A stretch of 64,000 nucleotides of DNA from Geosiphon pyriformis uo1 (Eukaryota > Fungi > Glomeromycota). The stretch is from positions 1 through 64,000 of the forward strand of contig JAAOMT010000334.1 in the NCBI GenBank assembly GCA_016748015.1, given 5' to 3'. A model generated the notes under the pieces. The model was not told the DNA's origin. It ran no database searches and saw only the letters and a list, made by a program, of their open reading frames with translations. The position numbers were made by a program, and so were the translations under genes. This document shows, piece by piece, positions 1 to 64,000 of this stretch (the first letter of the stretch is position 1; each line of letters begins with the position of its first letter).

Positions 1-827
1 ATGGCGATTTCAGGATCTTGAAAAGACAATTTGTTGAGCTAGTTTTTTCACAAAGATTTAAGTGAAGGAAAAAAATAAAAGTTTTTGAACGTGATCTCAT
101 AATTTGATTATTCAAGCGAAAGGATAGGTCATATACACTTAAAAAGAGAAGTTTTTCTTGGAATTATTCGAAAATCTTGATGAGCAAGGTATTATTAAAA
201 ATTTTTAGTATAGTTTGATTAAATAAATAATTAACTTTAAATAAAATTTGAATTTTCAAGTCAATGAAAATCAAATGGGCTGTTCAAGCAATGAAAATTT
301 TTTGTGATTAATGATATGAATAAATAAAAGTAAAGATATTATTTTTTATTTGGATATTTCATGAGTCTTTATTAGTTTAATTATATTCACTACTATTAAA
401 GTTTAATATGTTTGGTTTTAAATTTCTATTTCCTGAAGAATTTACCATTACCAAAGTGATAAGTAGGTTACATGAATGAAGTGAATTACTTTAGAAAAAA
501 CATCTATAGACTATTATAGTTTCATAATAATTTTAGTGAGCTTCGAAACTTCAAGTTATTTAGTTATTCGATTTTACTGAAACCTAAACACTACCTTGAA
601 TGAAAACATTCGCTAATAAAAATAAAGAGATATGAAATGGAAGTATCTCAAGTGCTTTATCATAACTTAACGTGTCTAAAAATATGAAACTTTTAATCAT
701 ATTCTTAATTATTAATGTTCTTAAAGAATATTAGGGGAGATAAGAAGAAACTTTTAGATATTATCACGTTCATTATGAAAGTCATTAATCCTTGAAAGTA
801 GGTTATCAGATATGAAAGAGGGATAAA

Positions 828-1079
828 CTAAGGAATACTTGGCATATACGAAAAGTGAAATGTAGGCTCCATCAATTCCTCCTTTTTACTAAAATCAAGG
901 TTCTGCTCTTGAACAATTAAAATTTGTCCATTATTTAATTGGCCATTTGGTTGATTGTTTAATTGTTGATTCGGAGGTGTTACTTGAACAATTTCCGTTG
1001 CATCTCGAATTAATACGCTGTTTGTTGAAAGGGTATATGAACCTTGGGTAGAGCTCAGAAATTCACTGTTTTGAACCAT
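828..1079 (-). CDS. Small hypothetical ORF (83 aa, N/Q-rich); may be a gene fragment
   Basis: ATG-started ORF with higher GC than its flanks and a short internal repeat (QLNNQPNGQLNNGQ); no family recognised. Confidence 0.25.
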   Translation of the reverse strand: MVQNSEFLSSTQGSYTLSTNSVLIRDATEIVQVTPPNQQLNNQPNGQLNNGQILIVQEQNLDFSKKEELMEPTFHFSYMPSIP

Positions 1080-1233
1080 TTTATAAAAAATGATTATATT
1101 TTTGATGTCTTTGGAGTTGTTCTTTTATAAAATTTTTAGTCATTTTCAAATTTGCATGAGGTTAAACTCCACTGTATGACTACAGTATCAACTACATTTA
1201 TTTCTGTATCTTAATAACATTGTAATTCGACTG

Positions 1234-2347
1234 GTGCTGAATTATTGAATACAATACACAAGGATGTTACGCAAAGACTTACTAAGTCCAAAACAGAACT
1301 TGATTCTGAGTTTTCTTAAAGATTATTCTTATCATCAAGATATATTGATTTTTTTTGCCCTTATTTAATGTGATAAATAATGAAAATTTAATTGTATCTC
1401 TTTTTTTTTACAGTGTCTGCAAAGAAAGAAAATGCTTGCAATTGACAGTGCCTATAAAAATAGACTATTATACAGGCTATTAAAAACATGTAAGATTAGG
1501 ATTCAGTTCTTAGCCCAATTTTTGGAGATCCTAATCGTGGTGTATTTTTGCGATGGTCCAATGAAAAGGTGCTGGACTCCAAGAATAGAAAGTCAACAGA
1601 GAGGGCCAAACAACCAGATGCCATCATTAGTGTCACTAATCAACTTTCTTGGGGCTCGAACAGAAGGCATGGTAAGATAAAAGTGCAAGAGAAATAAATA
1701 ATCTCTACAGCCTATGCATTAATCTTGTCTGGGTGATTGTGTTCAATAAAGATGCTATTGATATTATTAACATAAATTATATTCTTGGATTTCAAGTTAT
1801 TGATAAGGTTTTTAACATAAGTTTTTTTTATCAAAAATCATACTAATAAGAGCTTAATAGGACAACATATCACATTTTACCTCACTACTCTTTTATATGA
1901 TAGCATGTATATTATGATAGAGATTGGTCATCTTAATGTGCCAATGTCACTTGAACAGCTTCTGGCTTTTCTTACAAATCTCGACATACTTCTCATTATC
2001 TCCAATGCATTTTGGACCAAATTGTGCTATGTCCCATTCTGCTGCAGAAATGGAGCCAAAAAGCGTAGCACACTTGCAACACCAAATTTCAAAGAACTGG
2101 TTGCAAAAAACTGTGATCAATATCATTATTGTGAAATATGATGGGAAATTTACTTTAAAAATTCTAAGATCTTTTATTTCCACATATAATAAATGAAATA
2201 ATTTGAATTGTATGTACTCACAATTTGAAACAGAATAATAGCAATACAAATATTATTATTAGGGATGACAATATAACTTGCCCTTCATACTCTGATAATC
2301 AAATCACTTACTACTATTACTATCTTCTATACTTGAAAAGTGTAATA
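1234..2347 (+). pseudogene. Decayed partial copy of the 3' half and 3' flank of the REase-like gene at 60080-62461
   Basis: Aligns by eye with 61385-62654 and 63415-63538, introns included. It has internal deletions, frameshifts, lost splice donors (gt to at) and many CG to TG/CA changes. Confidence 0.9.
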
Positions 2348-2839
2348 AAACAGTCAATAGTTTTATAAATCTATTGTTTTTATAATTAAAGCTCAAAAAT
2401 ATATACAAACAGCTCCCTTAAATCAGAAAAAATTTCTGTTAAGGAATTCCTTAAGCTTATGAGAAAAGAAGAATTTATAGAGTCTTTTCTTATAAGCTTA
2501 GCTATTAACTAGCCCGTTTCAAGAAATAGCTTCATCTATGCACATAGGTGATAACCTTCTAAAATCTCATATCTTTTTACTACTGAACAAAGTTTATTAA
2601 TATATCTTTTTGGCTTTAACTTGATTAGATATGCAAATACTTTAAGAAAAAAACTAATAAATAACAATAAAGCATTATAATTAAAAAAATCTATCCAAAA
2701 GAAACAAAGATCAGAAACCTTACTTAAGATTTGCATAACAAAAATGGGAAATTTTGATAAGAAATTTCTACATGCTTGGAAAGCAATCATAAAATATTGT
2801 TCTTTAAGTAAAAAATTCAAATATTATACTCTTTTACAT

Positions 2840-5005
2840 AAGTGCAGGGTGCTTGACTTTCTTGGATTTCTGTGGTGTGTATAAAGTCTTAGAGATATCC
2901 CAAGGGCGAAGAAGGAAGCATTTAATTTCCCTTAAGTAAAAAGCACACCGATGACCGTGATAACTTCTCCAAGTTCTCCAGCATTTGGTTTACCCACAAC
3001 TGCATCAATACACTATATATTAGATTTAATGACTTAAATATAATTATTTATAATAGAATTAATCATCTTTTCTTTAAGGACAGAAGAATATGTATCATAT
3101 TTGGGATCCATAGCAGATCTGCAGGAGATTGCGGGATCTGGAAAGTCGCAACTTGCTCAAAATAATAAAGGTGCTTATGTGGAATATTCATTGCATAGAT
3201 ATAGGCTTTTCAGCTTAAAGATTTAAAGAAGTATCTGATTAGAATGAAAGCCCCAAAAAAGAAACTCGTAATAAAACTTAGTGAACACTTGAATTCTGAA
3301 CACCTTAAGTTTCTTGAAGATTTCACTGTTATCATGCTCATACTTCTTTGCCACAAAGTTGAGAATATCCTTAAGGTCTTTTTGTGTCTTAACTTTGTTA
3401 TCACCGAAGTGCTTCAGATTATTTTCATAAGATGGCCTACTAACCTCACACACTAATAACTCCTGATTGAGATGATTTTGTAAAGAGAAAATTGCATCTG
3501 TTCACTGCCTAGGCCTCTGGTGTATGTTAGATTCAACCTCTTAATTATGCCAAATTGAAGATGTCTTTAGGCCAATTTCACGTCATTTTATTTGATAATT
3601 TTCTTGGAAGAGATTCTTCAACATTGGAAAGACTGCTAGTGCAATGTGTGTATTCTCACTCATATTTTTGTCTAAAAGCAGGTTTGGATTTTGAGTCCAA
3701 AAATCTACACTATTAATTAAATAGCATTCATTTTAAGTATTTCTGTGTCTATAAACATAATTAGAGAATGCTTAGTTCCTACTTACAAGTTTAGATAGAG
3801 CTTATGAACATATCAAAGCTCATTTTGTAAAGGTGAAGTTGTTTTTAGTACATGTGCAAAGAACTAATGAAGTTCTTGATCAATATTCTCAAGAACATTA
3901 TTAATGAATTATGTTAACTATTAGCATACTAAAATTCAAAAAATAATTTTTTAAGATACTTTGTTATCCAAAACCATCAACCAAGTTTTAACTTCATTAT
4001 TTATCTTGACTATTTCTATGCTCACTGTACTACGTAGTGTTTTTTACACTTTTGGTAAAAATCAACTTTTGATTGAGTCAATTTCTTTTTTCTCACTTAA
4101 ATCAAGGATGTTGTAAAAGACAGCTCTGTTTAAATATAAGTATAATTAGTAAAAAATAATAATATCTAGCTTAAATACAAAATTTAGAATACTAACTCAT
4201 AATTATCCACTGCCTTCTGTTCAACCAACTTTCCTATAACATCAATTCCATCAAAGATTTAAAGGACATAATTCTATGGTCAATTAAATTTAAATATATG
4301 GTTTTTATTTTTTCAGAAAGCAAATCATTCATACTATTCTATTGACAAGATCATCATTTTCATTTGAGTTATTATTCTCATCTTTCAACGTCAAAATCTT
4401 GTATACTTGCTAAAATACACTTACTATGAACAGCAGTGCATTTTTTTATCAAAAATGCAATTTTCTTTTCCTTTGCATTAGTTTTATGGCTTTGAATAAC
4501 AGAGTCCCAAAAGGAAAATAGGCTGCTTTGGTTTAGCAGCTATATTTATTGATAAATAATCATGCTAGTTAATTTCTCCACCCATTTAAAAGCAAGGTAG
4601 ATGGCAATCACTTTAAAGAGAGAATAAAATTACTGCTTTTCACCCTCCTGAGATAGATAAAGATCTCTCTAAAAGGTTCTGCACCACTTATTAAAAAAAA
4701 CATAATAATCTTCAATATTGAATTATTTTATTGTGGCATTTCTTTAGCCTTGTTAAAATAACAGTTTATTCAAATACCATTAAGATCAATCTATTTATCT
4801 GAACAAAGTGGTATTGTGATAATTAAAGCCTCATTGGATCACAAAAAATGCAAATAGGACCATTTTTTAAAAGAGTTTTTCTTAAAATACTAGATAAAAA
4901 CTGTTATAAGTGCCAATAGAGAGTTATTAATACAGTTTTTTCTTTTGCAAAATAAGATTTTCTTCTTTGACACTTATTTTCTTTGCCAGAAAAGTTGTTA
5001 GTCAT
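2840..5005 (-). pseudogene. Multi-exon Crinkler-like pseudogene: header exons homologous to the 60080 gene, joined to a different PD-(D/E)XK-like C-terminal domain
   Basis: 5005-4440 matches exons 1-3 and their introns of the 60080 gene (MTNNFSG; YFKK..KWSYLHFL*SN; LFSFWDSVIQS). The C-terminal part reads REIGLKTSS...*TDAIFSLQ..QELLVCEVS...KDLKDILN..KVFRIQVF, then AYIYAMNIP..LYYFEQVATFQIP. Many stop codons. Confidence 0.75.
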
Positions 5006-5169
5006 AATTGTGTTGTTAATAAAGACTTTGGGATTAATAATTTCAAGATAGTGGATAAAATGCACGCTTAAAAAAATACATTCAAAAATAAAACAATCAA
5101 AAAAATACGTTCAAAAAAAAACACGTGAAAAAAAAACATGTGTAAAAACGTGAAAAAAACACATTCATG

Positions 5170-8100
5170 TTTACTTTGGTTCATCATAAATTATTTAATT
5201 AAAATTTTTACAATACTCAAGTCTTTTTTTGTCATCATATATATTGATTAATTAAGAAGTCACTATTTAAAATAAAATCTATAAAATATCTAGTTATTTG
5301 GGCTTCGCAAATTAGAGAAGTAATATTGTTATTGTCTGCTAAAGCTGTTTGATAGAAATATTCGTTGATTTTTAGCTTTTTTCTCAAAATTAAGAATTTT
5401 TATAAATTTATTATAAGCTATTTAAAAGTTATATAAGCTAAAATTTTTATTATTTCTTTGATTATTAAATAGAAATTTAACTTTTGTACAATTTTTGAAA
5501 AGTTTAATTATATAATTCTTAAGATTTTTATTTAACTATTTAAAGTTGTTTTCTTTAAAAGTTTCAAATTTTTTATAATTATATTTAAACATTTTTAAAG
5601 TTTAATTGTTTTTTATATAACAAGTTTCTATTAATAAACCAAAAAATTTTAAGTATTTTTCTAAGTGTATTAAAAAATAATATTAGTTTAATTATTATGT
5701 ATTTGATTATATATTATCTAATTTACTATTAGTTTGGTTATTTTAATAACTGTTTTTTGGTTTATTAACAATATATATATCTATTATATTAGTTATTGTG
5801 ATCTGATTTTTAATAGTTAATATAAAAAGTATTAAGAATATTTTAAATATATTAATTTATAAAATAATTGTTTATATTAATTAACTATATTTCAGTTTTA
5901 AAAATAATATATTTATTTATATTTTATTTTTGTTAATTATTAAAGCTATTATTACAACAGACAATTAATTAGATATTAAAAATACTATTTAATTATGTAT
6001 AACTTTTGTTTTTATTTATTTTATAAAATTGTTAGTGACTATAATAATATATTATATATTATTAAAAGTTACTATTAAAAATTTAATAATATTAATTTCA
6101 ATTCTGTTAAATAATTGGCCAATAAATATTGAATAAATTCTATTAAATTTTTTTAAGATTTTAATATACTTAACAATATATTTTATAAAATAAACTAATA
6201 ATAATAAGCTAATTTTTTGAATTTTTTAGTCATTTTAAAATTTTCAGTTAATAAATCAATTTTTGTATTATATATTACAATTTTTTTTAAAATCTAATAA
6301 CTTTTAAAGATTAATTGAAATTTTTTTATTTTTTTTTAAAGTTAATTTTAGTAAATTAAATAAAAATTGAATTGCTTAAACAAATGTTTTATTATTATTA
6401 AATATAGTCTAATAAATATTATTTTTTAAAAATCTAATAAATACAAAATATGTATTCAAGTTTATTTTTATGTTTAATATAAAAAAATAATTAATATTTA
6501 AATTAATTTATCAGTTAGTATTTATCTTATTAATGAGTAATTAATTTGAAAAAAATATTAATATTTTGATGATTAATTTTTTTATAATATCATATTTTAT
6601 AGTTATATTTATCTAAGTAAAATTTAATTAGTTATCTTTTTATGTTTTACTTTTTATTATAATATAGCCAAATTAATGTTTAATAATTTATTATTACCAA
6701 AAATTTGATATTTAAAAAAATAATTGTACCAAAATACAGTTAATTATATTATTATTATTACAAATTTAAATAACAAATTAATAATTAGCAAAAAAAAAGA
6801 CTATTAAAAATAATAAAAATAATAAAAAAGTAAATTGAATTTGTAAGAATATAATGTGCATAATTAGTCTAATTTTTTCTAAAAAAATCTAAAAATAAAA
6901 GAATAAATTGTAATTATTAACAATATAACACCAATGTCATTATTTTATGTTTTACTTGGGTTTTCTTAAATTAATAACAGATATTATTGTACTTTTTGAT
7001 TGTTTTTTTATTTAATAAATTACAAAAACAAGCAAATGTTTTTTTGGCTAATTCTAATAATACAAATTAGAAAAAGAAAAAGATGAAATATGTAAATGTC
7101 AACAAATGATAATTTAATTACAAATATTCAAATATTTAAGGATAAAATTGAGAAAAGAAAAGAAATAATATAAAAAAGAGTATTAAATATGTAATTTTTA
7201 TTTTTTTTATGTTTTTTTATCGTTAAAAAATTCATTGTTTATATAACTATTGAAAAGAATTAATAATTAGATCAATAATTAAGTTAATAATTAAATTAAT
7301 AATTAAATCAATAATTAAAGTAATAGTTAAATTAATAATCTGCTTATTTATTAAGTTAATAATTACTATTTAAAAATAGAGTGGTTAATTATATAATATT
7401 AATAAAAACTATGATTTTCAACCATAATATTATTAAATATTTTTATTTAATGTTATATAATTCTTTTCAGTTAAATTAAAAGTTTTATTGTTGTATATTA
7501 TAATATTTTTTTTGTTATTTTCATTTTTCTGGCATAAAATTATATTAAAATTATATTAATATATATTAGTGTAAAAAATAAATAATTTATTTAAGTCAAA
7601 CTATTTAAGAATCAATTTAGTAATATTTTTTTAGAGTTTTTAAGACTTTTTTCTAGTAACTATTCTAATAATATTTAAAAAAAATAAGATAATTTTAGAA
7701 AAGTTCTTAAGAAATTTTTGATAATAAGTAGTTAAACCAAAAAAAAACACAATTTATGTACATTTATTAATTTTTTAATTAATTAAACTTTTTTAATTTT
7801 GGTTGAATTAAAAACAATATCATCTTTTATAACAAGATATTCAAAAATTTGGTAGATTATTAATCAAAACAGGCATTTTGTTATTTTAAAAAGCATAAAT
7901 TTATAAAAAAACTCAAACTTATTTATGATATTTCTTTTATAAATGTCATTTATGCTACCAAAGAGTTAATTAAAAATTTAATGCCAAATATTCAAACCTT
8001 TATTTACTATTCAACACTCCCCAATCAAAAATATTGATGATAATTATTTGCTTTTAAGATCTAGAGATCAGTAATAAATTGTGGTTCAAATGATAAGATT

Positions 8101-9130
8101 GTGAAATCTTTTGTTTTACAAGCATATTTTCATGGCTTATTTAAGAATATTTTAATAGAACCATAGTATATTTGATAACTCGAAATGAGGTAAAACCTTT
8201 TTATTTATTGTGTAAAAAAATTGGAAGGTCTTGAAATGTCTATTTTTAAGAGTTTGAATTCCTTGACTTTGAAAATTTATTTAAAACAAATTTTTTATAA
8301 TGCTTCCTTTCCTTTATCAAAACTTTGAACTGTTTTCATAGAGAAATACAATCAATTTCGTAGTAAATTTACAGCCTAGAAAGATACCAGTAGTAGGAAT
8401 GCAAGTTCGTTCGTTTGTTCCTGTCTAAATTTCTCTAAAAATTAATTATGAATGGATTTTATAAAATATTTAACTATGTAATTATATTTGAACATGAAAC
8501 TTTTTTTATCGGAAAATCAAATTAATCATTTTACATAATAAAAATTTTAGCTAATTTAATTAACAACAACACAAAAAGTTATTTTAATAATTTCATTATA
8601 AATTTTCAAAACCAAAACTAATTTAATGAATTAAATTTTCAAAAATAAATTATTAAAAGTTTTTTATATTCAATACTTAATGTTTATTTTAAAACCGCAC
8701 ATTTTTAAATAGATCTCATATTACTATAAAGAATTAGGTTTTAGCTAATCATTCTTAATAACATTTTTCTACTTTAAATTATAGATTACAACATCTTAAA
8801 TTACATTATTTTTCATTAATAAGCTGTATATACCATTTTTAATCTAATAAATACCTTTTTCTTGATTTATTTATTCTTATTTTTAGTTGAAATTTTTTTA
8901 GTCTATTCTAATAAACCTACACTGTAATATGTATGTTGTGAGTTAAATATTTACAAAAACAAAAATGTAATTAATTTCATATAGGTTAAGCAATCTTAAA
9001 AATCAATGTGTTTTTGTTCACATCTAATAATTTATTAAATGTGAAAATTTGAATAATATTATTATATAATAAACTTTGCAAAGCTATTTAAGTTAGCTTA
9101 TAATACCATTTTTTTCTTTTTTATGAATAA
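5170..9130. other. Extremely AT-rich, CpG-poor block with no ORF, probably an eroded repeat/TE relic
   Basis: About 4 kb with no ORF in the supplied track and very few CG dinucleotides between about 5400 and 8100; contains a degenerate 12-bp tandem repeat. Confidence 0.5.
7258..7340. repeat. Degenerate 12-bp tandem repeat (about TAATAATTAAAT, roughly 7 units)
   Basis: taataattagat/caataattaagt/taataattaaat/taataattaaat/caataattaaag/taatagttaaat read directly. Confidence 0.75.
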
Positions 9131-9818
9131 TATTTTAATTTTTATTTCCAAATATATTATGCGCATTAATAAGACTCATCATCATAATGGTTTCAACAGA
9201 AATATCATGTGCCCATGTGTAGTTTGTTGAATTGTAATTATTTTTATAAGTTTTATATAAAGTTAAATAAATTGTCACATTATAATTGTAAATCAAATGA
9301 CACGAAAAGCATGGATTAATCGAAAACATTGTAACTGTATGTTTGTTAATTAAAAGATTATCCGCTAAAAAAACATGACGTTGATTTTTACTTTATCGGG
9401 AATCCTGTGTTTTATGGTAACAAAGAGAAATCAGAATGATAGTTTTTTAAGCATTGAATTTATATAAAATATATACAAAGTGTTCAAATAAAAGGTTTCG
9501 CATTTTTATACATTTTATTGAATAATACCGAATTTCTATCTTGACAAATTTACCCACGGAAAATAATTCTTTAAATTCCAAAAACAAAAACCACATCAAC
9601 TTTCAGGGGAGTCAGCACAAGAGACGAATATTGTGATCGATGTAAGCAAACGCCATTTCTGTGAAAGACGGTTATTATCTCGATTAAAACATTAGTGTTG
9701 CATATATTTTTACTTTTTGATATAGTCACAAAATGTCGATCTATCAAAAATATTTAGATTAACAGAAAAACTTCATGTATTTATACAAAGTTTAATCACA
9801 TATAGTTGGACCTTTTTC

Positions 9819-9820
<2 letters not shown>

Positions 9821-9855
<35 letters not shown>
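9821..9855. repeat. (TTA)n microsatellite
   Basis: Perfect trinucleotide run. Confidence 0.95.
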
Positions 9856-10692
9856 TAACCGATAAAATAATTTAAGATGCCAAGACTTGAATTAAATTCT
9901 AAACAAGCTTCAACTATTCACACATAGCAATTAACGAGTTCGAAGGAACTAATTTTAATCTTTCCCAATAACTAAATTGAAAATTTTCTTATCAAACATC
10001 CGAATTTTATATATAAGTTAAATCAGCCATGCAAAATTTTATATTGCTTATTTTTCAAAGAATATGTGTGTTGAAATTTTCAAGATCAATTTTCAGTTGC
10101 AATCAAGTTTCCCAAAAAATTCATAATTTAAAAAAATATTTTATAAAAATAGCGTCTAACTAAAAAGGAATTTTTTCAACCTCTGGTTCTTCAGTGAGAT
10201 CTCAATACCTACTCGATTTCTATAAATATATGTTGCTTTGTAGAGCTTTTAATCGTTTCGGAAACGTTCTTGGATCATTATCTAATAAAAATACATACCG
10301 GATGACAAACAAAAGATAATATTGTCCCTATTTACCTTTAATCCCAATAAATTTATCTCTGTATATACTGTATCTCCCCAAGTGAGAAATCCCAGTACTA
10401 GTTTTATTCGTGCCAAATTCTTGTTTAAAACAATCCCCATGTTTTATCTGAGGGTAAAAATCTTTTTCTTGTGCCTCTGTAAAATATTCAAACCCTGTTA
10501 AAATACCAAAAACTAAAGAATGATCATCTAATAGTGATCATCAATTTTCCTTTCGATTGAAAAATCTCCGATTTTATTATACTTGTATTGATTTCATAAT
10601 ATCCGGCGAATTTGTCGATAACAAAATATTCGAGTTAATATCTTTTATAGCGTTGAATAAAAAAGGCACATTCAAAAATATTTTTCAAAATA

Positions 10693-12221
10693 ATGGTCCT
10701 ATTCACGGTTCGACATATAAAACAAGTGGTTCGTTTTGAACATGTTCTTTGGAATAGCGTCTTCCTTTTTGGTTTATTTAGTATTCTCTGTATTTGGGTG
10801 CTCTTTGCAAAGAAATGGAATGAAAATGACGTATATTTTAAAATTCTAGACTCAAATCTTCATAGACACAGAGAGTTTAATTTATTTTATGAGAGGATAG
10901 AAAATATTTCATTTCAGCATGCTAACTTGTACAGTAAAAGATATTTCCAATTGAATCAAAAAGATAACAAAAATAGAAATAATTTTGGAAAAAAGAGAAA
11001 CTCTAACTCTTTGGCAAATGAGGCTTTTATAGATTGGTTTAATCGTCAACCACCACGCTATATCCCAAAAATTTTACGACAGACTTCTTCACAAGAATGG
11101 ATTTTCTTGGCACAAATGGCTCGCTTAGCTAATACGGCGTATTGTTCGCGGAAAAATAATGTTGGCTCGGTCATGAAGGATCCTAAAATAAGAGGTAGAT
11201 AAAGAATTTTGATTTTCAGCAAGACTAATTTCCTTTAAATATTATAAAAAGAGAGTTGAAATATTGTAACTTGCTCTTTGATTTAAATGTAAAATTTTTA
11301 TTAATTCTATTTGATACCTTAAGCCCATGTTTTTGTCCCTCCATTTTCTAAGGACATTCTTGGCTATTTCAGAGGACAAACCTATACGCCAGAAGAATGG
11401 AGAAAGCGCAAGGTGCGATTAACACCTTTTGAATTTGGCCCTCTGATACCTAATCGTAAGCAAATAGCTTCTGTTGAAAAAAGTTGGAATGATGATGTGA
11501 ATGTAATGATGTCAGGCCTTCTTCAAAAAGTATTGCTTTTTTTGACTCCTGAGCAAAATAATATTATACTGATTGGTCATGGTGTCGGTGGAGGTAAAAG
11601 TTTTTTGTAATTCGAAATTGACCTTAGTAAGCGTTTTGATTGGTCGATCATTAGATTCCTAAAAACGATCCTTTGATTTTTCGTTAGTTTACGCAGTTCT
11701 AGCATTATTGGCTTTAAAAAAAATCTTTGCAAGTCAACATGGTTGGTTTGAGGAGGTAAAAATATCTGCAGTAACATTTGGGGAACCTCGTTTTGGTGCA
11801 ATCAATTTCGCTCGATACCTCGCTCAAACTGAATCCAAAATTTTCCGAGTCACCCACGCAAATGATTATGTGGTTCGTGAACAACTTTCTAAAACTGGCT
11901 TTCTAAAGTTTGAGCATCACCACAGCGAGTTTTGGATTACTTATGATTGTGAATGTTCAGAAGCTCTGGATCCTAACCGCCCATGGGTTAATTTCAATTT
12001 GTATGAGTGTCCTTCCTATGGAGATCATCCGGTAATTTATTTCTTGGAATAAAGTAAATATGTAGTATCATTCATTTTTTTTCCCGCTACTGACTATATT
12101 TTAGGATTGCAGTGCTAGTCAGATAGGAGATGATAAATCTTATATTGAAGCACATTTTGGTCCATATTTCGGGATCACAATGGGAGACTGCATTACAAAT
12201 ATGGGGGAACTTTTACATTAA
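10693..12221 (+). CDS. Class-3 lipase-like protein A (about 410 aa) with nucleophile Ser replaced by Gly; exons 10693-11194, 11324-11593, 11688-12031, 12105-12221
   Basis: GT-AG joins give an open frame with ANTAYC, YFRG, IGHGVGGVYAVL, VTFGEPRFG, RVTHANDYV, HHHSEFWI and HFGPYFG. N-terminal hydrophobic segment and KR sites precede the domain. Confidence 0.9.
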
Positions 12222-15128
12222 AATTAAAATTTCTTGTAATTTAATATAGTCATGATATTATATAATTTAAATCATTTTGGTAGAGAACAAAGTTTCATCG
12301 AAATTTATTCTTTTTGAAGGTGAAAACTTTTAAACTATTTTTTTTATTGAATTTCAAGATCTTATAAGGAGGCAATTTTTTTATCGAATTTCAGTTAGAA
12401 AATGTTACAGTCAAATCGCTCTAATATCAACTTTGTGAGACCAAATGCTGTCGTTGATATATAAAGAGTTGGATTAAGATAGAGTTAAGGATATTTTAAT
12501 TGACTTTAAAGAATGATATAAATTTAAAGTATTAATGATTAATTAATATTACACAACTTTTATATAGAAAAAATAATTTATATACAATAAATAAATTCTT
12601 TAAAATACATTTAACATTTGAATTTTAAAAATTGATATTTTGAAAATATAATTTCTTTATATTTCAAATTATTATTGGAGTTCAAATTTTGATTAATTTT
12701 AAAGTTCAGAATGAAAAACAATTTAAATATTATTTCAGCTAAAATATCTTGGCAATGATTCGCAAACTAAAGTAAAAATCATAATTTGTATCAAAAATAT
12801 ATAAAGTTTACAGAGAAAATAACAAACAAAATTAATCTATATATATTCTCTCATCAAAACAACATTATTTCTTTTGTTTAAAATATATAAAAAATGGCTA
12901 AATCTCATCACTTTGTACATTTTAAACTGTATATTTACCACAAATAATTACAAATATTGCAATATTGTTTTTTCATAAATAAATAAAAGTTTGATATTTC
13001 TTATTATATTTATTACTATTGTAATTATCTAAAATCATTGTAATTATATAATACAGATTTGTTTTTTGTATTAAAGATGACCAATAAAATTTTATGAAAT
13101 AATAATACTAGATAAAAAAAATAAAAGTAAGCTTAATAATATTCAATATTATTTAAATAAAAAAATTTCATATTAAAATATATATAATAATTTAAATTAG
13201 ATTGATATCAATATTGATAAAAGATCATATATTAGTTTATTTGTATCAAAAAATTTATTATTAAAGAGGTTGATAATAAAGAAGTGTAACTGCATAAACA
13301 AATAAAAATTTTAATGAATTTTTTGATCTAGATGGTATTTTTATTTGCTAATCAATTTATTATTTTATGAATGATCTTTTAAAATCAATAGATTTTTGTT
13401 AGAATTAATAATCCAGGAAGCTTGGTTTTTTGAAATTATTTCAATTTCATTGTATAAGAAGTCATTAATCTCAAAATAAAGCTAGATTTATAAAAAGAAG
13501 TAAATAATTGATTCCATTCATGATCAAATATTCAAACCAAATTATTTTGACTTCAGGTATCTACTTAAATTCAAACCATTAAGCAAATTTCATTGATGTG
13601 TTGTAATTGAATTTCGAAACTTTTAATAATATTCAAGGCTGAATTCCAAAATACATATTGAATCTGTGAAAATATTATGGTTGGATTTATGGCCACATTA
13701 TGGAGAATTTATTATTGAGATTACGTTAAATAGTTGAACTGTCCAAAGATTTCAAATTTAATTTTTAAGAAAAAGGGTAGAATTTATTATTTGAACGAGT
13801 AAATCTATAATTCGTTGTGTATCGGAGGATTCGGGATATTTCTTACAATCAGGTAAATTATTTTTAGTATTTCCTTTTAATAGCACATAGAAAAAAATCG
13901 AACTTAGAACATTATCCAATTTTAGTTTTGTCCTGTTAGCCATAAAATTAATTGGCATGTATAATTATTCACAATACTAGAGATAAGGTAATCACAGTGA
14001 ATCTAGATTTTAACGATACAATACATCACCTCCTCAAGGGTTTCAAAAATTGCACTATAGAGCAAAAGTGAAAAATCCAAAAATTTTAATTCAAAAGATT
14101 AGGATGAGAAGAATAATTGTTTTGTCCAAGGGTTGGGAATAAAGTTTAAAACTAGCACAAAATGCAAAAAGAATATATACATTAAAAATTCGTAAATAAC
14201 AAACATACTTTCATTTTCATTGATCATCCTGTAAGAAACGTTAAAAATAGAAGGCTCATTTTTAAAAGTTTTTCATAATTATGGAGCTCTAAACCCTTTT
14301 CGTAGGTTATGCCTAAATAAATATCGTAAAGGAAGAGAAATGAACGAAATTCAATAGATTAGTCATCTCTTATGATCAAAAACTATTATCCATCTTTACT
14401 TATTTGCTAGATCGACGAAACATGCTTCCCCTTCAATTATTAGAGGAAAAATAGTTGTCTCCAAGAGCAATTTTCATCATGACAAATCTAGTTGATATCA
14501 CTTTTGGTGATCATTTTTCTGCCGATACGGAAACCTAAAGCTAATAAAATGAAAATCATCATCCAATTTCATAATACTTGTAAATCTGATCTTGGGAAGC
14601 CCGATTTTCAAACAAAAAGGTTCGGATTAAACAGGATATTTTGATAGAAAGGATATCCATAAATATGGTTAGCCTAAATTTACATGTTGGCGAATTTGTA
14701 TTTGATTTTCAAAAAGTTAATTGATTCTGCATAAAGTCACTCTGGGATTAAAATGCACGTTACTATAAGATTTTTCGTATGATTGGATCTTGATCTCAAT
14801 ATGTCAAAGAGGGTTTTGTTTTACTCATCGTCAGATTCTTCTCATCTATTCTATATTTAGAAAAATTTTAGACGGGAAAGCTGATGAGGTAATATTCGCA
14901 CGAAATCTTTGAAGCTATTTTCTAATTAAATAAACATTGGAAACATCTAATATCAATTAATGATAGTATATTTAAAACAATGTAGATAGACTTCCGAACT
15001 TTTATTGCTCCCTACATAAAACAAGGGTAGCGTTTTTCCAACAGAAATTGCCAGAGAAGCGTAATTTTCTCTATCTTTTGATTTCCTATTATTCACCGTT
15101 AAAAAGTACTTTATCTCATATAAAAAAA

Positions 15129-16304
15129 ATGTCGAGATCAATTGTTGAAATAGAAAATGGACCGACAATTTATACGCCATTACTTCCAAAAGGTCTCACT
15201 CGTTTCAGCACATCTTCAAATGTGACTCGAAACATAATAGTACTTGTTTCTTCACTAGTTGTGTTGAACATCGCAGCATGGTTTGGAGCAGCGGTTGCAT
15301 TTCAAGATTATCCCTCGCTTATGGGTACCGCTGCATTAGCCTACACACTCGGTTTACGTCATGCAGTTGATGCAGACCATTTGGCAGCAATCGATAATGT
15401 CACTCGTAAATTACTTCACTCAGGAAAACAACCAATATCAGTCGGACTCTATTTTTCGCTCGGACACTCAACTATTGTTATCTGTACTTCTGCAGCAATT
15501 GCCGCTACAGCAACCGCAGTTAAGGATAAATTGGATGAGTTCCAAGCAATCGGTGGTTTAATAGGTGCAATAGTATCAGCAACGTTCTTATTTGTGATAG
15601 GAATCATGAATTTGATCGTGTTCATATCAGTATTCCGTTCTTTCAAAAGAATGAAACAAACCGGATCTTTTGAAGAAGAAAGTATCGATGAAATTATGAA
15701 TAATTCTGGAATGCTTGGTAGATTTTTTGCACCCATGTTTCGATTCATCGATTCAAGTTGGAAAATGTATCCGCTTGGAGTTTTGTTTGGATTCGGTTTT
15801 GACACGAGTACCGCAGTTGGCTTATTGGGAATTGCGGCGTTTCAAGCCAATCAAGGGTTACCCATTTGGCTAATCATGATTTTTCCTATGTTGTTTACCG
15901 CTGGAATGGCATTGATTGATACGGCTGATGGAATTTTAATGCTAGGAACTTATACCTGGGCATACATCAATCCTATTCGAAAACTTTATTACAATCTTGT
16001 CATCACTCTATTGTCGGTATTGGTTGCATTTATTGTTGGTGGAATCGAATTCTTGAATATTATTGGCGAAAAACTACAACTTGAGGGTCCATTTTGGGAT
16101 TTCTTTTCAGGATTAGGTAAAAATTTTGGGACCATTGGATATTTGATTATTGGGTTGTTTGTTGGCACTTTTCTCTTGGCGAAAATTTTCTATCAATTTT
16201 CCGGCCTTGAAGATTTGGAGCATAAGTTCGATACTCCTGTTGAGGAAGATACTACAAATACGCATAAAATATATGCTGAAACAGATGATGGGATATCGGG
16301 CTAG
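15129..16304 (+). CDS. High-affinity nickel/cobalt permease, NiCoT (HoxN/NixA/Nic1) family, 391 aa, intronless
   Basis: Family signatures RHAVDADH, FSLGHSTIV, GFDTST and DTADG, plus several hydrophobic segments. First ATG is at 15129; the ORF-track start at 15048 is a TTG. Confidence 0.95.
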   Translation: MSRSIVEIENGPTIYTPLLPKGLTRFSTSSNVTRNIIVLVSSLVVLNIAAWFGAAVAFQDYPSLMGTAALAYTLGLRHAVDADHLAAIDNVTRKLLHSGKQPISVGLYFSLGHSTIVICTSAAIAATATAVKDKLDEFQAIGGLIGAIVSATFLFVIGIMNLIVFISVFRSFKRMKQTGSFEEESIDEIMNNSGMLGRFFAPMFRFIDSSWKMYPLGVLFGFGFDTSTAVGLLGIAAFQANQGLPIWLIMIFPMLFTAGMALIDTADGILMLGTYTWAYINPIRKLYYNLVITLLSVLVAFIVGGIEFLNIIGEKLQLEGPFWDFFSGLGKNFGTIGYLIIGLFVGTFLLAKIFYQFSGLEDLEHKFDTPVEEDTTNTHKIYAETDDGISG

Positions 16305-18533
16305 TTTTAGAAGAATCGATAATAAGAACGAATGTGCAAATAATTATAGGTTATTACAATTGTGTAAATAGCATTAGTTTTTGGTAAAATAGCTATTTCT
16401 TTTGAAAAAAGAAATTATGCTTGTAAAATTTTCAATTTTAACAAGATCTTTAACATTAAATGTTAAGAAATCCAAAAAATATCGAGTTAAAATGAAGCAA
16501 TGAAGTCACAAAAATCGAACCTATTTAAGTTTTCGTTACGCGTCAAAAAAATTTCTTACTGAAAAATCTCTATATATATTATCAAATGATGACATTCAAG
16601 CTTTAATAGCGGCCTAATTGATTTATATGAACAATTTCGTTGAGCCTAGTATTGGCTTTTCTTTCTTTTTTACTTTGTTTATCAAGGGAAAATAACATTT
16701 TCTAGGCTGATAAGTATAAAAAAAATAATAATCTCTTTGAAAAAAAAGTTGAATAAACAAATTTCAGCGTTTCCAATGTTAAAAGAAAAGTTTTTCCTAA
16801 GCTCAAAGCTGTAAGATTTGTTTCACCAAAATTCGAAGATTACTTTCAATCATTTGCTATCTTGGGCAATTACGCAATCACAACAATAGGGAAAAAAGAA
16901 ATATAACGCCGATTTTTTTGACAGACATAGTTTACCATACAATGTATATATAGATACATCAAAAATTTATAAAACTGGTTTTCGCGTTGGTATAACCTGC
17001 CCTTTTTTCCTTTATAATAAAAATTCATATAAGGTTAAATAATAAGACTTACAAAAAAGGTGATTTTATATAATGACATATTATTTGCAAATGAACTATT
17101 GTTTAAAACCTAAGGTCAAAGAACTATAATAAACTTTTTTTTCATTTGGTTTAAGTAATATTTTAGTTTGAAATTTAATAGCTTTTTATATTTGATGTTA
17201 AATTTGTCATTATAAAAGATAATTTCGAGAGTTTTTGTGACATATTTTATTTCGATTAATTAAGCTTTAATTTAAAACTTTTCCTTTAAAAAAAAATCCA
17301 AAAACGTAAAAATTCATTACGTCAAAGAATAAATAGAATAATAAAGATCTTAAATTTTAATAATTTAAAAATATGTTAAAAATTTTCATTTTTATATTTT
17401 TGCACATCTCAAAAGCGACAAATCTTGTTTGAGGATTGGAATTTTTTATACAATATAAATATTGTTTATGAAATACAATATCATAAAACCTTATAAAAAT
17501 GCTGTCTATTGAGACTTCTAAATATAATGCATAGCGAAAAAAAGTTTGAAAATGCGTATAAATTATTTTTTTCCTTCCTTCCTTCCTTTAAGGAACTAAA
17601 GCGAGCTCATTTAAAGGGACATTTATGTTCAAAAAATATATAAATCATTAACTTTTTCTCCTTCAAAACAACCCTGGGTGATGCAATTTTTTTCTAAATT
17701 CCTTTCCGAGTTTATTTGCTTCAACTCTCAACTTTGAGACTTATCATAATTCTATTTATTAAGCTCAAACAGTTTTCGGCGAACTTGTTTAGCAGCATCG
17801 ATGTTCGACAGAATGCTCTCCAAACACTTTTCTATTATTCAAAATAATAAGGTAGAATAAAGTAATTTGAAATATTCTTCATGAGGAGCCTGTCATGAGG
17901 CTAGTCGTGAAGAGATGACTAAATGTGTACAAATTATAATAATAGAGCGCTTTAACCCTCAATATAACGAGTTGTTGTCAACTTTCTTTTTAAAAATTTC
18001 TAGTGGATTAATAACCAATCCATTTTTAAATATCTTTATTGAACAATATTTCAAAGACATGATTCATTTTGTTTAATAAGAACTTTTAATTACTATGGTG
18101 AAAAGACAGTCATTAAAAACCCTGGTGCAGAGTTTGGTAAATTATTTAATATAAAATTATTAATGAAAAATGAAAATTCGAATTCAAGTAGCCCCTTTAC
18201 AATTTCAAAGAATCAGGCCTCTACCAAATTTTTACCAAGACTCGAATATTGTTTTGAGCTTACATTTCGAAGATTTTTAGATATTTAAAGTTTGCCTTAA
18301 TTAATTAATTTCTATTGTATTTTGAAAATCTATCGTATGAGTAATAACAAAGCCACATCTTGATAATGCTTAAATATACACTATTTGTAAAAGTCTTTCA
18401 AGAAAATTTTTTAATTTTGTTTCAAATCACAATTCAAATTTGTAAAATTCTAAACTACATATGAAGCAGCAAAATGCTAGAATTTTGTAACTTTATAAAA
18501 TAATTATTTGAGAATTTCATTATCAAATATCTA

Positions 18534-20152
18534 TCAAGTTAAATATGGGACTTCATCATCATTCGGTGCCATAATATATCCAAAATATGGACCCCAATGT
18601 GCGCTCGATTCTTCAGGAATATTTCGAGAGAACCTATTAATGCAATCCTAAAAAAAAAGTATATTTTCGAAAATAGGAATAGGAAGTTCTATTCACTAAA
18701 AAATAAATCAGACACCTTACCGGATGTTCACCTTCAAATCGCATGCCCTGACACACATATACAGTCTCGGAAATCTTTTTTGGATCTATATCAACACAAT
18801 CACAGTTAGACTTTCGAGGAATCCAAAATTCCATCATCTCATGTGCATGATCTCTAAAAAATAATGGGACATAATCGTCCGCATAAGTTACACGCCAAAC
18901 CTCTAGCCTTTTGTTAACGAATCGGGCGAATGCTTGATTTCCAATACGTGGTTCGCCGAATGTTACCACGAAAATCCTTAAGCGTGGCTTCCTTATACGA
19001 AGAGCCAGAGCTGAAAACACGGCAAAAACTGTGGGGGTTGAAAAGGAGGTATTTAAGTTGATAATTCACTTTTTAAATAATTTCTTTGCATTTTAGAGCA
19101 TATTTATTTGATAATCTAGATAATTAAAATTTCTAAAAATATAAATACATACCAGCACCTTCACCATGCCCAGTAAAGGCAAAGAAATGTCTCTTATAAA
19201 TATTAGCAACCCAAAATCCTAAACTTTCTAAAATCTTTTCTTTCACTTTTGCAAACCTTTTATGATAAAATTCATTATTAACTAATAGTGGTTCATCCGA
19301 GATTCCATCTGGGTATAAAATTAATTCTCTTGTTTGGGCGAGGCTTAACATTGTAGCATGGTCCAATGAACGACCTCGAAACGTAACAATTATAAATGGT
19401 CTTGACATAAAGGCTGGTTTTAATGGGTCTTGAACCCCATCGATTATTCCTGAAAATAAAGTTTTCCTTTTTTTCAGAAAATTTCAAAGATCACAGGATT
19501 AAATCCGAAACTTTGATGCTTTTTTAATTTTAAACCCACCCCAAACCTCAGGCATAATTAGAGATCTTCTTCGATTTTCTCTATAAGGCAATTGTGCATA
19601 CCGTGCCATTTCCGACAAAAATTGAATTGAATCTTCATGCGTTAACAGATAAGTTTTTGGTTCTGCAGGCTTAAATATGAGGTTCGTGACACTATGCCAA
19701 TAACCAGCAATTAGTCGCCATCCTCTTTTAATTTTCCCGATTAAAGGATCTCTATTATTTTTTTCATTCATTCTTTTTGTGAAATGAGTTTTTTGAGAAG
19801 TGATATTGTTTTTGGAAAGTGTATGTAAGGACGAATTATAATCACTGGATAGAGTAATTACTCGTGTTGAGGATGATAAATGTGATTTGGCACCTGGATA
19901 GAATTCTTGGAGACTTATCAATGGCGAATAATTAGAGTAATTTTTTTTTGATTTGTTAATGAGATTTTCTGTCAATGATAGTAATCTGGACTCTGGTTGT
20001 GATTTAAAAAAATCTTGTGATAAGGTTGATGAAATTTTGATAATTAAGCAAATATATAATATGGTGGTCACGATTGCCAAAAAAAATTTTATAGTTTGGT
20101 TCTCAGAACTTCTAAATAAGTGTTGAAACTTTAATGAGAATATTTGACCCAT
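18534..20152 (-). CDS. Class-3 lipase-like protein B (about 443 aa) with nucleophile Ser replaced by Gly; exons 20152-19540, 19449-19153, 19028-18721, 18647-18534
   Basis: Spliced open frame with ARYAQLPY, TFRG, TGHGEGAVFAV, VTFGEPRIGN, RVTYADDYVP, EFWI and HWGPYFG. Intron positions and phases match protein A. Confidence 0.9.
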
Positions 20153-22403
20153 AACCAATTATTTTCGAACCCACCACAAAGATTAAAAAAAATTTGGTCA
20201 AAAGGAAATTTTAGATCAATTAAGATCGCTTTCTAAACTAGTCTCAAAGGTTTAAAAACTCTAAAATCAAAGAAGGTTTAATTGCCAAAAAATAGATTCA
20301 TGAGCAGACAGGGCTTTAAAAGTTCTCAAATAGTTTCTTGACTTACATAAACAAATTGATAAGCATGATCAGCTAATTGGCATTGAAAAGCTTAATTGAG
20401 AAACATTAAATATTGAATGATAAGAATTTCCGTAAAGTTTATAGAGACCTTTTTACTTTTTTTTGTGATTACTTTTTTGTGATTATAAAATTGAAAACTA
20501 GCAATATCTCAATTGCATCATATATTTTTACTAGTTGAAGTGACATTTATGACTATATATATTTTTTTAACTTGATTATAATTTATCAGAAAAAATTATT
20601 CTCTAATTCATTTTAAAACTTATTTATTATTTTTAACAAACTTGCTTTTTTTATTGTAATCAAATTAGAATTTTAATTATATTATTTTCAATATTAGAAT
20701 TTAATATATATAGTTAAAACTCTAAGAAGAAATATTCTAGTTAAATTTTTGAAAAAGCTTTTTAACTAAAGTGCTATTAAGTATTTGGTTTCACAAATAA
20801 TAGTCACGATTTAAAAAACCCAACACTTTTTGTATTGTGTGATTTAAAAGCTTTCTTTCAACTGAATAAAATAAAATAAAATAAAATAAAAATATGATTA
20901 GTGATCCTGGGTTTTCCTTATTCAACTTTGAAAAATACAAAAATCCGTAAAAAAATTATACATGCTTAGTAGCTGATAAGCTGTTTTATTTTCTTATCAA
21001 GAGTTTTGTATTAGGTTGAAATATGAATTTTTCGTATCAAGCATAATAACATACAGATATTATTCGTTACACAATTATGCCCCAAATTAGAATTGTCTTT
21101 GAAACAGTTTTTAAAAGACAAAATAGGACCTATTCTTAAGGAATACGAGAGAAGTTGATGTTTATATAGAAAATGAAATTTTATTTTAGAAAGATAGGTT
21201 CGTTATTATTAATATTAATATTAATATTAATATTATTAAGAAACTGAGTAAACAAAATCTTATCTTGCTGAGATTCGTCTACAATTATGACCTAAAGATA
21301 ATGGATAAAATTATCATTGGATTGAATCATTTTCATAAAAGGGTTTACCAATCGCTAATGTAGTTTCATTTGCATGCCACGAATATGTGCGATCATTTTT
21401 TTTTTAGTAGCACAAAAGTTTATTGTGGATATCAAAAATGAAAAGAATAAATTAAATTTAACACATTCTAATAAATTGCTATGCTGGAATTATCTCTTAT
21501 TTTAGAAAAAATATATATCTACTGTAACTTTGTTGAAATGAGAAAAGGTTGCATTTTAAAAAAGTATAAAAAATTAAATTTTCAATATTAATTTTTCTGA
21601 TTTAATGACAATTGTATTCAAATGTAAATATTACATAAAGGTGTTTTTCAAAAAAAGCTTTAGAAATTCACATGTTCCAAAAATTTTGCTAATAAGCTTA
21701 GAATAAGTCAAACCTAAATCTTCGTTTTTTTGTGTTGCTTTCTCCTGAATCGCTTTATCTCAATGAATAGAGTAATCCCGTTTAACAGACTGTACAGAAA
21801 AGTTTTTTCACTAGTTCATTTAAAGTTATCATTTTTTATTTCATTTATTAATCCCTAATTTCTCAATACATAAATCATCTGTTTACCGAATTAATCAAAT
21901 TTTGGCAACCATTTCCAAATGATTAACACTTTAAATTCAAATCTTTTACCATTTCATATTTGAAGAACATCTTATTAGCCAATATATAGGAAAATCTTAT
22001 GTTGAAAAAAGTTAAAGGTTAATAAAAATTCGAAAAGATATAAAAAACTCTTTTAAATGACGCTTCACGTAAGATGAATGGGAAAAATGTAAGCAGGCTT
22101 CTGAAACAAATGCCAGAGTATCTTAAAAACAAACATTCGGTGGCTAAAATTGGCAATTTTCACATTCTTGTGACCAAGTTCTTTCGCTGTAATTATGCCA
22201 CCTTTTTGTAAATTTGTGAGATCTTTCGGGCAACCTATTTTTTGGTAAATTTCAAAAAGCATAATTTTGCCAACAATTATTAAATTGTCAATATGTAAAA
22301 AAAAACGCAGTAACCAATTAGGTACATGTATATGTAAGAATTATGGAAAAATATTAATAAATTATTTAAAAGAAAGTTTAAATTTTGTTTTAGTACTAAA
22401 TTG

Positions 22404-22461
22404 ATATTATATATTATATATTATATATTATTATATATTATTATATATTATTATTATTATA

Positions 22462-22513
<52 letters not shown>
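22404..22513. repeat. Compound AT-rich / (ATT)n microsatellite
   Basis: (ATATTAT)-like units followed by a long (ATT)n run. Confidence 0.9.
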
Positions 22514-22514
<1 letters not shown>

Positions 22515-22690
22515 TTTATCACTTGATTTTAATTAATCTCAGTTAAATTTCATAAAATGCAATCTGAATTCACTTATATGGATAAATCATAGGCTAGCAT
22601 TTTTTGAAGTATTTACAAAGTTTCTTATAATCAAAATTCAATAATTATAACCTTAATTCAATAAATGTATTGAATCTAGCACAACTCACC

Positions 22691-24002
22691 CTAGATTAAA
22701 GTTATCGAAACAGAAACGAAACCTAAAATTACAAACCATCCAAAACTCACGACTATTTTAGAGGAAATTCCCGAATTTGTTTTAGGAGGTCCGGTGGGGA
22801 GTGGATGTTCAGAATCTGATGTTGAAAAACCCTGATCATTACTAATTGTGTTTTTTACAGATGTGTTATAAACTTGCGGTCCAGTGTAAAACCAATATTT
22901 GGCAACAAATGTTTGATTAATTCTTGCCCCTTGTGGTACACTTGGCCTTTGTGGTACACTTGGCTCTTGTGGTATGCTTGGATCGCTATTGAATAAAATT
23001 TTTTTGATGCGAAAAAGTATATCAAGATTAGTGTTCTAACTTTCAAAGAGAATTTTATCAAATATTTGATTAAAAACTTTTTGAAAAATTTAAATACCAA
23101 AGATAATTTGGTGGCAGTTGAACATTTTCAGTATCGACTCTTAACACATAGGTGACGTTTGTAAATATCCCTCCTGGCTTTTTCAGATAAAGAACTTTTG
23201 AATTTCTAATACCAAAGTTTTACTTGACATTTTGAATTTAATTAAAAATTGACTGACCTTATTAGCTGTAGCTCGAGAAATAAACCAATCAATGGTTTCT
23301 GAACCAATATTTACTTGTTTGGTGATATTTGTGACAACCTCTGACTTGTCATTGCCTTGCCACGTGGCTCTGCCACCGTTGACTCCAGGAAGCTAAAATT
23401 ATCAATTAGAAACTTTTTTTATGTTTCAATAATAAAATATTTTGATTTTTATATATTTCGAAAAAACTCACAGGTTGGAAAAAATGTTCTCCAATTATAT
23501 TTTTTTCTAACAACGTGGAGTTTTTCGAATATTTGTCGAATAAATATGCTCGTGGGCCGACTTTGAGGTAAATCAAAAAATTATTCATCATTTGGATAAA
23601 GTCAATAAATTTTTTTAAAAATTTCAAGTATTTTTTACCAAAAGTCCAGTTCCCTTCCTTCCCCACATTGCCAACATCGCACTGATAGGTCTGATACCCA
23701 ATTGCATATAAACCAAAAGATAATTTATGTGGTGCTGGTACAATTAAAGCTTCTGGAAGTATTCCGTCTATTGACAAAATATAAACGAGTTCGTTAGGTT
23801 GTTGTCCATTATTTAATATCTCTAATTATATTGTTAATAATTTTTTAATATTAAAAAACTCACTATTTTGAGTTAAAGTTAGAATGACACTTGACTCGGC
23901 ACTCTTCGAGCTTGGTAAAGTCAAAATACTATCTCCAACAAAGAATTTAAGAGCCAGAAGTAAAATTAGCATTTTTTTGAAGCTGGAATAATATGAGATC
24001 AT
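22691..24002 (-). CDS. DUF3455-family secreted protein with a probable GPI-anchor tail (about 306 aa); exons 24002-23864, 23821-23639, 23560-23472, 23392-23258, 23177-23098, 22985-22691
   Basis: Spliced frame carries DUF3455-like motifs AIGYQTYQC, WTFVGPRAYL, IGEHFF, GGRATW, IDWF, FTNVTYVLRVDT and AKYWFY. It has an N-terminal hydrophobic stretch and a C-terminal NSG..VVSFGWFVILGFVSVSITLI tail. Confidence 0.8.
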
Positions 24003-25200
24003 GTTTAGGGCCCTAAAACAATTTTTTGTTTTCAAAGGTCTTGAATAAAATTTTACGTAAAATAAATTTTAATTAAAAAATTAGGAATTTGCGTCTATGC
24101 CAATTCTTAATTTGTGAAATTGTGAAAATAAAATAATTTAGCAAAACACGATTAAAATAATAAAACATACAAGTTAATTTCTGGTATTTTTGTTGAAAAT
24201 TACTTTTCTCTTCTCTCTGCATTATATTTTTCTTGGTGAATTTAAATTTGATAGCATGGTTCCACACTAATGCCAATTTGGATTTTCAAGAATTGGAAAA
24301 ACCATGAAATTTGTTTACAAGACAAATAAAAATATATGTACCATGTAATAGCATATTGTTATCTTAGGAAGCAGAAATGAATATTTTATTTTGATTATAA
24401 CAAATTGTTTTTTTTCAACATTTGTAGTTTGAGCCAATCAAAAAGAAAAGAAAAAAGATTTAACTGATACTGTAAATTAAGGCACCAAATATTTGTGAAT
24501 TGTTTTGAACATCGAGATACATTTATATCTATGTTTTGAGAAATGAAAAACGTTAATATTTACTAATAAAGAATAAAGGATAAACCTTTTAAACCAAAAT
24601 ATTTTTCTTCTTTGAAAGTGTTTTTACGGATTCAATTTTCACACCAAATAATTAGCATTTTTTAAATGACTTGGTTTTTTTATTTACATTTTCAAGTTCG
24701 AAGAAATTAACTTAAAAACATCACGATATTTAATTATATTAATCAATCTTCATCAAAATTAATGCTTGAATTTGAACTCATATCCTTAATCCCTTGGTAA
24801 ATTTAAAGTTATTAGCAATCAGTGAAGCATCAAATTTTTTAAAGAAAACTTTGAAAGGAATGGACCAACTTGCCACTATCTTAAAGACTATTAATTAAAT
24901 GTAGCAACCATTAATTCTTTTGATTTAAGAGCCCTGAATGTCAGGTTGCAAATTACAAAATCCCAATCAAAAATATTTTAATTTTATGTGATCAAAACTC
25001 TTTAAAGTGAAACAAATTAACCTTTTATACTCCCAAAATTTTGAAATCTATTTTTGCTAAAAAGTTATGTTAATATATAAAACTTTATAGAAATTTCCAT
25101 TTCTGAATTACCAATGATAGATCATGTAAATATATTATATTATCAATTTATCAGCTCGGAAAATTCTTTTCGCACACAAATAACGTATATCCTTTTAACA

Positions 25201-25234
<34 letters not shown>

Positions 25235-25269
25235 ACTAATTCTTTTCCATCTACCAAATGAAAACCATT

Positions 25270-27738
25270 ATGCCGAAGCAAGGTGCTGTTCTGGATAGAA
25301 ATTTCTAAAAAAACATCGAAAATGTGGCGCCGGAAATCGAGGTATGCGTTTATTTGATGCATCACGAGGCACCATTCCGTTTTGCTTCGATTTATTAATT
25401 GAATTGGCACCTCATTTCATTGCTTGCCTAATGAAGGAACTACTGTGAAGACGAGCAAGAACTCGTAAGTGTGCCAAACATTAGAATAAGCAATTACAGA
25501 ACAGTTATTGATTAGTGTACTTGACGGTGCAATGTACAGGAGATTCTGGATGAAACTGTTCTCCCAGCGACACGAACGAAACGAAAATCTCGGCGAAGCT
25601 GACAAAGACGGCGAATACGACGAGGACGAAGATGTATATTTTCTAATTAAATTCTGAATTTTTTCAAATTATATTTAATCCCATTATTTCATGTTGGTTT
25701 GCCACCTGTCGAATAATTATGATGAATTTATCTCTTATTTCACGTTTTAGGAAGAGCAACAAGAAGATGAAGATCCTGTCATAAGTGGGGTTGTTACTGG
25801 TCACACAATTTGCTCTTCTACTGATAAAGTAAGTCTTCTCGATAGAGCTATGAAATTGTACTTTGATTCATGGAATGGCAATTTTAATCATTTTAATATA
25901 CGTGCAAAAGCCAGCTCAAGCAGACAATACACTTCTAACGTGGGAGCTTGATTCGTCTATGCCAAGTTGGCTAACCAAGCTTGCTCAGAGTCATTTCTCT
26001 CTCATATCCAGTGTAAATCAGTGAGAAGCAATGACAAAGTAAGCACTAATTGTTCACTTGCTCTCTGTATCTGTTCCTGGTGGACTTTATTGTAACTCTC
26101 TATTCCTATAACAGAGCTTTGTATTGGAAGATCGTCGATGGATCAAACCCTGCCGTGATCTCCGAGTTTTCACCAGAGGAGTTTGAAGAATTAAATGCCA
26201 TGTCTGCCTCCATATTCAAACGTGGGGGCTCGGAAAAAGAAAACTTGGAGCCATCTGCGGAAAGATGCCTCCAAATACTTGACAAAGTAAAATGATGACA
26301 TGAAAGAACCTCTCAATCTTGATAATATCTACTTTTCTCCAGCTTGACTGGAAGCAATTGAAATTTTTTGGTAACCTTGTCAAGATTAAAGGGATTCAAG
26401 GAGCAGTACAAGAGGTTCGGAAGTTATCGAAGGGTTTTGAAAAGAAATTTGATCATGATCAAGGTTTGTTTTAAGATGAAATAGTGATCTACAAGAGGAA
26501 GACTGTCTAGAGGATGATGTCGGCTATATTTTTGAATTGCTCCGCTATGCGTAAGTTAATTTTATCAGCGCATTATGTGCTCTTATTGATATGCAGAACT
26601 TTAGATTAATATTTTTCATTGCCACTTTGATAGATACGAGTGGATCAAGAAATCGATTCCTCAGCGTCATAACTCTGAGCGGGATGTAGATGTATTTGTC
26701 AAAACTCCCATCTTCTCTTGCTTGGATAGTGTTGCGGACCAACACTTGTGAGTGCTATTTCCCTCATTGTGTTTATCGATCTTGTAATTGATACTTATAT
26801 TTTATTTATTTTTTTGACCTGATTAGTGGGGAGATGGTCTCACGGGAATCCCAAAATCGCCGAGAAAGTTCTTTAGATTCCCCAGATAATGCTGAAGGAT
26901 AACATTTGGATTGGATGTTCACGGTATGTTCAATACTCAGAATTCTTTTATTTTCTGTGACATCCTGGTTGTTAAAAGAATTTCTTTGGCAGTGTCATGA
27001 TCTTTCAAATGAGTCTTGGGTCAAGAATTTTCCATGTGTGAAGTCGCAGGATCCAAACTCGAAAACAAACTAAAGATTTTGTCAGACACGCTCAGAGTTC
27101 AAAAAACCATGTGAGATATGCACAAGACTTTAATCAAGGATGTTTACACGGCTGAAAATGGAGCAGTCTCAAAATCAGTACTGAATACCTTCACGAAACT
27201 TTTGCTGCCAAGATTTGTTTCTTCCTATTTTTTATCCGCACAATCCTTGTTGTTTACATCGGTGCCGGATTTTACGCATCGATTCAACGGTCGGAATTCA
27301 ATATTCCTGCTACCTATGACCAACTTGGGTATATTGTCAAAATTGTACGTGAAATAACATTTCGTGGTTTTGTGATATACAGAAAATATTCGTTCTACAA
27401 TATCAGCGTTTAAGGCAATTAATGCAAGAGCGGAGGGAGAAAAATTTGAACCAGGAAGAATACAAATAATCAAATGTCCGCTATAATTTGGCACGCAGAG
27501 AAAAAAACGCATTGCTAGGAAAGTAAGTTTATTATGTCTCATGTATATTGTAATGAATGCATCGAAAACGTTCTTAATTGTCTTTTACGAATTTTCCCAC
27601 GCTATCAACGAAAACAGTATCGAAGCCGGGCCTATCCGTAGATCTAGAGAATCCTTTTCTCTAAACAAGTTTGCAGGTGGAGTTGGGCACGCATTATTAG
27701 TACTACGTATTCTTGTAGGGAAGGAAATAGCTAGGTAG
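25270..27738 (+). pseudogene. Multi-exon Crinkler-like / REase-fold pseudogene (third C-terminal type)
   Basis: Coding-like GC with GT-AG structure. Fragments SGEMVSRESQNRRE...HLDWMF and QEFSMCEVAGSK..KILSDTLRVQKTM*DMHK. Early in-frame TAA (25306) and further stops/frameshifts. Confidence 0.6.
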
Positions 27739-28089
27739 GGTTCACAGTGCCATAAAAGCAGGGCTTGGTAGATAGAACAAAGTGTCGGAAGCCATTTGCA
27801 ACCTATTTTATTGAATTACCTATGAAATTTACCAACAATTATATGCCACTTCTATTAGAAGAATAAATCCATCTTACTAAGAAGATATTTCAGGATAAAG
27901 CCAACAAGAATTAAATTATAAGAAACAAGAATTACCAAAACTACCTAAGAACCGAGGAAAAATTGAAAATATCAGAAGAGAAATATATATAAGCATTCCT
28001 TTATATTTTTAATGTGCTACGTAGAGGAAATTTTACAAAACAAGGCAAACTGAACATAAAATATATTGTGTGGTTATGAAAACTGAATA

Positions 28090-29085
28090 CAAAAAAAAAC
28101 AATTGAGTTCTTGAAAATAGGCTGTAGTTTTGGTTGCTTTTCCAAAGTTCCAAAGGAAGCATTTGCCTAGATGCACAAGGCTTTTCAAGCTCTTTCCAGG
28201 GTAGAAGAAGACATCTTATTAATGGCCCAACTCAAAGCTATGGATGGTGGATCCATAAGTGCTAGTCGCTGTCTTAAGAAAAAAGCTCGTGTTAATAAAA
28301 GAATTTATACTGCTGAGACCGTAATACATCTCTTTGCCAAAAAACCTATTTGAATATGCTGGGAATTGGCCATGCCCATTTCGAAAATATCCGAAACCAT
28401 TTGCTAAAGAACGGCCTTCTTTCTCGAGTTTATGGCAATATAAAAAGAATGCTGCAATGAAAAACCAAGATGGTTATTAGCAATAATATGGCTATCATAG
28501 TAAAGAATTTTTTCTTAAATTATGCTAAAATCCATGGGTTACCTAGTCCAGTCAGAAACATCAATTGGATTAGACAAATAACAAAAATACAAAGTTGGTA
28601 TAAGAACAAAGAAAACTCGTCAATTTACACTCACTAGAAAATAATTAAATCCGATATTGCAGCATTGATGCTACCACTCATTACAGTTATGATTGAGTCC
28701 AAAATTTCCATGTGTCTCATTCAGATCAGCAAATTGGAAAAGTGTATTTATTTGGTATCCAAGATGAAGTGATGCGTGAGCAAATTTATTATGTTCTTGA
28801 TAAGAATGAGCTATTTGAAAATGGTTCGAAGCAATTAAATAGAGATAAAAAGTATTTGAAAATTACTTGTGACAATACAGGGAGACAAAACAAAAATAAC
28901 ATCACACTTTGATTTTACTTGTATTTGGTAATTTGCAGGTATTATAAAACTATTGAATTGAACTTTATGGTTTCAGACTATGCTAAATTTAAATGTGATG
29001 GTAGTTTGGTTTGATTAAAAGACTTTATTGTAAAACTACAGTGAACTGTATAGACTATGTCACAGAGGTGGTTAAAAGATCTAGC
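28090..29085 (+). mobile_element. Degraded DUF7869-type (Sola-like DDD) transposase remnant
   Basis: Motifs HYSYD*VQN, ITCDNTGRQNKNN and LNFMVSDYAKFKCDGS(F)GLIK, which are degenerate forms of DNCxGQNKN and GHTKFxCDxxFGLIK. Many stops. Confidence 0.65.
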
Positions 29086-30186
29086 ATCACTAATTGAAAA
29101 ACTTACTCTAATTAGAAAAAGTAGAATTGGCAAAAGAGAAGTAAATATAGAAAATAATGAACAGCACTACTACTCTGTTGAAAGAATTGATATTATTGAT
29201 ATTTACAATACTGAAAGAGTAGATAATTGGTTACTGGATGAATTATATAAGTTAAATAATAAAAAATTATTGTGTTAATAAATAAAAAGTTTAATAAGAT
29301 AATGAGAAAAAGATATGCTCCTTATGAAGAACCAACCGGAAATATATAATTGTGGTTAATGCTCGAGAAGTAAAAAAAAAACTAATAATTATATGGAAGA
29401 TTATTTCTAGACCTTTTGCATATACCATTGAGATTTTTTTGTGAGCTTCTGTAGTTTTCTCTTCCACATGATTACATTCACATTCCTTTCTCTTCTCCCG
29501 AATATTTCATTCATTATATTTAACAAATTGATAGAAAAGAAGAAAACACAGGAGAAATAATAAATCACTAGCATAGAAGTTAAAAGCAATTTTTGTTCTA
29601 ATTATTATGGTAAAGACAATAAGGCTATTGATGAAATAATAACCTGTTATTAGAGGATTGTAGAGAGAAAATTTTAAATTACGAATTATACAAATGCAAG
29701 AGATGTGGATTTGCAAACCAAAATCGATTTAAATTTTTTAGTATACTTGTGGTTGGTGAAGAGGGAAATAGAAGAAAAAGATCATCTGCTTTATCTCATC
29801 TGGAGGAATGGTTGTTTTTATGAGATGTAATAAACGACTTATAAGAACAATTGCCGAAGAAAGAGAAAGATCATGGAAAGCCTGAAGAGTGAGGTAAAAG
29901 ACAAAAAACAAGAACTTTTAAATAGAATAAAAGAGTTAGAGAGATGTTGAATGACTAAAAAAACTAATTCCACAAAAATTAGTAAATAAAATAGAGATCA
30001 ATTCTCATAGAAGGTTTTAATCTAACAATATTTGAAATTACAGATTTTAATCAATTAGATGCTTATGTGACGTCAGATGTTCATTTTGTTACAGTACGCC
30101 CTATTCTAAAAAAAGAAATGGTAAAAATGAAATCTTCGAGCTGATGCACCAAGTGACATCAAATGTTCACTTTGTCAGGTTTTGTT

Positions 30187-31245
30187 ACAGCATGCCCCAT
30201 ATAAAACTTTCATTTTTTATCCAATTCGAATCTAAATAAAAACTCATTTGATATGGTAAATTTATATTATTCCAAAGCAAAATTTATTTGCAGCTTTGTT
30301 TATAATTTATATTAGTATGAATCTGTTGGTCAAAGAATGTAGTAAGCAAAAGCTAATCTCCTTCTGGAGTGACGGTGAACGTTCTGGTCTAAAATTAAGT
30401 AAAATCACTAAACTACCTATGATACAATTTCAAAAATTGGAAAACTGAGTAAGATTTTAATAATAAAATTACAGAACATATGTTGAGAAAAGTTGTTCAA
30501 TATGTTCATAAGAATTCTTCTTTGTTTTGCAAAAAATTCTTAAACTAGATACAAAGGTGTAGACATTTCATATTACACAATTGGCAGACATTTGAAATCA
30601 CTTGAATAGATGAAAAGCTTGTCAATTATTACACTAATGCTCACCCAAGTTCAAAAGTAGGAACGTACTGAATGGGCCAATTTCATCTTAATTATAGCTG
30701 GAAAAAATCATATTTTCGGATGAAAAAGCATTTCAACTGTTCCCAAATACAATTTAACATCGGTACAAAAGAAAATTGTTAATTGTTCCAAGACCAAAAG
30801 ATTTGTACAAAACATTTGCATGGGAAGTTTTTGCATGAAGGGAAAACCCAGCTTATTTTGTTTTCAGCATGTCATGGATGCTAAATTTTATATTGAAAGT
30901 TTGCAACAACATGTCGGAGAAATTATTGAAAGAAGTGATGCTTTCAACAGAATAATGATCCCAAACATACGAGTCGAGTAGTTAAGGTGCTTATCGCGGA
31001 AAATGTCCCCAAAGATATTAATTGGCTGTCATATAGCCTGGATCTAAATCCTATTGAAAATCTATGGACAATGTTAAATATGAAGTAGGAAAACAAATGC
31101 TGCAAAATATGGATGATTTGAAGCAATATATAGTTGAAGAATGAAATTCTTTGCTAAAAGACTATGCTAATCAATTTAGTAAATTCAATTTCGCGGCGTT
31201 GCAAGTTGATTTCCGAGAGTAAAGACAAAAGAATTGCATATAAAA
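30187..31245 (+). mobile_element. Degraded Tc1/IS630-type DDE transposon
   Basis: FSDEKAFQLF, FQQNNDPKHTSR and WLSYSLDLNPIENLW motifs, broken by frameshifts and stops. Confidence 0.85.
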
Positions 31246-32279
31246 TTTTGTATTAATAAAATCAGTGGCTTTTGGCCTTTCTAACAATTTATTAATTATA
31301 TTCGTTTGATATTCGTGGAACTGTGATCAATCAAAAGTTGGAAATTAATTAATTTACAAGTTAAAATAGAAATTATCACATATGACTGCAAAAAATAAAA
31401 AACTTCATTATTCTTCATTTTTCTTATAAAATCTAGAATTGTTGATATATCATGCAATTAAATTGATTTTCGTCCTAAAGAAATAGTATTAGAGATGATA
31501 TGCAATTTGATAAAAATCAAATGTTGTAAATTACATTATGCTTACTCAGGATTAATTTATAACCGAAAGCCTAGTCGGTGTATGAGTAAATAATAATTGG
31601 AGTAAACAATTTACTTTAATAATTGAATCAAGGTCATTTGCAATTTTCATATGATTTTAATTAGACTTATGATATTAGTACGATTTCTTTCAACTGGTTG
31701 TTAATTTTGTTGAAATCTAAGAAAATTGAATTCAGTCACAAAATTCAACAAACTAATTATGTATTTTAGTTAAAGAATTAGAATATTTACTATGTTTTAA
31801 ACAATGAGTATATATACAATATTTTCAAATTATTATTTTACTCTTATTTCAAAATCTTTTAGTTTATTGTTTTGAATACCGAATTAAGATGAAGAATAAA
31901 TCAACAACTTCAGAATAAGATCCTATATTCTTATTTTTAGTGTTATTGAAAATTTCAAAAGACCCTGAACCGTCATATGAAAACATAATATTTATTCTTA
32001 TTTATTTGATCAATGATGATAATATTGGTATATGAAAATGGCTTATAAGATTGAAGTTTACAGAAGTAATGTTTATTAGTTTATTCAAATATGTTTATAT
32101 ATATATAATTTTTGATACGGAAACGCTTTACAGCCAATTATCCTCACACTAAAAAATAGAAAATATATAGGATAGTCTATACTATATTTATAAAGAAACG
32201 ATTCTTCCCCCAAATTTTTCATCTGTTTCAAGTTAAAGTGCTAACTGATTTTTATCATTACTAACTTAACCAAACGCCA

Positions 32280-34951
32280 AATTCAAATCTTAAAAAAAAT
32301 AATTATATTAAAAGAATTCTCAAAGATTAAATAATAATAATAAATGAAAAGCTCACCATTTGTAGAAAATGTAGGTTTCCAAATTATTTGACTTGTATAT
32401 CTTGTCATATCATGGACCACACCTTTTATCTCTTTGGAATCAAGTTTTTTTCGACGAACAGATTGGTTTAAGTTACAATTATCGCGAGCAGCAATAACTC
32501 TTTATTGAAGCGCTTCTACACTGTCACGGTAATGTAGATTCTGATTCTAATTTTTTTCCATTACTTCCTGAATACATTGAGGTGTATGCTTTTCGATTAT
32601 AGGGCTTCTCCCTGAATTATATTCAATTGAATGTACATACGATTTATAACATCATTCCACAGTCTGTCGCCTGAAATAATTTCCCAGGAAATGATAGCAC
32701 AACTATAAATATCGCTGTGCGTGGTATGTGGGGACAGGTTACAAACTTCAGGTACTAGGTATTGAACAACATCATAAATTTTGCTCGACTATGGAGCGTT
32801 ATCGGCAGGACGACAAAACCCAAGATCAGAAATGACAACTTTTAAGGGATTCATTTTCAAAACAAGGATATTTCCAGGATGTAAGTCCCCATGCACGAGT
32901 TTTGGGTCATGTATAAATCTTAGCCCACCAGCGATTTGAAAAAGAATATGAAGTAAAATGTCCCAAGTAAGAGTGGTTTCGTTCACTTTTAGAAAAGCTC
33001 TGAGGTTTTCATATTCTGCAAATGGTAAAACCATAACAAATTCTTTATTTGTAATGTCTTTTGTGATTCCGTAGCATTGAAGGATATATTTGCAAGAGGC
33101 ACAATTAAGATGGGCAATAAACTATTTTTATGCGTTTTTTAGTGTTTGAAAAAGAAAAAGAAAAGTGAATAATATAAATCAGAAAAATTGATTAAACGAA
33201 ATTGCCCCAATTGAATTGACATATTCTATGTTTTGGCTATTTTTAAGAGATTTCAACGCAACTCTGGTAACCCCACTTCTCTCATATTTTTGATTTTCCT
33301 TGTTCCAAAATAGAATCTTGCCTCTCTCCCATGTACCTTCTCTAACAACACCGAATCCTCCCGTTCCCACCTTTTCTAAAAATTTGATTTGTTCAGGAGA
33401 AATTCACTCTAGACATTCCCTGGAGCTTTCAGAAATATCCTGTGTATGGTATATATAATGACTAATATTTGATAATCGTGATGATTCACAAGAGTTACAC
33501 CAAACTGGATCTTTTAATGTGCGATAACATTCTGGACATTTCGGCAATACATTATTATTACTTTTATCAGGATCACAAAATGGACATATAAGAGATCCAG
33601 TAATAATTATACCCAAGTTGCCACATTTAAGACACCTGAATTCATCTGAAAGTTGGTCAAAGAAATCTTCAAAATCAAAGAACTCTCTTTTAGAAGTACA
33701 TGGGTATTTTAACCCTCGATTTTGCAATCCCAAAATGAAGCGTTCTAGGTCATTTTGATCCTGTAAAGTGAGTTTAAGGGCGTTCAAATCAGGAAATTAC
33801 TTTGATAACTTGAGCTATTTGTCTCTGCTGCTTTCGAATAGATTTCAAATGCTTTTTCTAAGTTTTTCGTGGTTCACCATTCATTTTGATAGCACCATTT
33901 AAGTTTGTATTTTAAATTTTGATTTCCCGCCTTTGCTGCTTTTAAATAGAATTCGAATGTTTCTTCTAGACTTTTTATTGTTCCCCATCCATTTCGATAA
34001 TACATTCGATTATTAGTTTGTGAACTCGAATTTCTCACTTTTTCCAGATCATTCACTGTTTCTAGTCCATTTGGATAATATTCTCTGAGACTGAGTTCTC
34101 CAAGTAAACCTCCCGCCTCTACTGCTTTTGAATAGAATTCAAATGCTTTTTCATCATTTTTCGTTGTTCCTCGTCCATTTTGATAACAACTTCCAAGAGC
34201 GTTTTGTGCACCTGAATGTCCCGCCTGGGCTACATTTGAATAGAGCTCATATGCTTTTTCTAAGTTTTTCGTCGTTCCCCATCCATTAGCATAAAATATT
34301 CCAAGATTTTATTTTGCCTTTGTATCTCCCGCCTCTGCTGCTTTTGAATAGAGCTCAGATGCTTTTTTCTAAGTTTTCCGTCGTTCCTTCTCCATATTCA
34401 TAACAATTTCCAAGAGCTGCTTTTGAATAGAGTTCAAATACTTTTTCTGAGTTTTTTGTTGTTGCTCCTCCATTTAGATAACAATGTGCAAGATTAAGTT
34501 GTGCATCTGAATGTCCCGCCTTTGCTGCTTTTGAATAAAGTTCAATTGCTTTTTCCTCATTTTTCGTTGTTCCTTCTCCATTTTGATAACAATATGCAAA
34601 ATTGTATTGTGCTTTTATATCTCCTACCTCTACTGCTTTTTAATAGAGTTCAAATGCTTTTACTCGATCTTTTAAAGCACCAATTCCATTGTTGTAACAA
34701 TGGCCTAAAAAGAATTACCCAAAAGAATTTTCTTCATTCGCTGCTTTCTGAATTTCTAAAAACACTTTTTTTAGATTAAGAATGGTTCCAATTCCATGTT
34801 CTAAAGAAAAGCCGAGCAAAATATTATCTATTCAACGCTTTGAATTTTTCTTATTCAAGAAATTGAACAATTTTTTTTTGATGACAATTAATGTTCCTTC
34901 AAGCCAGTCGAGGGGTAAAGTTGCGTTTTCAATTGAAGAAGTTGAAGACAT
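32280..34951 (-). pseudogene. Sel1-like repeat + Cys-rich linker + tyrosine-kinase-like protein kinase pseudogene
   Basis: Repeated YxNGxGTTKNxEKAFELYSKAAEAG units at about 33790-34800, CxxC clusters, GTGGFGVV, VALKSL, HGDLHPGNIL, ISDLGFC and YLVPEV. In-frame stops (e.g. TAG at 32789) and frameshifts. Confidence 0.85.
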
Positions 34952-35537
34952 GATTTTCAAGCAACACAGAAGGATTATCAAACTTTGAAGATTTTAGATG
35001 GTTAAGTAAAGATTTTTAAAGAGTTCGTCTTGCTAATAAATAAGGATTTCAACCCATTATTTTGTCAGGTCTCAAACGCTAGAATATGAAAATATATATG
35101 CTACTTCATAAAGGTTAGGCTCACTCATTTAAATTGCTTAAATGACAAAATGCTTTTCATTATCCTATTGTTATTGTTAGTTTAAATTAAACCTTAAAAT
35201 TGAGTTTCAATAGCTCATTAGCAAAATTTTTTTATTTGCATAATTTAGTTCTAAGGTTGCAGATAGCCCTTAAATATTGGTGATAACTTTAGTAACAAGT
35301 TTAATATAATTTCCTTGACCCTCGTTTGCATAAGCTCTGATTTAGAAACTGCTTTATAAATTTTATAAATAATTAACATGAAAAATCCTAAACCTCGATA
35401 TTCATTAAAACTTTTAAAGGTTAGATTTCATAATTTATATTACTTAAAGGGGATAATGATCGGAATCAAACTTAAAATGACTGCGAAGATGTGACTCAAA
35501 GTATTATGACTTTGGATTTATGGATATAAACATAAAT

Positions 35538-38195
35538 TCCTTATTTGGTTTACCTGTATGCTATGTGTATCTTTCAAAAAATTTATTTTCTCTCTTACTG
35601 TTAATATTAAAAAAATAACCACTTCTCCATTTAACAAGAATTCTTAAAGTTTGAATGTCTTATTCTTCGAAAGTGTAAACTGTTACTAACTCAAAGAAGC
35701 TTTTGGGACATCAAAACAGGGTATGAATAAATTGTTTTTTACCAACAATTCATTCACAACTATTTTAATTCAATATGTGAAAACTTCTTAGCAAGGAAAT
35801 AATAAAGTATTCAGTAATAATCAAAAAGTATTGTATTTTTATTATTTATATAAAATTAAACTTTAGGCTTAATTTTTCTGTTAAAAAATTAAAAGTCTAT
35901 ATAAAGTTGTAGCCATTGCATGCTGCATTTTATTTTTGAGTAGTATATTAGAAAGTTATTTTCAAGAAGCCAACTAGGAAGGTCATCATTTAATTGTTAT
36001 CTTTGACATTTTGCTGTAATCAAATTTTCATGTATAAATCAATGGAAGCCTTCCCTTCTTTTTAAAATCCTTACTTTTCCTTTGCCATAAATCACTTGCT
36101 TTAATGAAATCACGATAATTTAAAGTGGATATTATCCCACAATTTTTAGAGTATTAATTATTAAATTTCAAATTACGGGTTGAAGACAACAATCCAAAAC
36201 TTTTCTACTTTTAATTACTAATAAATAAGGTTGATTTACATTAAGAATTAAGTTTAATTTTGTTTACCTTCTTGAGTCTGGGTGAATAATCAGGGAGTAA
36301 ATGTTCAAATACCTCTAATAATGTTAATCGAAGAAAATCTATAAAACTCCGAAACTACTAAATTTTTGAATACTAAGAACACTTTTTGATGAATTATTGT
36401 AGTTTTTGATTTGCCAAGTTTACATGAACCACATAACCTGTTGAATTGTAAGATAATTTTTATTTAATTCAATCAGTAAAAAGCAATGAAACCAAACATA
36501 CCTTAGCAAGATCAGGCATGACGGTACCAAATGTTCCACTAAATGTTGGCTCTTCTTCTGAAGAAAAAGATGCTGCCTCGCTCGAGGATGAATGTTGAGT
36601 ATAATATCTGAATTAATCTTATTAGTTGAATATTTTAAAAATGAGCAAGCAGCCAAAGTCAAGAATTTATTTAAAATTTACCTGGCCCTCCTACAAAGCA
36701 AATGTGCATATCCAACTGGTGTGACCTAAATGGAATTGAACAAAATAGAATAGAATAACATGTTGAAGAAGATGGGAAACGAAATTTGGTTTTCAAAGTT
36801 TACCAAAGAAACTGCTCGCGTGCACCTGTGCGAAATAGTGTGAATAAAGAGTTTCTTTTGAGAAATTTGAAGAGCTTTGCAAAAAATGATCTGGAAAAAA
36901 AATTAAAGTATTCACTCACCTCGCAAATGTATATGTTAAATAATATGTCAAGGTTTGAAGGCTGATAATATTATGAAATTAAGATGTTGGAAAAGTTTTT
37001 ACACACAAAAGTTTGAAATATTTGAATATGTGAAAATATTCTACCTATCTGGATCGAATTCATTCTCGTCCCAAAGAACATGGTAATGCGTTGGACGACT
37101 CGTGCCTTGTAAACCGGCATGACTTTGAAGATCTATAAGAAAACGAGTAGAATCAGCTACTCAAAATCTTTCATACAACCGTTAGAGATAAACTTACAAA
37201 AGTCGAATTCGAAGGGATGGATAATCATAGTCTCGACAACAGTCCCAGGTAAACAATTTCCTGTTCGATCAGCATCCTTCCCAATGATAGGGAAAAACCG
37301 AGTGTGATGTCTCTTTTGCACGATAACAAATGTAATTGTCGGACGATAAGTTATATCCAAGGATTGGCAGGCTACTGGTAAATTAAAAAAAATACAATTG
37401 TTATTTTTCTGTAGGAATGATCTCTTGAAACCACATTTACTCAAAGAAATTACCTTTTATCGCCTTAATTTCACCTTCCATAATTTGAGCAAACTGGCCT
37501 TCTGATACACCGTCACGATAAAATAAAATTCTTTCGGGCTTTCGGCCACAAGTCTGGTAAAAATTTTTCAATAATTCTCTGACCATATCTGCAAGATCAG
37601 AAATAATATCACTTTTCGCAGTTTGGCAGCGAATGGAAGCAGCGTAACGCGAGGCTTTGGCATCCATAGTTGCGCAAAGAGTAGCGATTGATGGACTTGC
37701 CGGGTTATCTATCAAGTTTTATTTTTGAAGTTAGTTGAAAGAAAGTGAAGCATTTTTTTCATTTCCGAACATTAAAGCTTACTTGGGTTAGAATGAGTGA
37801 CATCTGCTCCCATGACAATTGTCGGTCTATCGCTAATGAATGGAATATCATTCGATCCCAAAAACCAATTCATTCCACCGAGCTTCACATTCATTTTTAA
37901 ACCGACGTTGCCACAATACTGCTTTTTTGCCTGCATCATATGTCGCGCTTGTATACATTGGGTGGCTATCCCGATTACAGTATCGCTTACTCGTTTTATC
38001 TCTGCGTAAAGCTGCTCTCCAGTATTTGGCAGAACACAAATAATTAATTGTGGTTGAGCATTAGCAGCAGTCCCAGCACGAAGCCATGCCTGTTTAAGAA
38101 TCGCATCAATATTTCCTTGAGGATTAGCGTGCAAGATCGGAGGGGCCTTATTTGGTATATTCAAGCCAATTTCTATGGCGGTAATAACAAATTCC
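35538..38195 (-). repeat. 2658-bp direct duplicate of 38216-40873 (3' part of Argonaute plus downstream flank), probable scaffolding artefact
   Basis: ORF translations are identical at a constant 2678-bp offset, and both copy boundaries abut the N gap. Confidence 0.9.
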
Positions 38196-38215
38196 NNNNN
38201 NNNNNNNNNNNNNNN
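38196..38215. other. Assembly gap (20 N)
   Basis: Run of N in the sequence. Confidence 1.
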
Positions 38216-39097
38216 TCCTTATTTGGTTTACCTGTATGCTATGTGTATCTTTCAAAAAATTTATTTTCTCTCTTACTGTTAATATTAAAAAAATAACCAC
38301 TTCTCCATTTAACAAGAATTCTTAAAGTTTGAATGTCTTATTCTTCGAAAGTGTAAACTGTTACTAACTCAAAGAAGCTTTTGGGACATCAAAACAGGGT
38401 ATGAATAAATTGTTTTTTACCAACAATTCATTCACAACTATTTTAATTCAATATGTGAAAACTTCTTAGCAAGGAAATAATAAAGTATTCAGTAATAATC
38501 AAAAAGTATTGTATTTTTATTATTTATATAAAATTAAACTTTAGGCTTAATTTTTCTGTTAAAAAATTAAAAGTCTATATAAAGTTGTAGCCATTGCATG
38601 CTGCATTTTATTTTTGAGTAGTATATTAGAAAGTTATTTTCAAGAAGCCAACTAGGAAGGTCATCATTTAATTGTTATCTTTGACATTTTGCTGTAATCA
38701 AATTTTCATGTATAAATCAATGGAAGCCTTCCCTTCTTTTTAAAATCCTTACTTTTCCTTTGCCATAAATCACTTGCTTTAATGAAATCACGATAATTTA
38801 AAGTGGATATTATCCCACAATTTTTAGAGTATTAATTATTAAATTTCAAATTACGGGTTGAAGACAACAATCCAAAACTTTTCTACTTTTAATTACTAAT
38901 AAATAAGGTTGATTTACATTAAGAATTAAGTTTAATTTTGTTTACCTTCTTGAGTCTGGGTGAATAATCAGGGAGTAAATGTTCAAATACCTCTAATAAT
39001 GTTAATCGAAGAAAATCTATAAAACTCCGAAACTACTAAATTTTTGAATACTAAGAACACTTTTTGATGAATTATTGTAGTTTTTGATTTGCCAAGT

Positions 39098-42000
39098 TTA
39101 CATGAACCACATAACCTGTTGAATTGTAAGATAATTTTTATTTAATTCAATCAGTAAAAAGCAATGAAACCAAACATACCTTAGCAAGATCAGGCATGAC
39201 GGTACCAAATGTTCCACTAAATGTTGGCTCTTCTTCTGAAGAAAAAGATGCTGCCTCGCTCGAGGATGAATGTTGAGTATAATATCTGAATTAATCTTAT
39301 TAGTTGAATATTTTAAAAATGAGCAAGCAGCCAAAGTCAAGAATTTATTTAAAATTTACCTGGCCCTCCTACAAAGCAAATGTGCATATCCAACTGGTGT
39401 GACCTAAATGGAATTGAACAAAATAGAATAGAATAACATGTTGAAGAAGATGGGAAACGAAATTTGGTTTTCAAAGTTTACCAAAGAAACTGCTCGCGTG
39501 CACCTGTGCGAAATAGTGTGAATAAAGAGTTTCTTTTGAGAAATTTGAAGAGCTTTGCAAAAAATGATCTGGAAAAAAAATTAAAGTATTCACTCACCTC
39601 GCAAATGTATATGTTAAATAATATGTCAAGGTTTGAAGGCTGATAATATTATGAAATTAAGATGTTGGAAAAGTTTTTACACACAAAAGTTTGAAATATT
39701 TGAATATGTGAAAATATTCTACCTATCTGGATCGAATTCATTCTCGTCCCAAAGAACATGGTAATGCGTTGGACGACTCGTGCCTTGTAAACCGGCATGA
39801 CTTTGAAGATCTATAAGAAAACGAGTAGAATCAGCTACTCAAAATCTTTCATACAACCGTTAGAGATAAACTTACAAAAGTCGAATTCGAAGGGATGGAT
39901 AATCATAGTCTCGACAACAGTCCCAGGTAAACAATTTCCTGTTCGATCAGCATCCTTCCCAATGATAGGGAAAAACCGAGTGTGATGTCTCTTTTGCACG
40001 ATAACAAATGTAATTGTCGGACGATAAGTTATATCCAAGGATTGGCAGGCTACTGGTAAATTAAAAAAAATACAATTGTTATTTTTCTGTAGGAATGATC
40101 TCTTGAAACCACATTTACTCAAAGAAATTACCTTTTATCGCCTTAATTTCACCTTCCATAATTTGAGCAAACTGGCCTTCTGATACACCGTCACGATAAA
40201 ATAAAATTCTTTCGGGCTTTCGGCCACAAGTCTGGTAAAAATTTTTCAATAATTCTCTGACCATATCTGCAAGATCAGAAATAATATCACTTTTCGCAGT
40301 TTGGCAGCGAATGGAAGCAGCGTAACGCGAGGCTTTGGCATCCATAGTTGCGCAAAGAGTAGCGATTGATGGACTTGCCGGGTTATCTATCAAGTTTTAT
40401 TTTTGAAGTTAGTTGAAAGAAAGTGAAGCATTTTTTTCATTTCCGAACATTAAAGCTTACTTGGGTTAGAATGAGTGACATCTGCTCCCATGACAATTGT
40501 CGGTCTATCGCTAATGAATGGAATATCATTCGATCCCAAAAACCAATTCATTCCACCGAGCTTCACATTCATTTTTAAACCGACGTTGCCACAATACTGC
40601 TTTTTTGCCTGCATCATATGTCGCGCTTGTATACATTGGGTGGCTATCCCGATTACAGTATCGCTTACTCGTTTTATCTCTGCGTAAAGCTGCTCTCCAG
40701 TATTTGGCAGAACACAAATAATTAATTGTGGTTGAGCATTAGCAGCAGTCCCAGCACGAAGCCATGCCTGTTTAAGAATCGCATCAATATTTCCTTGAGG
40801 ATTAGCGTGCAAGATCGGAGGGGCCTTATTTGGTATATTCAAGCCAATTTCTATGGCGGTAATAACAAATTCCCTAACAAAAGCTTGGATAGCCTGCATA
40901 GGGAAAGCATGCTCCGAACCAAACGCCACAATAACCCAAGATAAAAGTATAGCTCCGGTAGCCAGTTTTTTATCTCGAAGATTCCAGACGCCCTCACGCG
41001 GTTTGAAAACTGCTTCGCGTGAGCTTGGATTATTATTAATAGAGGGAGGGGGTAAGATTCTTGCTGGGATCTGAAATAAAACAAAAAATTGTAAATGTGT
41101 TTTAGGAAAAATGACTCGAGTTATACCAGAAAAGAAATAGGCAAGTTACCGAGACCATTTCATTTGATATTTTCATGTGGAAATTCTGCAAGTATTCATT
41201 ATCACGATAGTTCAATATTTCAACACCTTGCTTGATTTTGTTTGCACGCAGATGTGGAGGCTGACAAGTAAACATGATCATATCGGCGGTTTGTTTATCG
41301 TTAAGCTTACGAATATGTCTTTGGCCCTAAAGAACATATATTAATGTTTGAAAATATGTCTGAAAAAATATATCAAGTTAAAGGAACGAGTTTACCTCAA
41401 CAACTTCACATACTTCAACAGGAAGATACACATCTTTTCTCACAACCACACAGGGAAGATGGGGAAACTCGAGGGCCTTACCATAAACACGTTTAAAATA
41501 TGTGAAAACATCGATTTGTCCTTCATTTGTAGTGAATTTGGTGTTTATAGCCGGGGAATCAGTCAATTTGAAAACTTTGAATTGTCGTCTCGAGGTCACA
41601 TCTCCGCGATGAGTGACACGTATTTTTAAATTTTTAATGGCTTTTTCTATTTTTATTCGATCTCTGTCAGTCAAACCACGTCTAAGATCATCGTAGTTTC
41701 TAAGGCTGAGTAATTTGACAAACATTTGTAGTAAAGGACCACCCTCGTAAAAAGCCGTTGCACTAAGATCAATATTTATCATCATACGACCTATTGTAAA
41801 AATCGAAAAATGGATAAGCTCTTTGAAATCCGAAGCTTAATAAGAAAAGACATTAAGAATACCTGGAGTCGGTCGAGCAGATTGATAATAACCTTGCCTG
41901 ACTTCGGAACCGCCAAACAATGGTTGAGAACCTTGTGGTGTATAGAAAGAGCGACCAACGGTAGTGTATTTCATCGAAGGGAGATGTCTAATTAGCACAT

Positions 42001-42778
42001 CCAAAGCCATAATTCCTAAGAAAAAATGAGTGGTAGTGTCCAAGTAAAAAGTGTGATAAGAAAAATATATTAATTAGACAACTTGGAAATAAATTCAGAA
42101 ACTAAACACATACCAGTCAAACAGGCAGGTGTTAATGAACCTCTTGCGTTCAAGAAGAAATGCAGATCACGCATGCTAATTTCACCCGCTTTCTTTAACT
42201 TTACTCTGAAAGCACGTGGGGCACGCTTGGAAGGCGTGCCATCTTCTTCAGGAAGAGTAACCTAATTCTCGAGAAAATAATTCAAAGTCAAAAAGTTGGT
42301 CGAAAAGAAATATAGAATAAAAGAATTAAATGAAATTGAACAATTACATCAAACGTAGCGGCATCACCGAGAGGTAATGATTTTGAAGTAAACATATTTT
42401 TACGACCTTTTTTATTTCGATATCAAAAATTGAATGTAAAATTGTTGAGAATTTTTAGGTGGTAAATTTCTTTTAGAGCGTCACGATGTTTAAAAATTCT
42501 AAATTTGATGAATGAATTAACAAAAGCATAAATAAGAAAATACCATCATAAACAGGTCTAGTTCCACCAAGAGCACTATAATAATTTGCCCCTTCGAACA
42601 CTTTAAAAACTTTGCGATTTAATACTGGAGGCACATCAGGTGTGATTGTTATATCGTAGTGATGAATTGCTTCGGTGGGCAATTCAGTGACTTGGAAAAA
42701 ATTGGCGCGAACGCGAATCTCTCGCCCCACACGTCCTAAGCCAGGCCTTACGACGAAATCGGTTAGTCGACTTGCCAT
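39098..42778 (-). CDS. ago: Argonaute (AGO clade), about 842 aa, 15 exons: 42778-42544, 42406-42348, 42261-42114, 42015-41863, 41790-41396, 41326-41150, 41070-40461, 40386-40132, 40052-39876, 39810-39723, 39639-39598, 39503-39482, 39403-39360, 39285-39180, 39115-39098
   Basis: [13 protein letters not shown] (N domain), [15 protein letters not shown] (PAZ), LYAEIK / TQCIQ / KMNVKLGG (MID), [34 protein letters not shown] and YAHLL (PIWI). All joins are GT-AG and in frame. Confidence 0.95.
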
Positions 42779-43809
42779 GCGCGATTAAGATGAGGAAACT
42801 GACATGAAAAAATTAGGCTGCTTTTATTTTAGACTTCAAGAGAATTTGAATTTTTCTATTGACATTCGAATGACGATAGAACCTTGTAAATATGATAAAT
42901 TATACTTTGAACTAATTGATAATCATATCGTGGAAAAGTACCAAGACTACAGATCGGACTTGCAACTTTACCCTTTAAGATCTCGAAGACGATTTATTTA
43001 AAAATGAGGTTCAAAAGTTTAAGCTGTGAATTTTCAAAATTACAAGTCATGATGATTTAAACCTGTGAGTTAAAAGGTTGAAAATTTAGCCTCACCATTA
43101 GAAGGCGATTAAAAAAAACCCCATTTAGATTGTTATTTTACACGAATTGTATTTGTTTTTAGGCAAATTTTCAATTTAGAAGAATCCCTCTATATTTTTC
43201 GGTACTCTTTTGATGCTGTAACATGAGCTATTTACATTTGTAAAAGTTTCTCATAATATAAAGATAAGATGTGAAACTATAAGCTCAAAAATTAAAACTT
43301 CAAATAAAAGTCGTATATGAAGCTAAAAAATTTGACAGAAAATTCTTCTAATTTTTAATATATTCCAAGACAAAGTTTTATTAATTGTATCATAAAAATG
43401 GAAATTCACAACTTACGACTAAATTATATTTCTGGGAGCATGAAATGGGCAAATACAGTCATTTTGAAAAAGATATTTTTAGTACAATATTTAAAAACTT
43501 GAGATTTAAAATATAAAGGGGTAAATGATAGGCATAAGAAAGTAACAGCTAATGATTAGTCAGTATCAACGGACATCACAAACGGCTATTGTATTTCTCC
43601 ATCTGGAATCTATTTTAATCAGTATTTCAAATAAAGGAAGATTTTTAATTTGAAATGGTTTGCCAAGATACTTTATGGGTGTATATAAATTTTTTTTTAT
43701 AAAGCTTTACTGATTATTTTATTCATTTATTTAAGAAATGAAATATAATACTAAGAGGAAATGTACAGATCAAATTTGCTTTTATCTTGAGAATTTTTTT
43801 AAAATTTAA

Positions 43810-44545
43810 TTATTATGCATTTCTTTTTTAATTCCAAGTTCTTTAAAACAGTTCACAGAGAATTACTAAATTGATCAACATAGTTTTCGGTAAAGAATTT
43901 CTCACCAGATTTTCAATAGGATTTAGATTCGGACTACATGACCATCAGTCAATAACTTTGGGTCACGTTTTCTGCAAGAAACGCCTTGGCTACTCAACTT
44001 GTACCCTTGAGATCCGTTATCATGTTGAAATCGCCACTTATTTCCAAGTAGAAATATTTGTACGAATCTTCTAGCCTTTGAAGAATTGATGATTTTCCTT
44101 GTAACAATGATCAAATGTGTTTGGGAACAGTTCAAATGCTGTCTCATCCGAAAATAAATTTTTTTCCAGTTATCATTCAAGATAAAATTTGGCCCATTGA
44201 ACACCTTCTACTTTTGAACTTAAACGGGCTTATTAATTTGTAGGTTTTTCATATGTCCAAGGTGCTTTTAAATGTCTGCCAATTGCGGGCGATATAGAAT
44301 ATCTACTCCCCTCTGTACCTAGTTTAATAGCAGAGACAAAGAATAATTTTTATAAACATATTGTCCATGTATGTACCATAATTTTCATACAATGACATTC
44401 CCTTTTTTTCCGTTGTGTAGTACAGCAGGAGGACAGATTCATTTCTCATGTGATTTATAAGCAAAGCTGCAAATTTAATTCCGCTTTTGAAATAAAATCT
44501 TTTATTTGATTGGGTGAAAAATGAAAAATTTTATATGAGCCTGTT
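43810..44545 (-). mobile_element. Degraded Tc1/IS630-type transposon of the same family as 30187-31245
   Basis: WRFQHDN and WSCSPNLNPIENL motifs. The 5' non-coding region (catataaaa..tttca; tttgcagctttg; atgaatctgt) is shared with the copy near 30200. Confidence 0.8.
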
Positions 44546-45283
44546 GTTATTTCCACAAAATGTAAGTGGAAAGAGATACAGCATCTTAAAACTTGAATCA
44601 TTGTTAAATAGAAATCTTTAGCAGATTTGAGAATTAAGATTGCCATAAATATTAATCTTTCCGAAGCTTCTATTGTAAAATGGTTACATCGTGGAACTTT
44701 AGAGATAAGTTTAGTAATTTTTAGGTAACAATTGTGACACTAAAATTCTTATGCATGATAATAAATCAAAGTTTTTAGCGAACTTAATATTCCCAAAATA
44801 GGTTGTAATTCAGAAATCTAACGTTAAACCCGGGAAATGTTTTTCTCTTGAGTTTTTCGAAAATTCCTTTCTAGCCTTGAATATTAAAACCTCCTCAAAT
44901 TTGATTTAGAAGCCTCCTTCTATTTAACATTAATAATAATACAAATTTTTAAAAATAAATTTTATTCAGTAAATATGACGGAAATAACGTCTGATAAAAA
45001 TTTAGGGATGAAAGTATTTAGAAAAGCAAGAAACTATAAATACTCTTTTAATTAGATTCTTTTTGGATGCTAAGTTTATCAAAAAAAAATTATATATCTC
45101 GATCGATATCCTGGTGAGTAAAAGTAATCGAAAAATTACAATTATCATTATAATATATATATTTATATAATATAATTTTGATTATCTATAAAGTATTAAC
45201 GAATTATATGACTATTGAAAGAAAAGTCTCTTTAATAAATGGAATCGTTTTTAACCAAATTTCTGAATAGAAATTATGCATTT

Positions 45284-45791
45284 TCATATAATTTGTGTCC
45301 GCACAAATGTATTACTTTCTACGTTCTTCACATATATCAAACGCATTGAGAGGTTCTGGGAAATTTTTAAAAGATTTTCTGTGCTCTATAAAAATTTAAA
45401 TATTTTTTGATCAAAATTAAAATAAAAGTTTTTATTAAATAGTTTGTGAAAGAATTAATCAAACTCATCCTACCATTTGAAAATAACTCGATTCATGATA
45501 ATTGAAAGTTTCTTGATTAGAAGAAAGGGATTGAAATTTTTTAGTTACTTGCTCAAGTTCTTTCAATTTTTCTTCAATGCGATTGAGACTTCCTTGTAAA
45601 CTTCTCGTATGTTCCGTATATTTTTGACAAGAGTTGCAAAAATAATTTTCAGTATTGATTGGTTTGTTTATTTTAACTATAGAGCATTGGTCATTAGAAA
45701 TTCGAAATTTATGGTTATAACCTGAGTTGGACCTAGTAAAGTATGGATTTATTTTATGACTTTGAATTAAGGTTGATTTACAAGAAGGCAT
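45284..45791 (-). CDS. Small coiled-coil protein 1 (about 139 aa); exons 45791-45474, 45385-45284
   Basis: ATG at 45791. A phase-0 GT-AG intron joins YFQM to STENLLKISQNL, matching the motif in the two neighbouring ORFs. Confidence 0.6.
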
Positions 45792-46206
45792 ATTGTTGTT
45801 GTTGTTGTTGTTGTTCAAGCTTAAAAGTTTTGAGATGAAAGGTATTTTATACTTTTGAAATAGAAATTACTTCTTTTAATATGAAAAATATTATGACGAA
45901 GAAAATTTTGAATTTTGAATCACTTTTTTTATACTTTTGAAAAAAACTTTGACCTTTTTCCTCTGGATTTTAAAGTCCTTTATAGAATTCAGAATATTCA
46001 AAAAATAGACAAAAGAGTAATGTACGGAGAAAACGGAGAATAGATTATCAGGTAAACACGGGATATCAAAACCGATTTTTAGATTAATTGTATCAATGAA
46101 AGAATCAATCTTGAAAGAGTTTCATAAAAAAAAAAAATGACATAGTGATTAATTTATTCGGACTTTGTTTAAGAAATAAAGTTATTAAATAAATGTATTC
46201 ATGAAA

Positions 46207-46223
46207 TTATTTAAATTTTTTTA

Positions 46224-46272
<49 letters not shown>
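46207..46272. repeat. (AAT)n microsatellite
   Basis: Perfect trinucleotide run within an AT tract. Confidence 0.9.
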
Positions 46273-47745
46273 TCAAATTTTATTTAATTTACAACAGCAT
46301 TGAAAAACTTCAATAATCAGAAGATTCTTATCGAGTTTTTCTTTTCTCAAAATATTATTGTAATAAAAATTATTCATTGTTTCTTCTTTTTTGAGTGTAA
46401 AATTTTGTGAAAATTTGGGTTAAATGATTTCACAAATCTTTTGTTAAAAGAAATAATTTCGATCTGAAAATGAAAATTTCCGGAGACAATTGTCCATGAC
46501 GTGTGATTCTTAAAATTATTAGACAAATATTTAAATTCTTTTGTTGCATATAGAACTTCTTTTTTTTTTAGGAGGATAAAGAGCTTATAATCAATGGGAA
46601 GATACTTGTCTAGGATCACTATCAGAATTTATTATAATAGCAAAATAAATAATAAAGAGGTGATTATTTAAAAATCTTTGCTATTGTTTCCGTAGCATTT
46701 GATCCCCTTTTTAATGCAGTGTATAAAGCTGTAATAAAATAAATAATAATATGATAATTTTATTTTCCCCTTAAATGATTTGAAAATGGATAAATCGTTC
46801 GAAAAAAAAATTATTGTACATTTTAAAAAGATAAAATAATAAGATTTTTAACCATAGCTCTCAACTTTTATGAAAACACACTCAATAGAATCTATTTACT
46901 TAAAGAACACAAGTCCTCTAGATTTCTTATAATCGGACAAGAATGATGTCATATCACTCAGAAAATTTTCTCAGCAGCTTTCAAACGCACACCGCTTATG
47001 TTAATGATTTTATAAATTCTCGAGATATTTTTATTTAAAGAGAATTTTAGTAACCATATTAAAATAATAATTTTGACAGTGACCACTTACTACTATTCTA
47101 TAAAATGGTAACTCCTATTCAAACCATTACTAATTTTAGCAATTAATTTATTTAATAACAATTATATTATTGCAAATTCAAAAAAATTTAAATATATATT
47201 AATAGCTTTTATATTAAAAGGTTAGAACATAAAAAAGAATTTTATAGTAAAAGAAGTAATATATTGTGATCAAGAAATTTTGTGAAGAATTATACTTTAA
47301 AGAATATAATATTTTAAAAAAAATTTATTGTTAAAATGATTTTAAATGCCAATTTTGAAAAATTTCATTATTAATTCGTCTTCAATTAATTAATTGAAGC
47401 TGAAGCTAAAATCCAAAATTAATAGAGTAAAAAACTTTTTAAAAGTATATATATTATTATTATTATTATTATTAACTATTTTTCTACTCACTTTTCGAAA
47501 TCTTGTTCACATCAATTTTCATAATTTACATGTTTTAATAAATTTTTAGATTTAAATTTTTTCCTATATAGGTTTCATATCTTTCAAAGAAATTTTAACT
47601 TCTTGTTTCTTTTTTTACAATTTGGCTATAAAATTTTACCCATTACAACTATAGTAGTAGTAGAAATTAGAGAACTCTTTCTAAAATTAATATTAAATTA
47701 TAATGTTTGTTCTTAATTATAAAGTTTTAAACTTAATTTTTTAAC

Positions 47746-48174
47746 TTAATTTTGAAATTTTATGCTTCCAAGATCCTCTGTCATTTTTAACAGTTCATCT
47801 GTGGTTAAATGGTTAAAATCTAGTTCTTCAATTAAAAACTGACCACCATTCTTTGGAACGTTCGTATTAGATATTTCTATTATATTATTAAGTTTTTTTT
47901 GGGCTTCTTGAATTCGAAGTTGCATCTCGTCGATTATTTCTTCAGGTATATCTTCTTCTTTTTCTTCTTCTTCTTCTTCTTTTTCATCCTCATATACACA
48001 AGGATAACGTTCATTTATATAAGGATTTAATCGTTGAAAATTTGATTTAGGCATTTGATTTTTACGAGCCGTAAATGTTTGTTGATTATTATTATTATTA
48101 TTATTGGAGTTAATTGGTGATGCATTTCGTCTTTTAATCGAGAAAAATATTTTGATTGATTTAATTGGAGCCAT
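47746..48174 (-). CDS. Small coiled-coil protein 2 (142 aa, acidic tract)
   Basis: ATG ORF with RLNPY, IQEAQKKLNNI and LDFNHLTTDELLKM motifs shared with its neighbours. Confidence 0.65.
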   Translation of the reverse strand: MAPIKSIKIFFSIKRRNASPINSNNNNNNNQQTFTARKNQMPKSNFQRLNPYINERYPCVYEDEKEEEEEEKEEDIPEEIIDEMQLRIQEAQKKLNNIIEISNTNVPKNGGQFLIEELDFNHLTTDELLKMTEDLGSIKFQN

Positions 48175-48816
48175 TGGTGATTATTGATTTACTTTCAAAT
48201 CTAAAGAAATTGATAGCTTTGAACTTTTGATATATTTATATATTTTTTTTTCCTATTAGTGTATATTAATAATAATTGGGATAAAAATAGGATCTCGGTT
48301 ATTATTATATCATCTGCAAAGATACGTTATACAAAGCTATTATTAAAAACTTTAGATTTACTACTAACGGAGATTGTCTAAATATAGATATATTTTTTTT
48401 AATTTTAGTGTGTGTTTCACGCTAGGTTTCTCCTAAAGAACTTTTATTCTAATTTTCATATCACTTTTTTTTAAAAGTAATTTATTATGAGCCGTCGTAT
48501 CAAAAAAGTAACAGAATTTTAGATTCCAATATCTTTTCCCCAAGTATTAAACAACTTTAGCCAATTTTTTATTTCCCAGTTTATTTTCATAAAATATAAT
48601 TTTTTATTATAAAATTCAAATTAATAAGATTACTCTATAATCGATTGCAATCCTCATAAATCTTAAAAGCTTAATATTTGATAAATAATCAAAAATTTTT
48701 TTTCATAAGAAAAGATCAATATACAGTCTATATATAGCCTGATTCTATGATATTTGAACGTATTTGAACTTAAAAGAAAGAAAGAAAGAAAGAAAGAAAG
48801 AAAAAATGTGTAGTTT

Positions 48817-49272
48817 CTAAAGGGAATGAAAATCTTGGAAAAATGTTGGCATTTGTAATGATTCTAGCTTATAATCTTGATTATCCTTCTTATCAAGTTT
48901 ACCATATTCAATGTTTATTGATAGCTTTAATAATTCATCTATGCTAATATCTGATAAATTGACTTCTTTATTGGTAATTGGATCATTATTTACAAAACAT
49001 TGTAAATTCTTTGTCGAAAGCTCCGTCAAATAATTTAATTTTTGTTCAATCTTGTTAAAACCTTTCTCTAATGTGTTTATATATTGTTTGAACTCATCGT
49101 AATCACAGCAAATTTCCTCATTTTTTTTGACTTCTTTATTAAGTGAATCACGCTTAGAACGATAATTATCGCCTCTTACTTTAAAGATATGCTTCCGTCC
49201 AGTCATATCAAATAAAGTTGAATTGAGGGATTTCCGTGGAGTTTGCGATAGGACTGAGCTCACAGGTGGCAT
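48817..49272 (-). CDS. Small coiled-coil protein 3 (151 aa)
   Basis: ATG ORF with FNKIEQKLNYL and VNLSDISIDELLKL motifs shared with its neighbours. Confidence 0.65.
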   Translation of the reverse strand: MPPVSSVLSQTPRKSLNSTLFDMTGRKHIFKVRGDNYRSKRDSLNKEVKKNEEICCDYDEFKQYINTLEKGFNKIEQKLNYLTELSTKNLQCFVNNDPITNKEVNLSDISIDELLKLSINIEYGKLDKKDNQDYKLESLQMPTFFQDFHSL

Positions 49273-49969
49273 TTCGTTTTAATTTAAAAAAAAATTTTTG
49301 GTGAACTTTTAAGAGTAGAATAATAGTAAACAGCTTTAGAATTATTTGTATATATATATATATATATATCAACTTTACACTGCGAAAGTTGAAAAAATTT
49401 CTCGCTCTATATATATAGAAAATAATAATAATAATAATACTTGGCTAGATATTCATAATCGCCAATTGTTTCCCGAAATTAATCATTTTCCTTGGCATAA
49501 AAATTATGAATTATCTTATTTTTTTCAATAAAATATAAAACAATATGTAATAGAACTCAAATATTTTGCCATGCAACGTCAATACTGCAATAGAAAATTT
49601 AATAATAGCTAATATTCTAAAAAAAAAATTTTTTTTTATTCTTCGGATTAGAAAATGGCTTTTTTTTTTCACTTGAGAGATAAAAAAGGGCCATTTGTAT
49701 TAGACTTATGATTAATTTCCTTTCCATCCAAATTTAATTAATAAGCTTTTATTAATACTCAATATGATACTTTTTTCTAAAATTCCAAAAAATCTTGTTT
49801 AAAAAAAAGATCTTTTTAAAAAACTAGTCTTGATTCAAAAAAGAAAATGTCCAAAGAACTTCTCAATACAATTATGAAATAATAAAAACTTGAAATTTAA
49901 TTAAAATCTTAAAAGAGTAATTAATATTTTAAAAATTAGAATAAACAAATTACGCATTTATAAATTGAA

Positions 49970-50000
<31 letters not shown>

Positions 50001-51565
50001 AAACCAATGGCAAAGACACTTTTAAACAAAAAATTATTGATTTATAGAATAAAGAATATATATATATATATGTGTGTGTTTCGATTTTTTTTAATTCCAA
50101 AATAAATTGAAAAGTTTTTCGTTGACTTGGTCAAAATGCTTAAAAGTCTGACTTTTTCACAGAGAAAAATTGACTGTACTTCAGAAACCGGAGAAGTATG
50201 TCAAATTGCAAGTAGAATTATCTAAAATTAACAAAGACTTTATCTATCACTTATTATAATTCTTCTTTTAAACGCTAAAGAAATCAAAATTTTGCTTATA
50301 TTTCAATAAAGAAGGTGAATGGATTATTTAAAATGTCTCTGTAGTTTCTAAAAACTTTATGGCCATAGCTATCGGAGAACTGATTGTTTCATGCGACGAC
50401 ACAGTATTTTTTGTAGAGTGTTAACTAAAAACAGGGTTTGAATAATATTATGTTCAAAAAATATCTAAACTAAAAAATATTTCTAAAGGTTTTTTAAACG
50501 AAAGAATAAGGCTCTTATTTCGTGTAATCCGCTTTATAGAATTTTAAATGAAACTCTTTTCTTCAAAATAATCAGCCATCTTGAAGTTATGAAATGTATT
50601 TTTTTTTTTTCGTTTGAAATTTATGTATTCAAAGAGATTTCTAAATGATCAGTGTACATTAGAGAAAAAGCGTATATTTTGATAAGTGCACATTTAGAGA
50701 ATAAGAATATATTTAATCAATAATGTTAAATTATAAGTCCGTCTCTTGATGTCCGTAACTCGTTAAACTGATGTAGTCAACAAAATAATAGAGTTAAAAA
50801 AAGATGATCTTATATTACAATCTTTTAAAAAGAACAATGGCTTTGGTTTCTTAAATAATGTTGTGCAATTTTTTCGGACTATTATGGATTTTGTTTGAAT
50901 CTTCAATAATCCAAAAATTGATTCTAAAACACTTAATATTCGTAAAGAAAAATATTACATGAACAGAAAGATTTATTAAAAAAAACTTTTACTTTGTTAA
51001 TTATATCAATATGACAAGATAACTTAATATTTAAAATATTAAAAGAAAGATTTTTATCTATTGAACATACTATAAACAAATTTAGGTTATTTTTTACCAT
51101 TTATAAAGTACTGGAAAAGTTAATTTACATAATTTTTTATAATGACTCTCGAAATAAAATGGCAAAATAGAGAATAAATTTGAATCTCGAAATTTAAAAT
51201 TGATCTTTTACAGATAATTGTAATTTATTGACTTTCTCGAACAAAATATTATCAGTTATCTCTTATAATAAGTATATTTTCAAAGATATTTTTTAAGATC
51301 ATAATTAATTAATTGAATTATTCTCAAAATGTGCAAAGTTTAAACTGTCAAAGAAAAATATCTATATTTAAATGAAAGATAGTTGTTTAAAATAAAACAA
51401 AGATCTTCAATAATCATTTTATTTGCTTTGTAGAGCGCAAACTAAAAATTTTTACACTTATGAAATTATAGCAAAAGAATTCCAATTTTACACAATATAA
51501 AGATCCTATGAAACTAAAAGACTGGCATTTTGGGTCAGAAAAAAAAAGACTAAACAACCAAAAAA

Positions 51566-51567
<2 letters not shown>

Positions 51568-51639
<72 letters not shown>

Positions 51640-51652
51640 CATCATCATTATT
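51568..51652. repeat. (TAT)n/(CAT)n microsatellite
   Basis: Long perfect trinucleotide run; it creates the spurious poly-Tyr ORF. Confidence 0.95.
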
Positions 51653-52446
51653 ACCAAAAATTTCAACAAAATAATAAAATGGAATCCAAATATTTTTTCA
51701 TATTACAAAAATAAAACTTAAAATAAAAAATAAACTCATATTTAATAATTTCAAGAGATTTTGTAATCAAAAAAAAATATAAAAACAGTTTTAAAAACAT
51801 CTTTTAATATTAATAAATAATTAAAAGAAAAAACAGATAAAATAAACACCAAAAATATATATTAAATTTTTAATAATCTGATTTGTAATTAATGGAAACA
51901 AAAAAGTGATTTTAATAAAACAATAATTTAAAACATAAAAATAATATTTATTAAAGAATTTTTAGGAATAATAAAGAGAAATTTAGTTAATTCAATAAAA
52001 TATGAATGTGAATTAAGTATTGTAAATAATGGGAAATATATATATATATTATGAAATTTTCTTTAATAAATTTATTCTTTAATAATTCCCAGATAATAAT
52101 TAATTATTCAAAGACTAAATTATTTTCAAAAGATTGTAAACAATTATTAATTGCGTAATTGAAATCAGTCTTTTTATTGTATTGGTAATATTTTATCCCA
52201 ACTTTATAAACACTTTATTATTAACGTAAAATCAAAATGATATTATAGATCAAATATTTAGAACCTATTAATGCTCAATATACTTAAAATAAGATAAGGA
52301 AGCTTTTAAATGACAAGACTTGTAAAATTTGTTACCTTGAAAGTAAATCATCTTAAAAAAGTTATTTGGAAAAATAAGTTATTAAGAATTTCAATTAGAT
52401 TATATTGTGCTTTACTAATATTTTGCGTTGAAAAGTTCTTTTTGGA

Positions 52447-53929
52447 TCAAAACTTACCACAATAACCCATTATGATCCCGAAATATGGACCAAAGTGATT
52501 AATTGTACTTGAGTCTGTAATTGATTGTCCAGAATTACATTCCTAAAATTATTTTCCATATAAATGTAATAATAATAATAATAATATAAGGTTTAATTAC
52601 CCTCATAAAAAATTTAAAAAAAAGGACAATTTATTTTCTGCACTAACCGTATTTTCTATAGCTTGATCATTACCAGGAATCCAAAACTTTTCCTGAATAA
52701 ATTCTTGCACTCTAATTAACTTTTTTTCTTCATTTTCTTTGAATCGTCCACAATCCCATATAATTTCATTAGAAAATATTGTATTTTGAGAGCAATCACA
52801 ATCATTTGGTCCAATCCATATTTCACTTTCATGATGTTTCATTATTGAGTTCTCATTTTCAATTGGAGGAAAATGTGGGAAGTAATCATTTTGATGAGTT
52901 ATTCTTGTGACCTTTACTAGTTCATTCATCATTCTAGCAAACATTATATTTCCAGTTCTTGGTTGACCAAAAGTAAGAATTGAAATTTCAATTGATTCGT
53001 TTAACAGATGGATTGGTGATATAAATACGCGTAAAAGATTCATTATTGCGTATGATAGGCCTGCTATCGCGGCATAAGCTGGGTTTTTTTTTCCGATTTA
53101 AAAAGAAAAGAGACTTAGAATTAGCAAAATAAATATATAATACTCTAACTCTTCATTATTTGAACTAACCACCACCAACACCATGTCCACAGAAAATTAT
53201 CTTTTTATATCCCGTACGCATAAACAGAAAATTCATTTTGTTTAAAATAGGTCTCATCATAATTGAAACATCAATAAACCATTCTTGATCCACTTTTACT
53301 AGTTCGTTTTTCTTCATTCCTTCCGTACTAAATGTTACAAGCTGGTTTTTTCTATCTTGCCACTGTGTTTTTGTGAAATGGGGACCTTTAAAGAATGCAA
53401 TGATTGATTTTTCATTTTTTTCCACTATCATATCAGCTATTAAATTCGTATAAACAAGTAGACAGTGAAAAAATTTTAAACGAGGTTACTTTATTTCAAA
53501 AAATTCCTGAAATTAAAATTGATTGAAAAATAGTTAATTTCACAAAATACCCTTGATTTTGGTCCCTTGTTTTACCCGTTCCCCAATTTGATTGTAAGGT
53601 AAGCAATAAGGAATATTAGAAGACTCAGCTATCAATTTTAATCGTTGGTATTCCTGGGAGCTGTTAAAGCTTAATACTCTTTTCTTTGGGTAGCCTTCTT
53701 CATTATTATCAACTGATCTTTTAAAAAAAAATTTAATGCTATCATTTTCAAATGATTTCACTGAAAGTGAAAATTGAGGGATTTCTTGAATTTCATTATA
53801 AATTTTTTGATTTCTATTAGTTAAAATATGCTGTGAAAAAGAATATATGTATTCTAAAGAGTTGAAATAATAAAATATTTTCGTTAGAAAAATAATTTTA
53901 AATATGAATATCAAAAAGAGCTGTTGCAT
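52447..53929 (-). CDS. Class-3 lipase-like protein C (about 390 aa) with nucleophile Ser replaced by Gly; exons 53929-53551, 53436-53170, 53078-52648, 52542-52447
   Basis: Spliced frame with SNIPYC, FFKG, CGHGVGGAYAAI, LTFGQPRTGN, RITHQNDYFP, HHESEIWI and HFGPYFG. Intron positions and phases match proteins A and B. Confidence 0.9.
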
Positions 53930-56900
53930 TTTTAGTGTTATCTGTATATTCCTAAATCTACTTGAAAAGATTACCCTCCGATATCTTGAAAATGTATGCT
54001 ATGTTATTTAAGTGGGAAAAAACCTACTCACAAGGCAACGTTTTCCTAGGATTCGCTAATGGGCAGTGATGATTTGATCAAATAAAAGTATTTAAAAAAA
54101 ATTAGAAATTGAAAAAGAAATCCAACCTCGGTATGAACTTTCAATTTATTTGGTCAAATCCTGTTTTTATTACATATATTAGGTTTATAATAATCATTAT
54201 TTACTTTTTAGCCACATTGGGTTCCGGAATTTTTGTTGAATAATATTTATAATCAATAGGGTTGGATTAAACCGGGTAAATCCAATTCGTTAGAGACGTC
54301 GGATCTTTCATGTTTGTGTTTTTGATTCAGGTTAATGATTCGACCTACTGTATATTTATTATTTTATGCGTTTTTTTGTACTGGTCACTTTCTATGTTTA
54401 TACCTAAAGATAATTTAACACAAATGATTATTGAAATAAAAACAAGTAACAATACGAGTATTTTATCCATCATAATTTTTGAAAGTAAAAGGTGAAGTAA
54501 CAAGCAATCTTTTAACCTTGAATAGTTTATTTGAAAAAGAGAGAAAATTTTGTTCATTACATGTTTTACTTTTAAGTTGAACTAAAATTTATAATTTTTA
54601 TAATATAAATTTTCTTTTAATTATAATAGAAAAAAGGGAAAATAAAAGAATAATGATTCATTATTAAAAAATAAATTTTGGCATCATTTACCCAAAAATT
54701 ATTTACAAAAAAGCATCAAAGAGAAACATACAAGTTTTTTATTAATAAAACATTAATTAAAATAATTTTAATATTATTTTAATTAAAATGCAATATTAAA
54801 CTTATTATTGGAAATTTTTATATTACAATTTTTTCATTATTATATTAAAAATTACATAATAATAAAATAATAATCAATCATTTACAATTATAAAAAATAA
54901 CTACTTTTAATAACTATCTTAAATGGTGATTTTATGCATCATATTAATGATCTTAAAATAAATTTAACCTTTCGAATTTTCATCTAAAAAATTTTGTTTT
55001 GATAATTAAACGTTGAAAAAAATTATATTTGTGCTTTCACTATTACAGTCTATTGAAAATACACATTTGGTTGACCACCTGATCCTGAGTTGATCGAATA
55101 ACATTCAATTCGATATTTTCACAAACAATGTCAAATATGCTGTTCCACCAAGTCGGGTGTGCAAGCTGCGTCATGAGCACGGAAAATACATATTAAGGAT
55201 CTATAAAGACGTTTAAATATAGTTTTGACAAGCATGTAACAAAAGTCAGTTCTGTGAGTTGAATTTTGAAAATGATTTGATGCGACGCTGTAATATGAAC
55301 AGCTGAAAAAGCAACTCAATATGGTTATCAATTGCTTTAACTCCTTTTGAGTCTTATGCATTACATAATAAAATTTCCAATTCAAACAATAATTTTTATA
55401 ACATATTCTTATCTTTCCCAATTCAGATGTTCCAAAAAGGACCAAAAAGTGGTTGCTGTATTCTTAATTGCAGACAGAACATCTGAAGCCTAAGTAATCG
55501 ATTGGTGTGTTGGTTCAATACCTTCCGGGAGGTTTTATAATAAGATTTTTTGCAAAAGCAGCTGGTAAGGCTGTTTTAAGGGAATTTTGGCTGCTGGAAT
55601 GTTAGATGGCAATGGAATTTGCCATAACATCTGGTACTTGCAATTGATTTTATTCTCAAAAAGCTTATTATAGCTAGGTAAAAGAAAATGCAAAAGGAAG
55701 GAGGAAAAGGCACAAGTTAGCCAACGCTTTAAACAGGATACCTTCAATATATATTTTTTCCTTCTGTTCTTAAAGAACTTATGTCAAAAAGCGGCTAATA
55801 TTTGGGTTACGTCGGCTTTTTCACACTGGTGCATGATTGGTGTGAAACAATAGCTGCCAAAAAGCTCGGACTTAATAAAACTTATGAGTGAAAACAGGCA
55901 GTACGATTATGACGTGAATGTACTCCCTATCAGAAAGTGTTCTTTAGATGTCGATATCAGCAAAGAATTGCATTTAAGCATTTTCCATTACTGGTAGAAA
56001 TGTTCGCCTGACAATTTTTACATTTCAAGCTTTAAAGAATGTGTAACATGAGAAATAGCAAATAATTAATGACTAGCATATGATTTGAAAAACAATAATT
56101 TTGCTTTTAAATAATTTCCATTAAAGAAATGAAATTTAACAATTTAAAACCTATAGATAATATTTTTAATTTATAAGAAAAATTTATATTGATAGATAAT
56201 TTTCTTATTTACTTGTTTTATTTATTTCATTTTTATTTAATTATAATTCAAGAATTTTCACTTAATTCATTCATAATAATTAATATTTATTATGAGTTAA
56301 GTGAATCCAAACTACCAATTTGTTCAATGCCCTACCCAATCTTAGATCTACTACACTCTCAACTCCAATTTTATTTTATTGACCAAAAAATTCTGCAGCT
56401 TTTAAATTGAAATAAATAAATTAATATTTAATAAGAAAACAAAAACATAGTGGTAACTAATCATTCTTAATTTTTAAATTTTAATTTCTTTTTATAATAA
56501 AACATCTTATAATCAATATACTAGATAAAAATTAGAGGTACAGCAATTTTTGTATAATTTTTGCTTGAAAAATATGTTTATGTTTTTTCTGTGGTGAAAT
56601 CTTCTGATTCAAAAATTATAGTTGAATTTTTATTAGCTATTTGGATAATTTAATTTGAGTAATTTTTGAATTAAAAAAGAATTTTTTCCAAAGAGGCTTT
56701 TTTTGTTCTTACACATTTGACCTAGATCAAAATTGCTTAGATAATCATAAATTTCTTTTTTAATCAAAAATTCAGGTTTAAAAACACTACATTATTAATA
56801 TATATAAATTATCATGACTATACTCTGCGGCCTTTTACTTTTAGCACACCATTTTGAGAAGCCTTTTATTTCTTTTATGGTTTTTTATTATGATCAACTA

Positions 56901-57159
56901 ATTCATGGACTTGCGAAAGTTTGAAATTTTCAGATTGTTATAAATAAAATAATAATAAGGAGTTGGATTATAAACTGGAAATCTTAAAGATATCTTGGAG
57001 CAAATTAATTTTATTAGGAATCATTTGCTAGTCAGGGTTAGTCTTGTATTTATTTGAAAAACTTTATTCTCAAAATGATATCAAAAATGCTAAAGCGAAC
57101 AAATATTGTCTGGTTGAGAACATTTACTTTTGAATTTAGTTTTGAGTAATTTTTTTAGT

Positions 57160-58110
57160 ACCATAGACTCAATTTTGTAACGATTTAGACTTTATAAGGA
57201 TTAAGATTTGGAACTAAAGTCCTGGGAGAAGTTCTTAAATCAATAGGGATGAATTTTCTTATCGCATCTTGATTTGCATTTTCGATTTTGAAAGCTCAAA
57301 GTAGCGTACTTGAGAGACAAAGTAGCTTGACTTTAGCCTGGCAAGAGTTTTCATTAAAAAAAAGAAAAATTAGAAATGGTGAAACATTTTGTATTTATAA
57401 ATTGAACTCGATTGAAAATATCGGGATTTTCGTACCGATTCTCATCAAAAAATTCTAAACCCCAGGAGCCCAACGAGAAGTTTCTTTAACGAGCAATTGG
57501 ATATATAGAAGGTAAGTAAAGTCTGAAGTAGTTGGCAAATGTTCATGCCCTACTACTCTATCTAATTCTTCATAAGCTTTTTGCTAAAAATACCTCAGAA
57601 AAAAATTATTGAAAAGCAAAGATTCATTTACTAACCTAAAAGCATTATTTTTCTATACCATTCTTTATATTTTCAATACTGTATTAGCAATCTACATTAT
57701 AATTACTGATGTTTCATGGTTCATTATAGATTTTGAGGATGTGTTTCATACTTCCTCAAATATTCCAACAGACAGTTGCCTTGCGAAAATCATGCGCTAG
57801 AGATTTTTCAATCGGTTCACACAGAGAGTTTTAATATCTGGTCTGTCATATATCTGATTAAGACAGCTTCAGGTAGGAATTAATCAAATATAAAAGAATA
57901 AACTTGATAGTAAAAAATCATCTAGAAATACCATCGGCTGAAGTGACATTACAGTGGCTTTAGAGCAATTATGGAGATGTTCTCAGAGGACTGAATTATT
58001 ATTAGAATATAAAATAGCTATGTCCTTATTAATTTCTAAATTTTTATGCTAGAGCTTAAGCTACGACACAAGTAATTTGAGTTTTTCAATCCTATCTATT
58101 TTCAAGTTCA
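57160..58110 (-). pseudogene. Cytochrome P450 pseudogene relic
   Basis: From 57583: QKAYEELDRVVGHEHLPTTSDFTYLLYIQLLVKETSRWAP (J/K helices with ExxR), then DENRYENPDIF and LL*AFKIE..PID..PYKV. No intact FxxGxRxCxG heme motif; many stops. The upstream boundary is uncertain. Confidence 0.75.
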
Positions 58111-59351
58111 TGACTATAAAAAATTAAGCCTTTTATTCTTATAACGAAAAAACACATATTTGGTTCAACGTCGAACCCAAGAAAATTATCATTCAATGTT
58201 ACTAAAAACACTCAATCCAGAACATTTAAAACTCTTATCATAATGAATACTCTTTTATTTAATAAAATATACTAAAATATTGAATAATGCATTGCAAAAA
58301 CTTTAGTTTTAAAACAATATAAAAGAATTATTGGATTTTACTAATATTATTTCCACAACTTTATTGAAATTCAGAAGAAACAGTAATATGTTTTTATTTA
58401 TAAAAATACACATCTTAAAGGTGAAAGATGCATAAAATGTATTTATTTTTACAAAAATTTCATATAAAGCAAGTTTCAAAGTAAAAACCAACTGATCAAT
58501 CTTTCATTTAAGTTTGAAATCCTCAATTAATAAAAGTATTATTGTCATTACTTGAATTAGCCTTGAATTTGCTAATGGTTTTTTATCCATTTGTTTCTTT
58601 TGGCCATTTTATTTGCAATAAATCGTTTAAGAATTGAAAAATTAAAGAGGAAGAATGTTAAATCTGTCTATCAAAGTGAGAGAATATACCAAAATATAAA
58701 ATTTTCCAGGCAGACCAAACTTGCTTACAACTTGGATTCCGAATTAATTTTGTTAACAAAGCTTATTATCTCAATTTTCTTGCTAAAATTTAATAATAAG
58801 ATGAAAATTGAGTTAAAGAATAATTGATTTAAATCAATCATTGCAAAGCAATTATCTAACAAACAACTAAATAGAATATGTGAACATATTCTTTTACCAA
58901 TACAAATCTATTGAGAGTCTTATGTTTTGTTGTCTTTCTTCTCAAGTAATGCTTTCCAATGAGCTAGCCAACCTGTTATCAATGAAATTGCTAGTTAAAC
59001 AATGAAATTTGTGTTATGAACAAAAACATAAGTTAAAACACTTACCAAATAAAACTGGAAACATATCCTATTGCTTTATGGATATATTCAGAGTAGAAAT
59101 TAATATTTGTATAAATCAGTAAAAAGATAGCTGCAGATGTATCAAAGACGTTTGCCCTTTTTTTAGTGTTGCATCGTTAGTTGCCAAAAAAAATTTCGTA
59201 CACAATCGAAAATTAATCGGTCCATCCGGTCAGGTCCCGTCCAGGATCATCCAAAAGGATGATCCGAAAACAGAAGATTAGGCCATTAATTTTCATTAGA
59301 TTGCGTTTAAGACCTCCTTTGAACATTAGTGTTAATAGTTTGTCTATTGTA

Positions 59352-59428
59352 CAGTAGACACTAAAAGTAACGCCCACTTTTGTATAGTAATACATATAAA
59401 AATCGGACGTTACTTTCAGTGCCTATTG
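59352..59428. mobile_element. 77-bp MITE-like element with about 30-bp imperfect TIRs and TA flanks (Tc1/mariner-pogo type)
   Basis: TA|cagtagacactaaaagtaacgcccactttt ... aaaatcggacgttactttcagtgcctattg|TA; the arms are reverse complements with about 6 mismatches. Confidence 0.7.
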
Positions 59429-60079
59429 TACATATATATTGACGAAACTCAAGCTACTTTATTATTATATGTGCGCAACAAATATTGCAATTGTATCGGA
59501 ACATGATACAACAGCATATTTTTTATTCATCAAAGACACCGAAGAGATCTGCTTTACCGAAGCCAATAGCTATGGGCACCGTCGTTGGTTAATTTCACTT
59601 GAGTTATGTTGATTTTCCGATTAGTACCTCTTATATTAACAGAAATGTCTTGTAATAATTTTCAAAGATGAAAACTCGATAAATATCGCATCGCACTAAA
59701 ATTATATTGCTCTAAACAATGAACAACTTTGTAATGAAAAAATGGTATGTTCGAAATTCATAACTAATTCTTTTTGTGTCACGATCGTTTATAGTATGTC
59801 GCGTTCATTTTTTTGTGTTCATGATAAAAATATCACCAACGCTGAACGTTAATCTTTGTATTACTAAATAATAACCTATAGAATCATCTGGTTTGTCACA
59901 TGACTAAAATTACTGCGGGACCGACGATTAACATCCCCTGTCAACTATCTGGGGATAACATATCTAATCAATGATATCAAGTTTGAGCTTAAAATATTTG
60001 GTTATTAATCAAACATCTGACGTCCTCAGATCATTTGATATTGAACGTGCTATTCCAAAGTCTTAATAACAACAAAATT

Positions 60080-62461
60080 ATGGACAACTTTTCTGGTGAA
60101 AATAGTAAGTATCAAAGAAGAAAACCTTATTTGGCAAGAGAAATAACTGAACTTGTAACTCTTTATTCCTACTTTTGACAGTTTTTATCGAGTACTTTAA
60201 GAAAACCTCCTCTGAAAAATGGTCATATTGGCATTTCTTGCGATCCAACCAGGCTGAAATCATCACATTGCCACCTTTTTCAGATGAATGGACCGGTCTT
60301 GATGGTGCTTGGCAAAGACGTTTTTTTTACAAGGCTAAAGAGATGCCACAATGGGAGGATTTAAACTGGAAGGTTATTATATTTGTTTCTTTGGTTGGGT
60401 GGGGAAATTAATTAGCACAAATATTAATCATTATGTTTCAATAATTATAGCTTCCAGAAAATAGCCAGCTATATTCTTTTTGGGATCACATTATTCAGAG
60501 CCGCAAATTCGATGCAATTGATTCGAAAATTTTCAGCCTAGGAAAACGTAGCGTTTTTAATGAGGTAAGTAAATTAGGGCAGTAAAATGGTTCACATTAT
60601 TGTACTATTTTTAATATAAGGAAATAGGAAAAGGAAATAAGACAAGATTTCTTAACACAGAAAAAGGTACAAATATAAATTTTCTAAGCGTATTATTCTA
60701 AATTAAAACAGATTCTTTTAACCAATTTTTTTAATCATTGTTTGTTGATTTGCAGTTAAAGACAAATGTTGATGGGAAAAAGAAATCTCAAATATATGAT
60801 AACGAGTTGTTTTCAAGACATAATAAAGAAGAAATGGTATTTAATTATTAAATATTTCTTCTCTTAAGTCAAATTAGCCTGTTTTTATTATCAGTTTTTT
60901 AGACACCCAATTCTCCTCCGACAAGAAAATATTCTACTTGTTTACCACAATTTTCATTACCTTCATCACACCAAAATATTGGAAACATTTCTGATGATGA
61001 AGCAGACTTTGATTCAGCTACTTCAAGTATACAAGTTAACTGTCCTATCATTATTAATGATATAGTGGAGTTGCAATTAGGATCCTTGCCTTGTGAAAAA
61101 TCTCGATGGATCATAAACAATTTGGATATTTCTAAAAAATGGCATATATTTAAGGGGGAATCCTTGAAATTAGCAAAGGATAATGGTCTTTTTTTTGAAA
61201 GCCATGTTCAGCAGATATTGTATGTTTTAATCTTTTCATTTTGCAATTGGTTTATACTTTTACTTTTTTATTCATTTCCTTCTACTATTTTCAAACTCTT
61301 CTCTAACTTTATATTATAGATCTTTATCACATATTCTTTTATTAAAGCCCAAACAACATTGCCCTTTAATGGTCAAAATATTTAGTGCTGAATTATTGGA
61401 TACGATGCACAAGGATGTTATGCAAAGGCTTACTAAGTGCAAAACAGAGTTTAATGCTGAAGTTTTCTTAAAGATTATTCCTATTGTCAAGGTATATTGT
61501 TTTTTTTTTTGCCCTTATTTAATGTGAAAAAAAGAGAAAATTTAATTTTATCTCTTTTTTGTTACAGTGCCTGCAAAGAGAAGAAATTACAAGAAAAAAT
61601 GCAGTTTTAAAACTACAAATGCTTGCAACTGACTGTGCCTATGGAGAGTGCGCTATTTTACAGGCTATTGAAAACATGTAAGATTGGGCTAAACTGTTGA
61701 GAAAGAGAAGTCATTTAATAGTATTAACACATTTTAATTAGTATTCAAAGAGTACCGACAATAACATTAAAATCCCCTATTGGCGAAGTAGAATTATGTA
61801 CTGCTTACATAGATCCCGTTCTTAGCCCAATTTTTGGGGATCCTGATCGTGGTGTATTCTTGCGATGGTCCAATAAAGAGGCGCCGGAATCCAAGAATAG
61901 GAAGTCAACAGGGAGGGCCAAGCAACCGGATGCCATCATTAGTGACATTAATCAACTTTCTTGGGGCTCGAGCAGAGGACATGGCGAGGTAAAAGCGCAA
62001 GAAGAAATCAATAATCTCTACAGCCTATGCACTGATCTTGTCCGAGTGGCTGTGCTCAATAAAGATGCTATTGATTTTTTTAACATGAATTGTATTCTCG
62101 GATTTCAAGTCGTTGGTAAGGTTTTTAACATTAGTTTTTTTTTATCAAAAATCATACTAATAAGAGCTTAATAGGGCAACATATCACATTTTACCTCACC
62201 ACTCTTTTATATGATGGCATGTATGTTATGGTGGAGGTTGGTCTTCTTAATGTGCCGATGTCACTTGAGGAGCTTCCGGCTTTTCTTACAAGTCTTGACA
62301 CACTTCTCGTTGTCTCCAATGCATTTTGGACCAATTGTGCTATGTCCCGTCCTGCTGCAGAAATGGAGCCAAACAAGCGCAGCACACTTGCAACACCAAA
62401 TTTCAAAGAACTGGTTGGGAAAAGCCGTGATCGATATCATTCTTGTGAAATACGATTCTAA
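60080..62461 (+). CDS. Intact 10-exon Crinkler-like protein (about 569 aa): N-terminal header plus C-terminal PD-(D/E)XK restriction-endonuclease-like domain; exons 60080-60104, 60182-60372, 60451-60564, 60628-60666, 60756-60836, 60903-61219, 61320-61491, 61568-61677, 61742-62115, 62175-62461
   Basis: All joins are GT-AG and stop-free (1710 nt). C-terminal motifs IGEVELC..YIDP, KQPDAII, GHGEVK, DLVRV, GFQVVG, ITFY and DGMYVMVE. Confidence 0.8.
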
Positions 62462-62714
62462 TAATAATGTTAACGAGTTAAAGGGAATGTTAGAAAATTT
62501 ATCTAAGCACAAAAACAAAATATTGTTTATAATATGCTGTGTATCAAATGGGTCAACCGCTTATTTGTTTTATTATATGATGGAAAAATTACTTTAAAAT
62601 TTCAAGGTTTACTCTAAGATCTTTTATTTCCACATATAACGGATGGAATAATTTCTTGTTTTCATTGAGAATGAAGTAAATTCAAAAACTAAATCCTTTT
62701 AATTTTTTAATTAG

Positions 62715-63325
62715 AAGTTACAGTGGATGAATTAGATCTGGAGCATATTATGTAAGAATAAATTTCGTTGAGGATTTCAATTTATTTAATTTGAGAGATT
62801 AATCTAAACTCTACTCAAAATTCTTTTGAATTCAGATATCCTAGTAAATATTACATATACAATTGTACCCTATGACCTTTTTGTACAATCTGGTTCAGGG
62901 CTGAACGAAATAATTGGTGGTCATTTGGCGTCCTCTCTTGGAGGGCAAAATGCCAGCTTGGATATTAGCGTTCTTTATCCCTTGTTTCGCTTTCGGTGCG
63001 CTAGCAGTCATGTTTTCTACAGGGGCACGAATCATTATAGCTGCGGTACATTGAGAATATATTCCTTTGTTTTCACCAATACTCAGGAAATGGAGTATAC
63101 GGACATATACTCCTGTAAATGCATTGGTAAGAAATCAAATGGTTTAATGTATGAAAATTTAAGTCTCTATAGCGAGATCTATAATTTTTTATTTTAGGCG
63201 GCCCAAGCTATATGGTGCTTGTTGATTTCATTCTTTGTTCCAACCAATGATCCTTTTAATCAAATACTATCTCAACTTTAAAAATTCTTTTGCAAGATAT
63301 TACGACGAAGAGGAGCGAATAAAAG
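62715..63325 (+). pseudogene. Internal fragment of an APC-family amino-acid permease (LAT/MUP1-like), with introns
   Basis: ILVNITYTIVPYD..NEIIGG, then after a frameshift FAFGALAVMFSTGARIIIAAVH*EYIPLFSPILRKWSIRTYTPVNAL|AAQAIWCLLISFFVP. No recognisable start or end of the gene. Confidence 0.65.
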
Positions 63326-64000
63326 GTAATTTGTGCCAAAAGCCGTGCTGATTAAATTTTTTCATTTTCACGAAATTTATTTTTTTCGCTGCCTTTGTTC
63401 CGGATAACAAAGGTCACAATTCGAAACAGAATAATAGCAATACGACTATTATTAGGGGCGACTATATATTGCCCTTCATACTCTGATAATCAAATCACTC
63501 ACTACCATTACTATCTTCCATACTTGAAGGGTGTGATAGTAATTGCTATTGGAGCAATTTTTTGGTACTTTTTGCCCAAATGCGAATCACTTGGAGTTTA
63601 AATTTAAAAAATAGTAGCATATTTAGTTTATATTGGTACTTAACAAATAAATTCGGTTTTTAAAGACAGTTAATTATTAAAAAGAAGATTTTTGTCTCGA
63701 GTCGATAGTAATAATAAAATGAATGAAGCCTTTAATCAAAATTTTAAATTTTTTGGATAATATTGCATGTCAATTAATGATGAAAATATCGATTTCTAGC
63801 TTTTGTACAAGTTTAATTTTCAGATTTTTGCTTTTGAATAAAGTTTTAATAATTAAATTTAGTATTGTGATTGTGGAATCACAATGACAATTATTTTTTT
63901 CAACTTCTTGTAACTGTAAGATTTTTTGGGATAAACATAGAAAAGATGAAAAAATATTCAACATTGATGAAAAAGTAATAGAAAAATTTATATAAAGGAA

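What the first reader, a model, noticed from the sequence alone, without database searches (positions are those of the whole stretch)
2840..62461. Same N-terminal header fused to different nuclease-fold C-termini: polymorphic-toxin / Crinkler-like domain swapping
Seen in sequence: the minus-strand relic at 5005-4440 is homologous at DNA level, including the 5' flank and introns 1-2, to exons 1-3 (about 110 aa) of the intact gene at 60080. Examples: YFKKTSSEKWSYWHFLRSN vs YFKKNSFKKWSYLHFL*SN, and LYSFWDHIIQSRK vs LFSFWDSVIQSHK. After about exon 4 the two diverge. The intact gene ends in a PDAII...GEVK domain, the relic in a TDAIF...LLVCEVS...DLKDILN domain. A third type (LDWMF...CEVAGSK) lies at 25270-27738. 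Established: Crinkler/RHS-type eukaryotic effectors combine reusable header domains with variable REase or kinase toxin domains. Inference: an all-helical header that I cannot assign (no LFLAK motif) is being shuffled onto interchangeable DNase modules, making a candidate effector, conflict or self/non-self system.
Basis: partly seen in the sequence, partly recalled or inferred. Interest (0 to 1): 0.8.

Follow-up and report, generated by a model that had tools for sequence, protein, structure and literature searches.

The report
Swappable header on fungal nuclease genes
In this soil fungus and its relatives one small, unnamed protein head has been swapped between several different tails predicted to cut DNA, likely forming Crinkler-like weapons for conflict inside the fungus's own cells, and the spliced sequences seen for the intact copy here encode only the head.

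Summary
The window is Geosiphon pyriformis. Gene A (60080-62461, 10 exons) and the broken gene at 5005-~2840 share exons 1-3 and introns 1-2 (78% DNA over 341 nt). Similarity ends at the intron-3 donor. The shared ~90-aa header has no Pfam or PDB match, but it has 64 relatives in Glomeromycota and Endogonales. These lead into at least 8 C-terminal types, mostly with REase-like motifs, one an AAA-ATPase, one resembling CR-REase8. Header trees reject co-inheritance with the tail (AU p 1e-4 and 2e-3), and gene A's tail sits behind other headers elsewhere. That tail has conserved D413/E432/K434 and a model with weak but consistent restriction-endonuclease matches. There is no signal peptide; NLS-like linkers are enriched; copies decay by C>T. 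In two runs, exon 5 splices out of frame, giving a 154-aa header-only product. Best reading: a Crinkler/RHS-type modular nuclease family acting in the fungus's own nuclei, not a shown host effector. The principle is published; this header may or may not be among those already defined (paper not readable here).

The parts
60080..62461 (+). Gene A (G9A89_002584): header + low-complexity linker + helical domain + predicted REase domain. Exons 60080-60104, 60182-60372, 60451-60564, 60628-60666, 60756-60836, 60903-61219, 61320-61491, 61568-61677, 61742-62115, 62175-62461; open frame of 569 aa
   Evidence: 8 of 9 modelled introns seen as GT..AG joints in runs X2/X3
60080..60564 (+). Header of gene A (exons 1-3, about 110 aa; conserved core Y..W.Y..FL...R..I...PP....W..LDG.W..R)
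   Evidence: 64 relatives at E<=0.001; column conservation; no Pfam or PDB sequence match
60837..61065 (+). Intron 5 as actually observed (229 nt). It uses the acceptor at 61065 instead of the in-frame one at 60902, shifts the frame and ends the ORF at 154 aa
   Evidence: joint in X3 (737-nt contig) and loose end in X2; translation and branch-point scan
61742..62461 (+). Predicted PD-(D/E)XK domain of gene A; D413 in 24 of 24, E432 in 21 of 22, K434 in 19 of 22 ungapped rows (27 aligned)
4423..5046 (-). Header of relic B (about 40-nt flank, exons 1-3, introns 1-2; intron 2 has a ~90-nt insertion and a non-GT donor; 5 stops in exon 2)
2840..4422 (-). Rest of relic B: short linker exons, middle exons with stops, and a broken REase-like tail (TDAIF..CEVS at about 3501-3440). 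No BLAST match to any header-bearing protein; weak register-correct profile matches to H-, A-, C- and D-type tails
   Evidence: (hhalign E 0.0016-0.04)
1234..2347 (+). Truncated, internally deleted copy of gene A's 3' half plus 3' flank (matches 61385-62654 and 63414-63538); no header
25258..27500 (+). Broken C-type gene (SERDVD..GEMVS..LDWMF..CEVAGSK) with a different N-terminus; in three other species the same tail type carries gene A's header family
   Evidence: tblastn of P0044 E 6e-41, P0088 5e-27, P0050 1e-13; header HMM no hit
62462..63538 (+). 3' flank duplicated with the gene; shared end with the 1234-2347 copy at about 63538, next to a short hairpin

Best explanation
Gene A and the two broken genes belong to a family of spliced fungal genes in which a small N-terminal header has been recombined onto different tails predicted to be restriction-enzyme-fold nucleases, and these likely act as Crinkler/RHS-type conflict proteins inside the fungus's own nuclei rather than as secreted effectors. 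Steps: (1) shown - DNA-level exchange with introns retained joins a header (exons 1-3) to a different tail, here at or near intron 3; (2) shown - the exchange recurs in both directions across Glomeromycota and Endogonales; (3) predicted - the tail is a metal-dependent PD-(D/E)XK nuclease; (4) inferred - the basic linker imports it into nuclei and the header is a targeting or regulating interaction module, so each swap makes a new target/regulator-nuclease pairing; (5) inferred - the genes multiply by duplication and are then neutralised by the host through cytosine methylation and C>T decay, or, for gene A, by an out-of-frame splice that leaves only the header.
For: Break at intron 3. 21 of 65 header proteins are long enough to classify and fall into 9 BLAST components, 8 types once P0057 is joined to D on E 6e-7. 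Five types occur in two or more species, which argues against mis-joined gene models. In the header tree the AU test rejects one clade for A-type (p 1.2e-4) and C-type (p 0.002) carriers; P0047 (A-like tail) and P0050 (C tail) have headers identical at 47 of 57 columns. 0 of 32 close A-type homologs carry the header; pairs with 83-84% identical cores have unrelated N-termini. Catalytic residues conserved. Model of the 72%-identical homolog P0009: pLDDT 76.6, pTM 0.77, helix-3 strands-helix-strand core, best core matches DrdV, HsdR, BpuSI, TT1808 and 9y1l. The header also precedes an AAA-ATPase_like domain (P0081, E 2e-39) and a tail that by eye shares the motifs of RiCRN3's CR-REase8. Hydrophobic leader in 0 of 21; NLS-like motif in 15 of 21 linkers against 4.8 expected. 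C>T/G>A outnumber the reverse 69:9 in the copy and 50:14 in relic B, CpG-enriched in the copy (19/44 vs 50/311, p 1e-4). DNA run X1 lays 82 contigs, with 400 C>T/G>A places.
Against: No activity, toxicity, localisation or target was measured. No fold match reached E<=0.001 (best REase E 0.022) and VIA Z values are 6-8.8, which is middling; the model is of a homolog, and the full-length gene A model was poor (52.7). Tail type still shows some clustering on the header tree (12 changes, shuffled mean 14.1, as low in 23 of 500). In the tail tree one clade for header-bearing A-type proteins is not rejected (p 0.33), so direction and number of swaps are open. 44 of 65 header proteins were too short to classify, and many models are partial. 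The relic's header-tail link has no transcript or intact relative. The A-type tail is strongly conserved and roughly follows the species tree, which is not typical of a fast arms race. The whole genome was not available.
Confidence: 0.5

Rival explanations
1. The genes are the coding part or cargo of a mobile DNA element: the REase domain serves its own mobility, and the header is a swappable DNA- or chromatin-binding module.
For: About 1 kb of 3' flank is duplicated with the gene and ends beside a hairpin. Flanks are multi-copy in X1 and copies are C>T-decayed like silenced repeats. Near-identical tails occur in different families (Gigaspora P0006 with Acaulospora P0016, branches 0.03). CR proteins are linked to transposons and Helitrons in the literature (PMC5289972 section 11).
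Against: No terminal inverted repeats around 57.5-64 kb. No transposase, helicase or RT family among 18 window ORFs scanned. No canonical Helitron end by eye. Nine to ten introns, several kept in distant relatives. Only two copies could be compared for ends.
Confidence: 0.22
2. They are host-side defence nucleases against invasive DNA, viruses or endobacteria, diversified by header swapping.
For: Intracellular features. A conserved tail roughly tracking the species tree. The review notes non-secreted CR proteins proposed to target intracellular invasive DNA.
Against: Three of four family loci in this window are broken, and the fourth is spliced out of frame in both runs seen. This looks more like suppression than upkeep.
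Confidence: 0.12
3. They are true secreted or translocated Crinkler effectors aimed at a partner (the cyanobacterial symbiont, plants, competing fungi), with the header as a non-classical delivery part.
For: The header appears interchangeable with the Ubl/LFLAK header on a CR-REase8-like tail (by eye). RiCRN1 acts in plant nuclei (PMC6131194 passages). The review reports that CR headers need not be signal peptides.
Against: No hydrophobic leader and no LxL[FWY] motif in 21 of 21. The family is present in Geosiphon and in Endogonales with different partners. The observed transcripts lack an in-frame nuclease.
Confidence: 0.1
4. The chimeras are neutral by-products of ectopic recombination among decaying repeats, partly inflated by mis-joined automatic gene models.
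For: Many partial or short models (44 of 65); heavy decay in this window; no single contig bridges header and nuclease exons of gene A.
Against: Invariant catalytic aspartate and 60-84% core identity across orders. The same header-tail pairs recur in independent species. Overlapping spliced contigs tile exons 1-10.
Confidence: 0.06

Closest known systems
CR (Crinkler-RHS-type) proteins of Zhang et al. 2016 (PMC4857004; not held, known here only through PMC5289972 section 11, PMC6131194 and PMC11342252 passages)
   Same: N-terminal header + variable enzymatic C-terminus, mostly REase, sometimes NTPase+REase; the review states that besides Ubl there are various unrelated alpha-helical headers; repeat-like multi-copy genes; a header-bearing protein here has a tail resembling CR-REase8 by eye.
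   Different: This header matches no Pfam family, including the Crinkler Ubl family. I could not check whether it, or the A/B/C/D tails, are among that paper's named headers and REase clades. No kinase-coupled tail was seen in 21 long members.
Canonical CRN effectors (LFLAK-DWL/Ubl; RiCRN1-10 of Rhizophagus irregularis)
   Same: Same fungal group; recombination at the header/tail junction; REase tails with NLS motifs.
   Different: No LxLFLAK/LxLWKV-like motif by regex and no hydrophobic leader; no HVLxxP seen by eye; no evidence of delivery into a partner.
Selfish REase-fold elements: Tribolium Medea1 and Wolbachia CifB (PMC11342252 passages); AACRNL (PMC12957317, abstract and outline only); Podospora Spok and fission-yeast wtf (recalled, no call)
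   Same: Toxin-like enzymes that act within or between genomes of one species, multiply near mobile DNA and are countered by the host; wtf makes poison and antidote from alternative transcripts of one gene (recalled).
   Different: No drive, killing or antidote was shown here; no ATPase, DUB or kinase partner in gene A; no sequence link to these families was tested.
Bacterial polymorphic toxin systems
   Same: Constant N-terminus with exchangeable nuclease tips.
   Different: No secretion domain, immunity gene or orphan-tip cassette array seen; swapping is two-way (many headers by many tails) among intron-containing genes.

Membership tests
CR (Crinkler-RHS-type) proteins, broad sense | Discrete N-terminal header reused on several unrelated or distant enzymatic C-termini | tested here: met
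   8 tail types among 21 long header proteins plus relic B; AU tests
CR (Crinkler-RHS-type) proteins, broad sense | C-terminal REase (PD-(D/E)XK) fold with catalytic residues | tested here: met
   A-type only, moderate strength: conserved D/E/K, confident model of a 72%-identical homolog, REase matches at E 0.02-0.08 and Z 6-7.5. B, C and D types rest on motif register only
CR (Crinkler-RHS-type) proteins, broad sense | Header or tail belongs to one of the domain families defined by Zhang et al. 2016 | tested here: inconclusive
   Paper and profiles not held. By-eye motif match of P0076's tail to RiCRN3 (CR-Ubl1+CR-REase8) in PMC6131194 Table 1; not scored
CR (Crinkler-RHS-type) proteins, broad sense | Toxic or nucleic-acid-damaging activity | not testable with these tools
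   needs bench assay
Canonical CRN effectors | Ubl header with LxLFLAK-like motif (Pfam Crinkler) | tested here: not met
   0 of 21 by regex; no Crinkler Pfam hit for gene A or header members
Canonical CRN effectors | Secretion or translocation into a host cell | tested here: inconclusive
   no hydrophobic leader in 21 of 21 by a hydropathy scan; non-classical secretion not testable
Polymorphic toxin systems | Adjacent immunity gene and orphan toxin cassettes | tested here: inconclusive
   none recognised among 18 ORFs scanned; a headerless 3' copy exists at 1234-2347 but is decayed; an unknown antidote would not be recognised
DNA transposon / Helitron | Defined termini (TIR/TSD or Helitron ends) and a transposase or Rep-helicase | tested here: inconclusive
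   no TIR in 57.5-64 kb; one shared 3' end beside a hairpin; genome not held

The most novel reading that the evidence does not exclude
A kingdom-branch-wide, two-way library of headers and nucleases works as poison-antidote drivers between nuclei in the shared cytoplasm of these fungi, and a single gene makes both parts: the common out-of-frame splice yields a header-only antidote, while a rare or stage-specific in-frame splice yields the nuclease poison.
Probability: 0.1. Interest if true: 0.88.

Novelty: new variant of a known kind. Interest (0 to 1): 0.5.

Why it matters
A large share of genes in arbuscular mycorrhizal fungi have no known domain (45% in R. irregularis, bioRxiv 2021.03.30.436303 passage), and many are methylated like transposons. 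This work puts a defined, searchable header and several probable nuclease tails on part of that dark set. It also shows that Crinkler-like shuffling runs without the LFLAK header or a secretion signal. If these are nucleus-acting selfish nucleases, they give testable candidates for how nuclei compete or recognise non-self in coenocytic fungi. The splice result also warns that an annotated 'intact' member may not make its nuclease.

Tried and rejected
No whole genome held, so no genome-wide breakpoint map. Zhang et al. 2016 not held; its supplements, unseen, may already name this header. Pfam on gene A exons, gene A, the header alignment and 28 proteins: nothing but AAA-ATPase_like above cut-off. 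PDB sequence searches with the gene A family and header profiles: nothing under E 0.7. ESM Atlas: header only 0.79/0.77 unnamed Mucoromycota clusters, a lead at most; tail no usable named hit. Word search with relic B's tail: 0 of 46 candidates, so no intact B-type relative was found. No read data were obtained for the relic, so whether it has intact or transcribed paralogs is open. Full-length AlphaFold model poor and its Foldseek search empty. Header homodimer prediction: no verdict, score 0.00, alignment not used. Metagenome scan: 4 short loci (1.2-1.4 kb), too short to show headers or ends; viral contigs: 0 of 20 stretches. No RNA holder listed on record for gene A: X2 and X3 are taken as RNA from their spliced contigs. 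No contig covers 60903-61064 in X2/X3, but contigs drop rare forms, so the in-frame splice is not excluded. Earlier findings of the scan: none by place, sequence or words. Literature searches listed no paper describing this header; the library lacks most subscription papers. Rejected: full-length paralogy with uneven rates, because the tail is the slowly evolving part (61-69% protein identity to other orders) yet does not align between A and B while their headers and introns do. RIP rejected as the main cause of decay: CpG, not CpA, is the enriched context.
Full report
Source and gene model. The exon-2 peptide of the gene at 60080 matches at 100% a 574-aa protein that NCBI names G9A89_002584 of Geosiphon pyriformis. 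I model 10 exons with GT-AG introns and an open frame of 569 aa. The NCBI model differs by a 5-residue longer exon 10; spliced contigs support my junction. No whole genome was held.

Observation. The relic at 5034-4694(-) matches 60052-60388 at 77.7% (E 8e-72). Tested piece by piece against 200 shuffles, similarity is clear for the 40-nt flank with exon 1 and intron 1, exon 2, intron 2 and exon 3 (z 7.8-63). It is absent upstream (z -0.8) and after the intron-3 donor (z -0.1 and 0.9; z 2.3 for the last exons). Uneven rates cannot explain this, since gene A's tail is 61-69% identical to proteins of other fungal orders. The relic has 5 stops in exon 2 and more downstream. Its header and tail are co-oriented at gene-like spacing with spliceable exons between them, but no transcript or intact relative proves the link. 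The third gene (about 25258-27500) is broken and lacks the header.

The header is a family. phmmer with residues 1-112 against 1.84 billion representatives gave 64 proteins at E<=0.001. I looked up 30 of the 64: 23 Glomeromycota, 5 Endogonales, 2 unnamed; three are further Geosiphon genes. The domain lies at the N-terminus (start 1-71; one protein has a second copy), with invariant F-L and W and near-invariant Y, P, W, L, R. It has no Pfam or PDB sequence match.

It is shuffled both ways. Of 65 header proteins, 44 were dropped as too short. The 21 left fall into 9 BLAST components, or 8 types: A-like (4), D (7), C (3), AAA-ATPase (2; PF09820 E 2e-39 in P0081), H (2) and three singletons. Relic B is a ninth type. 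The C type is the tail of the window's third gene (E 6e-41): here it has another N-terminus, in three other species it has this header. In the header tree gene A is sister to relic B (80/76 among 22 rows, 98/78 among 66) beside D- and I-type carriers. One clade is rejected for A-type (p 1.2e-4) and C-type (p 0.002) carriers, and an A-like and a C-type protein have headers identical at 47 of 57 columns. Against a simple story: some clustering remains (12 changes, shuffled mean 14.1, 23 of 500 as low), and in the tail tree one clade for header-bearing A proteins is not rejected (p 0.33), so direction is unknown. Conversely, 0 of 32 close homologs of gene A's tail carry this header, and pairs with 83-84% identical cores have unrelated N-termini.

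The tail. In the A family D413 is kept in 24 of 24, E432 in 21 of 22 and K434 in 19 of 22 ungapped rows. The full-length model was poor (pLDDT 52.7). A model of P0009, 72% identical to residues 240-574, reached pLDDT 76.6 and pTM 0.77, with a helix, three strands, helix and further strands. Foldseek gave nothing at E<=0.001, but listed DrdV (E 0.022, probability 0.98), a putative restriction endonuclease domain (9y1l), HindIII and BpuSI. VIA-align gave two mitoribosomal chains (Z 8.8 and 8.7; that these have an inactive REase-like fold is recalled), HsdR 7.5 (rmsd 4.1, 129 aligned), DrdV 7.4 (4.1, 137), BpuSI 7.1 (4.4, 152) and TT1808 6.2, among many short helical-bundle hits. This is moderate support. 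Relic B's tail, read with X, aligns its D and E with those of A and D types, and its E with C and H types, at weak scores (E 0.0016-0.04).

Where it acts. None of 21 long members has a hydrophobic leader or LFLAK-like motif, and 15 of 21 linkers hold an NLS-like motif against 4.8 expected from shuffles. DNA run X1 lays 82 contigs on 59400-63000, 40 of them under 99% alike, with 185 C>T and 215 G>A places against at most 44 for any other change. The window's own relics show the same bias, CpG-enriched in the younger copy. This fits CG methylation of repeats and orphan genes as reported for R. irregularis (bioRxiv 2021.03.30.436303, passages). No TIRs or transposase were found.

An unexpected splice. 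Runs X2 and X3 (two studies; not on record as RNA) hold contigs identical to gene A at all but one base that skip its introns at GT..AG; DNA run X1 shows none of the GT..AG joints listed. Eight introns are as modelled. Exon 5, however, joins 61066 rather than 60903, in a 737-nt X3 contig and as a 12-nt loose end in X2. This ends the frame at 154 aa, header plus linker, with a separate 297-aa nuclease frame downstream. The in-frame acceptor is the only one of 10 without a branch-point-like motif, and homologs conserve residues upstream of the new acceptor, so the in-frame form is ancestral. The plain reading is a copy being silenced. The bold reading is a header-only antidote. Contigs cannot exclude a rare in-frame form.

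Comparison with what is known. The review PMC5289972 (passages and section 11) reports that Zhang et al. 2016 defined CR proteins as header plus toxin, with Ubl or various unrelated alpha-helical headers, REase or NTPase+REase tails, links to transposons, and some non-secreted members. That paper was not held. In PMC6131194 (passages and five rows of Table 1) RiCRN3 is CR-Ubl1+CR-REase8, and its tail shares motifs by eye with header protein P0076, which would tie this header into the CR network. PMC11342252 (passages) and PMC12957317 (abstract and outline) describe CR-related selfish elements. PMC11952901 (passages) does not mention crinklers. Seven searches listed nothing on this header.

Verdict. 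It works like a Crinkler/RHS-type modular nuclease family and is not a canonical CRN. The shuffling is shown, the nuclease fold is predicted with moderate support, and the conflict role in the fungus's own nuclei is inferred (0.5). New variant of a known kind; interest 0.5.

Noticed in passing
window 35538-40873: A 2658-nt stretch of an Argonaute gene (ArgoN, PAZ, Mid, Piwi at 37.1-42.8 kb, minus strand) is repeated at 100% identity next to a run of 20 N; probably an assembly artefact.
   Followed up: partly
window 59348-59432: Long hairpin (34-nt arms, about -35 kcal/mol) 650 nt upstream of gene A; a related contig is present in run X2. Could be a small palindromic element or an element end.
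   Followed up: partly
window 61320-61370 and 62174-62243: Runs X2 and X3 hold a deeper contig (depth 150 and 59) that matches gene A only in patches and has a different upstream sequence: probably another expressed A-family paralog.
   Followed up: no
window 61860-61870; L001, L002, L004: Three metagenomic homologs have an intron within FLRW/SNK that gene A lacks precisely, suggesting intron loss in the Geosiphon lineage.
   Followed up: no
window 60034-60057: The 5' end of the X2 spliced contig (60034), the start of homology with relic B (about 60038) and the start of a paralog contig in X1 (60057) nearly coincide.
   Followed up: no
proteins P0006/P0016 and P0008/P0015: A-type tails from different families or genera are almost identical (terminal branches 0-0.03): horizontal transfer or assembly contamination.
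   Followed up: no
window 10657-12052, 18637-20158, 52603-53998: Three class-3 lipase genes; also a NicO nickel transporter (14976-16304) and a kinase/Sel1 region (32789-34639).
   Followed up: no
window 30498-31063 and 43907-44363: Inverted pair of about 74-75% identical decayed repeats of unknown kind.
   Followed up: no

Follow-up and report, generated by a model that had tools for sequence, protein, structure and literature searches.

Three diverged members of a large family of predicted serine-less, lipase-like proteins in the fungus Geosiphon pyriformis

Fungal class-3 lipases, for which the enzymes of Rhizomucor miehei (3TGL/4TGL) and Thermomyces lanuginosus (TLL; 1DT3) and the Aspergillus niger feruloyl esterase A (FaeA; 1UWC) serve here as comparators, carry the nucleophile Ser in a G-x-S-x-G elbow, a catalytic Asp and His, and an oxyanion-hole Ser/Thr directly after an FRG motif. 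A related domain need not be catalytic: the plant immune regulators EDS1, PAD4 and SAG101 have a non-catalytic Lipase_3-type domain that is followed by a C-terminal EP domain; the Ser persists in EDS1 and PAD4, and the proteins work as heterodimers in cytosol and nucleus. At greater distance, neuroligins, other cholinesterase-like adhesion molecules and insect yolk proteins are alpha/beta-hydrolase folds that have no nucleophile Ser and serve in extracellular binding; in neuroligins that Ser is replaced by Gly. These are animal proteins of the COesterase or pancreatic-lipase type, encoded in few copies and related to the proteins discussed below only at superfamily level. ABHD5/CGI-58 (bioRxiv 10.1101/2025.05.06.652485) is a serine-less alpha/beta-hydrolase pseudoenzyme that binds to the surface of lipids and controls a genuine lipase. 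It too differs from the Geosiphon proteins, being a cytosolic, single-copy ABHD member rather than a Lipase_3 protein, with Asn in place of the Ser and no disulfides.

The window analysed here (the whole stretch of 64,000 nucleotides from Geosiphon pyriformis contig JAAOMT010000334.1) contains three lipase-like genes and no other lipase-like sequence. The first, g1 (NCBI G9A89_002574), is a homology model at 10693-12221 on the forward strand with an open spliced frame; its exons (10693-11194, 11324-11593, 11688-12031 and 12105-12221) encode 410 aa with the motifs FRGQ, GHGVGG, NDY, CEC and HFGPYFG, and its product is 51% identical to a paralogue, P0019. On the reverse strand, g2 (NCBI G9A89_002576) runs from 20152 to 18534 (exons 20152-19540, 19449-19153, 19028-18721 and 18647-18534; 443 aa; FRGR, GHGEGA, DDY, CDC, HWGPYFG). 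The deposited protein KAG9298139.1 (P0003) begins at an internal Met and agrees with g2 at every residue from 128 to 443; its three introns are also those of g2. Also on the reverse strand, g3 lies at 53929-52447 (exons 53929-53551, 53436-53170, 53078-52648 and 52542-52447; 390 aa; FKGP, GHGVGG, NDY, CDC, HFGPYFG), shares 62% identity with P0015, and stands alone here, the main tandem array of its subfamily being located on another contig (C378). The initial annotation had read all three as intact four-exon genes with intron phases 1,1,0, and open frames with GT-AG introns and no stops in translation are indeed what the DNA holds. Public annotations of genes in this lipase-like family are often truncated, fused or fragmentary.

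An assembly gap at 38196-38215 separates g2 from g3 and falls inside none of the three genes. Its flanks are exact 2,658-bp duplicates (35538-38195 and 38216-40873; blastn, 100% identity, no gaps), so that the gap is most likely an unmerged contig overlap and its two sides continuous. An Rfam search of the window gave no matches. The initial annotation had also referred to neighbouring relics full of stops: a stop-ridden neighbour does exist, at 33793-34960, but it is a Sel1-repeat relic, and the notion of decayed lipase relics in the window was rejected.

The three products are affiliated with class-3 lipases. The g2 protein P0003 matches Pfam Lipase_3 (PF01764) with 61.4 bits (E 1.2e-16), the closest paralogue of g1 does so with 53.8 bits and that of g3 with 47.9 bits, and exon 3 of g1 reaches 37.4 bits (E 2.8e-9), all above the curated cut-off of 22 bits; Lipase_3 is the only Pfam domain found. 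Fold modelling covers g2 (the joined g1 and g3 models entered local scripts only): the AF2 model of P0003 has a pLDDT of 82 and a pTM of 0.81, and its best 40 PDB matches in Foldseek are all class-3 lipases or FaeA, among them the lipases of Rhizomucor, Rhizopus and Yarrowia, with E values between 1e-13 and 1e-10 and target TM 0.7-0.77. Likeness to the fungal enzymes extends from this fold to the motifs FRG, GHxxG, FGxPRxGN, THxNDxVP, E(Y/F)WI and HxxYFG and to both the Asp and the His of the catalytic site. A disulfide that links the N and C termini and a targeting and pro-like region at the N-terminus are likewise common to both, and g1 and g3 also have the lid Trp. PAD4 and EDS1 are also among the sequence and fold matches. 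In contrast to these plant regulators, the Geosiphon proteins have a hydrophobic N-terminus, disulfide Cys and no nucleophile Ser, and they lack the EP domain, stopping 12-17 residues past the His motif.

What sets the Geosiphon proteins apart from the fungal enzymes is the active site. The codon at the nucleophile position, read directly from the sequence, is GGT (Gly) in g1 (11581-11583, forward strand), g2 (19165-19163, reverse strand) and g3 (53182-53180, reverse strand), and in a residue-level alignment the g2 Gly coincides with the catalytic Ser133 of FaeA. The oxyanion-hole Ser/Thr after F(R/K)G is replaced by Q (g1), R (g2) or P (g3). The catalytic Asp (NDY/DDY), which aligns with that of FaeA and TLL, and the His (HxGPYFG) are kept in all three, and CEC or CDC follows E(F/I)WI. 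On each of these residues the initial annotation was accurate. Since both the acyl-accepting Ser and the oxyanion Ser/Thr have been lost, the products of g1, g2 and g3 are, judged by their sequences, not serine hydrolases. Relative to the fungal lipases they also have an extra invariant CxC and two more Cys, a long N-terminal region (126-215 aa) ahead of the domain, and hundreds of sister copies.

The size of the family was estimated by a genome-wide DNA search for the elbow followed by a splice donor, with the reversed sequence as control. With 445 occurrences in the genome and nine in the reversed control, the pattern is not a product of chance. Gly is encoded in 320 of these elbow exons (72%), Ser in 49 (AGY in 40, TCN in 9) and another residue in 76; the Gly-elbow family of G. 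pyriformis therefore comprises at least about 320 genes, and this tabulation bears out the earlier conjecture of a Lipase_3 expansion in this fungus, one that is mostly Ser-less. At the protein level, 187 related domains were compared. Gly occupies the nucleophile position in 140, the Asp is kept in 178 of 181 and the His in 131 of 148; the residue after FRG is mostly P, K or R and rarely S/T, and the lid Trp is retained in 97 of 158. The nucleophile position accepts G, A, S, D, F and Y, GHD variants occur, and g2 is of the GHGEG subtype, a coherent group of 20 domains. All three genes of the window show the full set of family features: four exons, the GHGxG[GA] elbow with its phase-1 intron, the CxC plus two Cys, the retained Asp and His, and the hydrophobic N-terminus. 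Canonical lipases with FRGT and GHSLGG and the same intron position are encoded elsewhere in the Geosiphon genome, which marks the Gly as a genuine family trait rather than a decoding oddity. In the Gly-type domains the Asp persists at 99% and the His at about 90%, more than a mere scaffold would seem to require, so that some residual or novel chemistry is conceivable.

All 39 non-Ser relatives of traceable origin come from Geosiphon, about 100 other non-Ser matches carry no origin, and the five relatives from other organisms all have GHS; word-indexed protein searches returned 5-11 matches each, too few to gauge presence outside Geosiphon. Neither a description of a serine-less lipase-like family nor a link between Geosiphon and these lipases was found in the literature searched; the Geosiphon genome paper lay outside that search.

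Identity among the three genes is no more than 28-33%, and they fall into three separate, supported subclades of a tree in which Ser-bearing members are dispersed within the Gly clades. This argues for an old Gly-type family, with g1, g2 and g3 anciently diverged. Pairwise dN/dS against nearest paralogues ranges from 0.24 to 0.54 overall: 0.24-0.37 for g1 and 0.39 for g2 (dS being near saturation in both cases), and 0.38-0.54 for g3 against four array copies. (L002 was rejected as the nearest paralogue of g2 and its value of 0.29, at a dS of 2.2, discarded; L045 was used.) On the branch of g3 itself, dN/dS at conserved codons is 0.19-0.25 at the first three of four thresholds (p 0.0007-0.007) and 0.09 at the strictest (61 codons, p 0.066). 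Frames of about 400 codons remain open in DNA of 28% GC. The pattern is that of purifying selection on the family, and the initial description of it as old and selectively maintained stands.

Whether the proteins are secreted, as first proposed, is a more qualified matter. A hydrophobic N-terminal segment is present, and it is conserved in the closest paralogues of each gene, where upstream ORFs encode it, but in g1 and g2 it is internal and resembles a signal anchor more than a cleaved signal. Six Cys are conserved across the family, the terminal pair being jointly missing in g2 and its paralogue. Hydropathy and Cys content are thus the grounds on which entry into the secretory pathway is considered most likely.

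The reading that we favour, and hold to be somewhat better than an even bet, is that g1, g2 and g3 are diverged members of a large Geosiphon family derived from fungal class-3 lipases of the Rhizomucor/Thermomyces type, whose products are exported binders that do not cut. At the elbow, a single A-to-G change that turned an AGY Ser codon into a GGY Gly codon would have abolished the acyl-accepting serine, and the oxyanion-hole Ser/Thr has likewise been lost. Still in place are the core of the alpha/beta-hydrolase fold, the Asp, the His, in most cases a hydrophobic lid bearing a Trp, the six Cys (as disulfides) and the hydrophobic N-terminal targeting segment. The products would enter the secretory pathway, those of g1 and g2 to be displayed on the membrane and that of g3 to be released; the former substrate cleft would hold a lipid, another hydrophobic ligand or a partner protein without cleaving it, and each subfamily may be tuned to ligands of its own. 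The initial proposal had been that they may bind, sense or shield lipids at the cell surface, possibly at a symbiotic interface. Lipase-shaped as they are and kept by selection, these proteins probably bind rather than digest, a function that we infer.

An alternative that we consider unlikely makes them non-catalytic regulators or decoys of Geosiphon's true class-3 lipases, either by co-activating them in ABHD5/CGI-58 fashion or by serving as paralogous decoys that sequester inhibitors or compete for the interface. Its attraction is that the presumptive clients, canonical FRGT/GHSLGG lipases, reside in the same genome, that Ser members are scattered among the Gly clades and that lid and core are preserved; lipase-regulating pseudoenzymes are also known, ABHD5 (bioRxiv 10.1101/2025.05.06.652485) being one. 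Some 320 copies at less than 35% identity nevertheless seem excessive for regulating a few dozen lipases, and pairing of Gly-type with Ser-type genes was not seen within the window.

Rather improbable, in our estimation, is that the proteins are still enzymes, hydrolases or transferases of non-serine mechanism in which the His-Asp pair would activate water or a different nucleophilic group, perhaps the Glu next to the Gly in g2's GHGEG elbow. The persistence of that pair in Gly-type domains (Asp in 139 of 140, His in 105 of 116) and the strong conservation of the GHGxGG elbow itself are what such chemistry would lead one to expect, and the 20-domain GHGEG subtype, like the GHD variants, places an acidic residue beside or at the vacated position. 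In lipase structures, however, the side chain that follows the nucleophile is normally directed away from the active site, and the tolerance for six different residues at the nucleophile position speaks for a steric rather than a catalytic constraint. The oxyanion Ser/Thr is gone, and no new invariant Ser, Cys or Thr was found in the family other than the disulfide Cys.

RNA evidence, which among the three genes covers g1 alone (one contig of depth 9.9 from one run, in which minor isoforms are not resolvable), introduces a complication. The spliced contig spans 11090-12172 with coverage restricted to exons, carries the same GGT codon with no alternative letters, and confirms introns 2 and 3. 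Intron 1, in contrast to the model, is spliced out as 11195-11372 (joint 11192>11371, cut +2, GT..AG), at an acceptor, TTTCAG|A at 11372, which is 49 nt downstream of the site at 11323 that would keep the frame. Translation of this isoform shifts frame and stops near 11420, after 183 codons. The cryptic acceptor is formed by the codons TTC AGA (F-R), where the paralogue has TTC AAA, and a weak AAG acceptor upstream of it is present in both. (A retrocopy origin of the intron-less contig was rejected, the exon 2-3 junction being missing from the assembly and the coverage exon-confined.) Because the cryptic acceptor shifts the frame and the sole transcript cannot encode the full protein, g1 may be non-productive at present; the initial claim that these copies are not decaying is sustained by open frames and dN/dS below 1, and is doubtful for g1. 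That some or all of the three are intact-looking leftovers that make no protein, g1 (with its NCBI annotation a mere 138-aa fragment, an artefact) most plausibly, we nonetheless think very unlikely, given open frames of 390-443 codons with canonical splice sites in all three, dN/dS below 1 throughout (with significance on the branch of g3 itself), the low depth of the single g1 contig, and the productive use of the same weak AAG acceptor in the paralogue's annotation. The g1 case does illustrate how a cryptic acceptor can arise from two codons, here those for F-R, and silently disable a copy that seems intact at the DNA level.

To our knowledge, Geosiphon is the sole fungus with intracellular cyanobacteria, and its close relatives, the arbuscular mycorrhizal fungi, rely on host lipids. 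We offer, with slight confidence, a bolder proposition: either the approximately 320 Gly-elbow genes encode a diversified set of exported proteins that recognise ligands through the cleft of a dead lipase, or their His-Asp pair carries out a serine-independent chemistry that has not been described for this fold. As a recognition repertoire, its subtypes (for example GHGEG without the lid Trp, GHG[VI]GG with it) may read different lipids or lipoglycans, whether from the Nostoc partner or from the soil. A family of hundreds of selected, probably exported serine-less lipase folds would be among the largest pseudoenzyme expansions known, and would point to lipid or surface recognition as a major and unstudied facet of the Geosiphon symbiosis.

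Each of the three lipase-like genes, g1 (10693-12221, plus strand), g2 (20152-18534, minus strand) and g3 (53929-52447, minus strand), yields a stop-free spliced model of four exons with GT-AG introns in phases 1,1,0, which bears out the common layout proposed in the initial annotation, and the GGT (Gly) codon read there at the nucleophile position is found precisely in place in all three. (These models, built from window coordinates, served for alignment, trees and dN/dS; search queries were single exons or the database's own proteins.) The g1 product (410 aa) has FRGQ, the elbow (the G-H-X-x-G stretch around the nucleophile position) GHGVGG, NDY at the Asp, CEC as its CxC and the His motif HFGPYFG; the corresponding motifs are FRGR, GHGEGA, DDY, CDC and HWGPYFG in g2 (443 aa), and FKGP, GHGVGG, NDY, CDC and HFGPYFG in g3 (390 aa). 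Nucleophile Ser and oxyanion Ser/Thr are gone from all three; the Asp and His are kept. No other lipase-like sequence was found within the window. The stop-filled neighbouring relics of the initial annotation correspond to a degenerate coding relic at 33793-34960 (minus strand) with several in-frame stops, a Sel1-repeat sequence unrelated to lipases.

The window is contig C430 of an assembly of 128.3 Mb in 792 contigs with roughly 28% GC (as published: 129 Mb, 795 scaffolds, the largest 2,733.91 kb, and 29.25% GC; PMC9453076). Its gap of 20 N (38196-38215) overlaps no lipase-like gene, g2 being 18 kb away and g3 14 kb. The flanks, 35538-38195 and 38216-40873, are a direct duplicate, 100% identical over 2,658 bp, which doubles part of an Argonaute gene (ArgoMid and Piwi; ORF 40450-40929, minus strand). 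The gap is most likely an unmerged overlap of two contig ends joined with Ns; since the flanks are the same sequence, its two sides are most likely continuous, and the true g2-g3 distance would then be 2,678 bp less. Between g1 and g2 lies a 418-aa ORF (15048-16304, plus strand) matching NicO, the Pfam family of high-affinity nickel-transport proteins (E 1.8e-93).

Pfam Lipase_3 matches are above cut-off. When the g2 protein is aligned to solved structures with HMMER, its Gly falls in the column of Ser133 of Aspergillus niger feruloyl esterase A, which is Ala in the S133A mutant entry, and its Asp aligns with the catalytic Asp of the same enzyme; in the exon-3 profile the Asp aligns with D201 of Thermomyces lipase. 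AlphaFold2, given 68 family sequences, models the g2 protein with pLDDT 82 and pTM 0.81, and the top PDB matches of this model are FaeA and lipases of Rhizomucor, Rhizopus and Yarrowia. Six Cys are conserved in the family; the pair matching the N-to-C-terminal disulfide of Rhizomucor lipase is jointly lost in g2 and its paralogue.

The genome at first look holds 783 Lipase_3 candidates (Pfam). A DNA pattern for G-H-X-x-G-[GA] with a phase-1 donor occurs 445 times genome-wide, against 9 in the reversed control, and its elbow residue is Gly in 320, Ser in 49 (AGY 40, TCN 9) and another residue in 76, in keeping with the suggestion that the Lipase_3 expansion in Geosiphon may be mostly non-catalytic. 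Among 1.84 billion representatives, a profile built from exon 3 of all three genes found 1,216 matches; the best 150 proteins, with further paralogues and the three window models, make up a set of 187 domains, in which the nucleophile position is occupied by Gly (140), Ser (16), Ala (13) or Asp (2). The Asp is kept in 178 of 181 and the His in 131 of 148, and a Ser/Thr after FRG is uncommon, Ser-bearing Geosiphon members included. Twenty of the 140 Gly domains, g2 among them (19171-19154 of the window, minus strand), form a GHGEG subtype with Glu immediately after the Gly that replaces Ser; the lid Trp is present in 3/17 of this subtype vs 91/~125 of the rest. The existence of that subtype and the very high conservation of His and Asp both leave room for one alternative to a non-catalytic role, a serine-independent chemistry via His-Asp.

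Elsewhere in the genome are canonical lipases that carry FRGT and GHSLGG, share the intron position and encode the Ser by AGY, which puts the Ser and Gly states one A-to-G transition apart. A rival reading is that the Gly-type proteins regulate true lipases or act as their decoys. All 39 non-Ser matches of traceable origin come from Geosiphon, and the five non-Geosiphon matches that were traced (fly, nematode, Massospora and two Brassica) all have GHS; as far as these 39 go, the non-Ser type appears to be restricted to Geosiphon.

The three genes are 28-33% identical in pairwise comparison, and a FastTree of 160 domains puts them into three different subclades, each gene paired there with its closest paralogue (g1 with P0019, support 1.0; g2 with P0151, 0.96; g3 with P0015, 1.0). 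Parsimony on this tree makes Gly the basal state of the Geosiphon ingroup, with Ser members in seven scattered places; tree sampling is skewed to relatives of the Gly queries, so that this scatter is no proof of reversion. Ser members that lie within Gly clades and also go without the oxyanion Ser/Thr are compatible with a regained Ser. The g3 subfamily has its main tandem array, of at least seven copies, on another contig, C378 (about 3.7-71 kb), with several more on C706 and with C19 also among the contigs listed; g3 is its lone copy in the window.

Public gene models of the Geosiphon lipase-like family are often wrong (KAG9298137.1, KAG9298139.1, P0019, P0015, P0151, P0001-P0017). The NCBI model of g1 (G9A89_002574, KAG9298137.1) is a 138-aa artefact; those of g2 (G9A89_002576, KAG9298139.1) and several paralogues begin at an internal Met, so that the conserved hydrophobic N-terminus is missing from them. 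Neighbouring tandem copies have been merged into single proteins of 500-1,286 aa that contain two or three lipase-like domains.

Selective maintenance, claimed in the initial annotation, is upheld by dN/dS below 1 for all three genes: 0.24-0.37 for g1 against its nearest paralogue (dS 1.0-1.4), 0.39 for g2 against its own (dS about 1), and 0.38-0.54 for g3 against four array copies (dS 0.42-0.56), equal in N-terminal region and domain. On g3's own branch, examined at codons conserved in eight sister and four outgroup copies, dN/dS is 0.19-0.25 at the first three of four thresholds (Fisher p 0.0007-0.007) and 0.09 at the strictest (61 codons, p 0.066), which shows g3 itself to be constrained. 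That frames of about 400 codons have remained open in DNA of 28% GC is evidence in the same direction.

Part of g1 is present in one public RNA run. A 738-nt contig maps to 11090-12172; the three stretches it skips are exact GT..AG deletions, its coverage is limited to exons, and its exon 2-3 junction is missing from the genome assembly; it therefore derives from spliced RNA, and a retrocopy as its source is ruled out. The contig confirms the GGT codon and introns 2 and 3, but intron 1 breaks the frame: 11195 to 11372 is removed, instead of to 11323. The F-R codons of the FRG motif supply the acceptor used, TTTCAG|A. In the spliced form the ATG frame runs for 183 codons before it terminates, and the lipase frame meets a stop just 5' of the junction. 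The paralogue has TTC AAA (F-K) at the cryptic site; a weak AAG acceptor upstream is common to both genes. The evidence is one low-depth contig, with minor isoforms beyond its reach. Thus the view of these genes as "not decaying copies" stands for their intact frames and falters on the sole g1 contig, which is out of frame: g1 may be a copy disabled by splicing though its DNA appears intact, and loss of function, with g1 foremost, may be one more alternative. Upstream of g1, another contig from this run maps to 9527-9746 (plus strand); 10 letters at its 5' end are unmatched, and it shows neither an obvious ORF nor an Rfam match. Beyond it, at about 9822-9857, comes an (ATT)n microsatellite.

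Each gene also encodes a strongly hydrophobic N-terminal stretch (17-residue Kyte-Doolittle means 2.2-2.7), beginning at residue 23 in g1, 24 in g2 and 4 in g3, and the upstream ORFs of their nearest paralogues hold matching segments. Together with the conserved Cys, this fits folding in the secretory pathway. The g1 and g2 N-termini resemble type II signal anchors and that of g3 rather a cleaved signal, so the "secreted" of the initial annotation gains from the segment common to all three and needs qualifying for g1 and g2.

Alpha/beta-hydrolase pseudoenzymes without the serine are already known, among them EDS1/PAD4/SAG101, neuroligins and ABHD5. In the literature searched, the Geosiphon genome paper lying outside that search, no description of a fungal Lipase_3-derived Ser-to-Gly family this large was found. 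What Geosiphon has kept is a lipase fold that lacks the nucleophile Ser and oxyanion Ser/Thr and still has the Asp and His, the lid, the disulfide Cys and a hydrophobic segment at the N-terminus, in hundreds of diverged copies under long-term purifying selection. On the favoured, non-catalytic reading, these lipase-like proteins would be exported or displayed on the membrane, and the former substrate cleft would serve for binding, without hydrolysis, of either a hydrophobic ligand or a partner.
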